Origin: Geosiphon pyriformis uo1 | Lineage: Eukaryota; Fungi; Glomeromycota | Assembly: GCA_016748015.1 (NCBI GenBank) | Contig: JAAOMT010000718.1 | Span: 186,001-250,000, forward strand | Length of the DNA stretch: 64,000 bases | Direction: 5' to 3' | Shown here: positions 1-64,000 of the stretch, piece by piece | Layout: every line of letters starts with the position of its first letter | Numbering within the stretch: position 1 is the stretch's first letter | The notes under the pieces: generated by a model | What the model was told of the DNA's origin: nothing | Databases searched by the model: none | Seen by the model: the letters and a program-made list of their open reading frames with translations, nothing else | Position numbers and translations under genes: made by a program

Positions 1-1563
1 CAGTAATTTCTCAGGGACTGATGATTCTGAAATCTGGCTGATGAGGTGGTGATCGAAATCCTGATGGTGTTGGTAATCTTGATTTAAATCCTTCAAAATA
101 ATTGCCATATGCTCCTAATAGTTTGTTTTTCTTTTGTTTACTCTGAAACGCAATTCTTGTTAGCAGTGTTTTTGTACTAGTGGATGCATCTGCTGATGCG
201 ATGTTAATGGTACTTCTTGGTGTGTGATAGTATGATAGATATATTGGAGATTCAATTCTTTGTTTCTTCCAGTTAAGAATTTGTATTCCTTTGGGTGTTA
301 CTGCTGGTGTCTGTAGTCTTCTCTTGCCCTTGTCCTGATAAGTAATAGGGAATGTCCTTTGTGTATATCTTTTAATTTCTTGGTTGATTTCTCTGATGAT
401 GAGTGCAAAGCTGTGATTTCTTGGTAAGTTGGTGTGTTGGATTAGTTCCGAATAGAAATTTTCTCTTGCTAATTCAATGTCAACTGGTCTTCCTAAGAAA
501 TCGGTAATTCTTTCATTGACATAGAAGTTGAAAGCTGATTCTGCTGGGTAATAGTTGTTGTTTAGGCCTAGCTGCTGGCTGTACTGTTAAAATAAGGATT
601 TTGTGAATCCTAGATGGTTTGTCCCTATTATTTCTGATTCTGCCACTTTTGGTTTGGTGTTGTTGGTGCTGGTTCTCTGTAGGATTATATCTCACAGGGA
701 GCACCAAATGTTATAGATAATTATTTCTGCTATTGAATTAAATAACAAACCTGTAACTTGGTGCTCAAAGCTACTTCCATGAATGAAGTTCTGTAAGTAT
801 TGTATCTGAAGATTTTAATGGAGTCCTTTGTATAATGGATAAAGATTCAATAGTGTCGATAGTAAATGTATCTTTTCAAGAGTTTTTCCAATTTTTTTCT
901 CAGCATGGTGGCTGGATTTAGTCTGGCAGTTGTGCCCTTCTGGTAAGCTATCCGATAATATATAAAATCCTACTCTTATTTCTGGGTCTTTTACCAGGCT
1001 ATCCTTGACATTAATAACTTAGTGCTTAATCTTTTAATCAATTAGTATACAACAACAAAATCAAAAGAAAGAAAATAAAATAAAGAAAATAAAATAAAGA
1101 AAATAGAGAAAATAAGCCAAGGCAATTTGGTATGTTAGTATTTTATTAATAGCCATGATCAAGAGCTATTGTTCCAGCGTGGTTAAGTATCAATTACTAT
1201 CAACATGAAGTGTTGATAGTGGAGAGTGGTTTTGAGATATGAAATATTGATTTATTTGATGATTTGTGTTCTGGGCTAAAAATTCTGTTTTTTTTGTTTC
1301 TAATACTACTGTTATATATACATAATTAAGATTCCTCAATTCCTCAATTCTTTATGACAGGAATCCTGGAATTTCTGTAATCCTGCAATTCCTATGAGAG
1401 GAATCCTGAAATTCTGGAATTCTGCAATCCCTTATCGGGAAATCCTGAAATTCTTGGAATCTTGTAATTCCTGAAAGGAATCCTGGAATTCCATATTTAC
1501 TATGCCTATTTCTGATTGACTAATAATCATGCTAATATATTTCCTATATTTCTATGAGTAACA
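1..1563 (-). mobile_element. Ty3/Gypsy LTR retrotransposon E, 5' portion (5' LTR, PBS, start of ORF1); runs off the window's left edge
   Basis: LTR 709-1563 bounded by TGTTA...TAACA. PBS TTTGGTGCTCCCTGTGAG lies directly inside it on the - strand (~691-708). The - strand frame downstream encodes FTKSLF*QYSQQLGLNNNYYPAESAFNFYVNERITDFLG, homologous to the N-terminal ORF1 domain of elements B/C/D. Confidence 0.85.
709..1563 (-). repeat. 5' LTR of element E (855 bp) with internal GGAATCCTGGAATT-type tandem array (~1330-1490)
   Basis: TG...CA termini with TGTTA/TAACA inverted ends. Strong similarity to solo LTR 57715-58552 and, inverted, to 3060-3869. Confidence 0.9.
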
Positions 1564-2287
1564 ATGTTAAAAGTAGAATTTCATTGAATAAAACAATCCA
1601 GAATAGATTTATGGTATTTAATTTGATATATATTACAGATGTATTTAGAAAACTTAAAACATTGAGACAAAATATGGATTGCAGAATTAAGTTCTTTATC
1701 TTTAATTTATACAAAGTTTATATTAAGAAAATTTCAAGTAAATATATTTAGTTTAGTAGTTCTGCAAGAAAATAGTTTATGTATATATTTTAAAACCATA
1801 TATTTATCTGTTTTTTTTTGTTCACTTAAATTTATTAAAATAGTTCTATACTTTATTTTGAAAACTATGTTTACCAAATATATTAATATTTGAATTATTT
1901 GAATTATCAAATTTTATTATTTTGAATTTTGAATCTTTGATAATATTAAATGATATCAACAATGAATTTATTTTGGTAAATTGAAAAGTAGAATTGTTAT
2001 ACATACATAGTTTTATATATTTTTTTAACTGATCATAATAATTAAACAAAATAATAATTAATAAACAAGTAATATAAGTTATATATTTTTTTAATTTCAT
2101 CAAACTTAAACAAATTCATAAACTTTAAACCAGACTTGAATTAAACTCAAATTTGTCAAAAAAGTTTAATATTAAACTCAAACTGAATTATTTTGAAAAA
2201 TTGGTTTGGTTTAAGTTCAGTTTATAATTTAAACCAAACTTAAACAACATTCAAAGTTTGGTTCAGTTCAGTTTAATTAGAACTCTA
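1564..2287 (+). mobile_element. Probable decayed hAT-type DNA transposon end
   Basis: Cluster of AAACC/GGTTT/GTTCAG subterminal repeats in both orientations (2100-2280), ending ...GAACTCTA, as in the ...CCCTA termini of hAT elements. No intact coding evidence. Confidence 0.35.
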
Positions 2288-2349
2288 ACAACAAATAGCA
2301 GGTACTTAAGTATATTAACTATCAATTATTAATTAAAGCTCTTAAGTGT

Positions 2350-4048
2350 TATTACAGTTTAAGAATTTAGCAAAAAAATCATAAAATAATATAAATTATT
2401 CAATCATAATATACTATAGTAATAATTATAAAAAGATAATAATTAACATAGTGGCAAACACTATCTTGCAATAGTGGCAAACACTAATTAATAATAATAT
2501 ACTAACTGGTGATAGTGGCCAATACTAACTGGTAATAGTAATAAAAAAAGTATTATAATGTGTTTTCTTATAGAACTATAAATATGTATATATATAGTAG
2601 CTTTAATATTAAGAAAAACAATATTATTCAACAAGTTATAAAAACAAATTATAAAAACAAGTTATTAAACAATTCATCCAACAGTTCTACTTTAATAATT
2701 TTCTAATCTTTATTTTTAAAAATAAATATTCACAAAAACTTTTAATCAAAAAGAAATAAAAAAAATATTAAAAACTAAATTATCACAACTTAAAATATTA
2801 AAAAACTTACTTGTATTATTTATTGAATAAAACTATCATTCATTAGCTAAATTTTTTGAAAAAATAATCTCTTATTAAGATTATTTATGTTGTTACTAAT
2901 TAATAAAAAATTTATTGTAAAAATTAAAAAAAACATTAAAAGTTATTAATATTTTATGTTTTTAGATTAAAAAAACACATTAAACAATTGTAAAGATAAC
3001 CTTACAAAAAATCTCAAATACTAGATAGATTTCAGTTTAGCTTTTGAGAAAGAATACATTGTTACTTATAAAAAAAAATACAAAAAAGAAGCAAAAAAAA
3101 CAGATAGTAAAAATAGGCCAATAGAAGAATAATATTTACTAAGTGTGCATATTATTGGAAAATCATAGTATATTGCTTAAAAATGTGTAAAATTTTGTAT
3201 AACACAAATTATATATATATAATAAGAGTATTAAAAGCAGAAAAAGTATAAAAGTCAGGAGAACAAAAAGCTAGAAATTAGTAATTACTTAATATCTTTT
3301 TTTTTAAAAGATAATTTTTTATAACTTAAAGTAAACTTATACTTATATCAATATAATTATCTATTACTATTCCATTTATATTATCATTGTTTAATTAAAA
3401 AATATTAATTATTTTTGCATTATCAACAATCTATGTTGATAAAATCTAATATTTAATTATACTGGATCAATAACTCTTGATCATGGCTATTAATAAAATA
3501 CTAATTTCTTAATTTATTTTTTATTTTTTATTTTTTTATTTTTTTATTTTTTGTTGTTTACTTATTAATTAAAAGGATTAAGCACTAAGTATTTGACATC
3601 AAAAATAGTCTGGTAAAAGACCTGGAAACAAAGATAAAAATTTAAGAATAGCTTATCAAAAGAGCACAACTGCCAAAATAAACTGGTTATTATGCTGAAA
3701 AAAAAATTCACAGAAAAAACTATCAATTAAATCTCTGTCCATTATACAAAAAACTTAACTAAAATCTTTAAACTCTAAAATCTTTAAAAATTACTATTAT
3801 CAACAGTTATTAAGTATCAAGTTACAGATTTGTTATTTGTTTTAACACCCCAAATAATTACTTGTAACAACATAAATACATATAGTAATTAGAATTAAAA
3901 AATAATTTACATTGTGACATTAAAAAAAAGTCTTTAGTATAAATATTAACATTATTATACAAATAGAATTAAAAAACTTATAAAAAACTAATTACAATTA
4001 AAATAAAATATTAACAATTAAAATAAACAAGAAAACTATTCTATAATA
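2350..4048 (+). repeat. Decayed solo LTR of the D family, interrupted by solo LTR 3060-3869
   Basis: 2350-3059 and 3874-4048 are collinear with D LTR 55182-56047 (TATTACAGTTTAAGAATTTAGC...CTATTCTATAATA), with heavy C>T/G>A change. Confidence 0.85.
3060..3869 (+). repeat. Solo LTR related to the E family, 4-bp TSD ACAT
   Basis: TGTTAC...GTAACA ends. ACAT at 3056-3059 and 3870-3873. Internal blocks (CTCTTGATCATGGCTATTAATAAAATACTAA; GTCTGGTAAAAGACC) match the reverse complement of LTR 709-1563. Confidence 0.8.
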
Positions 4049-4226
4049 CTATAATATTCAATAATCAATAACTTTTTACTATTAATATAGATTATTTTAA
4101 GTGTTAGATTTAGTTTAAATTTAGTTAATTCTGATAAAATTGCAGTAAAACAAACCAATATTTCTATGACTAAAAATATTATATGATAATATAATATTAC
4201 TTATTCAATAAAATAATTATTAAATA

Positions 4227-4485
4227 TATAAGTAATCAAATTAGAGTTTCGAATTGTTTCAAGTTTTAAATTATTATTAATTATGTAAGTAATTAAGTTA
4301 GTGTTTTAAATTGTCCCAAAATTTAAATTATTATTAATTTTATGAATAATTAAGTTATAGTTTTAAATTGTTCTAAGTTTTAAATTATTATTAATTGTAT
4401 GAATAATCAAGTTAGAGTTTCGAATTGTTTTAAATTCTAAATTATTATTAATTATATAAGTAATCAAGTTGAATTTTTGAATTAG
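4227..4485. repeat. 57-bp tandem minisatellite, ~4.5 copies
   Basis: Units start at 4227, 4284, 4341, 4398 and 4455 (consensus ~TATAAGTAATCAAGTTAGAGTTTCGAATTGTTYYAAGTTTTAAATTATTATTAATTA). No spacers between units. Confidence 0.9.
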
Positions 4486-4619
4486 TTCTATCTGATTAAA
4501 GTTTTAATTGTACTTTTTTTTGTTTTTTGATTGTATTATATCTAATAGTAAAAAACATGCTATTTTTTTAACTTGTATTTCACAAAGTTATAAGAATACT
4601 ATATATTTTATGATAAGTT

Positions 4620-6183
4620 TATAATGTTTGATTGATATCATATAAATAATAAAAACCAATCAAAAACTACAAAACACTTTAAAGAAAACAGTTTTTTATA
4701 CATAAAACAGTCTTTAATTTTGGCTTGGGTTAAAAATAAACCAAATTTTTGTTTATAAGCAAATACAATATATAACTTAATTAGCAAATATATATACATA
4801 GTATGTAATTTTAACTTTAATAAAACACTTGTTATTTTTGTTTAAGAGACAGAATCATATAAAATAATATTTATTGAAGATATAATTTTAACTGCTGACA
4901 TAAAGTTTTATAATCAATTGAATATTCCAAAAAATAAATGCTAAAAACTATCTAATAGCTGACTTGAAAGCTTTAAAGATTATGTTAAATTGCATTTACT
5001 TTATTTTTATAATAATATCTTATTAGTCAATATTAAGCATATTAAAAATAAATGAGTGTATATAATAATACTTTTTGCTAATTAGAAATTATACAATATT
5101 TTTAATATAAATAAAACTGCACTATTTTATGCCATATTACCAAATTAAAATTTTGCTACAATATCATATTATAATACCAAATAATCAAAAATACAACTGA
5201 TATTTGTTTTTACAATTAATGCTAATAAAACTAAGTATTTGCTATTACTTATTATTAGTTATACTAAACATCTATGCTGTTTTCAAAAAAAAACAAAAGA
5301 GCAACTTGGTTTTTAGTATTATTCAAATATTTATGCTTAGATGACAAATAATATTTTTTAATAATGACTTGTTAATTAGAACAATCAGCTGTATAAAAAA
5401 AACCAAAACATATTATTATTAGTAGACAATTTTGTTGATTATAATTATAATATAAAATCTATTATAAATATTTATATAAAATAATTTGCATTTAACTTAA
5501 CAACATATATTTAACTTATAAATATTAGAATTATTTATTGTTTTAAGACATATTACTATCACTATTTTTTTATTATGTATTGGATTTTTTTGATAATAGT
5601 ATTGATAATATTTATACAATTAACCAACTTTAAGCAATATATATAATTTATAGGGCATAAAAAAATGTTTCAAATAAAATAATCACTCATTGCTGACACA
5701 AAAGTTGGCATTTTTTCAATTAATATAAATGATAACTTTTAAAATAAAACTGCAAACTTGAAAATAATAGCTAATTATAAACAAAAAATAGTATTAGAAA
5801 AGATTAAAAATTGTTATAAAAAATTTAATTATATACAGCCAAATTATACATACTTATTAATTAAATAGTTAGTAAATCTATTTGAAGAAAACAATACAAT
5901 TACTTTGAAATATTTAGATGATGATAAAATTGTAAATTATATTATAACAAATTATAAAACAAAGTATAATAGCTCTAATAAAAAACAAAAAATACAAAAA
6001 ATAATAAATATTAAGAATATACTAACTGTTATTACAAATCTTAAACAGTTTATAAAGCTTAAAAATAACAAGAAATTTTATGATATAGTTAATAAGCTTG
6101 TTTATGTTAAATATATACTTTATAAAAGAATACAAGATAAACAAAAACAAATAACTCTTATAAGTTTCTTTAATATTGTATAA
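4620..6183 (+). pseudogene. pogo/Tigger-like (CENP-B HTH + DDE_1) transposase relic
   Basis: Reversing C>T/G>A changes recovers family motifs: LSNGWLExFK (~4950), IFNMDETALFY (~5100), NADGT, YYSNxxAWMT (~5320), ILLLVDNF (~5410), CWHKVGI (~5690), and a C-terminal PIP-box-like QITLISFF. Possible right TIR near 6330-6357. Confidence 0.7.
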
Positions 6184-6994
6184 ACTATTTAAAGATTTTT
6201 ATAAAAATATGCAAATAAATTTATTCTTTAATAATATTATATTTATTTTTATTATATATATATAATATATACATAAACCTAAAAAAACTTATAACTTGTA
6301 ATAATCTATAACAATTTGTATTTATTAAGAATATGGATTATTTCAGGTTTGACTATAATAAAAAAAAAGACAATATTCAATTTTTTAAATATTAAAAAAC
6401 TTGATTAAAAAAAATTTTTAAATTATGTTTTTAATATAAAAATTGGTTAAATAAGAATAATTTTCTTTTAAAAATACTTATTTAAAATTTTTTTGGTAAA
6501 TTAACAAAAAAAATAAAAGAATTATAATATTAAATAACTAAATTTTTTATAATTTTTATAATAAATTAAATTAAATTAAATTTATAAGAGCTTAATTTAT
6601 ACAAAAACAATAAAAAATACTTAATTTAAAGTTTTTTAAATTTGAAATACACAAATATACAATAAATTTTAATATTAATAGCAAATATATAATTAATAAT
6701 TCAAGTTTTTTTATTAGTTTTTTTCAAAAAATTACCAAAATTATATATAATTATGTTTATAAATAAAGTAAATATTAATATTTTAAATTGATTTTTTAAT
6801 AATCAAGTTGTTTAATTTATATTAATTTTAATTATATATATTAAATTTTTATTAATTAAGATTAACTGCTTAAATATTAACAAATTAATATAATTTAATT
6901 TGGCAAATTTTATTATAGATTTTATTATAGTTTAATAAGTTATAATTAAATTAATACTACTATTTTAAATTTAAATAAAACCAAAATAATTACT

Positions 6995-9900
6995 TTTTAT
7001 TATTATTATTTAATAAGTATAGCCCAACTATTGTCTAGTATACAGAAACAAACTAAATGAATCTAACCAAATATGGTTCACACTTTTATTATATGTGACC
7101 AGTTATTTGGGCCAATCTAAACTACATTATATATCTATATAAATTTTTATACTATTACAAATATCTAAAAAAAATAAACAAGTCTTTCACAAACTAAAAT
7201 TCACAGTAAATAACTTTTTAATACCAAAAAAATAAACAATGCCTACTAACAGACAACCAAATACAAGATTAAAAAGAACAGAAATTATCTTTATATCACT
7301 AATTAGACCACTTTTTTCTATATCTATCTTGAATTTTGCTCTAAACAATCACAGCTTACTTTGATGCTTTTTAGTTAAACATTAAACAAAATTAACTACT
7401 ACTGAAACAGTTCTCTTTTTATTACCAAAAATTATAAATGTCTTATTTATTCAATCCTTAAAAACAAAATTTTTATATAAAACTGTATAAATACCAATAT
7501 TTAATATTTCAGAAAAAAGAGTATATAGTATTAAAGATAATAATAAAGAGCACCCAATTACCAAAGATTTTTACAAATTAATATGGCTTAACAAGACTTC
7601 AGAGTATGTTTCTGCCTTTTTTGAGCAAATAAAAACATGATCAAATAATTTTACCTTATCACATATCAAGCACAAAACTCCAAAATAACTTTTGTTATAG
7701 TTTTTTTTCTAACAATAACAAAAAGCCTTTTGTAAACTGCTTTTATCAAATATATACAGAGAGTAATCAAAGTCTTGCTTATAAATTCGAAAAGCATATG
7801 TAAGTTTGAATACCAAACTGCTATAATAACAATTTAATCTATATTACCAATTATAGTTTCTTCTATTACTTTAGTACTTGGGCCAGCTTTCCACCAAGCA
7901 TAACAAATAATCTTATAAATGTCTTGAATAAAATAGCAAGTATTTTTTAACACAACTTTTCTATTAACTACAATAAATTTTTTATAAATCCTCTTAGAGA
8001 GAACAAAACCAAAATGTATAGTACTACATATAAGAACATTAGTCTTATTATTACCAGTATTTTCTGAATATCTCTTGATCTTTACCTACTTAACTAAAAT
8101 ATTCTTAGCTCTGATTAAATTAATTATATAATGCCTTTTTATTTAGCACTTGTTTTAAAAGTTTAGCAGATGTAGATTAAATTCCAAAGCACATGTATTC
8201 AAAGCAGTTTAACTGTTTATATATACAATTATTAAGCAAAAAAAAGACATGTACTTTAGCACTAAAGTAATTGTTTGAAGTTTTATTAATATAAAAGACA
8301 GCAATTTATATATCTTAATATTTACCAATTCAATATCAGAAAAATAAGCTGTTGTTCTATCAATAATCTTTGCAATATTCAATTGTTTTAAAAATCTATT
8401 TATGTAAACATTAAAAACATTAGTCTATAATTTATGTAAATGTTTTTGAATATTTAAAAATTTACTTGAACAAATAATATTTAACCAGTCAAAGATAAGA
8501 ACAATCTTATTAGTTTTGGTTGAATAAATACTTATGTAGACTAAAACTTTATTAAATCACAAAGGCACTAAATTTTTAGCACTCAATTTTTTTTAGTGAT
8601 GAAAAGTTTTTTAATTTACTATATACTTACACTTATTTAACAATCTATTATCAAAAATAACACTAAAATGCTTGAAAGAAGAAATTACATCATAATAAAA
8701 AGAGTTCTTTAGAATTTTAGACATAAGAAAGTAATTAGTACTATAAAACATATTAGATAAGTTATTGGCCAAAGATAACTTGTTATTCAAAAAAAATTTT
8801 ATAATACTTGCCAAAAAATTGTTTACAAGATTAATTTTTAATTTAACAGAATACTACAAAAAATTCATTAGAGCCTATTTTAAAATTTACAAATCCAAAA
8901 AGCAATACTTAAACAAATAACTGAGAATTTCAGATATATTAAAGAACCCAATTAGTAAAGCAGTTTTGTCTTTTGTCTGTATCTGCTTAAATGTTTTTAG
9001 CTCATAAAAAGAAAGATGATGCAAAGTTTTATTAAAAAAGTTTTTTGGCAAGTTGGTTTTAGATTTGAATTTCTTTTTTAACAACACATCCCACTTTTGA
9101 CATATACTTTTAGATACAAAACTGAACTGTGTGTAGTAATTAATAATAGGTTGTAAGATTGCCAAAACCAAATAAAAAAATTATTTATTAGACAATGTCT
9201 TCTTAAAAACTAAGTTAGAAAAGAACTTAACATTTAAATATGTTTTAACAAGACTAGGCTTAAACAAACTCTTTGTCAATAGAAAGATACTTAAATATCT
9301 GTAATATTTATTATGTTTAGCTATAAAAATTGGCTAATTACTAATATATAACAAAGTATCTATAACTTATTAATTGATAAAAATTGTCACCATTTTGTTA
9401 TTATTAATAAAAATATTATTAACCTCAAAAAACTCACTAATAATATCCAAAATATGTTGTGTTAAAGCCTAACTATTTTTTATTTATATTGTATCATTAA
9501 CAAATGCATTTGCTGTAAAAAACGAAAATCTATTTCTTTCCATCTCTATTCTATCTGTTTTTGTTACAAAGTTTGTGTTAATTCTATATCTATACAAGTG
9601 TTTTTGTTTTTTAACCTTATATAACAAAGAATTATAAAAAATTCTCCATAAAAGTAGTAAGAAAACTTTACTCTGATCCAACTTATCTAGGATTTTGTAC
9701 TTATTTAAAAGACCAAAATTAGTTATTAATCTGTTGATTTTGTTTATATATATATTTCTAAAAACTTAATAAATCTTCTACATATTTTTATTTATTTCAA
9801 ACTAGTCTTTAAATATTATTATCCAATTAAATTATAGGTCTTATACATGTTTTACAATATTAGTCAAACTTTTTGACTTTTTTTCAAAGCATTTTTTACT

Positions 9901-12900
9901 ATTGAACTAATCATAAATACAGAAAATTAAATCAAAATATTTTTCAAAACTAAGAAATTATCACTTTAAAAAATATTATGTTTAATATAAACAAATAAAA
10001 TATGATCTAAATATATCTTAAAAAGTATTTTTCTAGCCATTTTGATTAATAAAATAAGTCATGTATTTGTTAAAATACTGTTATCCAAATAGAAAAACCA
10101 ATTCAAGTTATAAAAAAATGTGATCAAAAAAATGTAATAACACAAGATAACATGAAAAAGCATAGAATAATACATAATAACTCAGGATAACACAATACAA
10201 AACACAATAATATAATATAGCATAAAATAGTAAGAATAACTAATAATAATATAGAGAAATAAAGCAATAACAGAAATAGCAAAAAATAATTAGCAATAAT
10301 AAAACAATCAAAAACAGTCTTGTAAAACTAAAAAAAATGTATAAAAGAAAATAATTATAAAAGATAAACCAAAAATTAACTTCTTTTTATCTATATTTGC
10401 TATATATTCTTTGTTACATTTTATATCTTATATTACTAAAATAAAAGAAATATTAATAAAACTCAAAATTTCTATTGGTATGATTCTCATATTTTACATG
10501 TTATAACTGAATTAATCTTGTTTTTACCTTTGTTTCTGACCAGATACTCTTAGTATAAAACAGCCTCAAACTATTATGACTTAAACCAATCACTTTTAAT
10601 CATAGTGATTGATAATACTAATTTTTTTTTTTATTATCTTTTATTTTTCTATTTTTATTTTTATTTTTATTTTCTCTTGTAAAGCAGCAACATAAAAAAA
10701 TCAACTGTCTGGAAATAAACTTTATGATAGCCTGGTAAAAGAGAAAAGCTTCCCTTAAAATTAAATATTAATATTATCTTGTTAGCTTACTAGAAGGGTA
10801 AAAAGACACTATTGGACTCTAATAATTGTGTTTGACTAGTTCAGAGAAGATAATTTACATATAAGAAGTTGTAATATCATAAAACCATTTCTCTGTGTTT
10901 TATAACCAAAGAATTCTACAAGTAAATTCATATCAATCAAAAAAACTTTTAAAGACTGATAACACTGACATATCAAACAAGTCTATCAAAAAAAACCTAT
11001 TAAAAGCTTTCTAGAAACCCAAATTTTAAGCACCAAATATTATCATCATATACTACCAAGTTTATTTGTAACAATGCTTTTTTAATCATATAATTTAGGG
11101 ATCATTAAGACTTATACTCTCTTTTAGAGAGTTGGAATATCTCTAAATACCAGACAAAAATTCAATAAATATAACAAATAATCCAGTATCTTATTCTCAT
11201 AATGTTTTCAAAGTTTATTTAATATGTCTAACAAATCAGCTGCTTTGCTATTAGACAGTTCATCAATTATTATAACCAATTAATGCTTACTGATCTTGTT
11301 TATAATCTTAAAAAAAGCATTTTTCTTCACATAATCCAATAGTATGTATTGTTAAAACCAAATAATAGACAGTATTAAAAGCATTTTGTGTTTTTTATTT
11401 AATCTATTATAATTTTATCAAATTTAAGCTTTACCTTCTTTGGATCTAAAACCAACTTTTTTTCAACCACCAAATAATCCAAAATACTTCTTATCATGCT
11501 TTTTTTGTCAAAACTAAAATTCTTCATTTGTTTTTTTAATGACTGAATTTTTGGCAATCTTTGATTTATAGTACTTAGACTTTCTGTATTTTTTTCTAAC
11601 TAATAACAAATATTTAATAACATTAATTGAATTTGTATTATTCTGAACCAAAATATTAAACTTGGAAGCCTCTTTATTATCAAATATTGACTATTTTATA
11701 AGGAGGCAATCATACTCAAATATGTTGTTTGTGCTTAATCTCTTCATAATCCAGTAACTTCAGACCAAGAAATCTTAAAGACTGTTTATTTCTTAAGTAC
11801 TTAAAAATACTGAACTAATGTTTAAAAAAATATCATCTGTTGAATTTACAATTATTCTTTTTAAAATCTTTTACATATTGTTTAATTTGTCAAAAGCTTT
11901 TGTATTTATAAATCTATTTACTACTAATAATAGTTTGGTTAAAACACATTTTTTAAAATGGGTCCATTTGGCATCATTTGTATTTTTAATATTAAACTTC
12001 TAGCAATCTTTGTTTATTTATTTGTAAATACTGTTCAGACATGTATTTAAAAGTTTTTTCAAGCCAATTAAAACTACAATAATTTTATAATTTGTATCAA
12101 AAAACTTAAATACAGCACCAATTTTTCATATTATAACTGTTAACAACAGAATCTTACTAACAAAAATGTAGTTAATAATCTTTATAGTATTTCTAAAGTT
12201 ACTCTAAATAAAAATTTTTGCCAAAAAGTGTCTTTTGAGTGAATTAACCAGGCCTATATTCAAATATTTCCTAAAGCTTATACTTTTTTTAAAACCATTT
12301 TTATTAAAATTATCACCTAAAACAACAAAAGAGCTAGAATTAATAGCTTTAAAGATAATAAAATTAATATTGAAAGTCTAATTAAACCACACACTAACAA
12401 ATGCTCCAATATATAAACTTAAAATTGTAACCAAAAACTTGTTTTTAAATAAAAACTATATTGAAATCAAATGACTTGAAATCTTATTCATCTTAGAAAC
12501 ATATTAAGCTAAAGAACTGTTTATAATTACAGCCATTTTAGTATTAAAAAAACCAACATTCAAACCAGAAATAAAAATCCAAACTTTATTAAACTTATTT
12601 ATAATTTACAGCCTAATACTAGACTTTAATTTAGTTTTTACAATAATTGAAATCATGTTTCCAGATTTTATATATCAATAAACAACATCTTTTTGTTTAG
12701 TAAAAATATTAATACCCTAAATATTGCATATAGCAATTTTTCAAATCAAATCTGTTATTAAGAAGAATAAGACTCTAATTTCAAAACAAGATTATTTACT
12801 TTGGTTAAAAAGCCTATAACTGTATTTAAGAGACTTATCAAACTGTTTTTCAATTTAGAAACCACCAACAAATTAACAAATATTATTCTTATAATAGTTT

Positions 12901-14700
12901 TATTACTAGTGATTGCACCTAAACTTTTACTCATTACTATATTTGTTTTTTAATTTTGTGATAAAAAAATTATTAATGATTGATATTCAGGATTAGACTG
13001 AGAAACTATTGGCTTAAATACATCCAATTTTTTAACCAACTTGTTGACTTGCTTTATAAAATTGATAAAACTGTACTCAAGAGTAGTAAATTTATTATTT
13101 AAGTTTAAAAAAACCAATAAAAAAGATTTAACATCTAAAGATAAACCAGCACCAGAAAAAACCAAAGACACCACATAAGAAGTAGAACTATCAGCAATTT
13201 GAGTTCAAGTCTTTCTACTAAATAAAACCAGATAAGCAATTAGTGTCTGTTTCTTTTTATATATATTTGTTAAATAAATTTGATCTTAAGAATTGACCAT
13301 TCATTTATTGTAATTATCTAAATTTTTACCTACTGAACACATATCAAATACATAATCAAATTGTTTGTATTGAGCACAACAAACCAAAAAAAAACTAATC
13401 CAGCACAAATTTACATTTTTAAAAACCAGAATAGAACCAATAACAGTTTTCTTAGATGCTTTATCAATAAAACAAATTATAGCACATCTGTCATATACAT
13501 ATGAACTTGGATTGTAATCAAAAGAACAAGTTTTTTTATCATATGATTTTAACAAATCAGAAAGATTATAAACAGTAGTGTTAATAGAAAAAGTATATAA
13601 CAAAGCTTGATAAAAATTTTTAAATACTCATAATTATTTATTATTAATAACTAATATCACATGCACAGAATTTTTTTCCATGAAACCTAACTATTTGAAA
13701 ACAACTAAACCACATTTAATAACTTAAACTCTACCAAAGTCTTTTGTCAAAAACCAATCAACTGTATTTTGATTAAAACTATCTTATTAAATTTAAAAAA
13801 GACTGATTTCATTGCTGATTTAAAAAATCTACTGAGATTTCTTTAACAATTACTTTTCGATCTGTGTAACTGTTTGTTCTTCTAATATTATTATTTACTA
13901 AAATATTTTACTAATAGCCAATTTCTTAGTTTTGTTTAAGCTTAATTTGAAAGTAAAAATTGATTTAATAATGTCTAAAAATTTTGAAAAAATTGATGTC
14001 TTTTTAAAACCATTAATATGATAAAAATTTTTTTTAATAGACAGAAGCTTATCTTCAAAAGTTTTGTCAGACACCACAGAAAATTTAACATTCAGTATAA
14101 AAAACTTTATCAAACCAAAATTTTTAATTTTTTTACTATATGACTCAGTTAATAACAATTTTTTAGAACCAACAAACTTAAGTGTTGAGAGTACCAATTT
14201 ATTATTATTATTATTACTTAAAACTTTAAAGGATGGCACACTCAGTGGCCACTCTAAAACATATATTTTCATTTGTGTTTTTCTTAAAGTTGTATTATCT
14301 ATCATGTTGTCTATTTTAGAAACATTAAAATCCATATAATTCATTTTTTTTGCAATTGTGTTTTTTATGTTTTTGATATTTAATATTTTATTAATACTAG
14401 TTTCTTTACTATTCATCTTACTATTCTAAGATTTTTTGTATTTATTTTTGTCAACTTATAATATATTAATAAATAAAAACCAGTCAACAATTCTACTATA
14501 TCATTAGGAACATCAGATTTTTTTGGCTTTTTATATAAAAAACTATAAGAGTAGATATTTTCAATATGTACTTTCTTTTTAGTGCTAAACCAAATTTCTA
14601 ATCCAGTTAAGCCAGAACTAAAATTATTAACAGAAAAGCTTACTAATTCTATAGCAATAAAAATAGACATATTAAAAAAAATAACAAAAAGTGTAAAGAA
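6995..14700 (-). mobile_element. Highly decayed non-LTR retrotransposon (LINE; ORF1 + APE-RT-RNase H ORF2), interrupted by solo LTR 10079-11073
   Basis: Fragments are homologous to the + strand LINE: LLWRIFY...AFVNDTI (9484-9681), VLAILQPIINY (8887-9171) and ORF1 pieces 12950-14670. The 3' UTR and (TAA)n-like tail at ~6995-7125 are the reverse complement of 63019-63157. Confidence 0.9.
10079..11073 (+). repeat. Solo LTR related to the B family, degenerate TSD ATAC/ATGC
   Basis: TGTTATCC...TGTAACA ends. Collinear with 22628-23719. Removing it rejoins the LINE RT motif YDWEGVLTNT. Confidence 0.85.
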
Positions 14701-14923
14701 AAAAAAATAAGAAAAGCTATTTCTTTAGGAACTTTATGTTTTTATTATAACTAAGAAATTAATAAGAAAAAGAGTTTTTTTTACTTTTTTAAATATATTT
14801 GTAAAATTTTTTTTAATTATTATAGTTTAATTTAAGTAAATTTTTTATTTTTTAAGATATTATTATTTATTTAAATATTTTTTATTAATTAATACTATAA
14901 GAAAAAAAACTTTTTTCTTTTTT

Positions 14924-16703
14924 TTGTCCAAAATTCCCAAAAAAGAGCCATTTTTTTCCGAAAAAAGTTTTTCCACAATTCAGTATGATAAATCTAAACC
15001 CTTTATTCTTGACTACGAGGCCACTATTGACTGTAGTATTGCTGTTATGAAGAAGACTGCTAAAGTTTCTGTTTCTGGTGATGGTTTCAGATCTGTTCTT
15101 CCAAGAAAAAAGAGAAGAAGAGGTGTTTTGGAGGATAGTCCTGGTGGTGAAATTGTTGGTCCCAAGATTCAAAGTAGTCATTCATGGAGTTCAGAAACTG
15201 GTAACACCACTGAGTCTAATAGTGTTGATATGGAGGAGGAATGTCTGGTAGAGGAGACCAGTTTTGATTATGGTAAAAGTGATACTCTTATTAGTGGAAA
15301 TTCTAATATAACACCTACTGGTTCAAAAATCAAAACAAAGAAGGCATTGGGCAAACCATTGGGTAAGATTAAATTTTCATTAAGTGAAAAAAAAGAAGAT
15401 GTTCTCCTGAACATTTCTTTGGAACTCCCTCCACCTCTTAAGAATCTGGTCAACATTTCTGTTTGTAAATTCTTTGCTTTGGATATTGGATTGGACAAAG
15501 TGGTTGGGAAGTCTTCTTAGGAAAAGCTTGCAGTAATCAAGAAGTTGTTTTCAAAAATCAATGGTTTTGGAAGGGCCTTTACCCCCTCAAAATTTGCTGG
15601 AATTATTAGAGCATTGTTTACTTCTGAATCAAGCTTGGCACAGGCTTTCAAAAAGGCTGAAGAAGTGAAGATCTTGGTAAACACTGATCTCAAAAAATCC
15701 TCTGAGCATTCAGATCGGACTGTGGTGGTTAAAAAAATTCCAGTTGGAACATCAGCTGAGGCTGTGCACACTGTACTTACTGAATTTGGTTCTGTTGTGT
15801 CAATCAAAATACAATTGGTAGGGCTATGGCAAAAGACTGTGGTTGAATTTGCCCAATCAGATTAGACTAATTTGGTTGCAGCTAAATAGTCCATTTTAAT
15901 TGGGAAAAATGTTGTGAGAGTGACCAAGGCTAATGCAGACAAGAAATCATGGAATACAAGAGATCAGCATAGAGCTTTGCTCTATATACTGCCAATGGGC
16001 ACCAATGCTCATAATATCTGGGACTTCATTGGCTCTGTGGATGGGAAAACTTGTGTCATTAATCAACATCTTGTTATATATGCCCAGACTAGATGTGCTG
16101 TTGTTTGTTTTGACTCTGCTGATTTGATTAATACTGTTATAGAAACTATGCCTGTCTTGAAAGGTGCCAATTTGCATTGGTCTTACATAAGTTCTGCTAA
16201 GTGCGCTAAGTATGAGAATTTGGGTCATACTTCTCTGAATTGTTCTGTGGATGAGAAAGTTTTTTCTAATGGCACACCTCATAAAATATTGTCGAATAAT
16301 AATAAAAGCAGACTGGCTTCTATTTATGCTAAACATTCTGCTCCAATCTTCTATCTGGTTTCTTTTGGTGATGTTTCTTGGGCCAATATTGTCGGTGGGT
16401 CTTCGTTTCCTTCTCTCTCTGTACATTATGGCTTAGCTTCTTCTGATTTCTCTTCAGAGATGAAACCTATCCCACAAGTGTCTTTGGAATTGAATAATAG
16501 GTTTACTGCACTTGAGCACAGTTTTGTCAGCCTCACAGAGCATGTGGATAAGCTGGCTAAGAAATTGGACTCACTTGGGCCAGTGGTTTCCCAGCTTAGC
16601 CCTGGATGTTAGCCATTGGTGACCCCTTTATTGCAGGATCAGGGGGCAGATGTAGTGATAAGTAAGAATTTGGGTGTGGCCACTAGTGGTGGGACTGTTG
16701 CGG
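14924..16703 (+). pseudogene. LINE ORF1 (nucleic-acid-binding, RRM-like + CCHC knuckle); C-terminal remainder at 57351-57488
   Basis: Co-frame ORF pieces 14924-15520, 15545-15865 and 15914-16612 separated by point stops. RRM-like VVVKKIPVG...FG and a degenerate knuckle CAKYENLGHTSLNC. Confidence 0.8.
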
Positions 16704-17719
16704 TATTATCAGAGGTTTTTGGTCTCTTTTCTTGAATGTTGTAAATGTCTGTTGGTTGCAAATTCACGTTTTCTAGAAGTAGTTGAACCTCCAATAACTG
16801 AATTTATCTTTAAATTATCTTCTATAATTTGAACTTGCTGGACTTATAAGTGGAATGGCCAATTTTTTGCCAGGTACTTTATGTAGTTACATTGTAGTAA
16901 ATGTCAACTCTTTCCCAGAAATTGCTTGTCTAAAAGCTTATTAAAAATGTGTAGTTACTTTGCTGTGAAAGTCAACTCTTCTACAGGAATTTCATCTGTA
17001 GACTACCTTAATAATTGTAATAAGAAAAAAAAATAAAAATAAAAGAAATGTAAAAGAAATAGGATTTTATCAAGGGAAACGTTTTCTATCCAAGCCTGGA
17101 GTCACTAATAGTTTACTGAAATTGGTAGCTAATCAATTTCAAAACATTAGTGAAGTTTTTGGAATTTTCCAAGTACAATAATTAAAGAATTTGGTTTTTT
17201 GAATTATTTGATTTTTTTATTTCTTCTTGTGTGTATAGAAATGGTTCTAAGTAATAAATCTAAAGTAAAATACATTTTCTTGAAGAGAAAAGCTCTTCTT
17301 TTATACAACTTGTTGTAGTACTAGTCTATGAACTTGCACTTTTTCTCTTTGCTCAAATTTTGGTAAACTAAAGATACATTTTGATAAACTACAAGTTATT
17401 TTCACTGAACTCTTGATTAATTTGGGTGAACTATTCATAATTTCGGCGAATTTCTGTAAATTTCGGCAAATTTCTTATAAATTTCGGCGAATTTCTGTAA
17501 ATTTCAGTGAATTTTAGAATGTTACAAAGTTCAGAGTATTGTGTAATTTAATCATCTTACTTTCTGTTATACTAATTAGATTATTTTAATTGAATTGTAA
17601 TATGTGATAATTGATTAAATAATAAATAATAATTTGAAATGATATTAATATACTAATTAATTATAGGAATTATAAGGGTAATTTCATGCTAATTAATAGC
17701 TAAAATTCTACTGGTAACA
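16704..17719 (-). repeat. 3' LTR of element A
   Basis: Near-identical to 56345-57350. Contains a 20-bp AATTTCGGCGAATTTCTGTA tandem array (~17440-17516). Confidence 0.95.
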
Positions 17720-18404
17720 TAATCTCCTCCTCAAGACTGAGCTCCATTAAAGTCCAAGTACTATCTGTAATATTGAGATAGTGATCCAAAATAATTGAAG
17801 TAATCTGGTCTAAAAATTGTTGAAATTTCAGTTCTGTGAGTTTGCCAATGTATTGGACTTTTATTAGTTGTAGTATTGAATTTTGTAGAACATTTTCACA
17901 AGTATTAAACAAATTATAAAGTCTAAAAGCTGCTCTAAGTTTGTAGTAAGTGTTTGTTGGTCCAGCTGCTGTTTTGAATTCATTGTGGATTTGTTTTTGT
18001 ATAGCTTCAGGAGTGAGATTTGTTGCTTTAAGTTCCAGTTTTCATTTATAAAGTGTCTTTCCAATGTGAAAGTATTTATAGATAGAGGTGTGTTTATTGT
18101 TCTGTTCATTGAGAAGTAGAAGTTTTTGTTGCATTGTAGCATTTGGTGGAATGTCAATAGGGGCAATTAAAAAATTTTCTTCCAGTACTTGTTTCAAAAG
18201 TCTTGGTAACTTATTTTCAGAGTGACTTCTTGTTTTTTTTCTATAGGAGTAATAGTTCTGTAAATGATTTACTACTGAGGCTGTGGTTTCTTTCTAAATG
18301 TAATTAATTTGACTTCCATTAATCATTATGAATAAGTCAGGAAGTGTTTTTAAAGCTAACATTAACTTTTGGAATATTTGTTGAATATTTCGGAGAATAA
18401 TCAT
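17700..18404 (-). pseudogene. Element A ORF3 (unknown function), frameshifted
   Basis: Starts MIILRNIQQIFQKL at 18404. The segment FNTCENVLQN...QYIGKLTELKFQQF is homologous to ORF3 of B, C and D. Confidence 0.8.
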
Positions 18405-18556
18405 GATAAAATTAACTAATTATAAAAAAGGAGAATAAAGAAAATTATTTTTTGAATATGGAGTTTTTATTTGTTTTTGAGTTTGGGTGTTTTTTTTTTT
18501 TGTAATTATTTACTATTTTTTGTCTTTATGTTTTTATTAAAGAATTATTGTAAAAT

Positions 18557-19943
18557 TTAAGTATTCAAGTTTGGTTGTTGTTCTATTATAATTATTAGTT
18601 CTAAATTTCGGAGAATATCTTCAGGATTAATTAAAGGGGAATGTGTATCAATTTGTGGAATTAATGTTTCAGGATTGTTTCTGGAATAATAGTGTTTCAA
18701 TCTGTCTTTATGTGCAACTTTTGCTAGTATTTTGTCATCAAGTTTTAACTTGTATGATCCATTGTCTAGAATTTCGTGAATATAAAATAGTCCATCCCAT
18801 TTGTTTTCAAATTTTCCACTTCATTGTTTTTCAGCCTTAGTTTTGTGTAAGAGAACTTTATTTCCAACTTTAAATTTGTTGGTAATAGATGGTAATTTGT
18901 TGTCATGTTTTTCTTTTTGTTGAGCTTGGGAATGTTTAATATGAGTTGCTGCTATTCTTCTTTTTCTTTCCAGTGTACTAAAAAGAGTGTAGGCCCTTTT
19001 TTGGAGTGTTTTTTGAAAGTTTTTTTCATTGATTGGTTGCACAGAGTATGTTTCTACTGTGAAATTAATTGGTAATGTTGCTGTCCTTCCATAAGTAAGA
19101 TTAAATGGTGTGTGTTTTGTAGTATTCTGTTTTAGTGTTCTGTATGCTAATAACATTGATGGAATAAAGATATCCCATTCTTGCTCAAAATCTGTTGAGA
19201 CTTTGGCTAGAGATTCACACAATGTTCTGTTAAAACGTTCTACAAGTCCATTTGTTTGAGAATAATAAGGTGATAATAAAGGTCTTTTGACATTAAACCA
19301 TTCACAAATTTCTTGTATTAAGTTGTTTACAAAATGTGTTCCTTGATCAGATAAAAGTTCAATTGGGCATCCATGTCTACAAATAATGTCTTTATAGATG
19401 AAATTTGCTACTGATTTTGCATCTACTCTTTGGATGGCTCTAGCTTCAGGCCATTTGGTAAGATAATCTACTGCTATTGCAATATAGCGATTTCCTTGGG
19501 TTGTGATAGGTAATGGTCTGACTAAATCAATTCCAACTCTGTCAAAAGGTTGTCCAACTTTGATTGGATTTAAAGATTCTGTGGGGCAAGTTCCTTTTCT
19601 TCTTTGACAATTATCACAAGATTTTACATATTGTCAAATATCTTTTTGCATGTGAGGCCAAAAATAATGTTCAAGGGTTTTTTGAATTGTTCCATCTCTT
19701 CCTAAGTGTGCTGAAGACGGATCTGTGTGCATATTATATAGAATTGTTTTTTTTTTCATTTTCCTGTATTAATCTAAGTGGTTGGTTTGAGTTTTTACAA
19801 TTTTTGTAATAGATTTTGTTGTGGTGTATAAAATATTGTTTGGATTGGTGTTGTAATCGATGTTTTTCACTTGGAAACCAATTTTCTGGCATGGTGAGAG
19901 TTTCTAAATAGTTTTTAATGTTGTTGTAGTTTTCTGGGTCCAT
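18557..19943 (-). pseudogene. Element A stand-alone integrase ORF
   Basis: Starts MDPENYNNIKNYL. Contains HHCC-region remnants, GIDLV, LSDQG, NGLVERFNRTL and a GPF-type C-terminal domain. Confidence 0.9.
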
Positions 19944-20022
19944 TGTTGTTGATTTTATTGTTTGTTCTGCTGTTAAGTTTGTTGGTGTTTTGTTGGTGTT
20001 AATGTTGATATTGATGTTGGTA

Positions 20023-22627
20023 TTAATATTGTTTTATTCTTGAGAGGCTATCAATATTAGTGTGTAGTTTTCCTGGTTTGTGATGTACAATGTATCTGTA
20101 GTCTGCTAGGAAGTCATTCCATTGAGACTGTTTGGCACTTTGTTCAGTTTTCTTTTTATTAAGCCATTTAAGACCAATATTGTTAATTATTATGTCAAAT
20201 TCTTTTCTATTCTTCAGGTATTGTTGAAAGTGTTTGAAAGCCCAGATGACTGCAGCAGCTTCTAATTCAGTTGAGCCATATTTGAGTTTTGTTGGCTTGA
20301 GTGTTCTGCTGACATAGGCGATAATTTGTTTCTGGCCATTTTCATCCAATTGTGATAAGATGGCACCAAATGTTATGTGTGAAGCATCAGTGGCTAATTG
20401 AAATTGTTTGTTGAAGTCTGGGTAAACAAGAACTGGGACTGTTGTCAATTTTGTTTTAAGAGTTTCAAAAGCTTTTTGTTGTTCTTTAGTTCATTTGTAT
20501 GATACATTTTTGTTGGTAAGATAATTGAGTGGTTTGGCAATTTCTGAGAATTCTTTTATAAATTTTTGATAATAAGAGACTAATCCTACAAATCTTCGTA
20601 ATTCTGTGGTATTTTTGGGAGTTTGAAAGTTTTTGACAGCACTAATTGTTCCAGAATTTGGTTTGACTCCATCTTTGCTAACAATGTGTCTGAGGAAGAT
20701 TAAGCTTGTTTTCCCAAAGTGACATTTTTCAATATTTAACTTTAATTCTGCTTTCTGTAATCATTGAAAAACTTCTCACAGGTGAATAAGGTGGACTTCA
20801 AAGCTTGGTAAGTATATATCAGTGTTATCAAGATATACAACTACTGATTGCCACAAGAGCCCTTCATATACAACATTCATGAGTTGCTGAAATGTTGCTG
20901 GTGCATTGCAGAGTCCAAAAAACATAACATTGAACTCATAATTTTCTTTTTGGGTGGTAAATGCTGTTTTGGATCAGTCTTTTGGGTCTATTTCGACTTG
21001 CCAATATCTACTTTCCAAGTCCAAAGTTGAGAAGAACTTGGCTTTTCCTAAAGCATCTAACATGTCATCAATTCTTGGAAGAGGGTAGGCATCTCCAATT
21101 GTAATACTATTCAGTTGTCTATAATCAACACAGAATCTGATTTTTTCGTTTTTCTTTTTAACTAAAACTACTGGTGAGGCCCAAAGACTTCTTGATGGTT
21201 AAATCAATCCGTTATTGAGCATTTTTTGGATCTCTTCTCTAATGAATTGGTGGCTGGCAGGTGGCACTCGATAAGCTTGTTGACGTTTTGGTGAAGCATC
21301 TTCTGTATGGATCTGATGTTGAACAATGTCTGTTTTTCCCAAGTCATTGTTGTCTTTTGCAAATATATTTGTAAATTCAGTTATCAATTGTTTCAATTGT
21401 CTTTGTTGTTAAGGTTTTAAGGGACTCATGTTAATACAAAAGAGTTTTTTTTCCAAAAGATGGTAGTTTTCAGTGGTGAGAATGATATTTGGATTTGGGA
21501 GTAGAGTGTGCCATACAATTTTGATAAAATTAGAGACAATTTGAGGGTTTTCATCTTGAAAAATATTGCTGTGTATGATTCCAATCTCTAATTTGTTTAA
21601 TAAAACAATAAGGTAATTATTAAGATTGTAGAATATAACTCAAAATTTTTTCATTTCTTTGGGAATATAAACGTTTGGAATTGAGATTTCATCCTTCAAA
21701 CAGATTTGTTTATTGAATTCAAAAATTTGTTGGGTAGTAGTGGGTTTTGAGCAAGTGTAAATTTCGTGATGTTCTCCAAAAGGTGAAATGGTAATTGGTT
21801 GGAGAAGTTGAAGAATCTGGTGAGATTCATTTTGTATTTTAAGAGCTATGTTTATTGGAACTGTAAATTGTCCAGTTAAACCAAAACCTTGAGTTCTTCT
21901 TTCACTTTTTCCCAATTGTTCTCTATTGTTAACTGATTGTAGACCCGAAATATTGATTAAGAGTAGGTAAATTGCTTAAGCAATTTTTTCAGCATGTTCA
22001 ATCTTGAATAGTTTGTCTGTTTCATTCTGCAATATGATGGTAATGTCTCCAGTGTATCCTGCATCTATAACTCCTCCTCTAATATTGATTCCTTTGCTTG
22101 CCAATAATGATCTGGAGGCAATTTGAACCATTGCTTCAGGTAGAATTTCAAGAGCAATTTTGAGATTGATTTTTGTTAAAGACTTTGGTTGGAGAACCAA
22201 AGTATTTTTTTCTAGGTATCTTAGGTCATATCTGGCATCAATTTCGTGTGCTTTTTCTGGTCTGATTCTTTGGCCATGGTTGTCAAAGTATTTAAGTTGT
22301 AGAGGTGGTTGCTTTTCAAGAAGATAGATGGGGGTGGTTGGTAGTTCTTTTACTAGTTTAGATACTCCAAATTCGATTTCATTTTCATTATTCTCCTCTG
22401 GCAGGAGAATGTTAAGAGCATAGCATTCTGAACACTATTTATTATCACAAGGCATGATGTATTCTTCACACAATTAAATGTTCATTTGTCATAATCATTG
22501 AATTTAAGCTTCTTGAGTCGGATATGTGTGGCTTGCAATTTGGTGGTAGGTTTCTACTTCATCTTCATAATCAAATTCAGCTTATTCCATGATATACTCA
22601 ATGTATTCAGCTTTTTTTATTTGGCAG
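20023..22627 (-). pseudogene. Element A ORF1 3' part: Cys-rich tail, dUTPase (~21870-22260), RT, RNase H
   Basis: dUTPase motifs ASRS, GGVIDAGYTG, KIA, RRTQGFG. RT motifs RFCVDYR, YLDN. RNase H motifs LATDAS, TELE, NIDSLSR followed by a stop. Confidence 0.9.
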
Positions 22628-23719
22628 TGGTTACCCGAGTAGAAAAACTGATCCAAAGTTATGAAGAAATGTGATCAAAACGTGACATAACACAGAATAA
22701 TGTGCAATAACATTGGATAACGCATTATAACGTTGGATAACGTGTTATAATGCAGGATAACACAGAATAGCATGTATAGCGTAGGATAATGTGTTATAAC
22801 ACAGAATAACACAGAATAACATGTAATAACGTTAGATAATGTGTTATAATATAGGATAACTAGCGATAACATAGAAAAATGAAGCAATAACAGAAACAAC
22901 AAAGCAATAGCTAGTGATAGCGAGACAATTGAAAGCAATCCTGTAAAACCAAAAGAATGTATAAAAGCAAGTAGTTATAGAAGTAAGAAAAGACAGAAAA
23001 GAAAAAATAGATACAAACTTTTAGACCAGAAATTAAAATATCCATACCCCTTCATCCTTTATTATCTTCCCTATTTCATCTTCTGAAATAAACCAATTAT
23101 TAAAAGAAATCAGAATCACGAATTCATGTTCTCGAACTTCATGGAATTTACGTAAATTAACTCTTGTCTCGTACTTTTGTTCTAGAACAGATGCTCTTAG
23201 CATAACCACCTCAAACCTATTAACGATTTGGACCAATTGCTTTTAATCACAGTGATTGACAATACTAATTTATCTTTTCTCTCTTTTCTTTTCTTTTCTT
23301 TTTCTTTTTCTTTCTTTTTCTGTCTTATTTTTTGTGGAGCGGCAACATAGTAAAATTGACTGTCTGAGAATAGACTTCGTGATAGCCTGATAAAAGAGGG
23401 AAGCTCCCCCTAAGTTTTGGATATTAACATTATCTTGTTAGCTTACCAGAAGGGTGAAAAGACAACGCCAGATCCTAATGACTGCACTCGTTAGCTCAGA
23501 GAAGAAAGCTCACATTTACAAAAAATGTTGCAATCAATGAAAGACAAACTCTGTGCCTTATAACCAAAGAACTCAACAGGTAAAATTCACATCTAGAAAT
23601 AGATCTTCAGAGACTGATAATCAAGACTAAGCCAAAAAAATTATGCGGAAGACACATTATCAATAATTGAGAGCACTAAACATTACCATTTCCCATACCC
23701 ACCAAGTTTACCCGTAACA
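22628..23719 (+). repeat. 5' LTR of element B with ~10-bp periodic ATAAC array (~22686-22870)
   Basis: Direct repeat of 41648-42719. Confidence 0.95.
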
Positions 23720-23739
23720 TTTGGTGCTTTCTGTGAGGT

Positions 23740-26700
23740 TATAAATCCACAGAGACAGAGCACTCCCAAAAATACATAAAAGTGATGACTATTGGAACAA
23801 TAGGAAAGGACCACTCCTTGTACAGAAAAGCACTATTTCAATACTTTCGAAAAGACCTAGGAATATCAGCAGGAACCGCTTATGCAGAAAGTGATTTTTG
23901 TAACTATATCAATGCAAAAATTGACTGCTTGTTAGGCCGTGCAACTGATACAGGAAGACTTGGAGAACAAATCCATTAAAGCTTACTAGGGTACTTAACA
24001 GCCACAACTACCCAAGCAATCGCTGAAACTCTGCGCATAATCAATACAGACATTAAATATTATGTGGCACAATGATTCCCTCAAGTACAACAACCAATGA
24101 AATCTGACTTTGAGGAATACGAAAACAAATCCAACAACCCCGTAACTGCCCAAGCCAAGTCCACAGTCAACAAGAAACCAAGAGTCTTTTTCCCAACAAC
24201 TCCATCATACCATCAGACACCCCAAAGTAGAATTGTATTCAACCCACCCCCAGAAACCCAGTCAGAAACACCATGAACTCCTGGAAATCCACACCCTTGG
24301 AATCAACACAGTTGGACCAAATCACTAGGAAAATATGGATCACTGTTTGGAAATCTTACCCCAGCAGCCGGTCAAACAGAAGGAAACCTGTCAACTTGGG
24401 AACAGCCACCAGCACAAAACCTAGCAGAATTAGCATCTCCCCTAATGGAAGAAACAGCTATCTTACAACCTATTGGTTCAAGTGACAAAGGAAAGCAACC
24501 AGCATTAGCACCCAGAGAACACTCAAATACATGGATACCAATCCCTTTAAACATAACCAGTAACACCCCACCCATTAACTGGATCATGGCTTACTGAGAT
24601 ATCACTAAATTGGAAAAATTCTCTGGTGAAGAAGATAATGCATATTCTTGGATTGCGGATGCTGAGAAAGCAATTACTGCTAACAGTTGGAACGATGACC
24701 GTACAGTTCAGACACTGCCGTTTTTTCTGATCAGAACCACCAATTCATGGTATCAGAGCCTGGCAAAGAAGCCTACCTCCTTTACTAAGTTTAAACTCGC
24801 ATTTCTGCAATACTTCTGTGACCCCAATACGTTAATCTGATTGCAGAATCAATTCAGCATAATTAAACAAAAAGATCACAAAGCAGTAACTACTTATCTC
24901 AGACAATTCAATCAAATTCTGCATTAAATATTAGCTATCGAAAGGGACTACTACACTATGGTGCAAGTTCTTAATCAATTTATTAAAGAATTGTGGAGTA
25001 GTATTCTAAGATCCATAAGACCCTGCCATCTGACTAGTTTACAAGACGCCGTCACTCTCACTCGCAATTTTGAGTCTGCAGAACAAGAAGCGAACTATAC
25101 CCAAGCCTTTAATTTAGCCATTAACAGAACCTCTGACATTGATGCAAAGATAACCCAATTGAGTGAAAAACTAACTCAGAAAATTGAGGGATTCTTAGCC
25201 AGAACTACAGGAACTTACCAACCACCCCAACGGAGAGAAAATAACAATAACAGTAGATACTCACAGCAACAGAATCATCAGCAACAGCAACAACCTTGGA
25301 GATCTGATCCCTGCAACTGCTACTACTGCCAGAAACCTGGACACATTACTCGTGACTGCAGAAGGAAGATCATGGACCAAAATCAAGGAAACCACCAGCA
25401 ACCCAGATATCAGCAAAACATGGTACCCCAATATTCCATACCTCAGAATTAACTGCCTCTATATGCACAACAAGTCCCGTACACTCAATCACCACCCCAG
25501 AATTATTATCAACCATCACCAATGACACAAGCAATCTCTCACTATCAAACTTTCCCTTACAGTCCGTCCAAACTTTGAGCTATAGACTATAATCAGGGAT
25601 GGAAGAATCCCAACAACAATTAGGTACAAACCAACAGTGGACTGTCTCGACCAATCCCTCGTGGTCCTGCCCAATCTCGACCAACACCAACTGGATACCC
25701 AAATCAAGCTTCCTATTTTGGTCTTATGGAAGACCAGGGTTTTGATAAATCTACACCTGTGGAAGGGAGGGATATAAAACAAATCTCCCAACCTTCCAAG
25801 CAAACAAAAAGCAATATCCCACCAGCCACTATTACTGAAGACACCACCCTAGCCGCCATATTTCCTTTTGATATCGATAATTTGAACACACATAGCCTTT
25901 TTAGTGGAGCAGCCATCAATCAAGATAAACCAATAACAGCCCTATACACCGATGCCAGAGTCAGAGGAATAGACATTAAATTAATCCTGAATAGCGGATC
26001 AGCTGGTAGCATAATCACAAAGCAGCTCATGGACCAACTAGGTTACTGAGTAAACCGTGCTGCTACCGCCCGGATCATTACAGTAAATGGGAACACAAAA
26101 ACCCTGATAGGAAAAATTGACAACTTCCCCTTTAAGATTAATGGAATCCAAATCCCTACCAAAGTACTTGTCATAGAAGCTACTCAATATCAAGCTCTAG
26201 TAGGAAACAACTGGTTGTCAAAAGCCAATGCTACTCTTGACTGGAACACCCAAGAACTTCAACTCACATTCAATGGACAGCATGCCCAAGTCCCAGCTAT
26301 GTGTGAACACTTTAAAAACCAACGTACCGAAGAACCTCTTATTGAATTCGAAAACACATCAATGCCACCAACTATCGAGACCTATCAGGTTTCATGGGTG
26401 GATGATTATCGAACTGAACTACCCTCACCACCAACCTGGAAAGAAAAAGAAAAAGGCAGAGCCAAAAAAGAACCCCAATTGTCATCACTAGGATACATAA
26501 TCTTGGACTAAAGAAACTTATTTTACCAACTCTCAAGACTAATATGTGTCAATTGTGGAAAAAAACTATTCACTATGGACGCATGTATCAGGGACAATGA
26601 AGAATGGCCCACCGCCACCAAATACTATTGCAGGCCTTGTTTACTGGAAAGATTTAGACGACCAAAATAACAAGGCAAGTGGGACCACATGCCATGCCTC

Positions 26701-29564
26701 GCATGTGGTGAAATCCTGCCAGATGAAAGACTCTGGAATGATGTGCCTGGCAGAGGAAGAACATGTGACGAGGCTTGTCAATACACCATATTAATCAATG
26801 ATTGGGTACGAAAAGGAACCCCTATCAAGGACGCTTGGAAATGAGCACTCAACAGGCTAGATGGTTATCCACACGATGACCACAAAATCTGGAGAATGGC
26901 AAGCGCCAAGGCCGAAGGTGCCACACCTGAAGAAATATGAAAAATTAAGGACAACCCTTGGATGCCCAAATATACTGGATCTGACTACCCTGAGGATGAT
27001 TTCTTCACAGATAACCCAGATGCATTTCAGAACTGATATCAGGAATTGGCCCCAACTCGTGAGGAACAGGAGCAAAGGTTGGCCAATTTAAATACCAAAC
27101 TATGCGATCACTGTTTGATCTCCTGTCACTTCCAGTACTGTGATAAATGTGATCTCATGTTTAATCTGCCTTCAAGAATACTGTTTCCAATCACCAAACT
27201 ACCTGAACCCAAAGAAGAGGTATTGATTACCGAGGACATGTCATTTCAAGATCCAACTGAAGATACCGAAACAGAACAGTATCTCGCATATCCCAACCTA
27301 TCCAAAAAACTAGAGCTAAAATGGTACAGTGACAATGAGGAAAGAATCTGCCCCAAAAGAGTGCATAACACCAATGCTGGTTTCAACCTACAATACTCCA
27401 GACAATCACTCATCATTATAGCCTCACATTCTTTCGTAAAAATAGATCTTAAGATAGCATTAGAAATTCCTGTTAGTACAATGGTACAAGTTGTCTCTCA
27501 ATCTAGTCTAACCAAGAAAGGAATCGACATAAAAGGAGGAATCATTAATGCTGGTTACATGGGAAACATTATCGTAATATTACAGAACAATTCGGACAAA
27601 TCCTACAAAATAGAATCACAAGAAAAGATTGCCCAAGCTATCTTCCTACCCCTAGTCAAAATACCCCAATTAACCCTGGTAACAATCTGAGAAAAGTTAG
27701 GCCTCACTGCCCAAGGAATCAATGGGTTTAGATTAAGTGGAAGAGGAAACGTACCAGTTAATTTCATGGAAAAAGACAGTGACCAGATAGAATTTATCCA
27801 CACTGACACCATCATCTCCATTCCTCCATACCAACAATACATTCTTAAGGTGAATCGAAAGATCCAAGATCAAGCTCTATTATTTGAAGCCAGTTCCGAA
27901 ATCTGTTCCCTAGCCAATGTTGCTAATCTATACCTACTGGCCAAAGCCCATAAACACTTCAAAATCTTCATCCACAACCCGACAAAAGATGTCATTGAAA
28001 TCCCTGAAGAGACCTTCATCAGTTTCATATCCGCAGATAGTCAGAATCCTGAAAAACCCCAGTCCATTCCAGATTTCGCACAATTATTCTTATTTTGTGA
28101 CATTATCTCACAAGTATGGAATTTGCCAAAAGAAAGTTACTTGTTTACACCAGAAGAGATCAATAAATTAAATTTAAGAAATTTAAGTACCAACAAATGC
28201 AACTCAAAGTCCTTCTGAATCAGTATGCTGATATCTTTGCCAGTAAAAATGAGTTTGGATGCACCGACATCATGAAGCATCAGATTGATACAAGAGATGC
28301 TCGACCAATTAAGCAACAAGCTTACTATGTACTCCCATCTGGTGATAACCTAATTAAGCAAGAAGTGCAACGGATGCTTGATAACGGCCTAATCAAAGAA
28401 TCGTTAAGCCCTTGGTCCTCGCCAGTAGTCTTGGTCACCAAGAAAAACAGAAAAATGCGATTCTGCATAGATTATTGAAAACTAAATAGCATCATGCAAG
28501 GAGATAGTTATTCCACTCCCCTCATCCAGGAAATTCTGGACAATCTAGGGAAAAAGAAATGGTTCTTGTCATTAGATTTAGCAAATGATTACTGGCAAGT
28601 TAAAATGGACCCCAAAGACAAAGGAAAAACAGCGTTTACCACTCAAGATGGAAACTTCAAGTTTAACATAATGCCTTTTAGATTTTGTAATGCTCCTGCC
28701 ACGTTTCAACATCTGATAGATGTAGTATACAAAGGAATCCTTTGAAAATCAGTAGTAGTCTACCTAGACAACACAAACGTGTTTTCCGAAACATTCGAAG
28801 ACTATCTGCTCCACCTGCAACAAGTCTTTGAATGCCTTTGTAGTGCTGAATTGAAACTCAATCCTGAGAAGTGCTTCTTTGGAAAAACTGAGTTAAAATT
28901 CCTAGAACATGTAATCAGCAAGGACAGAGTTAAACCTGATCCAGATAAAGTACAAAAAATCAAGGATTTTCTAGCCCCAATCAACCTCAGAGAATTACAA
29001 GAATTTCTAGGATTAGCAGGATATTATCATCAATTTGTCAAAGGTTTCTCAAACATCACAAAACCACTCCATCAATTGTTGTCTAAATATGTACCGTACT
29101 TGTAAAAGGAAGATCAACAGAAAGCATTCGACTATCTCAAGCAGCAATTGATCACATCCCCAATCTTGATTTATCCAGATTTCACTAAATGGTTCATTGT
29201 CACTACGGACGCCTCGAAAAATACTCTAGGAGCAGTCTTATTACAGATAAGACTGGACAATAGAGAACACCCAGTTGTCTATGCTAGTCGCAGCACTAGC
29301 CCAGCAGAAAAAAATTACAGCACAACAGATCTGGAATGTCTTGCCATTTATTGGACCATACAGACTTGGAAACATTACCTCAGTTAACCATTTGACCTAT
29401 ATACTGACCACAAAGGACTTATTTGGTTACTCAATAATCCACAACTAGAAAAAAAATATGCGAGATGAAGTACTTATCTACAACAATTCCCATTCAAAGT
29501 CTATTACAAGGAAGGATCTAAGAACACCAATGCCGACAGTTTGTCGAGGATGCCACAAACCTAA
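23740..29564 (+). pseudogene. Element B ORF1: N-domain, gag (CA, CCHC), protease, Cys-rich domain, dUTPase (~27340-27745), RT, RNase H
   Basis: CYYCQKPGHITRDC; LILNSGSAGSI; GGIINAGYMG, KIAQ; RFCIDY, YLDN; TTDAS, NADSLSR then TAA at 29562-29564. One frame apart from a lesion near 28190. Confidence 0.92.
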
Positions 29565-29574
29565 TTCCAGACCC

Positions 29575-30942
29575 ATGGACACACTCACTTATCAACAACT
29601 ACATCAGTACCTATTGACACTACGTTTCAAGGAGATATTATCTCAACAGGAACAGAGTACCATACAAAAACAAGCCTGAAATTATTTTATTCAAGACAAC
29701 CAACTATATTGACAAGAACACCAAAACCACCTCAACTCACAATGACTAATCATGGACAGTGAAAGAGAAACTATACTATATAGCGTGCATTCAGATCCGA
29801 CTGCAGAACACTTTAACAAAGATGCTACTTTTGAAAGAACACTAAACTTATACTATTGGCTAATGATGCACAAAGACATTTTTGAATGTGTGCTCAATTG
29901 TAACACATGCCAACAAAGAGGAAGAGCAAGATTAACAGAACCACTTCGACCCATTCCAGTTGGAAATCCATTTGATAGAATCAGAATCGATTTGGTTGGA
30001 CCTCTTTCAATTACATCCCAAGGAAATTGCTATATTGCTGTAGTCATAGACTATTTTACAAAATGGCCAGAAGCCAGAGCAATCCAAGTGGCCGATGCCA
30101 AAACAGTCGCCAAATTTGTGCATTAAGACCTAATTTGCCGACATGGATGTCTAAAAGAATTATTATCTGATCAGGAAACACACTTTGTTAATAATATGCT
30201 GACTGAACTAAGCCAATAGTTTGGAATAAAGAGATCCTTATTGTCACCATACCACCCACAAATGAATGGACTGGTAGAATGATTTAACAAAACACTGTGC
30301 AAAGCACTAGCAAAAATAAATCATGAAAACAGACAAGAATAGAACTTATTCATACCTTCTGTACTTTTTGTATACCGAACATTGAAACAAAATACGACTC
30401 AGTTCACACCATTCGAACTAGTCTATGGAAGAAAAGCTACATTACTGATTGAACGAATAATACCGTCATACCCAACAAAAACAATCAATGAAGAAAATTT
30501 TGAGGCTACCTTATACCAAAGAACGTACCAGCTAATAAAAACGTTGGAAAACAATCGAAGAACAGCAGCTGACAATATTAGTCACACTCAAGAATGACAA
30601 AAAGAAAGACATGATAAACACTTATTAGAACAACCAATGGAATTCAAGATTGGAGACCAAATACTATTACATCATATAAAAGCTGAGAAACAGTGGAGTA
30701 GAAAGTTTGACCCAAAATGGGACGGTTCATTCCACATATACAAAGCGTTAGGAAATGGAGCTTACAAATTACAATTGGAAGACAGAATTTTAAAGAAAGT
30801 AGCACATGGAAATCAGTTAAAAATTTATCATGTAAAACAGGAATCATCATCATCAGTACCTCAACTAGGAACACAAATTTCATTAATCAGACCAGAAGAT
30901 ATACCACGAGATCTGGAACCAATCATCATCATCAAAACGTAG
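29575..30942 (+). pseudogene. Element B stand-alone integrase ORF
   Basis: Starts MDTLTYQQLHQYL. H-x6-H...CNTC zinc motif, IDLVGP, LSDQ, NGLVE, KWDGSF, tail PEDIPRDLEPI. Confidence 0.92.
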
Positions 30943-31235
30943 ACAACGGGCAGCAAATTAAATTGGGGAATTCAAATATATATAGCATCCAAAAAGCAGC
31001 AAGAAACAATAGAAATTTCAACATGGACCTTTCAGATCAAATTTTAAAATTATCTAAACAATTATTTGAAACAATTCAAAAATCGACATCTTAAATAGAA
31101 ATAACAATTGATAAAAAAGAGATATGATACAAAGATAAGAGCAGGAGAGGGGAAGACGAAAGTTCAATTAGAACTAAACATTCTCTCCCCTACTCACCAC
31201 CCGAAAGGCAATGTGGAAAGAAAAATTGCTTTTGG

Positions 31236-32217
31236 CATTACCAGATGAAATTAGAGATATTATTTAGCATAAAATTATCTTATAATTCCTATCATTAATT
31301 AGCATATATTATTGTTTCAAATTATCATTTATTATATTAGCAAAAATGTCCAATAATTATCATTTAATTAATAACCCAAATTGTACACAACACAAATGTA
31401 ACCTAATTGTGATGATCAATCATGCAATACCCTGAACTATGTAACATTTAAAAGTTCGCCGAAATTTGTAGAAATTTGCCGAAATAATTGATAGTTCACT
31501 GAAATATCTAATAGTTTGCAGAAATAACTTGTAGTTCACCAAAATGTATCTTTAGTTCAGCGAAATTGTAGAAAATAGCAAAGTTCAAGTTCATAGAATA
31601 GTGTTACAACAAGTTGTATAAAAGAAGAGCTTCTCTCTTCGAGAAAATGTATCTTACTTTAGATTTATCTCTTCAAACCGTTCCTATATACACAAAGAGA
31701 AATAAATATCAAATAATTTGAAAAAACAAAATTCTTTAAACTATTGCACTTGGAAAATCCTCAAAACCCAACTAACGTTTTGAAATTGATTAGCTACCAA
31801 TTTTAGTAAACTGTTAGTGACTCCAGGCCTGGATAGAAAACGTTTTCCTTGATAAAATTTTATTTCTTTTACATTTCTTTTCTTTTTCTTTTCTTTTCTT
31901 ATTATAATCATTAGAGTAGTCTACAGACGAGATTTTTGTAGAAGAGTTGACTTTTACAGCAAAGTAACTACACATTTTTAGTGAGCTTCCAGACGAGCAA
32001 TTCCTGGAAAAGAGTTGACATTTACTACAACGTAACTACATAAAGTAACTGGCACAGAATTGGCCATTCCACTTATAAGCCCAGCAATTCAAATTATAGG
32101 AGATAATTTGAAGATAAATTCAGTTACTAGAGGTTTAACCACATCCAGAAAATGTAAATTCACAGCAAACAGACATTAACAACATTTAAGAAAAGAGACC
32201 AAAAACCTTCGGTAACA
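31236..32217 (+). repeat. 5' LTR of element C
   Basis: Direct repeat of 40131-41107. Similar to the A-family LTR. Confidence 0.95.
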
Positions 32218-35200
32218 TTTGGTGCTCTCTTACAGAAACAACACAGCAAAAACAACTTCAAAGTGGTGATCACACTAGACGCAACAACTCTAGAGTATTA
32301 CCAATCAATTTACACCCATTGCAAGCAAAGATTCAACATTCCAAACAAAATTGAAGTTGTCAAAAAATCAGTATACCAATACATTGAAAACCGCATCAAC
32401 AATTATCTTTTTGGAAATTATAATATCTCAGAAGTTAAAAGCAATTTTTACAATAATTTAGCACACTATTCACAGTTGGGAACTGAAGATCTTAACAGTG
32501 AAACACTTGCCACTTACTTTCATGAACTTAATTTTAACATTATCAAATACTGTGAAGAAACATATCCAGTGCAGTCTTAATACACTATTGATTTTGAATT
32601 AGAAACAGAAACAAGCAACAAAGGCAAAAACAAATTAAAGCAATACTCAGGAGCCACCCCAAATACTCCAACACTACCAAAAACAACTGCCAAACATTTA
32701 CAAACACCTGAACAAGGAACCAGTTCAAAACTTCCACTTACTATCACACCTTTTTCAGCTTCACTTGCACAAGCACAAACGCTTAATTCCCCCTTGAATC
32801 AATTTACAAGACCAAAAGATTTTACAGCACTCAGAAGTCCCATCAGACAACAAAAACCCCTTCAAACTAGTTCCAATCTCCTTGACTTTCTAGCTGAAAA
32901 TCAAAGTAAACACTCTGAGACAGCAGCGAACAAAGAAAACGAACCTGAAATATCTGAAGAAGAATCAATAGACAGTGACAACGAAGAAGACGAAATGACA
33001 ACATACATTGCAAAAATCTCTGAATTTAATAGAGAAGACATTGAGACCAGTCCCCAAGAATGGCTTGACCAAGTTACTAAAGCTGGAGATGCAAATGGCT
33101 GGAATGCTGTCAGAATATTAAGAACAATTCCCTACTTTCTCAAAGGAACAGCAGAAGAATGGTTTGAAAACTTGGCTGCCCTATTCAATGATTGGAATGC
33201 TTTCAAAGCTGTCTTTCTTGAACAGTTCACCGACAATAATACCTCCATCACTCTTCGCAACCATTTTCAAAATATCAAACAAGAACCTTCCAAATCTGTT
33301 ATGACTTATATTGAGAAATTCAACAAACTTCTTAGACAAATTTGCCAACTCGAAACAAATGATTATTATTCTGATGCTCAAATCTTGGATCAATTTATCA
33401 CTGGTCTAAAAGATAAACTAATTAAAAAGGTTCGCCCACATGCACCAGAAAATTTAAACTCTGCCATACAGCATGCGAAAAAATATGAAATGGCCATGGA
33501 AGAGGCCAATTGCATAAAACTTGTAAATTTGGCAATTGGGGAAACCAGCTCAGCAGCTGAGGAAAAAATTGACCAACTCACAAAGCAGGTCGAAAACTAT
33601 TTCACCAATCAACAACAACAGCAACCCCAAAGATATCAACCACTCCAAAGATGAAATCAAAATAACCTTGCACCACTTTCCAATAACCAGCCTCAGAATT
33701 GCCATTACTGTGGAATCTCTGGCCACTGGAAAAGAGATTGCAGAAAGCTACAACGAGACCAACAAAATAGGAGTAATCAACGTTACTCTCCACCACAGCA
33801 ATCTTATTATTAACCACCACCAGCTTACTATTCACCAAGACCCCAATACCAAAATAACTATTATCAAACCACTCCACAGCCAATCCAACAGCAATACCAA
33901 CAACCACCCACACAACATTATCAAGTACCTGCTCAAAGACTGATTACACAAAATCAATTCACACCACAAAACTAATACCAAGTAAACAACAATAGAATCA
34001 GTTTGAACAACCAATTAGTTCCCCGAAATTCCACTCAACCAAGACCCAACCACTACCACATTCAACCCAGTTATTTAATATTGCCAGAAGAACAGAATTT
34101 TCACCATACTGTACCCTCTGAAGGTAGAGCTGCAGCACAACAACAACAAAACCCTTCCTATACTCTCACTACAATCCCACCAGCCAGAATCGCTGAAAAC
34201 GTTAATCTTTCAGATATATTCTCTTTTGAGTTCAAAGCAAATGAGTCACCCTTCCTGTTTAGCAATGCAGCTGCCAATGAACAAAAAGCAATCACGGCTA
34301 TGTACACTAAAACAGAAGTCAAAGGAAAGACAATTTGCTTGATCTTAGACAGTGGATCCGCCGGAAGCATTATCACCTACCAGTTAATACAACAGTTGAA
34401 GAGAAATGTTGACTGACCAGCTCAAACAGTAATCATCACTGCAGATGGCATGAAAAAGACCCCAGTAGAAGAAATTGACAATTTTCTATTCACTCTTGAT
34501 GGAATCACCATTCTAGTCAAAGTTCTTGTAATGGACGCACCCCAGTACTAAGCTCTCGTCAGAAATAATTGGCTTCAAAAAGCCAATGCTAATCTGAATT
34601 GGGAAACACAAGAGTTAACAATCTCCTACCAAGAACAACATGCCCGAATACCTACCATTTGTGGTACATTTAACAAATACTCTAAAAAAGCCCCAGCTTT
34701 TGAATTCAAACCGGAAGAGGAAAAACCTCTTATTGAAACATTCATGGCTCTTGGATCAACATCCAACTGGGCCGATAAAACAGAACAAGAACATTTTACT
34801 CCACACTCTAAACCTGAAACCTCTGGATGGAATATCTCTTACTCAAAATCCAAACCAAGGAAACAACGCCCCTATATTCCCCTTAAATATAAGGACTACC
34901 ACAAAAAACTATTGTCAATGAGAGCCTACATTTCACCTGAAGAAGAATATGAAAATTATACTTGTTATTACTGCAAGACTTGCCACAGAGAATGATGGGG
35001 CCATCTAATAAAAAGGAGCGAAAAATGGGACAACACTCCTTGTTTGACTTGTGGAGATATGCTACCAGAAGAATACAATTGAATTGATGTAGCCATGAGA
35101 AAAGGAGTCTGCAATCAGACCTGCCAATATGCTTTATCAATTTTAGAAAAAGTAAAAAGAGGAACACTCTTTAATGCGGCATACAACAGTGCTCTCAACA

Positions 35201-37881
35201 AACTTTATCACTACTTTTATGATGCTGAGATGATTTTCAACCTAGCAATGGCATTAATTAATGGAGCTACCAAAGAAGATGTTCGCCAAATAAAGGAAGC
35301 AGAATACATTGAATACACCATGGAATTAGCTGGATTCGATTACAAAGACGAAGTAGAAGTCTACCACCAAATTGCAAGTCACACCTACCCAACTCAAGAA
35401 GTTCAAATTCAACAATTAGAGCAAATGAACATTAGGCTATGTAAAAAATACATTATGCCTTGTGATAAACAGTGGTGTCCTGAATGCTACACTTTTAGTA
35501 TCCCCTTGCCCAGCGAAAATGATGAGAACAAAATTGAATTTGAAGAACCTGAAGCAATGGAAGAAATTAAAACAACACCTATTTACCTTATCAAAAATCA
35601 GCCTGCCTTATAACTTAAATACTTCAACAACAACGGACAAGGAATAAAACCCAAAAAAGCACATGAAATTGATGCTGGATATGACCTAAGATATCCAGAC
35701 AAAGATACTCTTGTTCTCAAACCCAAATCTCTCACAAAAATCAACCTCAAAATTGCACTCAAAATCCCACCAGGAGCAATGATTCAAATTACTTCCCGGT
35801 CCTCTCAGACAAGCAAAAGAATTAATGTCAGAGGAAGAATAATCGATGCTGGATATACTGGAGACATTACAGTAATGCTTCAAAATGAAACTGACAAACC
35901 ATTCAAGATCGAACATGCTGAAAAAATTGCCCAAGCTATTTACCTACCCTTAATCAACATTTTGGGTTTGCAACTAGTCAATCAAAGAGAACAATTAGAA
36001 AAAAGCGATAGAGAAACCCAAGGTTTTGGTTCAACTGGATGATTTACAGTTCCAGTTAACATAGCGCTTAATACATGAAACAAATCCCACCAAATTCTCA
36101 GACTTTCACAACCAATTACCATTTCACCCTTTGGAGAACATCTAGAAATCTACACCTGCCCAAAGCCAACAACCATACAACAAATTTTTGAGTCCAATGA
36201 ACAAGTCTGCTTGGAACATAATATTTTGATCCCAAACATTTATATTCCAGAAAGAACAAAGAAAGTCCAAGTTACTTTTTACAACTCCAATAATTACCTT
36301 ATAATTTTATTAAATAATTTAGAAATTGGAGTTATTCACAGTAATATATTTCAACAAGAATTACCCCAAACAGTCCCCGATTTCTCTGAAATTATTGAAC
36401 ATTCAATACCAAAAATCAACCCAAATCTCAGTTCCAAAAACTACCATGTTGTCATGGAAAAACTATTTCGAATCAACATGGGACAACTTGAACCACAACA
36501 ACAGACCCAGCTCAAAGAGCTAATTGCAGAATTTGCCGATATCTTCACTGAAAACAACAATGACTTAGGAAGAACCAATTTGGTCCAACACCAAATTTAT
36601 ACAGGAGATGCCAAACCAAGAAGACAACAAACATATTGAGTTGCTCCAGAAAGCTACCAATTCATCTGAGAAGAAGTACAACAAATGCTTAACAATGGGC
36701 TCATCCAACCCTCCATGAGTCCTTGGGCTTTACCTGTAGTGCTAGTTAAAAAGAAAAATAGAAAGATCTGATTTTGTGTTGACTATTAACAACTCAACAG
36801 TGTTACAATTGGAGACGCCTACCTCTTTCCCTGGATTGATAACATGTTAGATGCCTTTGGAAAATCCAAATACTTTTCAACACTAGATTTAGAAAGTGGT
36901 TACTGGCAAGTTGCTATGGATCCCAAAAATCACCCCAAAACAACATTTACCACCCAAGGCGGAAATTACGAGTTCAATGTAATGCCTTTCGGATTATGCA
37001 ATGCACCAGCAATGTTTCAGAGATTAATGGATGTTGTGTACCAAAGACTTCTTTGGAAGTCAGTAGTCATTTATCTTAATGATACTGATGTTTATTCTCC
37101 ATTGTTCAAATTACACTTAAAACACCTACAAAAAGTTTTTCAACGATTACAAAAAGCAGGATTAAAACTTAATATCAAAAAATGCTACTTTGGAAAAACA
37201 AGCCTGGTCTTTCTTGGTCATATCGTTAGTAAAGATGGAATTAAACCAGATCCTGAAAAAATCAGCGTTGTCAAAAACTTCAAAACTTCTCGAAACACTA
37301 CAAAACTAAGAGGATTCATAGGATTAGCATCCTACTATTGGAAGTTTATCAAAGAATTTTCAGAAATTGCAAAACTCCTCAACCAGCTCACTACCAAAAA
37401 CGTTGAATACAAATGGACTACTGAACACCAAAAAGCTTTTGAAATTCTCAAGAAAAAACTGACAACAGCTCCAATTCTCGCCTACCCAGATTTCAGCAAC
37501 CAATTTTAACTAGCTACAGATGCTTTATATACTGTCTTTGGTGCTATCTTATTACAACTAGACAACAATGGAAATGAGCAAGTAATTGCTTATGCTAGCA
37601 GAACATTAAAACCAGCTGAGAAAAACTATCCTGCCACAGAACTAGAAACAGCAGCTGTAATTTGGGCCCTACACCACTTCAACCTTTATCTCAGACCTAA
37701 AGAATTTGATATTATCACTGATAATATTGGACTCAAATGGCTTCAGAACAAAAATACTTAGCTGAATGCAAAACAAACCTGATAGACAGGATTTCTAGCA
37801 AACTATTAATACATAGTACATCACAAACCAGGAAAACTCCACACCAATATTGACTGTCTCTCCAGAATGAGACAAAATTAA
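32218..37881 (+). pseudogene. Element C ORF1 polyprotein (N-domain-CA-NC-PR-Cys-rich-dUTPase-RT-RNase H), single frame with point stops
   Basis: ORF pieces at 32263, 32794, 34003, 34744, 35095, 35779, 36211 and 36844 all share one frame. CHYCGISGHWKRDC; LILDSGSAGSI; YLND; NIDCLSRMRQN then TAA at 37879-37881. Confidence 0.93.
35640..36042 (+). pseudogene. dut: dUTPase domain of element C
   Basis: All five trimeric dUTPase motifs: DAGYDL, SRSS, IIDAGYTG, KIAQ, RETQGFGSTG. Confidence 0.92.
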
Positions 37882-37933
37882 AAAAACACAAAAACCAACA
37901 CTCAACTTAACCAACCAAAAGAGCCAACAAACA

Positions 37934-39319
37934 ATGAATTCAAAAAACTACAATGATCTCAAACAATATTTGGAAACATTAACAATCCCAACAAATTGGT
38001 CTCCAGATGAAAAACATTGATTACAACAACAAGCCAAACAATATTTTCTACACAACAATATTATTTATTACCGAAATTTCAAAAACCCAGACAAACCACT
38101 CAGATTAATACAAGAACAGGAAAAAGAGACTATATTATACAACATGCACTCAGATTCTTCATCAGCCCACTTCGGAAAAGACAGCACCACCCAAAAAACA
38201 CTAAAATACTACTTTTGGTCTCAAATAAAAAAAGACATTCACAAATATGTCGAATCTTGTGATAGTTGTCAAAGAAGAGAAGGAACTCACCCTACAGAAC
38301 CTTTAAACCCAATCAAAGTTGGACAGCCTTTTGACAGAGTTGGTATCAATTTAGTCAGACCACTATCTATCACAAACCAAGAAAACCGCTACATTGCAGT
38401 AGCTGTAGACTATCTCACCAAATGGCCTGAAGCCAGAACCATTCAATGGGCAGATGCAAAATCAGTAGCAAACTTCATCTATGAAGACATCATTTGTAGA
38501 CATAGATGCCCAATAAAACTTTTATCTGATCAAGGAACACATTTTGTGAACAATTTAATCCAAGAAATTTGTGGATGATTTAATGTCAAGAGACCATTAT
38601 CTTTATCCTACCATCCACAAACAAATGGACTGGTAGAATGGTTCAACAGAACATTGTGTGAATCATTAGCCAAAGTTTCAACCAATTTTGAGCAAGAATG
38701 GGATCTCTTTATTCCATCAGTATTACTAGCATATAGGACACTAAAACAAGATACCACAAAACACACACCATTTGATTTAACTTATGGAAGGATGGCAACA
38801 TTACCAATTAGTTTCACAGTAGAAACATACCCAGCACAACTAATCAATGAAAACAATTTATAAGAAATGCTTCAATGAAGAGCCTACACTCTGCTTAGCA
38901 CATTGGAAGGAAAACGACGAATAGCAGCCACCCATATTGAACACTCTCAAGCTCAACAAAAAGAACGGCATGATGACAAATTGCCTCCAGTCATCAATGA
39001 ATTTAAAATTGGAAACAAAGTTCTCTTACACAGAACTAAAGCTAAAAAACAATGGAGTGAAAAATTTGAGAATAAATAGGATGAACCATTCTTTATTCAT
39101 AAAGTTTTAGACAACGGATCATACAAGCTAAGACTTAATGACAAAATTCTAGCAAAAGTTGCACATAGAGATCATTTGAAACACTATAATTCCAAAAACA
39201 ATCCTGAACTATTAATTCCACGAATTGGTACACATTCCCCTTTAATCAATCCTGAAGACATTCCCCGAAATTTAGAACCAATAGTTGTCATTGAACAGCC
39301 TCCCAACTTGAACACTTAA
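37934..39319 (+). pseudogene. Element C stand-alone integrase ORF
   Basis: Starts MNSKNYNDLKQYL. HSDSSSAH...CDSC, LSDQG, NGLVE, tail PEDIPRNLEPI. Different frame from ORF1. Confidence 0.92.
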
Positions 39320-39443
39320 TTTAAATTTATTATTATTATAGTTATCTTCTTATAATTTAGAAACAATCTCACAAAAACAAAACAAAAATAACATAAAAAC
39401 CCATACACCAAAAATAATTTTTTTTATTTTTAAATTGCTTATA

Positions 39444-40162
39444 ATGACTATTCCTTAAAACATTCAACAATTATCCCAAAACTAATATTAGCTTTAAAAA
39501 CAATACCCGAATTATCTATTACTGTTACTGGAAACCACATTAATTATACCCAAACAGAAGTAGTTACAAATTTAGCCCCAAATTCATGAAAATATCACCC
39601 ATATAAGAAGAACACAAGAAGTTATACTGGAATTTACCTGCCAGAACTTTTAAAACTTGCTTTAAGAGAAAATCTAATGCTCATTCTGATTAGTATTCCA
39701 CCAAATACTACAATTCAACAAAGACTTCAACTGTGTTTCAATAAGGAAAACACTGAATATCCTCCAATCTATAGATATTTTCACATTGGAAAAACACTCT
39801 ACAAATGGAAACTGGAATTTACAATAGCAAATCTCACAAAAGAAGCTATTCAGAAACAACTCCACAACAAATTCAAGACAACAGCTGGATCAACAAACAG
39901 TCACTACAGGCTCAGAGCTGCTTTTAGACTTTATGACCTATTCCACACCTGCGAAAACGTACTACAAAACCCAATTTTTCAATCTTTGAAGATTCAATAC
40001 ATTGGAAAGCTCACAGAACTGAAATTTCAACAATTTTCAGACCAAATTTCTTCAATAATTTTGGATTATTATCTGGAAATGACAAACAGTACTTGGATTT
40101 TGATGGAGCTCAGTCTTGAGGAGGAAGTTATGTTACCAGACAAAATTAGAGATATTATTTAG
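39444..40162 (+). pseudogene. Element C ORF3 (unknown function)
   Basis: MTIP*NIQQLSQ start with an early frameshift. The 39677-40162 part has YFHIGKTL...AAFRLYDLFHTC...YIGKLTELKFQ. Confidence 0.8.
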
Positions 40163-41107
40163 CATAAAATTATCTTATAATTCCTATCATTAATTAGCAT
40201 ATATTATCATTTCAAATTATTACTTATTACATTAGCAAAAATGTCCGAAATTATCATTTAATTAATAACCCAAATTGTACACAACACAAATGTAACCTAA
40301 TTGCGATGATCAATCATGCAATATCCTGAACTATGTAACATTCAAAAGTTTGCCGAAATTTGTAGAAATTTGCCAAAATAATTGATAGTTCACCGAAATA
40401 TTTAATAGTTCACAGAAATAACTTGTAGTTTGCCGAAATGTATTTTTAGTTCAGCAAAATTGTAGAAAATAGCAAAGTTCAAGTTCATAGAATAGTGTTA
40501 CGACAAGTTGTATAAAAGAAGAGCTTCTTTCTTCGAGAAAATGTATCTTATTTTAGATTTATCTCTTCAAACTGTTCCTATATACACAAAGAGAAATAAA
40601 TATCAAATAATTCGAAAAAACAAAATTTTTTAAACTATTGCACTTGGAAAATCCTCAAAACCCAACTAATGTTTTGAAATTAATTAGCTACCAATTTCAG
40701 TAAACTGTTAGTGACTTCAGGTCTGGATAGAAAACGTTTTCCTTGATAAAATTTTATTTCTTTTACATTTCTTTTATTTTTTTTTTCTTTTCTTATTACA
40801 ATCATTAGAGTAGCCTACAGACAAGATTTCTGTAGAAGAGTTGACTTTCACAGCAAAGTACACATTTTTAGTGAGCTTTTAGACAAGCAATTCTTGGAAA
40901 AGAGTTGACGTTTACTACAATGTAACTACATAAAGTAACTGGCATGAAATTGGCTATTCCATTTATAAGCCCAGCAGTTCAAATTATAGGAGATAATTTG
41001 AAGATAAATTCAGTTACTGGAGATTTAACTACATCCAGAAAATGTAAATTCACAGCAAACAGACATTAACAACATTTAAGAAAAGAAACCAAAAACCTCT
41101 GGTAATA
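40131..41107 (+). repeat. 3' LTR of element C
   Basis: TGTTACC...GGTAATA ends, preceded by the PPT. Confidence 0.95.
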
Positions 41108-41647
41108 TCGAGCAGGGGGTGGAAAAGAAGAAGGCAAAGAATGAGAAAAAGGTTACAAAAGAAGATACTTAATTCCCGAGCTCAAAGAAATAAAAGAAGC
41201 TTTAGTTCATGGAACCAAACTCCCCGAAACAGAGGAGTGGACACCTGACAATGCCCAGGAATGGAAAGAAAGACTTCCTTCAGCTTATTGGTTCTACAAA
41301 ATTGGAGAACAGCTTGACTTGAAAACATTATACGAAGACCTCAGCCAGAAAACGTTCAACAAAGAAGCAATACAACAAGTAGAAAAATTCGTAGGAAAAA
41401 ACAACCTGACTCTATATTACAAAGCAGCATACCGACTATATGCTGCCTTCCAACATTGTCCAAACATACTACTAAACAGATCTATGAAAACCATAACGGT
41501 TAACAGTATAGGACGAATAACCAATTAACAGTTCAAAGACCTACAAAAGGCAATATTCAAGGCAACAATCAAACATTACATGAATGAAGCCACAATAACA
41601 GATACATACGGTTTCACAGGAGCTCAATTTTAAAAAGAGAGGGATAA

Positions 41648-42719
41648 TGTTACCTGAATAGAAAAACTGATTCAAAGTTATAAAGAAACATGACCAAAAC
41701 GTGACATAACACAGAATAACATGCAATAATATTGGATAACGTGTTATAACACAGGATAATACAGAATAGTGTACAATAACATAGGATAATGTATTATAAT
41801 ACAGGATAACACAGAATAACATGTAATAACGTCAGATAATGTGTTATAACATAGGATAACTAGCAATAACGTAGAAAAATGAAGCAATAACAGAAACAAC
41901 AAAGCAATAGCTAGCAATAGCGAGACAATTGAAAGCAATCCTGTAAAACCAAAAAAATGTATAAAAGCAAGTAGTTGTAGAAGTGAGAAAAAACAGAGAA
42001 GAAAAAATAGATACAAACCTCTAGACCAGAAATTAAAATATCCATACCTCTTCATCCTTTATTATCTTTCCTATTTCATTTCCTGAAATAAACCAATTAT
42101 TAAAAGAAATCAAAATCACGAATTTATGTTCTTGAACTTTGTGGAATTTACGTGAATTAACTCTTGTTTCATATCTTTGTTTTAGAACAGATGCTCTTAA
42201 CATAACTGCCTCGAATCTATTAACGATTTGGACCAATTGCTCTTGATCATGGCAATTGATAATATTAATTTATCTTTTCTCTCTTTTCTTTTTTTTTCTT
42301 TTTCTTTTTCTTTTTTTTTCTGTCTTATTTTTTGTGGAGTGGCAACATAGTAAAATCGACTGTCTAAGAATAGACTTTGTGATAGTCTGATAAAAGAGGG
42401 AAGCTCTTCCTAAGTTTTGGATATTAACATTATCTTGTTAGCTTACCAGAAGGGCAAAAAGACAATGCCAGACTCTAATAACTGCACTCGTTAGCTTGGA
42501 GAAGAAAGCTCACATTTACGAAAAACGTTGTAATCGACAAAAAACAAACTCTATGTCTTATAACCAAAGAATTCAATGGGTAAAATTCACATCCAAGAAT
42601 AGACCTTCAAAGACTGATAATCAAGACTAAGCTAACAGAATTACGTGGAAGATGCATCATTAATAATTGAAAGCACCAAACGTTACCATTTTCCATACCC
42701 ACCAAGTTTATCTATAACA
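41648..42719 (+). repeat. 3' LTR of element B
   Basis: TGTTACC...ATAACA ends, preceded by the PPT. Confidence 0.95.
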
Positions 42720-45272
42720 GTGGACATCTTTTTGGGTGGCTCCATTGATCAATGCCATTGCTAGATCAAAAATCATTTCAGCATCATAAGGGTAGTGGTA
42801 AAGTTTATTGAAAGCACTGTTGTATGCTGCATCAAATGGTATTCCTCTTCTGACTTTTTCTGAAATTGATAGAGCATATTGACAGGTTTGATTACATACT
42901 CCTCCTCTTATTGCTACATCAATCTAATTGCATTCTTCTGGTAGCATTTCTCCACAAGTAAGGCAAGAAGTTTTGTCCCATTTTCCACTTTTCTTTGGGG
43001 ATCCAAATCGTTCTCTATGGCATGCCTTGCAGAAATAGCAAGTGTGAGTTTCATATTCCTCTTTTGGGGAAATACAGGCTTCCATAGATGAAAGCTTCTT
43101 TTTACAATCTTTGCATTTTAATGGAATGTATGGTGGTTTTTTTTGTAATTCTGGTATAGAATACTGAACCTTCTTCCATCCTCTTGTTTCTCAAAAATTT
43201 CTTGTTCTGTTTCTTCAGTCCAATTGAATGTTGATTCAAGAGTCATGTAAGTTTCAGTAATTGGCATTTCCTTCTCTTTTTCAAATTCAAATACTGGAGC
43301 TTTTTTTGATCATTTGTTAAAGGTACCACAGGTTGCAGATACTATGGTATATTGTCTTTAGTATTGGGGTGCATCCATAATAAGAACTTTAACTAGAATG
43401 GTAATTCCATTAATTGTAAAGAAAAAATCATTAATTTCTCCTACTGGGATCTTCTTTATATCATCAGCTATGACAATAACTGTTTGAGCTGGTCTGTCTA
43501 CATTTCATTTGAGTTGTTGCATCAGCTAGTAAGTGATGATACTTCTAGCAGATGCACTATTTAGGATTAAGCAAATAGATTTTCCTTTTATTGTAGCTTC
43601 TATGTACATAGCAGTAATTGCTTTCTGTTCATTAACTGCTACATTATTCAGCAAGAATGATAATTCATTTGCCTCAAATTCAAATGGAAATATATCTGAC
43701 AAATTGGTGTTTTGGGCAATTTGGATGGAATAGTGTGGTTGGAAGGGTTTGATCTGGATGTTGCAATTTCATCTTTAGAAAGTACAGGTTGTTGAAAATC
43801 CGATTCCTCTGGTATTATAAAATAACTGAGTTGAGTGTGATAGTGATTGGGTCTTTGCTGACCAGAATTTTGGGGAACCAACTGGTTATTTGGATTAATT
43901 TTGTTGTTGTTATTCTAAAATTGATTTTGGGATGTGAATTGGTTATGTTGAACCAATCTTCTTGCTGGTACTTAATATTGTTAAGTGAGTGGTGTTTGAT
44001 ATTGCTGAATTGGTAAAGGTTGCTGATATTGTTGTTGAATTGGTTGTGGAGCTGGTTGATAATAGCTGTTTTGAATTTGTGGTCTCAGTGAATAATAAGT
44101 TGATGGTGGGAGTTGGTAATAAGATTGTTGTGGTAAAGAATAACATTGATTACTCCTGTTTTGTTGGTCTCTTTGTAGTTTCTTGCAATCTTGTTTCCAG
44201 TGTCCTGGAATTCCACAATAGTGACAATTTTAAGGTTGGTTGTTGGATGGTGGTCCAAAGTTGTTTTGGTTGTGTTGCTGTGGTGGTTAATATTTTTGTG
44301 GTTGTTGCTGCTGTTGTTACTGGTTTGTAAAATAGCTTTCAACCTTCTTTGTGAGTTGGTTTATCTTTTCTTCAGCTGCTGAGCTAGTTTCTTCAATAGC
44401 CAAGTTAACAAGTTTGGTGTGGTTTGCTTCTTCCATAGCTATTTCATAATTCTTTGCATGTCTAATGGCAGCTAAGTCTGCTGGAGCATGTAGACAGACT
44501 TTCTTAATCAGTTTGTCTTTTAACTCTGCTATAAATTGATCCAGAATTTGAGCATTGGAATAGTAGTCATTGGTTTCCAATTGTTGAATTCATTTGAGAA
44601 GTTTGTTGAATCTTCCAAGATAGGTCATAACAGTTTCAGATGTTTCTTGCTTAATATTGCGAAAGCAGTTTTTGAGAGTAATAGAAGTGTTGTTGTCAGT
44701 GAATTGTTGTAGAAAAGCATCTTTGAATGCTTGCCAGTTTTCAAATGGTTTTTCTAAGTTTTCGAACCATTCTCCTGCAGTTTTTTGGAGAAAGTATGGA
44801 ATTGCTTTAAGCATTCTTGCTGCATTCCAACCATTTGCATCTTGTGCTTTTTGAACTTTGTTAAGCCATTTTTGAGGACTGGTATCATTATTTTCACCTG
44901 TAAATTCTGGAATCTTTGCAATGTAAGCAGTTGCTATTTTTTCTTCATTTTCTGTGGCTTTTTCTTGTTTTGATTCAGTTTCTTCACTTTCCAAATTTTC
45001 TGAATGATCACTTTCATTTTTCTGCAAGTATTCAATAATATTGGTACTTGTTAATATGGGTTCCTGCTGTTGAATAGGATTTCTAGGTGACTGAAAATCT
45101 TTTGGTCTGGAGAAATGGTTAAGTGGTAAATTTGGTGTTTGTGATTGAGCAAGTAAAATTGAAAATGGTGTAATAAAAAGTGGTAATTTGACATTGGTTC
45201 CCTGTTCAAGTGTTTGCAAGTGTTTGGCAGTTGTCTTTGATAGTATTGGAGTGTTTGGAGTGGTTTTTGTGT
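42720..45272 (-). pseudogene. Element A ORF1 middle part: capsid, CCHC nucleocapsid, aspartic protease, Cys-rich domain
   Basis: AYIAKIPEFTGE...WFENL...QILDQFIAELK (capsid), CHYCGIPGHWKQDC knuckle, LILNSASARSI (degenerate DSG protease motif). Confidence 0.9.
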
Positions 45273-46245
45273 TGTTACCAGTAGAATTTTAGCTATTAAT
45301 TAGCATGAAATTACTTTTATAATTCCTATAATTAATTAGTATATTAATATCATTTCAAATTATTATTTATTATTTAATCAATTATTACATATTACGATTC
45401 AATTAAAAGAATCTAATTAGTATAACAGAAAGTAGAATGATCAAATTACACAATACTTTGAACTTTGTAATATTCTAAAATTCACCGAAATTTACAGAAA
45501 TTTGCCGAAATTATGAATAGTTCACCCAAATTAATCAATAGTTCAGCAAAATAACTTGTAGTTCATCAAAATGTATCTTTAGTTTGCCAAAATTTGAGCA
45601 AAAAAAAAAAGTGCAAGTTTATAGACTAGTACTACAACAAGTTGTATAAAAGAAGAGCTTTTCTTTTCAAAAAAATGTATCTTACTTTAGATTTATTACT
45701 TAGAACCATTTCTATACACACAAAAAGAAATAAATATCAAATAAATTTGAAAAACCAAATTCTTTAATTATTGTACTTGGAAAATTCCCAAAACTCAACT
45801 AACATTTTGAAATTGATTAGCTACCAATTTCAGTAAACTATTAGTAACTCCAGGTCTGAATAGAAAACGTTTCCCTTGATAAAATTTCATTTTTTTTACA
45901 TTTTTTTATTTTTCTTTTATTTTCTTATTACAATTATTAAGGTAGCCTACAAACAAGATTCCTGTAGAAGAGTTGACTTTCACAGCAAAGTAACTACACA
46001 TTTTTTAGTGAGCTTCCAGATGAGCAATTCCTGAGAAAAAGTTGACGTTTCTTACAACGTAACTATACAAAGTAACTGGCACGGAATTAGCCATTTCACT
46101 TATAAGCCCAGCAGTTCAAATTATAGAAGATAATTTGAAAAGGAAATTCAGTTACTGAAGGTTCAACCACATCTAGAAAACGTGAATTCACAACAAACAG
46201 GTATTAACAATATTACAGAAAAGAGACTAAAAACCTCCAGTAACA
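45273..46245 (+). repeat. Solo LTR of the A family inserted antisense into element A; TSD GTGT/GCAT
   Basis: Similar to the reverse complement of 56345-57350. Removing it restores VKQHA|KTTPNTP. Confidence 0.92.
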
Positions 46246-46697
46246 GCATGTTGTTTCACTTTTTGTTTGCCTTTGTTGTCTGTTTCTGTTTCTGATTCAA
46301 AGTCAAAAGAGTATTTAGATTGTACTGGGTATTTTTCTTCACAATACTTGATAATGTTGTAATTAAGTTCTTGAAAGTAGGTGGTATTACAGTTTAAGAA
46401 TTTAGCAAAAAGAATCATAAAAATAATACAAACTATTCAATCATAATATAGCACAGTAATAATCTTAGAAAGGTAATGATTAACATAGTAGCAAACACCA
46501 TCTCGCAATAGTGGCAAGCACCAGTTCACAATAGCAGCCAACACCAATTGGTGATAGCAGCAAACACCAGGTTGAAATATCAAAAAGAAAGTATTTTCTC
46601 GTAGAACTACAAACATGTATATATACAGTAGTTTTAATATTGGGAAATAATCAATCAAGTAATAAAAATCATAACTTATCAAGCAATAGATCTAATT

Positions 46698-47004
46698 NNN
46701 NNNNNNNNNNNNNNNNNNNNNNNNNNNNNNNNNNNNNNNNNNNNNNNNNNNNNNNNNNNNNNNNNNNNNNNNNNNNNNNNNNNNNNNNNNNNNNNNNNNN
46801 NNNNNNNNNNNNNNNNNNNNNNNNNNNNNNNNNNNNNNNNNNNNNNNNNNNNNNNNNNNNNNNNNNNNNNNNNNNNNNNNNNNNNNNNNNNNNNNNNNNN
46901 NNNNNNNNNNNNNNNNNNNNNNNNNNNNNNNNNNNNNNNNNNNNNNNNNNNNNNNNNNNNNNNNNNNNNNNNNNNNNNNNNNNNNNNNNNNNNNNNNNNN
47001 NNNN
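46698..47004. other. Assembly gap (307 N); the true gap is larger
   Basis: Only 313 bp of the 866-bp D LTR precede the gap and coding sequence resumes after it, so more than 550 bp (rest of LTR, PBS) are missing. Confidence 0.95.
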
Positions 47005-49404
47005 GCTGTGCTATTTACACACAAAATCAAAGTGATCTTGGATTACCAGAAGGGTGTTGTCCAGCAGAATCTGCCCTCACTTATTATATCAACGCCAGAA
47101 TAAATTATCATATAGGAAAGGAAGAAGAACCACACGACGCAAAACTTGGATTGTATAGAGAATTATCACAATACACTACAAAAGAAGTAGCAGTAATAGC
47201 CGCAACTATTGTCAAAATCCATCAAGAAATTGAGCAATATGCCAACAAAAATTTTCTAATATCCACAGGAAACACTAGGGAACGTGCCAACAAAACCAAA
47301 GAAAATTTAGAAACTAATCAGGAAAGTAACCAGCAAAAACTAGGAACACCAGCTCAAACACCAAAGAAAACTGTCACTCAATCAATAAAGAAACAATGTA
47401 TTTATTCACCAGAAGATAAATCATACCATTTTTCACTAGAAAATAAGATACAAATTCCATTAGGAGCTGCATCATCATCAACATCAACTCCACAAACGCC
47501 AAGAACTCCTAGTTATATTGATAAAATTAAACAACGTAACTGGGGAGACATACCAATTACAGGAGGATATTCATCACTATTCTAAAACCCTCTTTTTCAG
47601 CCAAAATTTAGAACGGAGTTTGAAAACCAAGAAGAGAAGTCTGAATCAGAATCCGAAAAAGAGACCAGTGAAAAAACAATCACAAGACCAGTCACTGGAA
47701 CAAGCAGCCAGTCTAGAAACCAAGAAACTCATGATCAAGAGGAAGAACCAGATATAAGGGAAGCCACCTTTAGGAACGCTCAAGGAAATATCATCCCACC
47801 TTCTCTTAGACCAATAAACCCACCAGCAGAAAACGGCAATGAAATGACCACACCATACATTGCAAGACTAACAGATTTCTCAGGAGAGAAAGAAGAAACG
47901 GACGTGCACACATGGCTCAGAGAAGCACAAAAAGCCATTCAGGCAAATAACTGGAAGGACCAAAGAGCAATTCAAACATTACTTTTCTTCCTGAAAGGCA
48001 CAGCCGACTCGTGGTATCAAAGTCTGGAAACAAAACCCACGAGCTTCGCCGAATTTAAAAATGCACTCCTGGAGTATTTTAGCGACCCAAACGCCATAAT
48101 CCAACTACAGAATGAATTCAATACTATCAAGCAAAATACTGGTGAAACTGTCATCCAATACCTTGCTCAATTCAATCGAATTTGCCATCAGATTGAAGCG
48201 ATTGAACAAGGATACTACACTGATCCTCAGATTTTAAATCAGTTTATTAGAGGATTAAAAAGCAGTATTTTAGGAAGAGTACGCCCTGCCCACCCTAATT
48301 CCTTACCAGAAGCCGTTACGCTCGCCAGAGCCCTTGAATTGGCTAAGAAAGAAGCTAACCATAGTCAAATGGTTAACATGGTAATGGAGGAAAATAAGAC
48401 AGAAACATTAGAGAAAAGAGTAATACGATTAGGGGAGGAACTCTCTAAGAAAATAGAAAGTTATCTCATCTCGGATCTGAGAAAAAATACATACCAACCA
48501 CCCCAAAGACACAGCCAGGAAGTCAGCGACAGTTGAAATAATCGCTCATCGTGCCAGGAATTCAGAACAGAAACATGCGCCTGCCATTTTTGCAAACGCA
48601 TAGGACATTTGATTAGTCAATGTCAAACGCGAATGATGCAGAAAGCATGCAAAAATAATTACTACGCGCCACCCCAAATGTCCAGAAACCAGTACATGCC
48701 AATACCACGCCAATATCCCACCACGTATCAAAATCAAGGAGCTTACCAGCAACAGCCTATGATAGCCAACCCGAATTGGCATTCTGAAGCCCGAAATCAG
48801 CCCATGTGGAACCAGAACACGTTGGTCCAGAGGAATCCAAACCGCGCCGGAACCAATCAGCAAACCAATCCAAACTACCAAAATTATCAACAAACTTACC
48901 TTAATATACTGGAAAACCTGATCATCGGAAACAATGACGGTAGAAACATAAACAGAACCAAAAATTCCTCCAAATTGAGCCAGACAATACCACCAGCAGT
49001 TGCCACCGAAGATAGCAGCCTCACAGCTATTTTTCCTTTTGAATTAGAGGAAAACGAGGCTATGTTCAGTGGAGCAGCATTGGACGAAAAATGCCCAATC
49101 ACTGCTATGTATACGGAAGCCACTGTAAACAATACCCCAATCAAACTTATCTTAGACAGCGGATCCGCTGGAAGCATCGTAACGCTTTAACTAGTAAACC
49201 AACTGGGTTTCAAAGTTGATCGTGCCGCGACGTCCCAAATCATAACAGCCGATGGAAGTACAAAGCTGCTTCATGGCAAAATCGACTCATTCCCTTTCGA
49301 AATTAACGGCATAGTAATACCTACAAAAGTATTAGTAATGGACGTTACACAATATCAAGCGTTAGTAGGGAATGACTGGCTAACAAAAGCCAATGCCACC
49401 CTAG

Positions 49405-50050
49405 ACTGGACCACCCAAGAGCTTCTGATCAATTATAATGGCCACCAGGCCAAAATTCCAGCCACCTGTGGCCACTTCCAAAAACCCAGTGCCAACCAAA
49501 AACCTACCTTCAAATTTGAGGAAAATCCAGCACTACCAGCCATCGAAACCTATCAGCTCTCTTGGGCTGATGACCAAAGAACAGGACTACTAGCCGTACC
49601 AACGTGGACCAGCGAAGAAAGATCCGAATAGAACCAGGTAAGTTCACGAAGAAACCACCAGCGACGCAGACCAAAGCTAGAATGCTCGGTTTGCAAGAAG
49701 AAACTCTCATCTATGACNNNNNNNNNNNNNNNNNNNNACTGGACCACCCAAGAGCTTCTGATCAATTATAATGGCCACCAGGCCAAAATTCCAGCCACCT
49801 GTGGCCACTTCCAAAAACCCAGTGCCAACCAAAAACCTACCTTCAAATTTGAGGAAAATCCAGCACTACCAGCCATCGAAACCTATCAGCTCTCTTGGGC
49901 TGATGACCAAAGAACAGGACTACTAGCCGTACCAACGTGGACCAGCGAAGAAAGATCCGAATAGAACCAGGTAAGTTCACGAAGAAACCACCAGCGACGC
50001 AGACCAAAGCTAGAATGCTCGGTTTGCAAGAAGAAACTCTCATCTATGAC
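49405..50050. other. 20-N gap (49718-49737) flanked by an exact 313-bp duplication; unmerged contig overlap
   Basis: 49405-49717 is identical to 49738-50050. Confidence 0.9.
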
Positions 50051-50779
50051 TGCATGCAGCGCACCAGACAAAGACCCAAGAAACCCCACCCACTACTATT
50101 GTAACCGTTGTAACAAAGAAAAATACGGTTATCCAGAAAGACACGGAAAATGGGACGAGGAACCGTGCCTCGCTTGTGGAGAACCATTACCAAGAGGGTG
50201 CGACTGGAATGACTTACCAGGCAGAGAAAGAACGTGTGACGCAACTTGCCAATACACGATCCTCATCTGTGACTGGGTAAGAGGAGGAACGCTGTTTGAA
50301 GCAGCGTTCAACAGAGCGTTAAAAAGACTACAGCACTACCCACACGACAAGGACGAGTTGTATAACACCGCACAAGCCAAAGTAAGAGGAGGAACTGCTG
50401 AAGAAATACGACGTTGGAAAGAGTCAGCCGAAGTAGCCGACGAAGTTGCCAGTTACAACATGTTCGACTCAGTGGACGAATTCCAGGACTACTACTAACA
50501 ACTATGCCCCACTCGACAAGAGCAAGAACAATACCTCGCCCAAATCAACACTTACCTCTGCAAAAACTGTCTCATCCCGTGCCAAAGTCAGTGCTGTGAA
50601 GAGTGTCAAGACGAAAGGGACTTAGAAAGAAAAATGGAAATTGAGAATCAGCAGTCTCAAAATCAATCAATAAATCAACAAGACTTACCTGACGGTCCCA
50701 AGTCAGAAAAATTTGTAGCCTATACTGACCTAGAACAGGTGACCAACATCCGATACTTCGACAACGGGCACTTAGGAAT

Positions 50780-51175
50780 AATACCCGAAAGAGCCCATCC
50801 AACTGACGCTGGATTTGATCTACGTTATCCAGAAGACCAATCCACAACGTTACCACCCAGAAGCATCACCAAAATCGACCTAAAAATAGTGGTTGAAATT
50901 CCGCCAGGAATAATGGTTCAAATGGTGTCGTGATCAAGCCTCATGAAAAAAGGAATAAGCGTTCAAGGAGGAGTAATTGACTCCGGATACACTGGAAATT
51001 TGATGGTTTTGCTACAGAACAATTCGGAAAAGCCTTATACCATTGAATCTAAGGAAAAGATTGCACAAGCAATTTTCCTACCATTGGTAAAAATTGGGAA
51101 ATTCGTGTCAGTAGAAAATCGTGAGGAATTGTCACAAACAACGAGAGGAACTTTTGGTTTTGGATCGACAGGAAA
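50780..51175 (+). pseudogene. dut: dUTPase domain of element D
   Basis: DAGFDL, S*(R)SS, GGVIDSGYTG, KIAQ, RGTFGFGSTG. Confidence 0.92.
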
Positions 51176-53035
51176 AGGAATTGAAGCGAATTTTGCTGAA
51201 ACAATAGAGGAAAAAGACGAAGTAATTAAAAATGAGCAGTCCATCATGCTCCTACCATATGGAAAATCAGAAATAAGAATAAAAAAGACAATTAAAGAAA
51301 AAGACCTAATATTTGAGCCCTACCCAGAAACTTGCCAACAGTTTCTCATAGGACTTACTAACCTTTTTATTCCAGCTGATAAAGCTCAATGGATAAAAAT
51401 TCCTATCGCAAACACCACAGAAGAACCCGTCTATATTCCGGAAGATACCATCATTGGATACCTTGGAACGGAGCTAGAAAACGCGTCAATACCACAAGAA
51501 ATTCTAAATTTCCCAGAAATTGCCCTCTACTGTGAACTCACTTCAATAAATTGGCAACAATTGGTAGAATGCTATCAATTTACGCCAGAAGAATTGGCCA
51601 AATTAAACATTGGAACAATGGATCCTGACCAACAGCGACAATTAAAAGCATTAATTTTAAAATACTCTGATATATTTTCAAGAAATGGCGAATTTGGAAG
51701 AACCAACTTGGTTTAACACCAAATTCCCACTGGAGACGCCAGACCTGAAAAACAACACGCTTACCGTGTCCCACCAATGGAGCATAATTTTATCAGAGAA
51801 GAAGTCCAAAGCATGTTAGAAAAAGGAATAATACAACCATCAATGAGCCCATGGTCCTCACCAGTTGTTTTAGTAAGGAAAAAGAACGGAAAAATTAGAT
51901 TTTGCGTCGACTATCGCAAACTAAACAGCAAAACAACCAAAGACTCATACCCAATACCATTAATTGACGAAATTTTCGACGTTTTTGGAGGAGCAAAATG
52001 GTTTTCTACACTGGACTTGACCAGTGAGTACTGGCAAGTGGAAATGGACCCAAAGAACAGGCATAAAACAGCATTCACAACACAAAATAGCAATTATGAG
52101 TTCAATATAATGCCATTTGGATTAACAAATGCTCCCGCGACATTCCAAAGACTAATGGACGTAATTTACTCCGGAATCCTGTGGCAATCCGTTGTTGTCT
52201 ACTTGAATGATACAAATGTTTTCTCGTCAAAATTCACGGATCATCTCCAACATTTACAACAAGTTTTTGAGAGATTGAGACATGCTGGACTTAAACTAAA
52301 TCTAGAAAAATGTTTCTTTGGGAAAAATGAGCTAGCATTTTTAGGACACGTAGTTGAAAAAGATGGAATAAAACCAGATCCATCAAAAATAGACAAAGTG
52401 AAAAATTTTCTAGTACCTCAAAACATTTCAGAAGTTAGAAGCTTTTTAGGACTCACATCTTACTACTGCCGCTTTGTAAAAAACTTTTCAAACATTGCCA
52501 AACCCCTTAATTACCTACTATCTAAAAATGTGAAGTTTGAATGGACTAAAGCACAACAAAAAGCTTTTAAGTACCTTAGACAAAAGCTCATTGAATCACC
52601 AATAATGATCTATCCGAATTTCAACAAGAAATTTATTTTGGCCACAGATGCCTCTGGAACTAGACTTAGAGCCATTCTGTTACAAAAAGATGATAATGGA
52701 AGAGAACGTGTAATCACTTATGCCAGCAGAAGTCTCAGTACGGCAGAACAAAACTATGCAGCACATGAACTTGAATGCTTAGCAGTAGTCTGGAGTTGTG
52801 TTCACTTTGACACATATTTACAGTACCAACCCTTTGAGATTACGACAGATCATAGAGGTCTGGTCTGGTTAAATAACAAGAAAGCGCTAAAAGGAAAATA
52901 CGCCAGATGGTCACAAACGTTAGCACCATACGATTATATTATCAATTACAAAAAAGGTACCAAAAATGCTAATGCCGACTGTTTGTCAAGAATGAGACAC
53001 ACATAAAAATCACCAACCCATCCGCCACAACAACA

Positions 53036-54415
53036 ATGAACAACCACCTTTACAAAAACCTCAGCCAATACTTGAAAACACTACAAATAGACAAAGAAAT
53101 GCCAGTAAAAGAGCTAATTAAGCTCCAAAAATTAGCAAAACACTATTTCATCCAAAATCACATACTTTATTACCGGAATCGACAAAATCCAGATAATCCA
53201 TTAAGAGTTATAACCACGGATGAAAAAGAAACTATCTTATTTAACATGCACTCAGATATTCATTCAGGCCACTTTGGAAAAACAGCAACCATCCAACGTG
53301 CAACTAGCCGTTACTATTGGCCAAAAATGAGCTCAGACATAATCCAATACATAAGAAATTGTGACCCATGCCAATGAAGAGGAGGAGCAAAAACAATGGA
53401 ATTATTAAGACCAATAAAAGTTGGACAGCCATTTGACAGAATCGGAATTGATTTAGTTGGACCCTTACCAATAACAACAAGAAACAACTGTTATATTGCA
53501 GTAGCCATGGACTATCTCACCAAATGGCCAGAAGCTAGAGCTATTAAAACAGTTGATGCTATTTCCGTAGCTCAATTCGTACATAAAGACTTAATTTGTC
53601 AACATGGATGTCCACAAGAATTGCTATCAGATCAAGGCACACACTTCGTAAACAGCACTTTAAAAGAACTTAGCCAAAAATTTGGAATCAAGCGACCACT
53701 GTCATCACCATACCACCCTCAAACAAATGGATTAGTTGAAAGATTTAATCGCACATTATGCGAATCACTGGCGAAAATTAGTAATGAACATGAAAAAGAA
53801 TGGGATTTGTTCATACCAGCAGTACTATTAGCATATAGAACAGTAAAACAAGATACTACACAATTCATACCATTTGAACTAGTTTATGGAAGAAAAGCCA
53901 CATTACCCGTTGAACTTACTATCCCAACTTATCCGAGTAACACTATCACGGAAGCAACATTCCAGGAAACACTACTTAGAAGAACATACAAATTAATGGG
54001 AACTTTAGAAAACAAAAGAAGAAAAGCAGCACAAAATATTGAACAATCACAAGAACAACAAAAAGTGAGACATGATAACCAGTTACCAGATAATATAATT
54101 AGCTACAAAATTGGAGATAAAGTATTGTTGCATCATACAAAAATGGAAAAACAGTGGAGTAGAAAATTTGATCACAAGTGGGATGAACCATTTTATATTC
54201 ACAAAATACTTGGAAATGGAGCATACAAGCTAAGACTAGATGATAAAATATTAAGAAAAGCAGCACATGGTAACCGGCTGAAATTCTATTACAGTAAACC
54301 AGTAATAACAACAAAAACACCCAGAATTGGTACACAATTACCTTTAATTCTACCAGAACAAATTCCACGAGATTTAGAACCAATAGTTTTAATTGAACAT
54401 TATTCGAAAAGATAA
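53036..54415 (+). pseudogene. Element D stand-alone integrase ORF (one CGA>TGA stop at 53375)
   Basis: Starts MNNHLYKNLSQYL. HSDIHSGH...CDPC; GIDLVGP, LSDQG, NGLVERFN (D,D35E); GPF-type domain; no chromodomain. Confidence 0.95.
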
Positions 54416-54499
54416 TTAATCTTAGATCACAGCAAAAATGATTTAACAACCATAAAAACGCATGCAAAAGATTCCAAAATAACAGTCAAAATTAAAACA

Positions 54500-55168
54500 A
54501 TGATACTTATTCCAGAAAACATCAACAATATAACTCAACAATTAGTTGAAAGCTTACAACAATTAAAATCCAATCTAGAAATCACAGTTAATAGCTCCAA
54601 AATAACATACATAAAAAGAACAATAGAAAATCCAAAAACAAGAAAAGAACATAATTTCGAACCATATAATATTGCCAAATATAACACCAAATTTATTAGC
54701 AAAGTTATTGAAAAATTAGAGATAGCATTGGGCAATACATTAATAATGGAAGAAATAGAAATAAGTGAATTAACACCAGACATATTTAGCAACTTGAAAA
54801 CGAAATTCCCAATTAATTACTGTTATTATCAACTAGGAAAGCACTTGAACATACAAACATTATACTCAAAAGACTCAACTAGAGTGTTTGACAAAACAAC
54901 TATCCAACTATTAGAACCTTTCATTGGAAAAACCAACACTACATTCCATTCAAAAACAGTTTACAGAATTTTCAAAGCATTTGAAAACTGTCACAAATTA
55001 TTGTTGGACCCAACCATGAACATAATAACAACCAACAGTATTGGACGACTTACCAACTCGCAATTTCAAGAATTACAACAACAAATTAATAACACAGTAT
55101 TGAACCACTATAGTAACTTAGAATTTAATGAAGAAATTAACTTCAATTTCGACGGAGCTCAATCTTAA
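54500..55168 (+). CDS. Element D ORF3, intact 222-aa protein of unknown function in the env position
   Basis: Uninterrupted ATG-to-TAA frame between integrase and PPT. Homologues occupy the same position in A, B and C. Confidence 0.85.
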   Translation: MILIPENINNITQQLVESLQQLKSNLEITVNSSKITYIKRTIENPKTRKEHNFEPYNIAKYNTKFISKVIEKLEIALGNTLIMEEIEISELTPDIFSNLKTKFPINYCYYQLGKHLNIQTLYSKDSTRVFDKTTIQLLEPFIGKTNTTFHSKTVYRIFKAFENCHKLLLDPTMNIITTNSIGRLTNSQFQELQQQINNTVLNHYSNLEFNEEINFNFDGAQS

Positions 55169-55181
55169 AAGGAGGGGATAA

Positions 55182-56047
55182 TGTTACAGTTTAAGAATTT
55201 AGCAAAAAGAATCATAAAAATAATACAAACTATTCAATCATAATATAGCACAGTAATAATCTTAGAAAGATAATGATTAACATAGTAGCAAACACCATCT
55301 CGTGATAGTGGCAAGCACCAGTTCACAATAGCAGCCAACACCAACTGGTGATAGCAGCAAACACCAGGTTGAAATATCAAAAAGAAAGTATTTTCTCATA
55401 GAACTACAAACATGTATATATACAGTAGTTTTAATATTGGGAAATAATCAATCAAGTAATAAAAATCATAACTTATCAAGCAATAGATCCAATTTTATTC
55501 AACAAACTCCACTTTAAATCATACTTTCAAATTAAATATCCCAAAAAACCTTTAAAATCAAAAAGAAATGAAAAAGAATATTTAAAACTGAACTATCACA
55601 ACCCAAAGTATTAAGAAACTTACTTGTATTATTTATTGAATGAAACTATCATTCATCAACTGAATCCCTTGGAAGAATAATCCTTGATCAAGATTATTCA
55701 CGTTGTTACTAATTGATAAAAGCTTTATTGTGAGAATTAGAAAAGCGCTAAAGACCATTAACATTCTGTGTTTCTAGATTAGAGAAACACATCAGGCAAT
55801 TGCAAGGATAGCCTCAGAGAAGACCCCAGACAGTGGGTAGATTTCAGTTCAGCCTCTGAGAAGGAGTACATAAACACACACAACAATCAAGAATTAAAGA
55901 ATAACTTACACCGCAACAGTAAAAAGAAAGCCTTCAGTGTAACAGTGATATTATCACACAAATAGAACTGAGGAACTCACGAAAGACTGATTGCAATTAA
56001 AGCGGGATATCAGCAATTAAATATAACAAGAAAACCATTCCATAACA
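55182..56047 (+). repeat. 3' LTR of element D (866 bp) with 4 x 23-bp tandem units at 55283-55374
   Basis: TGTTAC...ATAACA ends. The first 313 bp differ from 46385-46697 at 7 positions by my count, all transitions. Confidence 0.95.
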
Positions 56048-56344
56048 GTGGCAAGTGTTTCACTGTTAAGGTCTTCAGTTCCCAATTGTAAATAATGTAC
56101 TAGATTATTGTAGAGGTTGCTTTTTACTTTTAAAATGTTGTAATTTCTAAGAAGATAATTATTGATATGGTTTTCAATATATTGATAGAATGTTCTTTCA
56201 ACAATTTCAATTCCATCTGGGATGTTGAATCTTTGCTTGCAATGGGTGTAAATTGACTGATAATACTCTAGAGTTGTTGTGTCTGGTGTGGTTGCCACTT
56301 TGAAGTTTGTTGTTGCTGTGTTATTTCCATAGGAAAGCACCAAA

Positions 56345-57350
56345 TGTTACCAGAGGTTTTTGGTCTCTTTTCTTGAATGTTGTAAATATTTGTTGGTTGC
56401 AAATTCACGTTTTCTAGAAGTAGTTGAACCTCCAATAACTGAATTTATCTTCAAATTATAGAAGATAATTTGAACTTGCTGGGCTTATAAATGGAATGGC
56501 CAATTCCTTGTCAGTTACTTTATGTAGTTACGTTGTAGTAAATGTCAACTCTTTCCCAGAAATTGCTTGTTTAGAAGCTCACTAAAAATGTGTAGTTACT
56601 TTGCTGTGAAAGTCAACTCTTCTACAGGAATCTTATCTGTAGACTACCTTAATAATTGTAATAAGAAAAAAAAAAAAAAATAAAAGAAATGTAAAAGAAA
56701 TAGGATTTTATCAAGGGAAACGTTTTCTATCCAAGCCTGGAGTCACTAATAGTTTACTGAAATTGGTAGCTAATTAATTTCAGGGGTTTTTGGGATTTTC
56801 CAAGTGCAATAATTAAAGAATTTGGTTTTTTGAATTATTTGATTTTTTTATTTTTTCTTGTGTATATAAAAATGGTTCTAAGTAATAAATCTAAAGTAAG
56901 ATACATTTTCTTAAAGAGAAAAGCTTTTTTTATATACAACTTGTTGTAGTACTAGTCTATGAACTTGCACTTTTTCTTTTTGCTCAAATTTTGGCAAACT
57001 AAAGATACATTTTGATGAACTACAAGTTATTTTTGCTGAACTCTTGATTAATTTGTATGAACTATTCATAATTTCAGTGAATTTCTGTAAATTTTGGTGA
57101 ATTTCTTATAAATTTTGGTGAATTTCTGTAAATTTCAGTGAATTTTAGAATGTTACAAAGTTCAGAGTATTGTGTAATTTGATCATCCTACTTTCTGTTA
57201 TACTAATTAGATTATTTTAATTGAATCGTGATATGTGATAATTGATTAAATAATAAATGATAATTTGAAATGATATTAATATACTAATTAATTATAGGAA
57301 TTATAAGGGTAATTTCATGCTAATTAATAGCTAAAATTCTACTGGTAACA
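56345..57350 (-). repeat. 5' LTR of element A
   Basis: TGTTACC...GGTAACA ends, adjacent to the PBS. Paired with 16704-17719. Confidence 0.95.
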
Positions 57351-57484
57351 GTGGGTGCAGTGAGTTTTGATACTTTTATTATTTCAAAAATAGAGAAAAC
57401 ATTGAGAAATCTTTCAGTTACAGTTATGAGCCTTTCAGCTAAAATGAAAAATAATGGTTCTGTTTCTACTATTTGTTCTTTTCA

Positions 57485-60400
57485 ATGAGTGAGTTAGTAT
57501 AGAAATTTGGTACATGTAATGTCTGAAATATTAATGTTCCTGCCAAGCAAGTAGACATTGTACATTGGCATGTAAATTCTGGTAATATGGTGTCTTTTGT
57601 CACAGAAACTAAATTGAAGTCCAGTGTTAAGCTGTGAATTACTAATAAGTTTAAAAGTGTGCATGTCTTTACATTGAGTTTGGAAGAAAGTTTTCTTAGT
57701 GCTGGGATGGCTGTTGTTACAGGTGACAATTTCCAGTGTTAAATTAAATATGAACCCATAACTTGGTGCTCAAAGCTATTCTCGTTGTCAATAATCTGAA
57801 GATTTGGTATCTGAAGGTTTTGTATTTGAAGAGTTTGGTTGAGTTCTTTGTATAATGGACAGAGATTCAATAGTAATAGTTTTTTCCATAGCTTCCCAAA
57901 ACCGCAGTTTTGTCAATTTCTTTCCCAGCTTGATGGCTGGTATTCCTTCTGGTAAGTTATTCTCAATCAATTGTTCTACCCTTATTTCTGGGTCTTTTAC
58001 CAGTCATGTTTATTCTGACATTAGTGCCCCACATGTTAATCCTCAATAAAGTTAGTAAACAACAATAAAATTAAAGCAAGAAAATAAAGAAAAAAAAATA
58101 AAATAAAGAAAGAAAAGAAATAAGCCAAGGCGATTTACAAGTTAGTATTCTGTTAATAGCCCTGATCAAGAGCTATTGTTCCAGTGTGATTAAGTATCAA
58201 TTACTATCAACATGAAGTATTGATAGTGAAAATGGATTTGAGATAACAAATAGTTATTTATTAGATACTTGTAATTTGGAGAGTTGCTTAGATTAAATCT
58301 AAACTAAGAGGTCTGTCTTTTCAGCTTTTAATTCTGCTGCTATATATACATAATTGAGATTCCTCAATTTCTTGATTCTTTATGACAAGAATCCTGGAAT
58401 TCTGGAATCCTACGATTCCTCGTCGGAGAATCCTAAAATTCCTGGAATCCTGCAATTTTTGAGAGGAATTCTGGAATTCCACATTTACTACACCTATTTC
58501 TGATTGGCTAATAATTATGCTAATATATTTCTTATATATTTTATGAGTAATACTGTTATTATGGACAATTCTCTGGCTTGGTATATGTCTAAGATTGAGG
58601 AGGTGCCTGGTTGGGTTATTTTGGTATAGCTTTTGTTCAAAGACAAGCTTTCTGTAACTGTACTTGGTTTGTATACTGGTGCTTTTTATAGCATTTGTTT
58701 TGGGCAGATGTCTGAAGTAAACTTTATTATTGCTAAGGCTGTTAACTCCAGCACTTTTGTGGTTCTGGGTGGGGATTTTAATAAATATGGGTCTGGGAAG
58801 AGTGTGAGTTTCAGGTTCTGCCTAAATCTGGGTCTGGTCAATTTGTTTGCTGGTCATTGTTTGGTTAATACTCTTATTTGGTGCAATTTAAAAAGTGTTG
58901 AAAAGACTATTGATTACATTTTTGTTAGTAATAGTCTGTCTTCCACTGTTGCTAAACATTGGGTTGGTTTTGTTTCTGAATTTTTTGATACAGATCACAA
59001 TACTGTTGCTGTGTCAGTTGGTTTAGGTGGGCTCTTGGATGTTCAGTTGAATAGTTTGTGTAAGCAGACTAATAAAGATTGTTGAAGATTCAAAATTAAA
59101 GATGCAGACAGTATTGGATGGTTTTATTTTAAGGACTGCTCCTCCACCAGGATTTTGATGATAAAGGATAAGTTTTTTGCCACTGCTGCTGATCATAATT
59201 TGGATGCTATATAGTCACTGCTGGAAAAGGCTTTGGTGGATTCTGCTAACAAGATATTTTTTAAACATTGGTTTAGTGTTTTTCAATGTTCAAAGAATAT
59301 GCAATCTTCTAAATTTCTGGGATTAGAGTTGTTGGTTGTTAAGATTGTCAAAAAACTGGGCTCTGCTGATATTCTTGGTTTCAATTGTCTTGCAAAGAAG
59401 TGGGCATCTTTGAATGCTGTTAATACTCTTGCTTTAGAAAACATAGTTTGCAATGGTCAAAAATCGGAGGATATTCTTAAATATTTGTTACTTATCAGAA
59501 AGAGGTATAGGAAGTTTAAATTACATAAATCAAAATTGGCACAGGAAGCTTCTATTAAAGAGGCTGTCAAAAAGTACATGGAGAAGTTTTGTTTGGATAA
59601 AGAAAGTATGATCAAAAGTGTCTTAAATAGGCCTTTTCAAAAGGTGGTGTTGGATCATTTGGTGGTCAATGATGAGTTGATTTTGGAACCAGATAAAATA
59701 AGATTGAGTGTCAACAGTATCATGGAAGGTTGGATGAGGAAATGTGTAGTGTCTTCTGTGCTTTCTGGTCTCTGGACTTATCAATATGCACCTTTGGACT
59801 ATGTTAGAGATAGTACCTTTTCTGGTGTGATGGATGTAGTCAGTATAGATGAATTGCTTTCAGTCATTGGTGGTCTGCCTGATGGCAAAGCCACTGGCCT
59901 GTCTGGCATTTCTAATGAACTATGAAAACATGGTAGTGAAAAAGTATTAAAGTGTCTTTTGGTGTTGTTGAACATGTGTTTATCTGTTGGTATGGTGCCT
60001 GCTTTGTGAAGGAAGGCATGGGTTTTGATGATTCCTAAGTCTTATGACTGGGATGGGGTCTTTACAAACACTTGACCTATTGCTTTAATTGAAACTGCTA
60101 AGAAAATTTTGTCTAAAATTCTGTCTGATCATATATCATTGGCATGTAGCAAGTTTGGTATTCTCCAGGGTGATAACTTTTTAGTGCTTCATGACATGTC
60201 CACGCAGTTCCTGGTGTTTATGGTTGGATCAGTAGTGGAGGATGCTTTCGAGAAAAACAGAGAAGTTTAATTGGTGTTACAGGATATGTAAAAGGTGTAT
60301 GATTCTGTTAGTTGGCATTATTTAAGAGCTAGCTTATGGCACATCAAAATGTGTGAAAGATTCATTGAGTTTTTTGGTAATATCTATAAAGACAGAGTTA

Positions 60401-63018
60401 ACAGAGTAATGACTAATTTTGGCTTGTCAGATGGTTATAGAGTTCATGATGGTTTAGATTAAGGTGAAGTTTTTTTGTCTCTTTTGTGGAGGATTTTTTA
60501 TGATCCACTCTTATGCAAAGTGAAAAGACATGAGCAGTTGTGTAGGTACTACATTGATTCAAAGTTTGTTGTGAAAATGGGCAGGGTCAAAGGTGTTGGT
60601 GGAATAACATGTTATTTCGCAGCTGGCACCTTTGTTGATGATACAATTTGGGTTGAGAATTGTCAAGTCTTTACTCAGTATGCTCTGAAAATTGCCAGTG
60701 AATTCTTCAAGATTAACAATATTTCTATTAATAATGATAAAATGGTGGGTATTTTCATTAATCAGAGTGTTAAAGTTGCCTTTCTAAATATTTGTGGTCA
60801 GCCGATTTCTATTGTCAAAAAGGGCAAAGTACATCATTATCTGGGGATCTTTTTGTCTATGGAGAGATTGTCTAAGCCAAGTATTGCTAAGGCTTATTCA
60901 GATATTTGTTTTTTTGTTAATGTTGTGCTCAGAAAGGCTATTACAGATAAACAGTACTCATACTTGGTTTTTGTTATTTTGCAGCCTATTATTAGCTATT
61001 GAACTCAATTTAGTTATGTCTTATCTGGTGTTTGTTGCAAGTGGAATGTTATGGTTAGGAAAGATCTTAAATTCAAGGCTGGTCTGTCTTGTGATTTCTC
61101 CAATGCTGCTTTGCATCACTTTTCTTTGTATAACTTGAAGACTTTCGAGCAAGTGTAGTCTGAAAGGAAGATTACTGCTCTGATGTTTTTTTCTAATGCC
61201 TCTGGTGTTCTTGGGTGTTTGTTTAATCATAGATTTTTGGACTTGCAGGTTCTTGGTTGGGCTTTTCTGAACCCACTCCAGTTTCCTGTCAAGCTGCATA
61301 TTAGTCCAGTTGACAATTTTTTGGCTGAAATTGTAAAGATTTTTTTGGACAATAAACTTTCTTTGGTAAATAACCTTCCCAATGCCTTTCATAGTCCTGG
61401 TCATTTTTTGATGTTGTTAATTCTTGGAAATTTTTTGTATTTTAATTCTGTCCAATCTCTAAAGAGATTTGGGATTGCTTTTGGTAACTGTCTCTTAAGC
61501 AAGAAGGGTAGTGTGCTTGATTGGAAAACCTTTTGTCACTAGAAGAGATTGGATCCTTGAGGCCTTGTACCTCACTGGTTCTCAATTGCTTCTGAGTTTT
61601 TGTTGGTCCATAGTTCTTTTTCACTCAGCTCTACTGGGTCTGGTCAGTCTGGTGGTTTGAATATTTTAAAGTCTGATGTGTTTTTTGCTGTGAAAGATGA
61701 CTTGCATGATGTTTGGTCTGATTGCTTTAAGGTATACACTGATGGGTCTTTGAAAGGTGCTGGATCTGCTGATGTCATTTGTGGTGCTACTGCATATTTT
61801 CTGGCTTTGGATTTGAGTATTGGAGTTGCAGTTTATGGTCTTTTATTATCTACTCTTGCTAAGTTGCAAGCCATTGCTTTGTTTCTTAAATGTGTTCCAT
61901 CTTCATGTAAGTTAGTTTTGCATATTAATAGTCAGACTGTTATCAACTCTTGCTTGTCAGAACTGTCATCTATTGTGCCTGATTTTTGAAACTGGTGCTG
62001 GTTGAAAAGGCATCATATTTTTAATTTAATTTGGAATAAGGATCTTAAGGTGGTTTGAGTTAAGGTTAAAGGGCATTTTGGTATCTCTGATAATGTTAAG
62101 GCTGATTTGGTGGCTGGGGAGGCTGTTCAGTCTCCTTTTACACTGCTGGTTGAAGTTTGTAAGCAGTTTTTGGTGGCTGAAAATACTGCAGTTTCTGGCA
62201 ACGCTTGTTATTTTGTTAGGGACATTTTCCAGTCTATTAGTTATGCTTACTGGGAGGCTGGATTTGAGTATGGTGTAATTCCTAATGGGCTGGTTGGAAG
62301 TGTGGACTGGATTTCTACTGTAAAAATGTGACATCCCAACTCTCATATACTTGCTGAATTTACTAGTTGGAGTTCTTTGAACTTACATACTTATTTGATG
62401 AAGGCTGTATATAAGCATCTTCCAGTGGTGATTTGAAAAAGATTGTATAATAAGAGGTATTTTGGTGTGCTGTGCTTGCTGTATGGTGAGGTGGAGTTTT
62501 CAGATCATGCCTTTACATGTGCTTAAAATGTAGCTGTTCATAATAAGATTCTGGTTGAGGCTTCTGTCTATTGGGTTTCTGTGGCTGATGTTTGTGATTT
62601 GTCATCTTCCACTATTTTGTGGGCCTGGTCTGTCTGTTTTTTGGATGTTGGCTTGTATTTTATTGTTTGTAAAGGTTTTGTGCTGAATGAGTGATATGAA
62701 AAGGCTCAAAATGTTTTTAATAATAAGAAGCAGACTGTTGGTAAGATTGTCAATTTTGTTAGGTTTGTTATAAAATTGTATTATGTGAAAGTGTGGTTGG
62801 TGAGGTTTGAACACAGAGTGCAGATGGAAAAAGGTGGCATGGTTGTTAATGGGAATGTAATTTCTGGTCTTTTCTGTAGTGTGTCTTTAATATTGTCTAA
62901 CAGGATGGTCAGGTTATTTGGTGTTGTCAAATTTTTTGCTGTTAACTTTGGTTATTGTAGGCTGTGTTGTTTTTTCTCTGGTTTGGATAGCAATGTATAT
63001 GTTAATATAGGTGTGTAG
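57485..63018 (+). pseudogene. LINE ORF2: AP endonuclease, reverse transcriptase, RNase H, C-terminal Cys/His motif
   Basis: APE motifs TCNV, VTETKL, LGGDFN, IDYIFV, DTDH. RT motif FVDDTIW (~60630). RNase H motifs VYTDGS (~61735) and VKGH...NVKAD. C-terminal CLLYGEVEFSDHAFTC. Many in-frame stops. Confidence 0.9.
57715..58552 (-). repeat. Solo LTR of the E family in the LINE endonuclease domain; TSD CTGT
   Basis: Collinear with 709-1563. CTGT at 57711-57714 and 58553-58556. Confidence 0.92.
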
Positions 63019-63157
63019 TGTTGCCTTGACTGGCCCAAATGGCTAGTCACATGTAGTAAATACATGAGTTACGTTTAGTTTAGACCACTTAGTTTGGTTC
63101 TATGTGCTAGATAGCAGTTGGACTTTGCTTGTTAAAATGCTTAATAATAAAAAAAAA

Positions 63158-64000
63158 TACTATAGTTTTGTTTATATTTTTCTTAAAAAAAAATGTTAAT
63201 TTAATAATTTTTTTAAATTTATTTATTAAAAAAAAATTTTTATTTTTGTTATAATAAATCTACTTTTTATTATTAATAAATTAATATTTAATACATAAAA
63301 TTTTTTAATGGATATTTGTATATTTTTTTAATAATTTTAAAGTTAATTTAAATTTATTTATTATCTATATTATAATTCAAATTATTTTAAAAAAAACTAT
63401 TTATTTTGTTAATATTAAAATAGTTTGTTTTAAAAATATTTATTTTTAAATTTAAAAAAGTATTGTTTTTATTATTAGTATTATAATTATTATTAACCAA
63501 TAAAAAATTGTTTATTATTTTATTTAAATTAGTTTTTATATTAAAAAATTGTTTAAAACTATTTAAAAATTTATTTAAATTCAAGTTTAATTTATTATGT
63601 TTAATATTGTTAATAAAAACTTTTTGTTTTTGTTTAAAAGTATTATTTATAAAGCCTGAAAAAAAATTTTTGTTAAATTTTTTTAATTATACTATTATTA
63701 TTAATAATAATAATTAATTTTTAAATAAAAAAATTTAATAAAATTTATATATAAAAAAAAACACAAATAATTTTGTGTAGTTATAAAAATAAAAATAAAA
63801 AAAGTTTGTAAATTGTATTTTTTATATTCTTTAATTTAATTCTAATTATAAAAATATCAAAAAAATTTAATTTATACAATTTGGTTAAATAATAATTAAA
63901 TAATTAATATAAAAATATAAAACAATAATATAATTTACAAAATAATTTATGTAAATTTAAGTTAAATTTTAATTAATAATATTAATAAATTATATAATAC
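63158..64000. other. Extremely AT-rich low-complexity DNA, probably fully decayed repeat
   Basis: Almost no G/C. ORFs here are compositional (N/K/F/L/I-rich). Confidence 0.6.

Follow-up and report, generated by a model that had tools for sequence, protein, structure and literature searches.

Nested LTR elements and LINEs in the window

In the window, the whole 64-kb stretch of Geosiphon pyriformis DNA that was analysed, dUTPase-bearing Ty3/gypsy long terminal repeat (LTR) elements lie nested inside two LINEs. The features are as follows; target-site duplications (TSDs) are given as left/right copy.

709–1563, minus strand: 5′ LTR of element E, which runs past the window edge; 71% match to LTR B; primer-binding site (PBS) on the LTR's left side
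2350–4048, plus strand: H-family LTR K, old and solo-like, with A inserted in it; 74–76% match to the H LTR
3056–3873 including TSD (LTR 3060–3869), plus strand: solo LTR A, A/B/E family; TSD ACAT/ACAT
6300–14500, ends approximate, minus strand: decayed LINE copy 2, the target of J; 63–71% inverted match to LINE copy 1
10075–11077 including TSD (LTR 10079–11073), plus strand: solo LTR J, D family; TSD ATAC/ATGC
14840–63200, ends approximate, plus strand: LINE copy 1, split by C and B; ORF1, endonuclease, RT-like and RNase H-like stretches in order
16700–57354 including TSD (element 16704–57350), minus strand: gypsy element C, containing D, G and H; TSD GCGG/GTGG
22624–42723 including TSD (element 22628–42719), plus strand: gypsy element D; TSD GCAG/GTGG
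31232–41111 including TSD (element 31236–41107), plus strand: gypsy element F, in the post-integrase ORF of D; TSD TTGG/TCGA
45269–46249 including TSD (LTR 45273–46245), plus strand: solo LTR G, C/F family, within the gag region of C; TSD GTGT/GCAT
46381–56051 including TSD (element 46385–56047), plus strand: gypsy element H; 3′ LTR 55182–56047; TSD GTGG/GTGG
53378–54412, plus strand: core and SH3-like C-terminal domain of the H integrase, which clusters with those of C, D and F (support 100/99)
57711–58556 including TSD (LTR 57715–58552), minus strand: solo LTR B, E family; TSD CTGT/CTGT

The LTRs have TG...CA ends and are accompanied by a PBS and a polypurine tract (PPT), as expected of Ty3/gypsy elements. 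Pfam matches and their positions in H give the order gag, protease, dUTPase, RT, RNase H, integrase and an extra ORF; apart from the dUTPase between protease and RT, this is the Ty3/gypsy order. The best solved relative of the integrase is Ty3-G Gag-Pol (E = 1.2e-48), with PFV integrase second, and the integrase tails match SH3_Tf2-1 in C, D and H and nothing in F. Behind the integrase of C, D, F and H comes one more ORF, where an errantivirus would have an env-like gene; it matched nothing in Pfam or the Atlas, which is neutral as to its nature. Chromoviruses carry a chromodomain at the integrase C terminus that targets them to heterochromatin; none was detected at E values up to 1 in 19 ORFs, so the elements do not qualify as chromoviruses. 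In Gmr1-type gypsy elements the integrase lies upstream of RT; here it follows RT–RNase H in 4/4 elements. In LINE copy 1, ORF1 and the endonuclease have weak Pfam matches (RRM_1 and Exo_endo_phos), a G. pyriformis protein matches at 100%, and two further stretches of the translations we take, from their motifs, to be RT and RNase H.

Divergence between paired LTRs is 5.6% in C (16704–17719 and 56345–57350), 10% in D (22628–23719 and 41648–42719) and 6.2% in F (31236–32217 and 40131–41107). H is the youngest element, with 6 LTR differences over the roughly 311 comparable bases (N gap at 46698–47004). At C, F, H, B and K the TG of outer LTR termini has become TA or CA, and D has an extra G; the inner termini seen are intact.

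Four-base duplications and their junctions

The letters of the eight TSD pairs, as listed in the initial annotation, match the sequence exactly in 16/16 copies, as does the unpaired outer flank of E (ATGT, 1564–1567, with a TG centre). The accompanying statement that every centre is CpG or a deamination product of it holds for each pair, but copy by copy for 15/16 (CG, TG or CA), the left copy at 10075 reading TA. LTR K adds an imperfect pair omitted from that list, GTGT/CTAT; its centre is TG/TA and its two copies differ by a transversion in their first base. A TA/TA pair left off the list was not found, in agreement with the claim that TA is never common to both copies (P = 0.014 given a pyrimidine–purine, YR, centre).

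Boundaries were set independently by LTR-pair alignments and by empty-site homologs. The duplications are 4 bp long: 24/32 positions are identical and 32/32 are identical or differ by a transition, whereas lengths of 3, 5 and 6 bp give 5/24, 9/40 and 16/48 identical positions. Mismatches fall on the two central positions in 7/8 cases, and 8/8 are transitions. CG, CA or TG occupies the centre in 7/8 and 8/8 copies on the two sides, compared with 0–4 of 8 at 22 other flank offsets (12 leftward from where the TSD starts, 11 rightward from its last base, plus the outer TSD steps).

Empty-site homologs fix the junction to the base at seven sites. That of A reads ACAT (55868–55871, in the young 3′ LTR of H; CA centre), that of J reads ACCC (60056–60059, minus strand) and backs a C at TSD position 2, and that of D, in F, retains CG (GCGA). 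The remainder read GAGT for G, GTGG for H (in F), CTGT for B (in decayed LINE copy 2) and ATAA, decayed beyond use, for C; the homology comparison found none for F. Twelve contigs of run X1 show an empty-site flank joined directly at position 56047, a hint of TG in the family. Flanks from runs X1 and X2, read among the 11 loose ends listed out of 335, give a weak consensus starting ATG (X1) and, beside that of E, a further genome flank with a TG centre (ATGC, on an X2 contig).

Misplaced boundaries, or an odd junction mutation mimicking CpG-derived centres, would accord with the altered outer termini and with the imperfection of 5/8 pairs. We consider such an artefact very improbable, given that 4 bp is the sole fitting length, that homologs place seven junctions independently, and that all mismatches are transitions concentrated at the centre.

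The codon into which D inserted is CGC in F and CGA in H, and in D itself it is TGA. Another G. pyriformis contig encodes a predicted protein, P0139, in which C/F-family pol runs into the end of a C/G-family LTR at this same codon; the junction is known from the protein alone, in which the residue is Tyr, so that TSD copy now reads TA. It was the one protein crossing an LTR end that could be used to read a TSD centre, and the same one in both searches. The D site is a conserved CpG codon that was apparently struck twice, once by a different LTR family. From counts in a 7.7-kb element, we estimate that the second hit is about 10 times likelier with ~180 ancestral CpG targets than with ~1,800 YR steps.

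CpG at the duplication centre

As an empirical null we used 3,041 aligned dinucleotide columns from three LTR pairs of similar age. Both copies have a YR centre in 8/8 pairs (P = 6e-6), and 4/8 pairs give direct evidence of CpG (P for at least 4/8 = 2.4e-5 overall, 0.007 given YR). Because the pattern was spotted after the fact, these values need roughly tenfold inflation, which the overall values survive and the YR-conditional values survive only marginally. The four pairs previously read as pointing to an ancestral central CG are borne out, and a fifth site gains CpG evidence from its empty-site homolog; A, H and B yield no positive CpG evidence.

In a likelihood analysis that included the homologs, with solo-LTR and homolog-branch ages set by hand, YR with a 15–97-fold CpG weight outperformed YR alone at 9/9 parameter settings (2ΔlnL 8.6–20.7). 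The fitted CpG share of insertions was 0.73–0.74; the weight reached no upper bound and had a lower bound of 2–17. These results support a strong over-representation of CpG at the TSD centre that exceeds a generic YR preference, and the target sites of at least 5/8 insertions were likely CG. We take this to be a real target preference and probably a new variant, from a small sample (n = 8).

A generic YR preference, perhaps one against TA, with the CpG excess arising from small numbers and post hoc pattern finding, would explain the eight YR centres, a step shared with the VYRB motif of PFV (PMC4422553), and would sit well with the GC-rich centres general among plant 4-bp TSDs (PMC6911290) and with TA among relatives' flanks; a model of YR without TA lies merely ~1.5–7.5 lnL below the best. 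We nevertheless think it unlikely: YR alone is rejected by the fit, the repeated hit on the D codon favours CpG-only targets, and retroviral YR enrichment, ~63% above a 22% background as given in PMC4422553, is too weak for 8/8.

CpG decays rapidly here. Between LTR copies, 52–73% of CpG cytosines differ, compared with 11–29% of other cytosines, and 2/3 CpG columns already differ in the young H pair. A RIP-like process acting on CpA was rejected as the main cause, as CpA cytosines change no faster than those in CpC or CpT. Such speed would help a strict NCGN rule, under which every insertion hit CpG, with TG/TG and CA/CA pairs recording the same decay in both copies; a CG-only model is just 1.1–1.3 lnL below the best fit, and Ginger1 targets CCGG, CCGT or ACGG in 99% of cases (PMC2836005). 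Against it, H is the youngest element, yet both of its TSD copies and its F homolog read TG, in keeping with the run X1 contigs; at A both copies read CA, as does the young H LTR. Posterior probabilities of CG under the best model are ~0.37 for A and ~0.18 for H. Since A and H were thus likelier CA and TG at insertion, the NCGN targeting put forward in the initial annotation is supported as a CpG excess but not in its strict form, which we judge quite improbable.

We therefore favour, with moderate confidence, a Ty3/gypsy integrase that makes 4-bp TSDs with a strong central preference for CpG and takes CA/TG as second choice, followed by C-to-T decay. Such an integrase would presumably kink the target at the central step, as in foamy virus, and its local contacts would weight that step toward CG, by the fit in about three quarters of insertions; CA/TG would be the probable second choice. 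Most centres would later decay to TG or CA, with CpG methylation by the host as the likely driver.

Nesting, methylation and related integrases

CpG targeting had been proposed to steer insertions into older elements, which the data do not support: CG occurs 2 times in 3,775 bp and 7 times in 4,444 bp of the old LINE copies, compared with 195 times in 8,180 bp of the youngest element, and in Rhizophagus older transposable elements have lower mCG, as described in PMC8647823. In repeat regions it is the young transposon copies that are rich in CpG, so a CpG preference would instead direct insertions to elements that arrived recently. The nesting itself needs no targeting, because LTRs make up 41.2% of the G. 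pyriformis genome according to PMC11952901.

If the favoured reading is right, a CpG-weighted gypsy integrase ties target choice to a host defence mark, fungal relatives being known to methylate CpG in transposons. Such targeting would be self-limiting, because decay destroys the targets. CpG methylation reportedly affected retroviral integration in vitro (Kitamura, 1992); that lead becomes open to testing in nature, in a genome carrying thousands of insertions. Because CpG-centred TSDs decay fast, annotation tools that insist on perfect TSDs will overlook these elements or date them wrongly, and the logos they yield will hide CG. The integrase of this clade might even read methylated CpG itself, the host silencing mark serving as a landing signal; we regard this as rather unlikely, and no methyl-CpG-binding domain was found in the ORFs scanned. 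Even with no chromodomain, new copies would then be guided to young, CpG-rich transposons that had just been methylated and kept away from genes free of methylation, and each nest would record bursts soon after silencing of the host copy.

Glomeromycotina Ty3/gypsy elements share the integrase family (Rhizophagus integrases, at ~50% identity), as well as TGTTA...TAACA LTR ends and the PBS and PPT layout. The main texts searched, with few subscription papers among them, yielded no description of Glomeromycotina gypsy target sites. The LTR-end pattern had 5 matches in the window but 0 in either metagenome or viral contigs. In the viral contigs, two integrase scans yielded 0 loci and 3 weak loci, and 120 loci with the PBS pattern were taken as chance matches. 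Among 80 metagenome and 6 short genome-bin loci, mostly collapsed repeat contigs, three showed, next to an LTR end, a flank other than the PBS; these metagenome relatives, at ~50% integrase identity, have centres CG, CA and TA (one each, single flanks), so the preference may not be clade-wide. Among 15 genome-bin loci, 4 of which had repeats with ends not definable, five distant gypsy elements have paired 4-bp TSDs (GATT, GATC, AAAG, CATA and ATCT).

That 4-bp-TSD integrases favour YR steps, as the initial annotation assumed, is true of retroviruses (PMC4422553) but does not extend to these five elements (YR in 0/5) or to the Drosophila gypsy clade with TATA/TRYA (PMC3276498). Drosophila gypsy-group elements likewise pair a 4-bp TSD with a clade-specific motif, but the motifs described (ATAT, TATA/TRYA and CGCG; PMC3276498, PMC5408687) have TA, AT/RY and GC centres, never CG. 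Plant 4-bp-TSD LTR retrotransposons have GC-rich central dinucleotides whether nested or not, but the data as presented in PMC6911290 pool families, without CpG resolution or a link to decay. Ginger1 is alike in its gypsy-type DDE integrase, TGT termini and 4-bp CG-centred TSD (CCGG 75%, CCGT/ACGG 24%; PMC2836005). It differs in being a DNA transposon with a fixed 4-mer, terminal inverted repeats of 40–270 bp and no RT; the Geosiphon elements are LTR retrotransposons with direct LTRs, gag and RT, and their outer TSD bases vary, with 0/8 pairs reading CCGG, CCGT or ACGG. PFV and other 4-bp-TSD retroviruses share the central YR step and disfavour T and A at outer TSD positions, but their YR enrichment is modest and CpG weighting does not feature in the relevant part of PMC4422553. 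Beside that outer bias, the first base is A, C or G in 7/8 of the TSD pairs here, and in our reading of the alignment Ala188 of PFV aligns with a Thr in the H integrase.

Target-site duplications and CpG decay

Self-alignment of the window resolved the two-LTR elements C, D, F and H, the solo LTRs A, J, G and B, the cut-off E, and an old LTR, K, with A inside it. Every copy of the 4-bp target-site duplications (TSDs) listed in the initial annotation matched on re-reading, and K contributes an imperfect pair absent from that list (GTGT/CTAT). Across the eight pairs, all 32 positions are identical or differ by a transition, 7 of the 8 mismatches between copies fall at central positions, and 4 bp is the only duplication length that fits. 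The proposal that all centres are CpG or its deamination products held for 15 of the 16 copies; the copy at 10075 has a central TA. Mutations alter the terminal TG/CA in 7 of the 19 outer LTR ends; all inner ends seen are intact.

Mutated outer LTR termini:
16704
31236
41107
46385
58552
2350
4048

Against a null of 3041 aligned columns from three LTR pairs of similar age, a pyrimidine–purine (YR) centre in both copies of all eight pairs has p = 6e-6. Central CG exceeds this local dinucleotide background, with CpG evidence in at least four of eight pairs (p = 2.4e-5 overall and 0.007 even among YR columns), and TA, as first noticed, is never common to both copies (p = 0.014 for the absence of TA/TA among YR columns). 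Because the pattern was spotted after the fact, the p values conditional on YR suggest the effect without settling it. At offsets flanking the centre, CG, CA or TG occurs in only 0–4 of 8 pairs.

CpG cytosines differ between LTR copies at 7/11 (C), 17/33 (D) and 16/22 (F) positions and non-CpG cytosines of the same elements at 11–29%; in the young H pair, two of three CpG columns have already changed. This decay is the footprint expected from CpG methylation, which the available text of PMC8647823 documents on Rhizophagus transposons and which we infer for Geosiphon itself. The rate of change is about twofold higher for CAC than for CAA cytosines (19/69 versus 28/217). Transversions per LTR pair track nesting order (C 9, D 3, F 1, H 0); total divergence is out of order (10% for D, inside C, versus 5.6% for C), and transition-based LTR dating puts this nest in the wrong order.

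Empty sites and an apparent recurrent insertion

Uninterrupted homologues of the insertion site were found inside the window for seven of the eight insertions. The D homologue retains CG, that of G has G at position 3, and that of J has C at position 2, which together with the G of the right TSD copy points to ACGC. The homologue of A reads CA, those of H and B read TG, and that of C is wholly decayed. Twelve contigs from run X1 join the empty-site flank exactly at 56047, indirectly consistent with TG at the H site in the family.

We modelled the family ancestor, pre-insertion decay, integrase weight and post-insertion decay, with several ages set by hand. YR targeting with a 15–97-fold CpG weight beat YR alone in 9/9 settings (2dlnL 8.6–20.7), with a fitted CpG share of about 0.73; a CG-only model fell 1.1–1.3 lnL below the best fit. 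J, C, D, F and G each have a posterior P(CG) of 0.89 or more, against 0.17–0.45 for A, H and B.

Searching with a translated LTR end recovered a single protein, P0139 (locus G9A89_019130), from another G. pyriformis contig. Its pol part, of the C/F family, gives way to a C/G-family LTR end precisely at the codon that D, an element of another LTR family, interrupts in C. Two different LTR families, each on its own contig and each antisense to the host, thus apparently struck that pol codon (42720–42723). It reads CGC in F, CGA in H and TGA in D. By our own estimate, CpG-restricted targeting makes two independent hits on one conserved CpG about 10 times as likely as generic YR targeting does. 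The Tyr at the P0139 junction counts against this reading: judged from the predicted protein, this copy reads TA today. The codon is possibly a hotspot with a motif longer than CG.

A contig from run X2 adds the flank ATGC. Among metagenome relatives, a flanked LTR end was present at 3/86 loci (CCGT, CCAG and GTAG; all YR, one TA). Eukaryotic gypsy elements also lie on contigs assigned to prokaryote genome bins (L204–L218), probably through contamination.

A probable integrase preference, and nesting

The CpG signal at the TSD centres is real and testable, at n = 8 sites. Its best reading is an intrinsic intasome preference, with the central step of the 4-bp target likely weighted toward CG, and CA/TG tolerated. 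Taken from sequence, the data would fit methylated and unmethylated CpG targets alike, and the putative methyl-CpG reading is the most striking version of the signal. Kitamura 1992, judging by its title, reportedly concerns CpG methylation and retroviral integration.

A generic YR rule, which the initial annotation had ascribed to 4-bp integrases, does not extend across gypsy: five distant elements with 4-bp TSDs have a YR centre in 0/5, so the rule is not inherent to such integrases. Foamy virus favours YR at the middle of its 4-bp site, where the target is kinked, and the retroviral YR enrichment, about 63% above a 22% background in the accessible part of PMC4422553, is too weak to account for 8/8.

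Nor does it follow, as had been suggested, that CpG targeting drove nesting into older elements. The old LINEs hold 2 CGs in 3.8 kb and 7 in 4.4 kb, versus 195 in 8.2 kb of the youngest element, so an integrase in search of CpG would be drawn to young copies; and with LTRs at 41.2% of this genome (PMC11952901, in part), nesting is likely without any targeting.

A precedent for CG-centred 4-bp targets exists in Ginger1, which has a transposase similar to gypsy integrase (PMC2836005). In plants, the centres of 4-bp TSDs are GC-rich (PMC6911290), and the Drosophila gypsy group uses the motifs ATAT, TATA/TRYA or CGCG (PMC3276498, PMC5408687), as far as the available portions of these sources go; those of PMC6839031 and PMC5027509 add nothing to this comparison. 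In the main texts of the literature searched, we found no report on target sites of these fungal gypsy elements.

The elements and their hosts

Pfam and tblastn show the gypsy gene order: gag, protease, dUTPase, reverse transcriptase, RNase H, integrase. A Pfam scan of the ORFs found no chromodomain. The integrases of C, D, F and H form one group (support 100/99, 29 rows), with Rhizophagus integrases (about 50%) as closest named proteins and Ty3 as closest solved relative. All four elements carry an extra ORF after integrase, F being inserted within D's copy; it has no match in Pfam or Atlas. The outermost targets are two head-to-head LINE copies, and one LINE ORF is identical to a G. pyriformis protein, which identifies the host species.

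54416–55165, extra ORF after integrase
39590–40159, extra ORF after integrase
41145–41525, extra ORF after integrase
17703–18293, extra ORF after integrase
6300–14500, left LINE copy
14840–63200, right LINE copy

AT decay is far stronger in the left LINE copy than in the right. Across the whole nest, 6/8 guests are antisense to their host, which is not significant at n = 8. Within H, a 313-bp perfect direct repeat flanking a 20-N gap (49405–50050) and a 307-N gap (46698–47004) look like assembly artefacts. A 57-bp unit forms a tandem array of about five copies at 4211–4495.

Follow-up and report, generated by a model that had tools for sequence, protein, structure and literature searches.

Background

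In the textbook picture integrase (IN) gets into the particles of LTR retrotransposons and retroviruses through fusion to Gag-Pol, and in Ty3/gypsy elements it usually, if not universally, forms the C-terminal portion of Pol. Gmr1-type gypsy elements place IN ahead of RT inside Pol, and Caulimoviridae possess neither LTRs nor IN (PMC2774666); the polycistronic RNA of the latter is read, according to excerpts of PMC10275272, by reinitiation with a viral transactivator. A dUTPase between protease and RT is already known in gypsy elements of fungi and rotifers, if patchily, being described in excerpts of PMC2864245, PMC6431247 and PMC5408684 for PosPlaTy3-5, Phanerochaete and Tuber elements and bdelloid families.

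We analyzed a 64-kb stretch of Geosiphon pyriformis DNA, hereafter the window, in which the element termed D is a dead copy of a Ty3/gypsy (Metaviridae) LTR retrotransposon; its IN is, however, not the C-terminal part of Pol. The evidence supports a lineage that has radiated and carries a free-standing integrase gene plus an ORF3, a layout that we did not find described in a limited literature search. In trees made with the proteins P0047/P0090, from a plant and an ascomycete, rather than with a named reference set, the D RT does not join their branch.

Nested elements and their target sites

The outermost insertion in the window is B+E (16704..57350, minus strand; target-site duplication (TSD) GCGG/GTGG), which contains, all on the plus strand, element A (22628..42719; TSD GCAG/GTGG), a solo LTR of the C/B+E family (45273..46245; TSD GTGT/GCAT) and D, while element C (31236..41107, plus strand; TSD TTGG/TCGA) lies inside ORF3 of A. 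D is bounded by a 5' LTR (46385..46697, plus strand), which is truncated by an assembly gap (46698-47004) and matches the 3' LTR (55182..56047, plus strand; TGTTAC...ATAACA) at 98% over 311 nt, and by a GTGG TSD (46381..46384 and 56048-56051). Ty3/gypsy hallmarks are present in the form of LTRs with TG...CA ends, a primer-binding site (PBS), a polypurine tract and target duplication; the PBS is visible in A, C and B+E and is masked by the assembly gap in D. The first-pass annotation had A and B follow one plan, with E as a further element sharing the N-terminal domain, and had sorted the LTRs into types A/C, B, D and E. We find the plan indeed shared by A and B, but B and E are two halves of a single element that remains collinear with C through all the insertions, with LTRs 94% alike and of the same family as C, whereas the LTRs of A and C are unrelated, only ~50 nt being alignable. 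The window thus holds four LTR families, namely A, C/B+E/solo, D, and a fourth (709-1563, 3060-3869, 57715-58552).

A 4-bp TSD centered on CG or CG decay products flanks seven of the eight LTR-bounded insertions in the window, the background frequency of a central CG being 2-4%. The LTR at 2350-4048 has no matching TSD. The D family is present at very high copy number in the DNA run containing D, and D-family copies show a region of spliced antisense RNA (49841..51543, minus strand) with minus-strand GT-AG introns, the exons of which hold no ORF of more than 100 codons in the window copy. These CG-centered 4-bp duplications and the spliced antisense RNAs are what is new here.

A single frame from gag to RNase H

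ORF1 of D (47007..53006, plus strand) encodes in one frame the N-domain, Gag, protease, a Cys-rich domain, dUTPase, RT and RNase H. Its start codon is masked by the N gap at 46698-47004, and it carries eight internal in-frame decay stops, one inside a duplicated assembly artefact (49405..50050) in which exact 313-nt copies (49405-49717/49738-50050, 100% identity) flank a 20-N gap; the stops at 49962 and 50931 are TGG/CGA in most of the family depth. C likewise keeps a single frame from gag through RNase H (32218-37881) with 20 scattered in-frame stops, and the claim that this region is unframeshifted in both elements therefore holds; in A the frame changes once, near 28190.

Along the plus strand of D we recognized an N-terminal domain of no known family (47007..47330, end approximate; Pfam-negative, with codon-position bias between C and E), a Ty3-type capsid domain (47859..48341; PF19259, E 1.6e-15; PF03732, E 4.6e-14), a CCHC zinc knuckle by pattern match (48582..48623), a Pfam-detected aspartic protease (49100..49430, limits approximate; LDSG at 49152), the Cys-rich domain (50010..50630), which spans ~210 aa and is conserved across all four elements (A, C, D and B+E), a dUTPase between protease and RT (50778..51173; PF00692, E 2e-17), and RT with RNase H (51873..52931), the RT active site having decayed to YLND. 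The Pfam order is capsid, protease, dUTPase, RT and RNase H, followed by IN on a separate ORF; both this PR-RT-RH-IN order and the RT, whose best PDB match is the Ty3 RT (4OL8, E 1e-92), are those of Ty3/gypsy. The N-domain, the Cys-rich domain and ORF3, singled out in the first-pass annotation as unexplained modules, are still so: none has a Pfam match above the curated cut-off, and their divergence decreases from third to first to second codon position, as in RT and IN. Profiles of the Cys-rich and N-domains built from three copies recovered no relative among the retrieved proteins and loci.

The RNase H stop and the stand-alone integrase

ORF1 terminates at a conserved TAA followed by a 29-nt A/C-rich, AUG-free spacer (53004..53035, plus strand), beyond which a stand-alone ORF (53036..54415, plus strand; one decay stop at 53375) encodes an IN with H2C2, DDE core and GPY/F-like SH3 regions; no chromodomain (PF00385) was detected in it. 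In all four copies (A, B, C and D) the TAA lies four codons past the RNase H 'LSR' and IN begins at its own ATG, 10, 79, 52 and 29 nt after the TAA respectively, which, with ORF3 also present in each, bears out the earlier proposal that IN and ORF3 follow RNase H as separate ORFs. The post-RNase H column is the sole stop common to the four aligned polyproteins, whose RT-RH portions are mutually only 55-72% identical; within the D family the TAA shows no variant at or above 1%, and there is no indel at the junction among 304 contigs (DNA run X1). A separate IN ORF was also observed in all eight close metagenomic loci that reach IN with an unbroken RT-RH, with spacers of 63, -1, 62, 30, 727, 110, -8 and 14 nt covering all three frames and including overlaps in L012 (-1) and L041 (-8). 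Across all 12 junctions the IN Met sits exactly five residues ahead of a conserved Tyr.

An AUG occurs on or shortly after the stop, with none between, at 11 of the 12 junctions; the exception is L037, with 12 ATGs in its 727-nt spacer. The nine spacers of 10-110 nt contain no ATG, where 3.4 would be expected (P 0.025), and only 8% G compared with 17% upstream; AUG depletion is lost when L037 is included (P 0.33) and is not significant in the ORF3 spacers (P 0.10-0.15). TGGGA, the core of the calicivirus TURBS, is absent within 120 nt upstream of all 12 stops, although other upstream elements may exist.

Spread of the lineage

None of 53 lineage proteins contains an IN domain and 38 stop within 28 residues after RNase H; P0071 of Rhizophagus clarus is among the proteins ending at RNase H. 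A dUTPase occurs in only four of the 53 and has also been described in other elements of fungi and rotifers, so that it does not serve as the lineage marker it had been taken for. In IQ-TREE runs two IN-fused elements, L039 and P0107, were placed either within the group or at its base. We excluded nine loci from outside the group whose RH/IN frames are broken (L020, L024, L058, L075, L078, L079 and L084-L086), since these breaks occur at unrelated positions and the fixed Met is missing. The first-pass annotation had envisaged that expression control moved from the gag/pol boundary to RH/IN. Yet an upstream -1 frameshift in L012 and L016, and an upstream in-frame stop in L037 and L041, coexist with a separate IN; the IN split is therefore lineage-wide, the gag-pol fusion a subfamily trait, and a move of control is not supported.

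ORF3

ORF3 (54500..55168, plus strand; 222 aa) is predicted to be all-helical and belongs to no known family. It is found in all four elements and ends at the polypurine tract, which together with a GGAGCTCA motif (55154..55181, plus strand) is common to these elements and L012. One search, among proteins 122-389 aa long, recovered as homologs only eight from G. pyriformis, and the window ORF3s show weak homology to those of the relatives (hhalign E 0.03-0.19; no match by HMM search). An Env of the errantivirus/Retroviridae type, with signal peptide and membrane anchor, was rejected, as none of six ORF3s has a membrane or hydrophobic segment (maximum 19-residue hydropathy 0.41-1.28) and the models are helical. 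This, together with an RT that does not group with caulimovirid-like contigs in our trees, speaks against the retro- or pararetrovirus-like status first suggested for the element; the viral contigs likewise include no close relative.

AlphaFold models reached a pLDDT of 82 for the L012 ORF3 and 67 for that of D. Neither PDB Foldseek, run with the L012 model alone, nor BFVD nor a wide VIA search (top Z 4.4 and 3.6) gave a match; the L012 core was barely probed, and such absent matches do not establish a new fold. ESM Atlas matches of the ORF3s of D (0.76) and L014 (0.92, though few features are in common; closterovirus coat, 138 of 256) were judged to be chance. We predict ORF3 to be a soluble helical accessory protein, and would guess that it binds nucleic acid and helps integrase to be expressed or delivered.

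A stop-and-restart model and its rivals

Judging from sequence, the best explanation as a whole, which we hold with about even confidence, is that the polyprotein of the D lineage ends at RNase H, that integrase and ORF3 each have a gene of their own beginning at an ATG, and that integrase arises by termination and restart at the next AUG. Given this layout, IN is likely made by restarting ribosomes rather than by polyprotein cleavage. A single genomic RNA would yield Gag-PR-Cys-dUTPase-RT-RH, to be cleaved by the protease, while a minority of ribosomes would scan through the spacer, which is short, poor in G and weakly folded, before restarting, and would thus produce little integrase. Not being carried in with Gag-Pol, free integrase would need its own route to the cDNA, perhaps by binding RNA, capsid or the cDNA itself. 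The L012 junction, TAATG, counts for reinitiation because the same UAAUG overlap serves it in SART1 and RNA viruses, as stated in excerpts of PMC10275272, which also indicate that a cis-element or viral helper is normally required for reinitiation past a 2,000-codon ORF. Also in favor are the stop common to all four copies and its constancy in the D family, the separate IN in every one of the eight loci, the fixed IN Met, the AUG-free and G-poor short spacers, and the lineage proteins that end at RNase H with no IN domain. Counted against restart are the long ATG-rich spacer of L037, the absence of TGGGA, the IN-fused L039 and P0107, and the weak ORF3 homology.

Subgenomic mRNAs are the templates for env-like ORF3s and foamy virus pol, and production of IN (and ORF3) from such messages, via splicing or an internal promoter, is the main rival, less probable but a serious contender. 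It would accommodate the L037 spacer and the AUG-containing long spacers ahead of extra ORFs in L012 and L038; AG dinucleotides occur in seven of nine short spacers or just upstream at the RNase H end, and the host readily splices these elements, at least in antisense. LTR-element ORF3s, moreover, typically come from spliced messages, going by excerpts of PMC5408684. However, it leaves unexplained the overlaps and the G-poor, AUG-free short spacers, the D spacer has no AG, and no plus-strand GT..AG joint appears among the 15 joints listed out of 26 or at the junction contigs, cover of IN in the RNA-like runs being very thin. The spacer could instead be an IRES or cap-independent enhancer, an unstructured A/C-rich leader giving IN from genomic RNA regardless of upstream translation: the spacers of B, D, L011 and L038 fold more weakly than all equal-length upstream windows, CAA-rich runs precede the ATG, and L014 and L037 share an identical 13-nt motif. 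We consider this unlikely, as spacers between -8 and 14 nt are too short to hold such an element outside coding sequence and Rfam gave no match in the window or the L037 spacer. That the break is mere decay of dead copies, or hides a fused Pol-IN made by frameshift or readthrough, is very improbable and largely refuted. Every window copy is heavily mutated, and frameshifts and TGA-CTA stops are used elsewhere in the lineage; but the identical stop in such divergent copies, its fixation in the D family and recurrence in intact relatives, the three frame phases, the additional in-frame stops in the L011 and L016 spacers and the invariant IN Met all speak otherwise.

In the same overall reading, 4-bp CG-centered insertion would direct new copies into older elements that contain CG, thereby giving the nested stack, and methylation-driven C-to-T decay would subsequently kill them. 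A bolder, rather unlikely version would see a major, undescribed branch of Metaviridae with polycistronic RNA, dominant in arbuscular-mycorrhizal-type fungi, with ORF3 or the Cys-rich domain as a reinitiation or packaging factor for free integrase, ORF3 as a new helical fold, and an integrase targeting (methylated) CpG that drives nested expansion through much of the Geosiphon genome.

A large, evidently successful lineage encoding a separate integrase must solve expression and delivery differently, making integrase packaging and eukaryotic reinitiation past very long ORFs directly testable. LTR elements constitute 41.2% of the G. pyriformis genome, by an excerpt of PMC11952901, and given this share and the very high D-family copy number the lineage may shape these symbiont genomes. 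A CG-centered target would tie insertion to host methylation, and IN-less polyproteins may be wrongly labelled non-autonomous.

Comparison with known systems

With yeast Ty3 and Ty3/gypsy elements D shares the order capsid, CCHC, PR, RT, RH and IN, as well as LTRs, a PBS-like TGG and a polypurine tract. The rotifer elements, as excerpted, resemble D in having a dUTPase between PR and RT and non-Env ORF3s, but the excerpts on these and the fungal dUTPase elements mention no separate IN, and those on the PosPla elements treat them among chromoviruses, whereas D lacks a chromodomain. SART1, caliciviruses, influenza B and the hypovirus CHV1 offer an analogy in working only, a downstream AUG on or near the upstream stop; they need defined RNA elements, whereas none was found here in the searches for TGGGA and Rfam families, with spacers of up to 110 and once 727 nt. 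Caulimoviridae, like the D lineage, have a polyprotein ending at RNase H, but D has LTRs and IN, and its RT (~29% identity) does not group with theirs, for which reasons we rejected membership. Gmr1-type elements are comparable in their unusual placement of IN within Ty3/gypsy, and their order is seen in L053, which branches far from D.

Element D and its separate integrase gene

Element D (46385-56047, plus strand) lies between two LTRs that are 98% identical across the 311 nt left visible beside an N gap. As the first-pass annotation had proposed, gag through RNase H (RH) occupy a single frame (ORF1, 47007-53006, +) coding for an N-domain of no known family, a Ty3 capsid, a zinc knuckle, a protease (PR), a Cys-rich domain, a dUTPase, RT and RH, followed by separate plus-strand ORFs for integrase (IN; 53036-54415) and ORF3 (54500-55168). 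ORF1 contains eight internal stops, and assembly error accounts for the 313 nt repeated exactly around 49718.

Sequence comparisons argue that the RH/IN break is programmed. In an alignment of the four window polyproteins a stop is common to all copies only at the terminal column, internal stops being shared by two copies at seven columns. Among 304 contigs of the DNA run X1 that cross the junction, the TAA after RH has no listed indel and no variant at 1% or above, unlike two internal stops of D, which revert in most of the D-family depth. Of the best 120 longer RT-RH relatives, 53 group with the window copies, the one named member being from Rhizophagus clarus; none of these has an IN domain, 38 terminating within 28 residues of RH and 15 bearing a non-IN tail of 74-363 residues. 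Fifteen of 89 fetched loci belong to the same group, L064 having too little sequence for tree placement. Among these, IN is a separate ORF in all eight that have an unbroken RT-RH and extend as far as IN; in L013 RT-RH is broken, yet IN is also split off; and of seven loci without an IN match six stop soon after RT-RH and one, L022, has a long tail. IN is fused in 42 other fetched loci. At 12 of 12 junctions the IN Met stands five residues ahead of a conserved Tyr. These patterns indicate that the stand-alone IN is general across the lineage. One subgroup (P0057, P0105, P0084, P0059, L014, L037) carries tails of 200-580 residues, of no known family, after RH.

FastTree united 72 of 195 rows, none with a fused IN, at support 0.98. 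IQ-TREE runs on subsets were less clean, the group reaching an SH-aLRT of 94 only with the IN-fused L039 and P0107 included (45 rows), and other subsets gave similar results. A single origin of the split with later re-fusions would be allowed. Together the window's four copies make up a well-supported subfamily (99).

Possible modes of integrase expression

The spacers between the ORF1 stop and the IN ATG occur in all three frames, which excludes a single recoding event and thereby speaks against a Pol-IN fusion made in that way; that a fused protein is still made, or that the break is mere decay, we consider very improbable. Two junctions overlap (TAATG in L012; -8 in L041). The short spacers, nine in number with L037 left out, contain no ATG against 3.4 expected (P 0.025) and only 37 G in 449 nt. 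On account of these overlaps and ATG-free, G-poor spacers we favor termination-reinitiation, a mechanism that SART1 and a number of viruses use (PMC10275272), and give it an even chance: ribosomes would stop after RH and reinitiate at the IN AUG, and free IN would presumably reach the cDNA. Counting against reinitiation are the 727-nt L037 spacer with its 12 ATGs, whose inclusion brings the ATG depletion to P 0.33, and the lack of a TURBS core within 120 nt upstream of 12 stops. Translation of IN from a subgenomic mRNA is a weaker but serious contender, and internal ribosome entry an unlikely one. The L014 and L037 spacers share an exact 13-nt motif (L014:4488; L037:7045) adjoined by hairpin-like repeats, a region without an Rfam match.

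The gag/pol junction and accessory domains

The earlier suggestion that expression control had moved from gag/pol to RH/IN is not right, because the IN split is general while gag-pol fusion is local. By Pfam lists, 18 of the 53 grouped proteins carry Gag and PR-RT in one fusion; L012 and L016 instead show -1 frameshifts accompanied by TTTAAA sites, and in-frame TGA stops interrupt L037, L041 and L032. These stops lie between gag, PR and RT (L037:3358-3363; L041:481 and 1585; L032:864 and 2373) and, several being followed by CTA, are possible readthrough sites; L032 and L041 have two each. No conserved in-frame ATG was found past the primer site in ORF1 of C (32218-32330), A (23720-23800) or E (56344-56250). 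The D LTR has a coding-like frame at 55790-56047 that gene callers joined to ORF3; gag may start inside the LTR or at a non-AUG codon.

dUTPase is present in 4 of the 53 grouped proteins, and one member, P0127, encodes a NUDIX domain ahead of its protease. Neither the Cys-rich domain nor the N-domain has relatives beyond the window among the fetched proteins and loci. Differences between C and B+E at second versus third codon positions number 33 versus 75 in the Cys-rich domain and 8 versus 27 in the N-domain (RT, 29 versus 94; ORF3, 11 versus 40), and both domains have evolved as proteins.

ORF3

All four window elements carry ORF3, which ends in a GGAGCTCA motif ahead of the polypurine tract, both shared by L012. 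Every protein that it matches (eight, best 96%) is assigned to Geosiphon pyriformis, making this fungus the likely source of the window. The last ORFs of L012, L014 and L037 belong to a single family of 37 proteins that resembles window ORF3 in helix pattern and in its motifs Y-x-x-G and R-x-Y-x-x-F, with homology unproven at a best E of 0.03. An Env identity is ruled out, since ORF3 has no membrane segment; structure searches with predicted models gave no fold match. In L012 an extra ORF of coiled-coil-like character (7458-8258) separates IN from the last ORF, making four or five cistrons.

Nesting, decay and target sites

B and E, initially taken for distinct elements, are halves of one minus-strand element (16704-57350), whose pieces are collinear with bases 3 to 9872 of C. 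A (22628-42719) is inserted in B+E, C (31236-41107) in ORF3 of A, and D with a solo LTR in the 5' part of B+E. Nor do A and C share an LTR type, as had been supposed: A stands alone, C groups with B+E and the solo LTR (78-94%), D is a third family, and a fourth occurs at 709, 3060 and 57715, one copy standing before a D-like N-domain. The LTRs of A, nested and hence younger, are more diverged (88% alike) than those of its host B+E (94%), so LTR divergence is no clock here. Transitions account for almost every LTR difference (107 of 109 in A), and CpG is depleted, at an observed/expected ratio of 0.65 in D and 0.27 in C, a pattern that fits methylation-driven decay; CG methylation of transposable elements is reported in R. 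irregularis (bioRxiv 10.1101/2021.03.30.436303). Decayed LINE-like elements, an older copy among them, and a stretch resembling ORF1 lie at 57400-63000 (+), 7000-13000 (-) and 15400-16700 (+), with a weak RVT_1 match (E 1e-4).

Seven of eight LTR-bounded insertions with two flanks have 4-bp duplications, the eighth showing no match: D (46381/56048, GTGG/GTGG), C (31232/41108, TTGG/TCGA), the solo LTR (45269/46246, GTGT/GCAT), B+E (16700/57351, GCGG/GTGG), A (22624/42720, GCAG/GTGG) and two further insertions (57711/58553, CTGT/CTGT; 3056/3870, ACAT/ACAT). The middle dinucleotide is CG, TG or CA in all seven (background 14-16%), and four differ between sides like deaminated CG (P about 5e-5 at 3.5% CG). 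In this small sample from one window, target duplications are centered on CG or its decay products.

Antisense transcripts

Contigs from X2 and X3, RNA-like runs of uncertain kind from two studies, skip stretches with CT..AC ends, which the DNA run X1 does not. Both runs have five such joints in common, four of them within ORF1 and the fifth in the LTR; a sixth occurs in X3 only. Read on the minus strand the joints are GT..AG, and in four the donor is GTAAG or GTGTAAG; D-family copies yield antisense transcripts from which canonical introns are spliced (49841-51543, 52865-53021, 55709-55911). The joined exons contain no long ORF; the transcripts are likely non-coding and could feed silencing.

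Comparison with known elements

With PDB entries as the only named references, the nearest solved relative of the RT is Ty3 RT. The stand-alone IN layout is real, and the first-pass view of an undescribed lineage stands to the extent that the accessible text of the literature searched (PMC3248453, PMC11952901, PMC2774666, bioRxiv 10.64898/2026.05.21.726589 and others) showed no LTR element whose IN is a separate downstream gene. A dUTPase between PR and RT had already been reported in elements of fungi and rotifers (PMC2864245, PMC6431247, PMC5408684).

Follow-up and report, generated by a model that had tools for sequence, protein, structure and literature searches.

Organization of the Window

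The window, a stretch of 64,000 nucleotides of DNA from Geosiphon pyriformis uo1, carries four nested LTR retrotransposons, called A to D. Element A, on the minus strand, encloses D, B, and a solo LTR in inverted orientation; C is nested in B. The window annotation thus places the insertion site of D inside A. The features considered below are as follows:

46385..56047, plus strand: element D, a full-length decayed Ty3/Gypsy LTR retrotransposon, with LTRs and the target-site duplication GTGG
47586..48536, plus strand: Gag capsid region of D (Pfam Ty3_capsid, E 1.6e-15; Retrotrans_gag, E 4.6e-14)
49047..49490, plus strand: aspartic protease region of D, with a DSG motif, interrupted by a stop
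50934..51173, plus strand: C-terminal part of a dUTPase domain of D, in the Pol frame 5′ of the reverse transcriptase (RT) (Pfam, E 2.1e-17)
51717..53006, plus strand: RT-RNase H of D, ending in LSRMRHT followed by TAA (Pfam; match to 4ol8)
53007..53035, plus strand: spacer of D from the Pol stop to the integrase (IN) start, 29 nt, A/C-rich, without ATG
53036..54415, plus strand: stand-alone IN ORF of D, 459 codons, with one internal TGA at 53375
54416..55168, plus strand: open frame of D 3′ of IN, up to the polypurine tract; no Pfam match
55167..55181, plus strand: polypurine tract of D
55182..56047, plus strand: 3′ LTR of D, TG...CA
37867..37936, plus strand: junction of element C (Pol stop ends at 37881, spacer of 52 nt, IN ATG at 37934)
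29550..29577, plus strand: junction of element B (Pol stop ends at 29564, spacer of 10 nt, IN ATG at 29575)
19941..20037, minus strand: junction of element A (Pol stop ends at 20023, spacer of 79 nt, IN ATG at 19943)

The LTR pairs of D, A, B, and C are 90-98% identical and have TG...CA ends. Those of D are 97.8% identical across the first 313 nt, the remainder of the 5′ LTR being a gap of Ns. Target-site duplications read GTGG/GTGG for D and CCAC/CCGC for A, and are decayed or ambiguous for B and C. A PBS-like TGGTGC is found immediately 3′ of the LTR in A, B, and C, the corresponding position of D falling in the N gap, and polypurine tracts were identified in A to D.

The IN frame contains one internal stop in D, five in C, and eight in B, and is frameshifted in A. 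CpG is low in the window copies (observed/expected 0.17-0.65). Transposons of Rhizophagus irregularis are highly CG-methylated according to excerpts of bioRxiv 10.1101/2021.03.30.436303, and the CpG loss seen here would fit such a methylation. An earlier note on this DNA had described the four elements as divergent and endowed with dissimilar LTRs. They are not four independent families, and the argument from the LTRs is weaker than it was put: A and C share 76% identity along 5.9 kb and about 80% in their LTRs (BLAST), and B, C, and D fall into one subclade of the integrase tree. From these comparisons, the window contains about three families of one branch, all decayed. Because all four copies are decayed, the window alone cannot tell design from decay.

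The Pol/Integrase Junction

In all four elements, the Pol frame stops three to four codons past the LSR motif at the end of RNase H. The ends are LSRMRHT* in D (53006), LSRMRQN* in C (37881), LSRMPQT* in B (29564), and LSRIKQY* in A (20023). IN then begins at an aligned, conserved Met (ATG at 53036, 37934, 29575, and 19943, in the same order), after spacers of 29, 52, 10, and 79 nt. None of these lengths is a multiple of three (2, 1, 1, and 1 modulo 3), the IN frame is free of stops across the spacers, and ACA or AACA precedes three of the four ATGs. The earlier note had described this layout, and every one of its coordinates, lengths, and phases was recovered when recomputed.

At each window junction, the Pfam domains upstream of the stop are RVT_1 and RT_RNaseH; those that follow the ATG are Integrase_H2C2, rve, and SH3_Tf2-1. 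Residues 8-426 of the RT-RNase H query from D align with residues 61-476 of the 478 residues of the solved Ty3 RT chain 4ol8 (E 1.3e-92), and the Pol end of D coincides with the end of this chain. On the other side, the IN ORF of D is laid out as an N-terminal extension, HHCC, a catalytic core, and an SH3-like tail. A confident IN model (pLDDT 89.9) has its first helix at residue 3 and PFV IN as its top fold match. Among solved structures, IN matches Ty3 Gag-Pol best (E 6.4e-53). As modelled, the break is on the RNase H/IN domain boundary.

The Split Among Relatives

At the DNA level, relatives were found at no fewer than 80 metagenome loci, and 43 of the loci listed show both the RNase H end and IN. 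The two are split in 42 of these 43 listed junctions, L077 being the fused one. The remaining 37 of the 80 loci listed have no RNase H match within range. The N-terminus of IN is in view in 63 of the loci listed, 54 of which have an ATG at profile column 1, a count biased somewhat upward by the derivation of the profile from Met-started proteins. Six further loci have a Met a few codons downstream, behind stops, and the last three comprise a frameshifted, a fused, and a distant locus.

Several of the loci are intact. In L019, for instance, the Gag-Pol frame is open over 1621 codons and is followed by a 424-aa IN and a 143-aa ORF. With intact split elements on one side and the 42 split junctions of the 43 listed on the other, the relatives decide for design over decay. 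This supports the view of the earlier note that the break is ancestral rather than decay; it is old and functional, and IN has its own conserved Met.

A protein search with the IN of D, bounded by length and dependent on gene callers, gave 2372 matches of 252-804 aa. The best 120 of them are about 420 aa long and contain IN domains only; Met stands at profile column 1 in 101 of these 120, and the other 19 start later. A search for longer proteins returned six with at least 44% identity to the query. Four are devoid of both the RNase H end and the IN start, as expected from gene models joined through a predicted intron, and the fifth is a named gene model without the N-terminus of IN. The sixth, P0123, reads as a true RNase H-IN fusion with a short linker.

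Named close homologues of the IN of D come from Rhizophagus irregularis, R. clarus, and Cetraspora pellucida. Hence, to judge from these relatives, the split-integrase Gypsy group likely belongs to root-symbiotic (arbuscular mycorrhizal) fungi. The prokaryote genome collection gave a few close matches, on small contigs (L087-L089 and L091), the others being distant. These contigs look like contaminants in prokaryote assemblies; L089 is in the assembly of a Gigaspora endosymbiont. No relatives of IN were found in the viral contigs searched.

Phylogeny and Origin of the Split

Integrase trees were built from 176 and 72 selected rows of 307, with three added loci and no named reference clades; A, with its IN frameshift, was left out. 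B, C, and D form one subclade with locus L002, the closest relative of the window, with 100% support. The backbone is unresolved in both trees. The fused P0123 comes out as the sister of five split rows (97% SH-aLRT) and thereby nests among split elements. A tree constrained to group all split rows is not rejected (p-AU 0.33); when P0123 is added to the constrained group, the tree obtained is better than that of the unconstrained search (p-AU 0.73). One origin of the split and one re-fusion would be the simplest reading.

An RNA Structure Upstream of Integrase in One Subclade

A 40-nt motif is present upstream of the IN ATG in 17 of the 80 loci listed, two of the 17 being copies of training rows. 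A short outer helix and a 5′ bulge starting with UGAAA are followed by a 6-bp stem, which is capped by an 8-nt loop, CANNGYGA. In the 15 rows of the model, two-sided changes are seen at 7 of the 12 pairs, and 96.7% of the cells are paired, the shuffles used for comparison ignoring kinship. In L088, a locus outside the training set, the motif scores 50.9 bits and all six stem pairs are kept with new letters. The motif ends 4 nt from the ATG in 9 of 15 loci listed, and mostly within 1-10 nt (range 1-33), and it starts 21-30 nt past the Pol stop in 10 of the 15 measurable loci. In the motif subclade, selection thus acts on RNA structure around the IN start. The covarying motif is new here.

The motif is limited to one IN clade, which includes an R. 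irregularis protein (seen as a protein only) and also L087, where the motif is absent. A search with the motif model found none in the window elements. A mini-intron was considered and rejected, the length being only about 34 nt and the CAG covarying with the stem. Six matches to the motif pattern in viral contigs were likewise discarded, being without stems and without IN.

No Rfam family matches the motif; the T-box family RF00230 is not returned either, with E up to 5 in 14 loci and up to 10 for the isolated region. The apex of T-box stem I contacts the tRNA elbow through two T-loops, AGAGA and UGxRA (PMC7583486, PMC4919913, excerpts). Like the Rfam consensus of this apex, the motif has a one-sided 5′ bulge and a stem of 6 bp, and its apical loop has a pentamer at its end. 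Its pentamers fit UGxRA and, loosely, AGAGA, in sequence and secondary structure only. However, the pentamers are swapped with respect to the T-box apex, and the bulge is longer and carries its pentamer at its 5′ end. Moreover, unlike a T-box riboswitch, the motif has neither specifier nor antiterminator. The possible resemblance to the interdigitated double T-loop of T-boxes is a lead.

Possible Reinitiation After the Pol Stop

The gap between the Pol stop and the IN ATG ranges from -14 to 727 nt in 39 measured junctions, three of these values having been set by hand (premature stops are among the causes) and the start of L061 being doubtful. The two frames overlap in 14 junctions, 19 gaps are of 0-100 nt, and 6 are longer, so that 33 of the 39 do not exceed 100 nt; the three phases occur 11, 15, and 13 times. 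Some relatives have TAATG or ATGA overlaps and others have spacers of close to 60 nt; overlaps of -1, -4, and -8 are also found at the junction between IN and the ORF downstream of it.

Judging from this layout, there is an even chance that IN is made by reinitiation on the full-length RNA after the Pol stop. Ribosomes would finish Pol at its stop and restart nearby, at the IN ATG of the same full-length RNA. With overlapping stop and start (-1 to -14 nt), the restart would be a direct stop-start coupling. In elements with a spacer, those of the window included, the small subunit would slide along a short ATG-poor tract to an ATG with a favourable context. In the motif subclade, the 40-nt RNA structure, located 21-30 nt past the Pol stop, would help to hold or place the ribosome. 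Subclades may use different expression routes.

In 28 spacers, 25 ATGs are observed for 40.0 expected (P 0.004, with rows that are not independent), and just 6 of the 25 lie outside the two longest spacers. Position -3 is a purine in 46 of the 54 IN starts, compared with 195 of the 304 internal Met codons. Both features, the scarcity of ATGs in the spacers and the good start context, are just as compatible with a separate mRNA. The 12 overlap elements considered carry 32 upstream ATGs in 100 nt for 15.5 expected, hence without avoidance, and in L067 an out-of-frame ATG, with A at -3, precedes the IN ATG by 7 nt without an intervening AG. These ATGs fit a ribosome arriving via Pol better than one scanning from a new 5′ end.

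Stop-restart at UAAUG or AUGA is described for caliciviruses, influenza B, victoriviruses, hypoviruses, and SART1, LINE-1 ORF2 is translated past a 63-nt spacer, and reinitiation in caulimoviruses is driven by TAV (PMC3542737, PMC5972666, excerpts). The dependence of stop-restart on a nearby RNA structure also has precedent (PMC5972666, excerpts). However, the same source describes eukaryotic reinitiation following long ORFs as rare, which counts against the reinitiation reading. Overlaps are not enriched: of 22 short junctions, 12 have a Pol frame that stays open as far as the ATG, against 10.4 expected by chance (P 0.31). A TGGGA, the calicivirus motif, lies no farther than 100 nt from the Pol stop in a single locus of 33, and the four window copies have none at that distance. 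No common fold was found upstream of the IN ATG among the window copies, a hairpin 5′ of the stop of C is not conserved in B or L002, and the upstream fold of L052 is not significant (z -0.89). Finally, simple scanning cannot carry a ribosome over the long spacers of L006 (365 nt, 7 ATGs) and L052 (727 nt, 12 ATGs); in L006, a 67-codon ORF could relay ribosomes over the spacer.

Other Possible Routes to Integrase

A subgenomic mRNA specific to IN, either spliced from the 5′ LTR region or made from an internal promoter, as for foamy-virus Pol and retroviral env, is possible, with less than an even chance of being correct. Beside the purine at -3 in 46 of 54 starts, ATGs are depleted over the 60-100 nt immediately 5′ of the IN ATG in spacer and motif elements, the motif subclade having 4 for 20.4 expected, while the long spacers of L006 and L052 are crowded with ATGs further upstream. 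AT-rich tracts lie 5′ of the RNA motif. There is also a precedent, since foamy-virus Pol is made from a spliced mRNA and packaged via the genomic RNA (PMC7828637, excerpts). In addition, contigs from sequencing run X1 show relatives of D with GT-AG splicing on the antisense strand. They contain five clear GT-AG introns, in the protease-dUTPase region, the junction and the RNase H end being outside the contigs; X1 is the sole run with D relatives (share 0.15) and is not recorded as RNA. However, there is no conserved acceptor, and 5 of the 28 spacers, that of D included, are entirely without AG. The codons of the RNase H end show no constraint that would reveal a branch point or an acceptor (47 rows), and in L018 the CAG of the motif changes to CGG together with its pairing partner. 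Furthermore, the overlap elements do not avoid upstream ATGs, and the ATG 7 nt upstream of the start in L067 would block a scanning ribosome.

Entry independent of Pol termination, in which the 40-nt structure or an A-rich spacer would recruit the ribosome or the initiator tRNA, or mark a processed RNA end, appears unlikely. In its favour, the structure covaries (two-sided changes at 7 of 12 pairs, with 96.7% of the cells paired), conserves the six stem pairs of the held-out L088, ends 4 nt upstream of the ATG in 9 of 15 loci listed, and carries two T-loop-like pentamers (UGxRA consensus, PMC7583486, excerpts) in an architecture resembling the T-box stem I apex. Nevertheless, this structure is found in just 17 of the 80 loci listed and is absent from the window and from L087, so that the route is not general. 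Where the distance could be measured, 10 of 15 loci have it 21-30 nt past the Pol stop, which points to termination coupling, and no IRES, ribozyme, or xrRNA of Rfam matches it.

A frameshift at the Pol stop or a readthrough, giving one Pol-IN polyprotein with an incidental Met, is very improbable. The IN frame is open back beyond the Pol stop in all four window copies and in 5 of 21 positive spacers of the relatives (L024, L035, L052, and L061 left out), and the lineage appears to recode elsewhere, with TTTAAAC at gag-pol overlaps and an in-frame TGA-CTA before RT. However, the other 16 of the 21 spacers contain a stop in the IN frame, which rules out both readthrough and a shift at the stop as general routes. 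In addition, the phases are spread (11/15/13), L002 is in phase 0 vs. +1 for A, B, and C and -1 for D, and the Met is nearly invariant. The earlier note had excluded simple readthrough, and the relatives agree with it as to the general route; its shifty-stop frameshift is not supported as the mechanism of the lineage, and may apply to the four window copies themselves.

Decay or assembly error, to which the low CpG and the several stops of the decayed window copies might point, is ruled out for practical purposes by the same break in 42 of 43 listed junctions from many assemblies and by split elements with entirely open Gag-Pol and IN frames.

The ORF Downstream of Integrase

In many relatives, a conserved ORF of about 140 aa, with 94 homologues, follows IN, from which it is separated by anything from short overlaps up to 1.3 kb. 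It belongs to no Pfam family. Its model is all-helical and confident (pLDDT 91.7), with no Foldseek match at E 0.001, a best VIA Z of 4.8, and no usable Atlas match. In the window, the downstream frame of D is homologous with those of A, B, and L002; the profile of the 140-aa ORF has no significant match among the window downstream ORFs (best iE 0.059). A TAV-like helper role for the downstream ORF would be a guess, made by analogy.

If this ORF and the RNA motif are put together, one may picture a polycistronic LTR retrotransposon in which translational control replaces the release of IN by the protease, and in which the T-box-like RNA of one subclade would grip the elbow of a tRNA, initiator or exiting, immediately 5′ of the IN start, possibly together with the conserved helical protein of the downstream ORF. 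We hold this picture to be rather unlikely.

Comparison With Known Systems

The elements resemble Ty3/Gypsy (Metaviridae, type Ty3) in their Ty3 capsid domain, in the order gag-PR-RT-RH-IN, and in the best structure matches, Ty3 RT and Ty3 Gag-Pol. The TG...CA LTRs, the PBS-like and PPT sites, and the 4-bp target duplication of the window elements agree with this. According to the ICTV description, Metaviridae have between one and three genes, and IN is a domain encoded by pol (PMC7879559). In contrast, IN is here a separate ORF with its own Met (4 of 4 window elements, 42 of 43 related junctions listed), and a non-env ORF often lies 3′ of it. By sequence, the window elements and their relatives are a Ty3/Gypsy variant with a stand-alone integrase gene.

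As in foamy viruses (Spumaretrovirinae), an enzyme ORF is translated apart from Gag. However, foamy viruses split the whole Pol from Gag by splicing, and their protease still cuts IN from Pol, whereas just IN is separated here and no splice site is evident. Foamy-virus Pol has its own encapsidation route, via the genomic RNA (PMC7828637, excerpts). The TAATG and ATGA overlaps and the spacers of about 60 nt recall victoriviruses, hypoviruses, caliciviruses, SART1, and LINE-1. However, the UGGGA that calicivirus TURBS have 40-90 nt before the stop is found in just 1 of 33 loci and in no window copy, and gaps range from -14 to 727 nt. The excerpts of PMC5972666 and PMC3542737 name no LTR element using stop-restart for IN. 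Caulimoviruses are also reverse-transcribing, with several close long ORFs on one RNA and a separate helper ORF (PMC3542737, excerpts), but the Gypsy elements studied here have LTRs and an integrase.

DIRS elements use a tyrosine recombinase, and Ginger transposons have Gypsy-like integrases outside Pol and are not known to carry RT or LTRs. DIRS-type elements have several ORFs, variously arranged (PMC7192593, excerpts). Two candidates for prior art were rejected. Troyka elements mostly have a single Gag-Pol, CG...CG termini, and a 3-bp duplication, and have been found in animals alone (PMC12440569, excerpts), as against the TG...CA ends and 4-bp duplication of the window elements; Kuafuorterviruses have a normal Pol (PMC11673190, excerpts). 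The separate-IN layout is absent from the excerpts of PMC5911963, PMC3248453, PMC2774666, PMC10224137, PMC7192593, PMC11673190, and bioRxiv 10.1101/2021.03.30.436303. More generally, no Gypsy group with a separate IN ORF is described in the literature searched, which consisted mostly of listings and left Repbase, GyDB, subscription journals, and supplements outside its scope. The stand-alone IN of these Gypsy elements is real, conserved, and apparently undescribed.

Implications

The presence of IN within Pol is the usual answer to two problems, the entry of IN into the particle and the coupling of its amount to that of RT. A stand-alone IN would need an unusual way to the DNA copy that is inserted. 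IN could bind the genomic RNA or Gag at assembly, or it could meet the cDNA once the latter is outside the particle. A separate packaging route, which the earlier note had regarded as needed, is one possibility among others.

The layout also matters for annotation. Gene predictors fuse RT and IN via unlikely introns or label IN as a host gene, and tools expecting one Pol frame would likely score intact split elements as dead. As for the RNA motif, its covarying structure has no Rfam match and is so compact that it could be probed directly; if the T-box-like reading were true, it would be a tRNA-binding regulatory RNA in a eukaryotic mobile element. Finally, with a large and successful lineage devoid of the Pol-IN fusion, the question of whether IN packaging is required becomes testable, as does that of how fungal ribosomes get to a second and a third long ORF.

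Sequences around the integrase start

In one subclade of the separate integrase (IN) ORF, a 40-nt RNA structure showing covariation and harboring two T-loop-like pentamers is found immediately 5' of the IN start codon (18 related loci). A search of Rfam with this structure gave no match, and it was not found in the window. In four loci of the same subclade (L019, L025, L028, and L040), Pol is prolonged by 236-315 aa past RNase H, the start of the extension being acidic; in L024 and L035, the extension is interrupted by stops. At locus L006, the Pol-IN spacer reaches 365 nt and contains a basic ORF of 67 codons. Downstream of IN, there is a conserved ORF, all-helical and about 140 aa long, that has 94 homologues and ends close to the polypurine tract; Pfam and fold searches with this ORF gave no match.

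L028:4462-4506; L019:5191-5241; L088:160-238; 15 further loci: 40-nt RNA structure
L019:4072-5166; also L025, L028, L035, L040: post-RNase H Pol extension
L006:2548-2751: spacer ORF
L018:1596-2042; L019:6633-7064; other loci: post-IN ORF
Window 54416-55168: post-IN frame

Possible recoding signals upstream of RT

TGA directly before CTA is a typical leaky-stop context. This pair occurs in frame 5' of RT in four loci (L006:870-875, L027:3290-3295, L052:3358-3363, and L067:1585-1590). In three others (L005, L038, and L039), the gag-pol overlap carries TTTAAAC.

Organization of the window

Positions 16701-57350 form a nested stack of decayed Ty3/Gypsy elements, in which D and B, together with an inverted solo LTR, lie inside A, and C lies inside B. 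In A, B, and C, the LTRs are followed by a PBS-like TGGTGC, which is also present in several related loci. GTGG (or CCAC) is found at one flank or more of the D, B, and A insertion sites alike, possibly reflecting a target-site preference. Within D, a 313-nt stretch duplicated at 100% identity flanks a 20-N gap and is probably an assembly artefact. In contigs of related copies (sequencing run X1), introns with GT-AG borders lie antisense to D; the antisense exon chain, read in the D copy, has no long open frame.

46381-46384; 56048-56051; 42720-42723; 57351-57354: GTGG/CCAC flanks of D, B, and A
50934-51173 (D); 27350-27675 (B); 21979-22260 (A): dUTPase domain, between protease and RT
49405-50050: duplication and gap
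49841-51543, antisense: introns, protease-dUTPase region
55547-55622, antisense: intron, LTR

Public assemblies and gene models

Four retrotransposon contigs of the split-IN lineage (L087, L088, L089, and L091) are found within bacterial genome assemblies, of which they are probably contaminants. Finally, four public gene models (P0121, P0122, P0124, and P0128) fuse RT or gag with IN and omit the end of RNase H as well as the beginning of IN; these joined models are likely to be annotation artefacts of the Pol/IN split.
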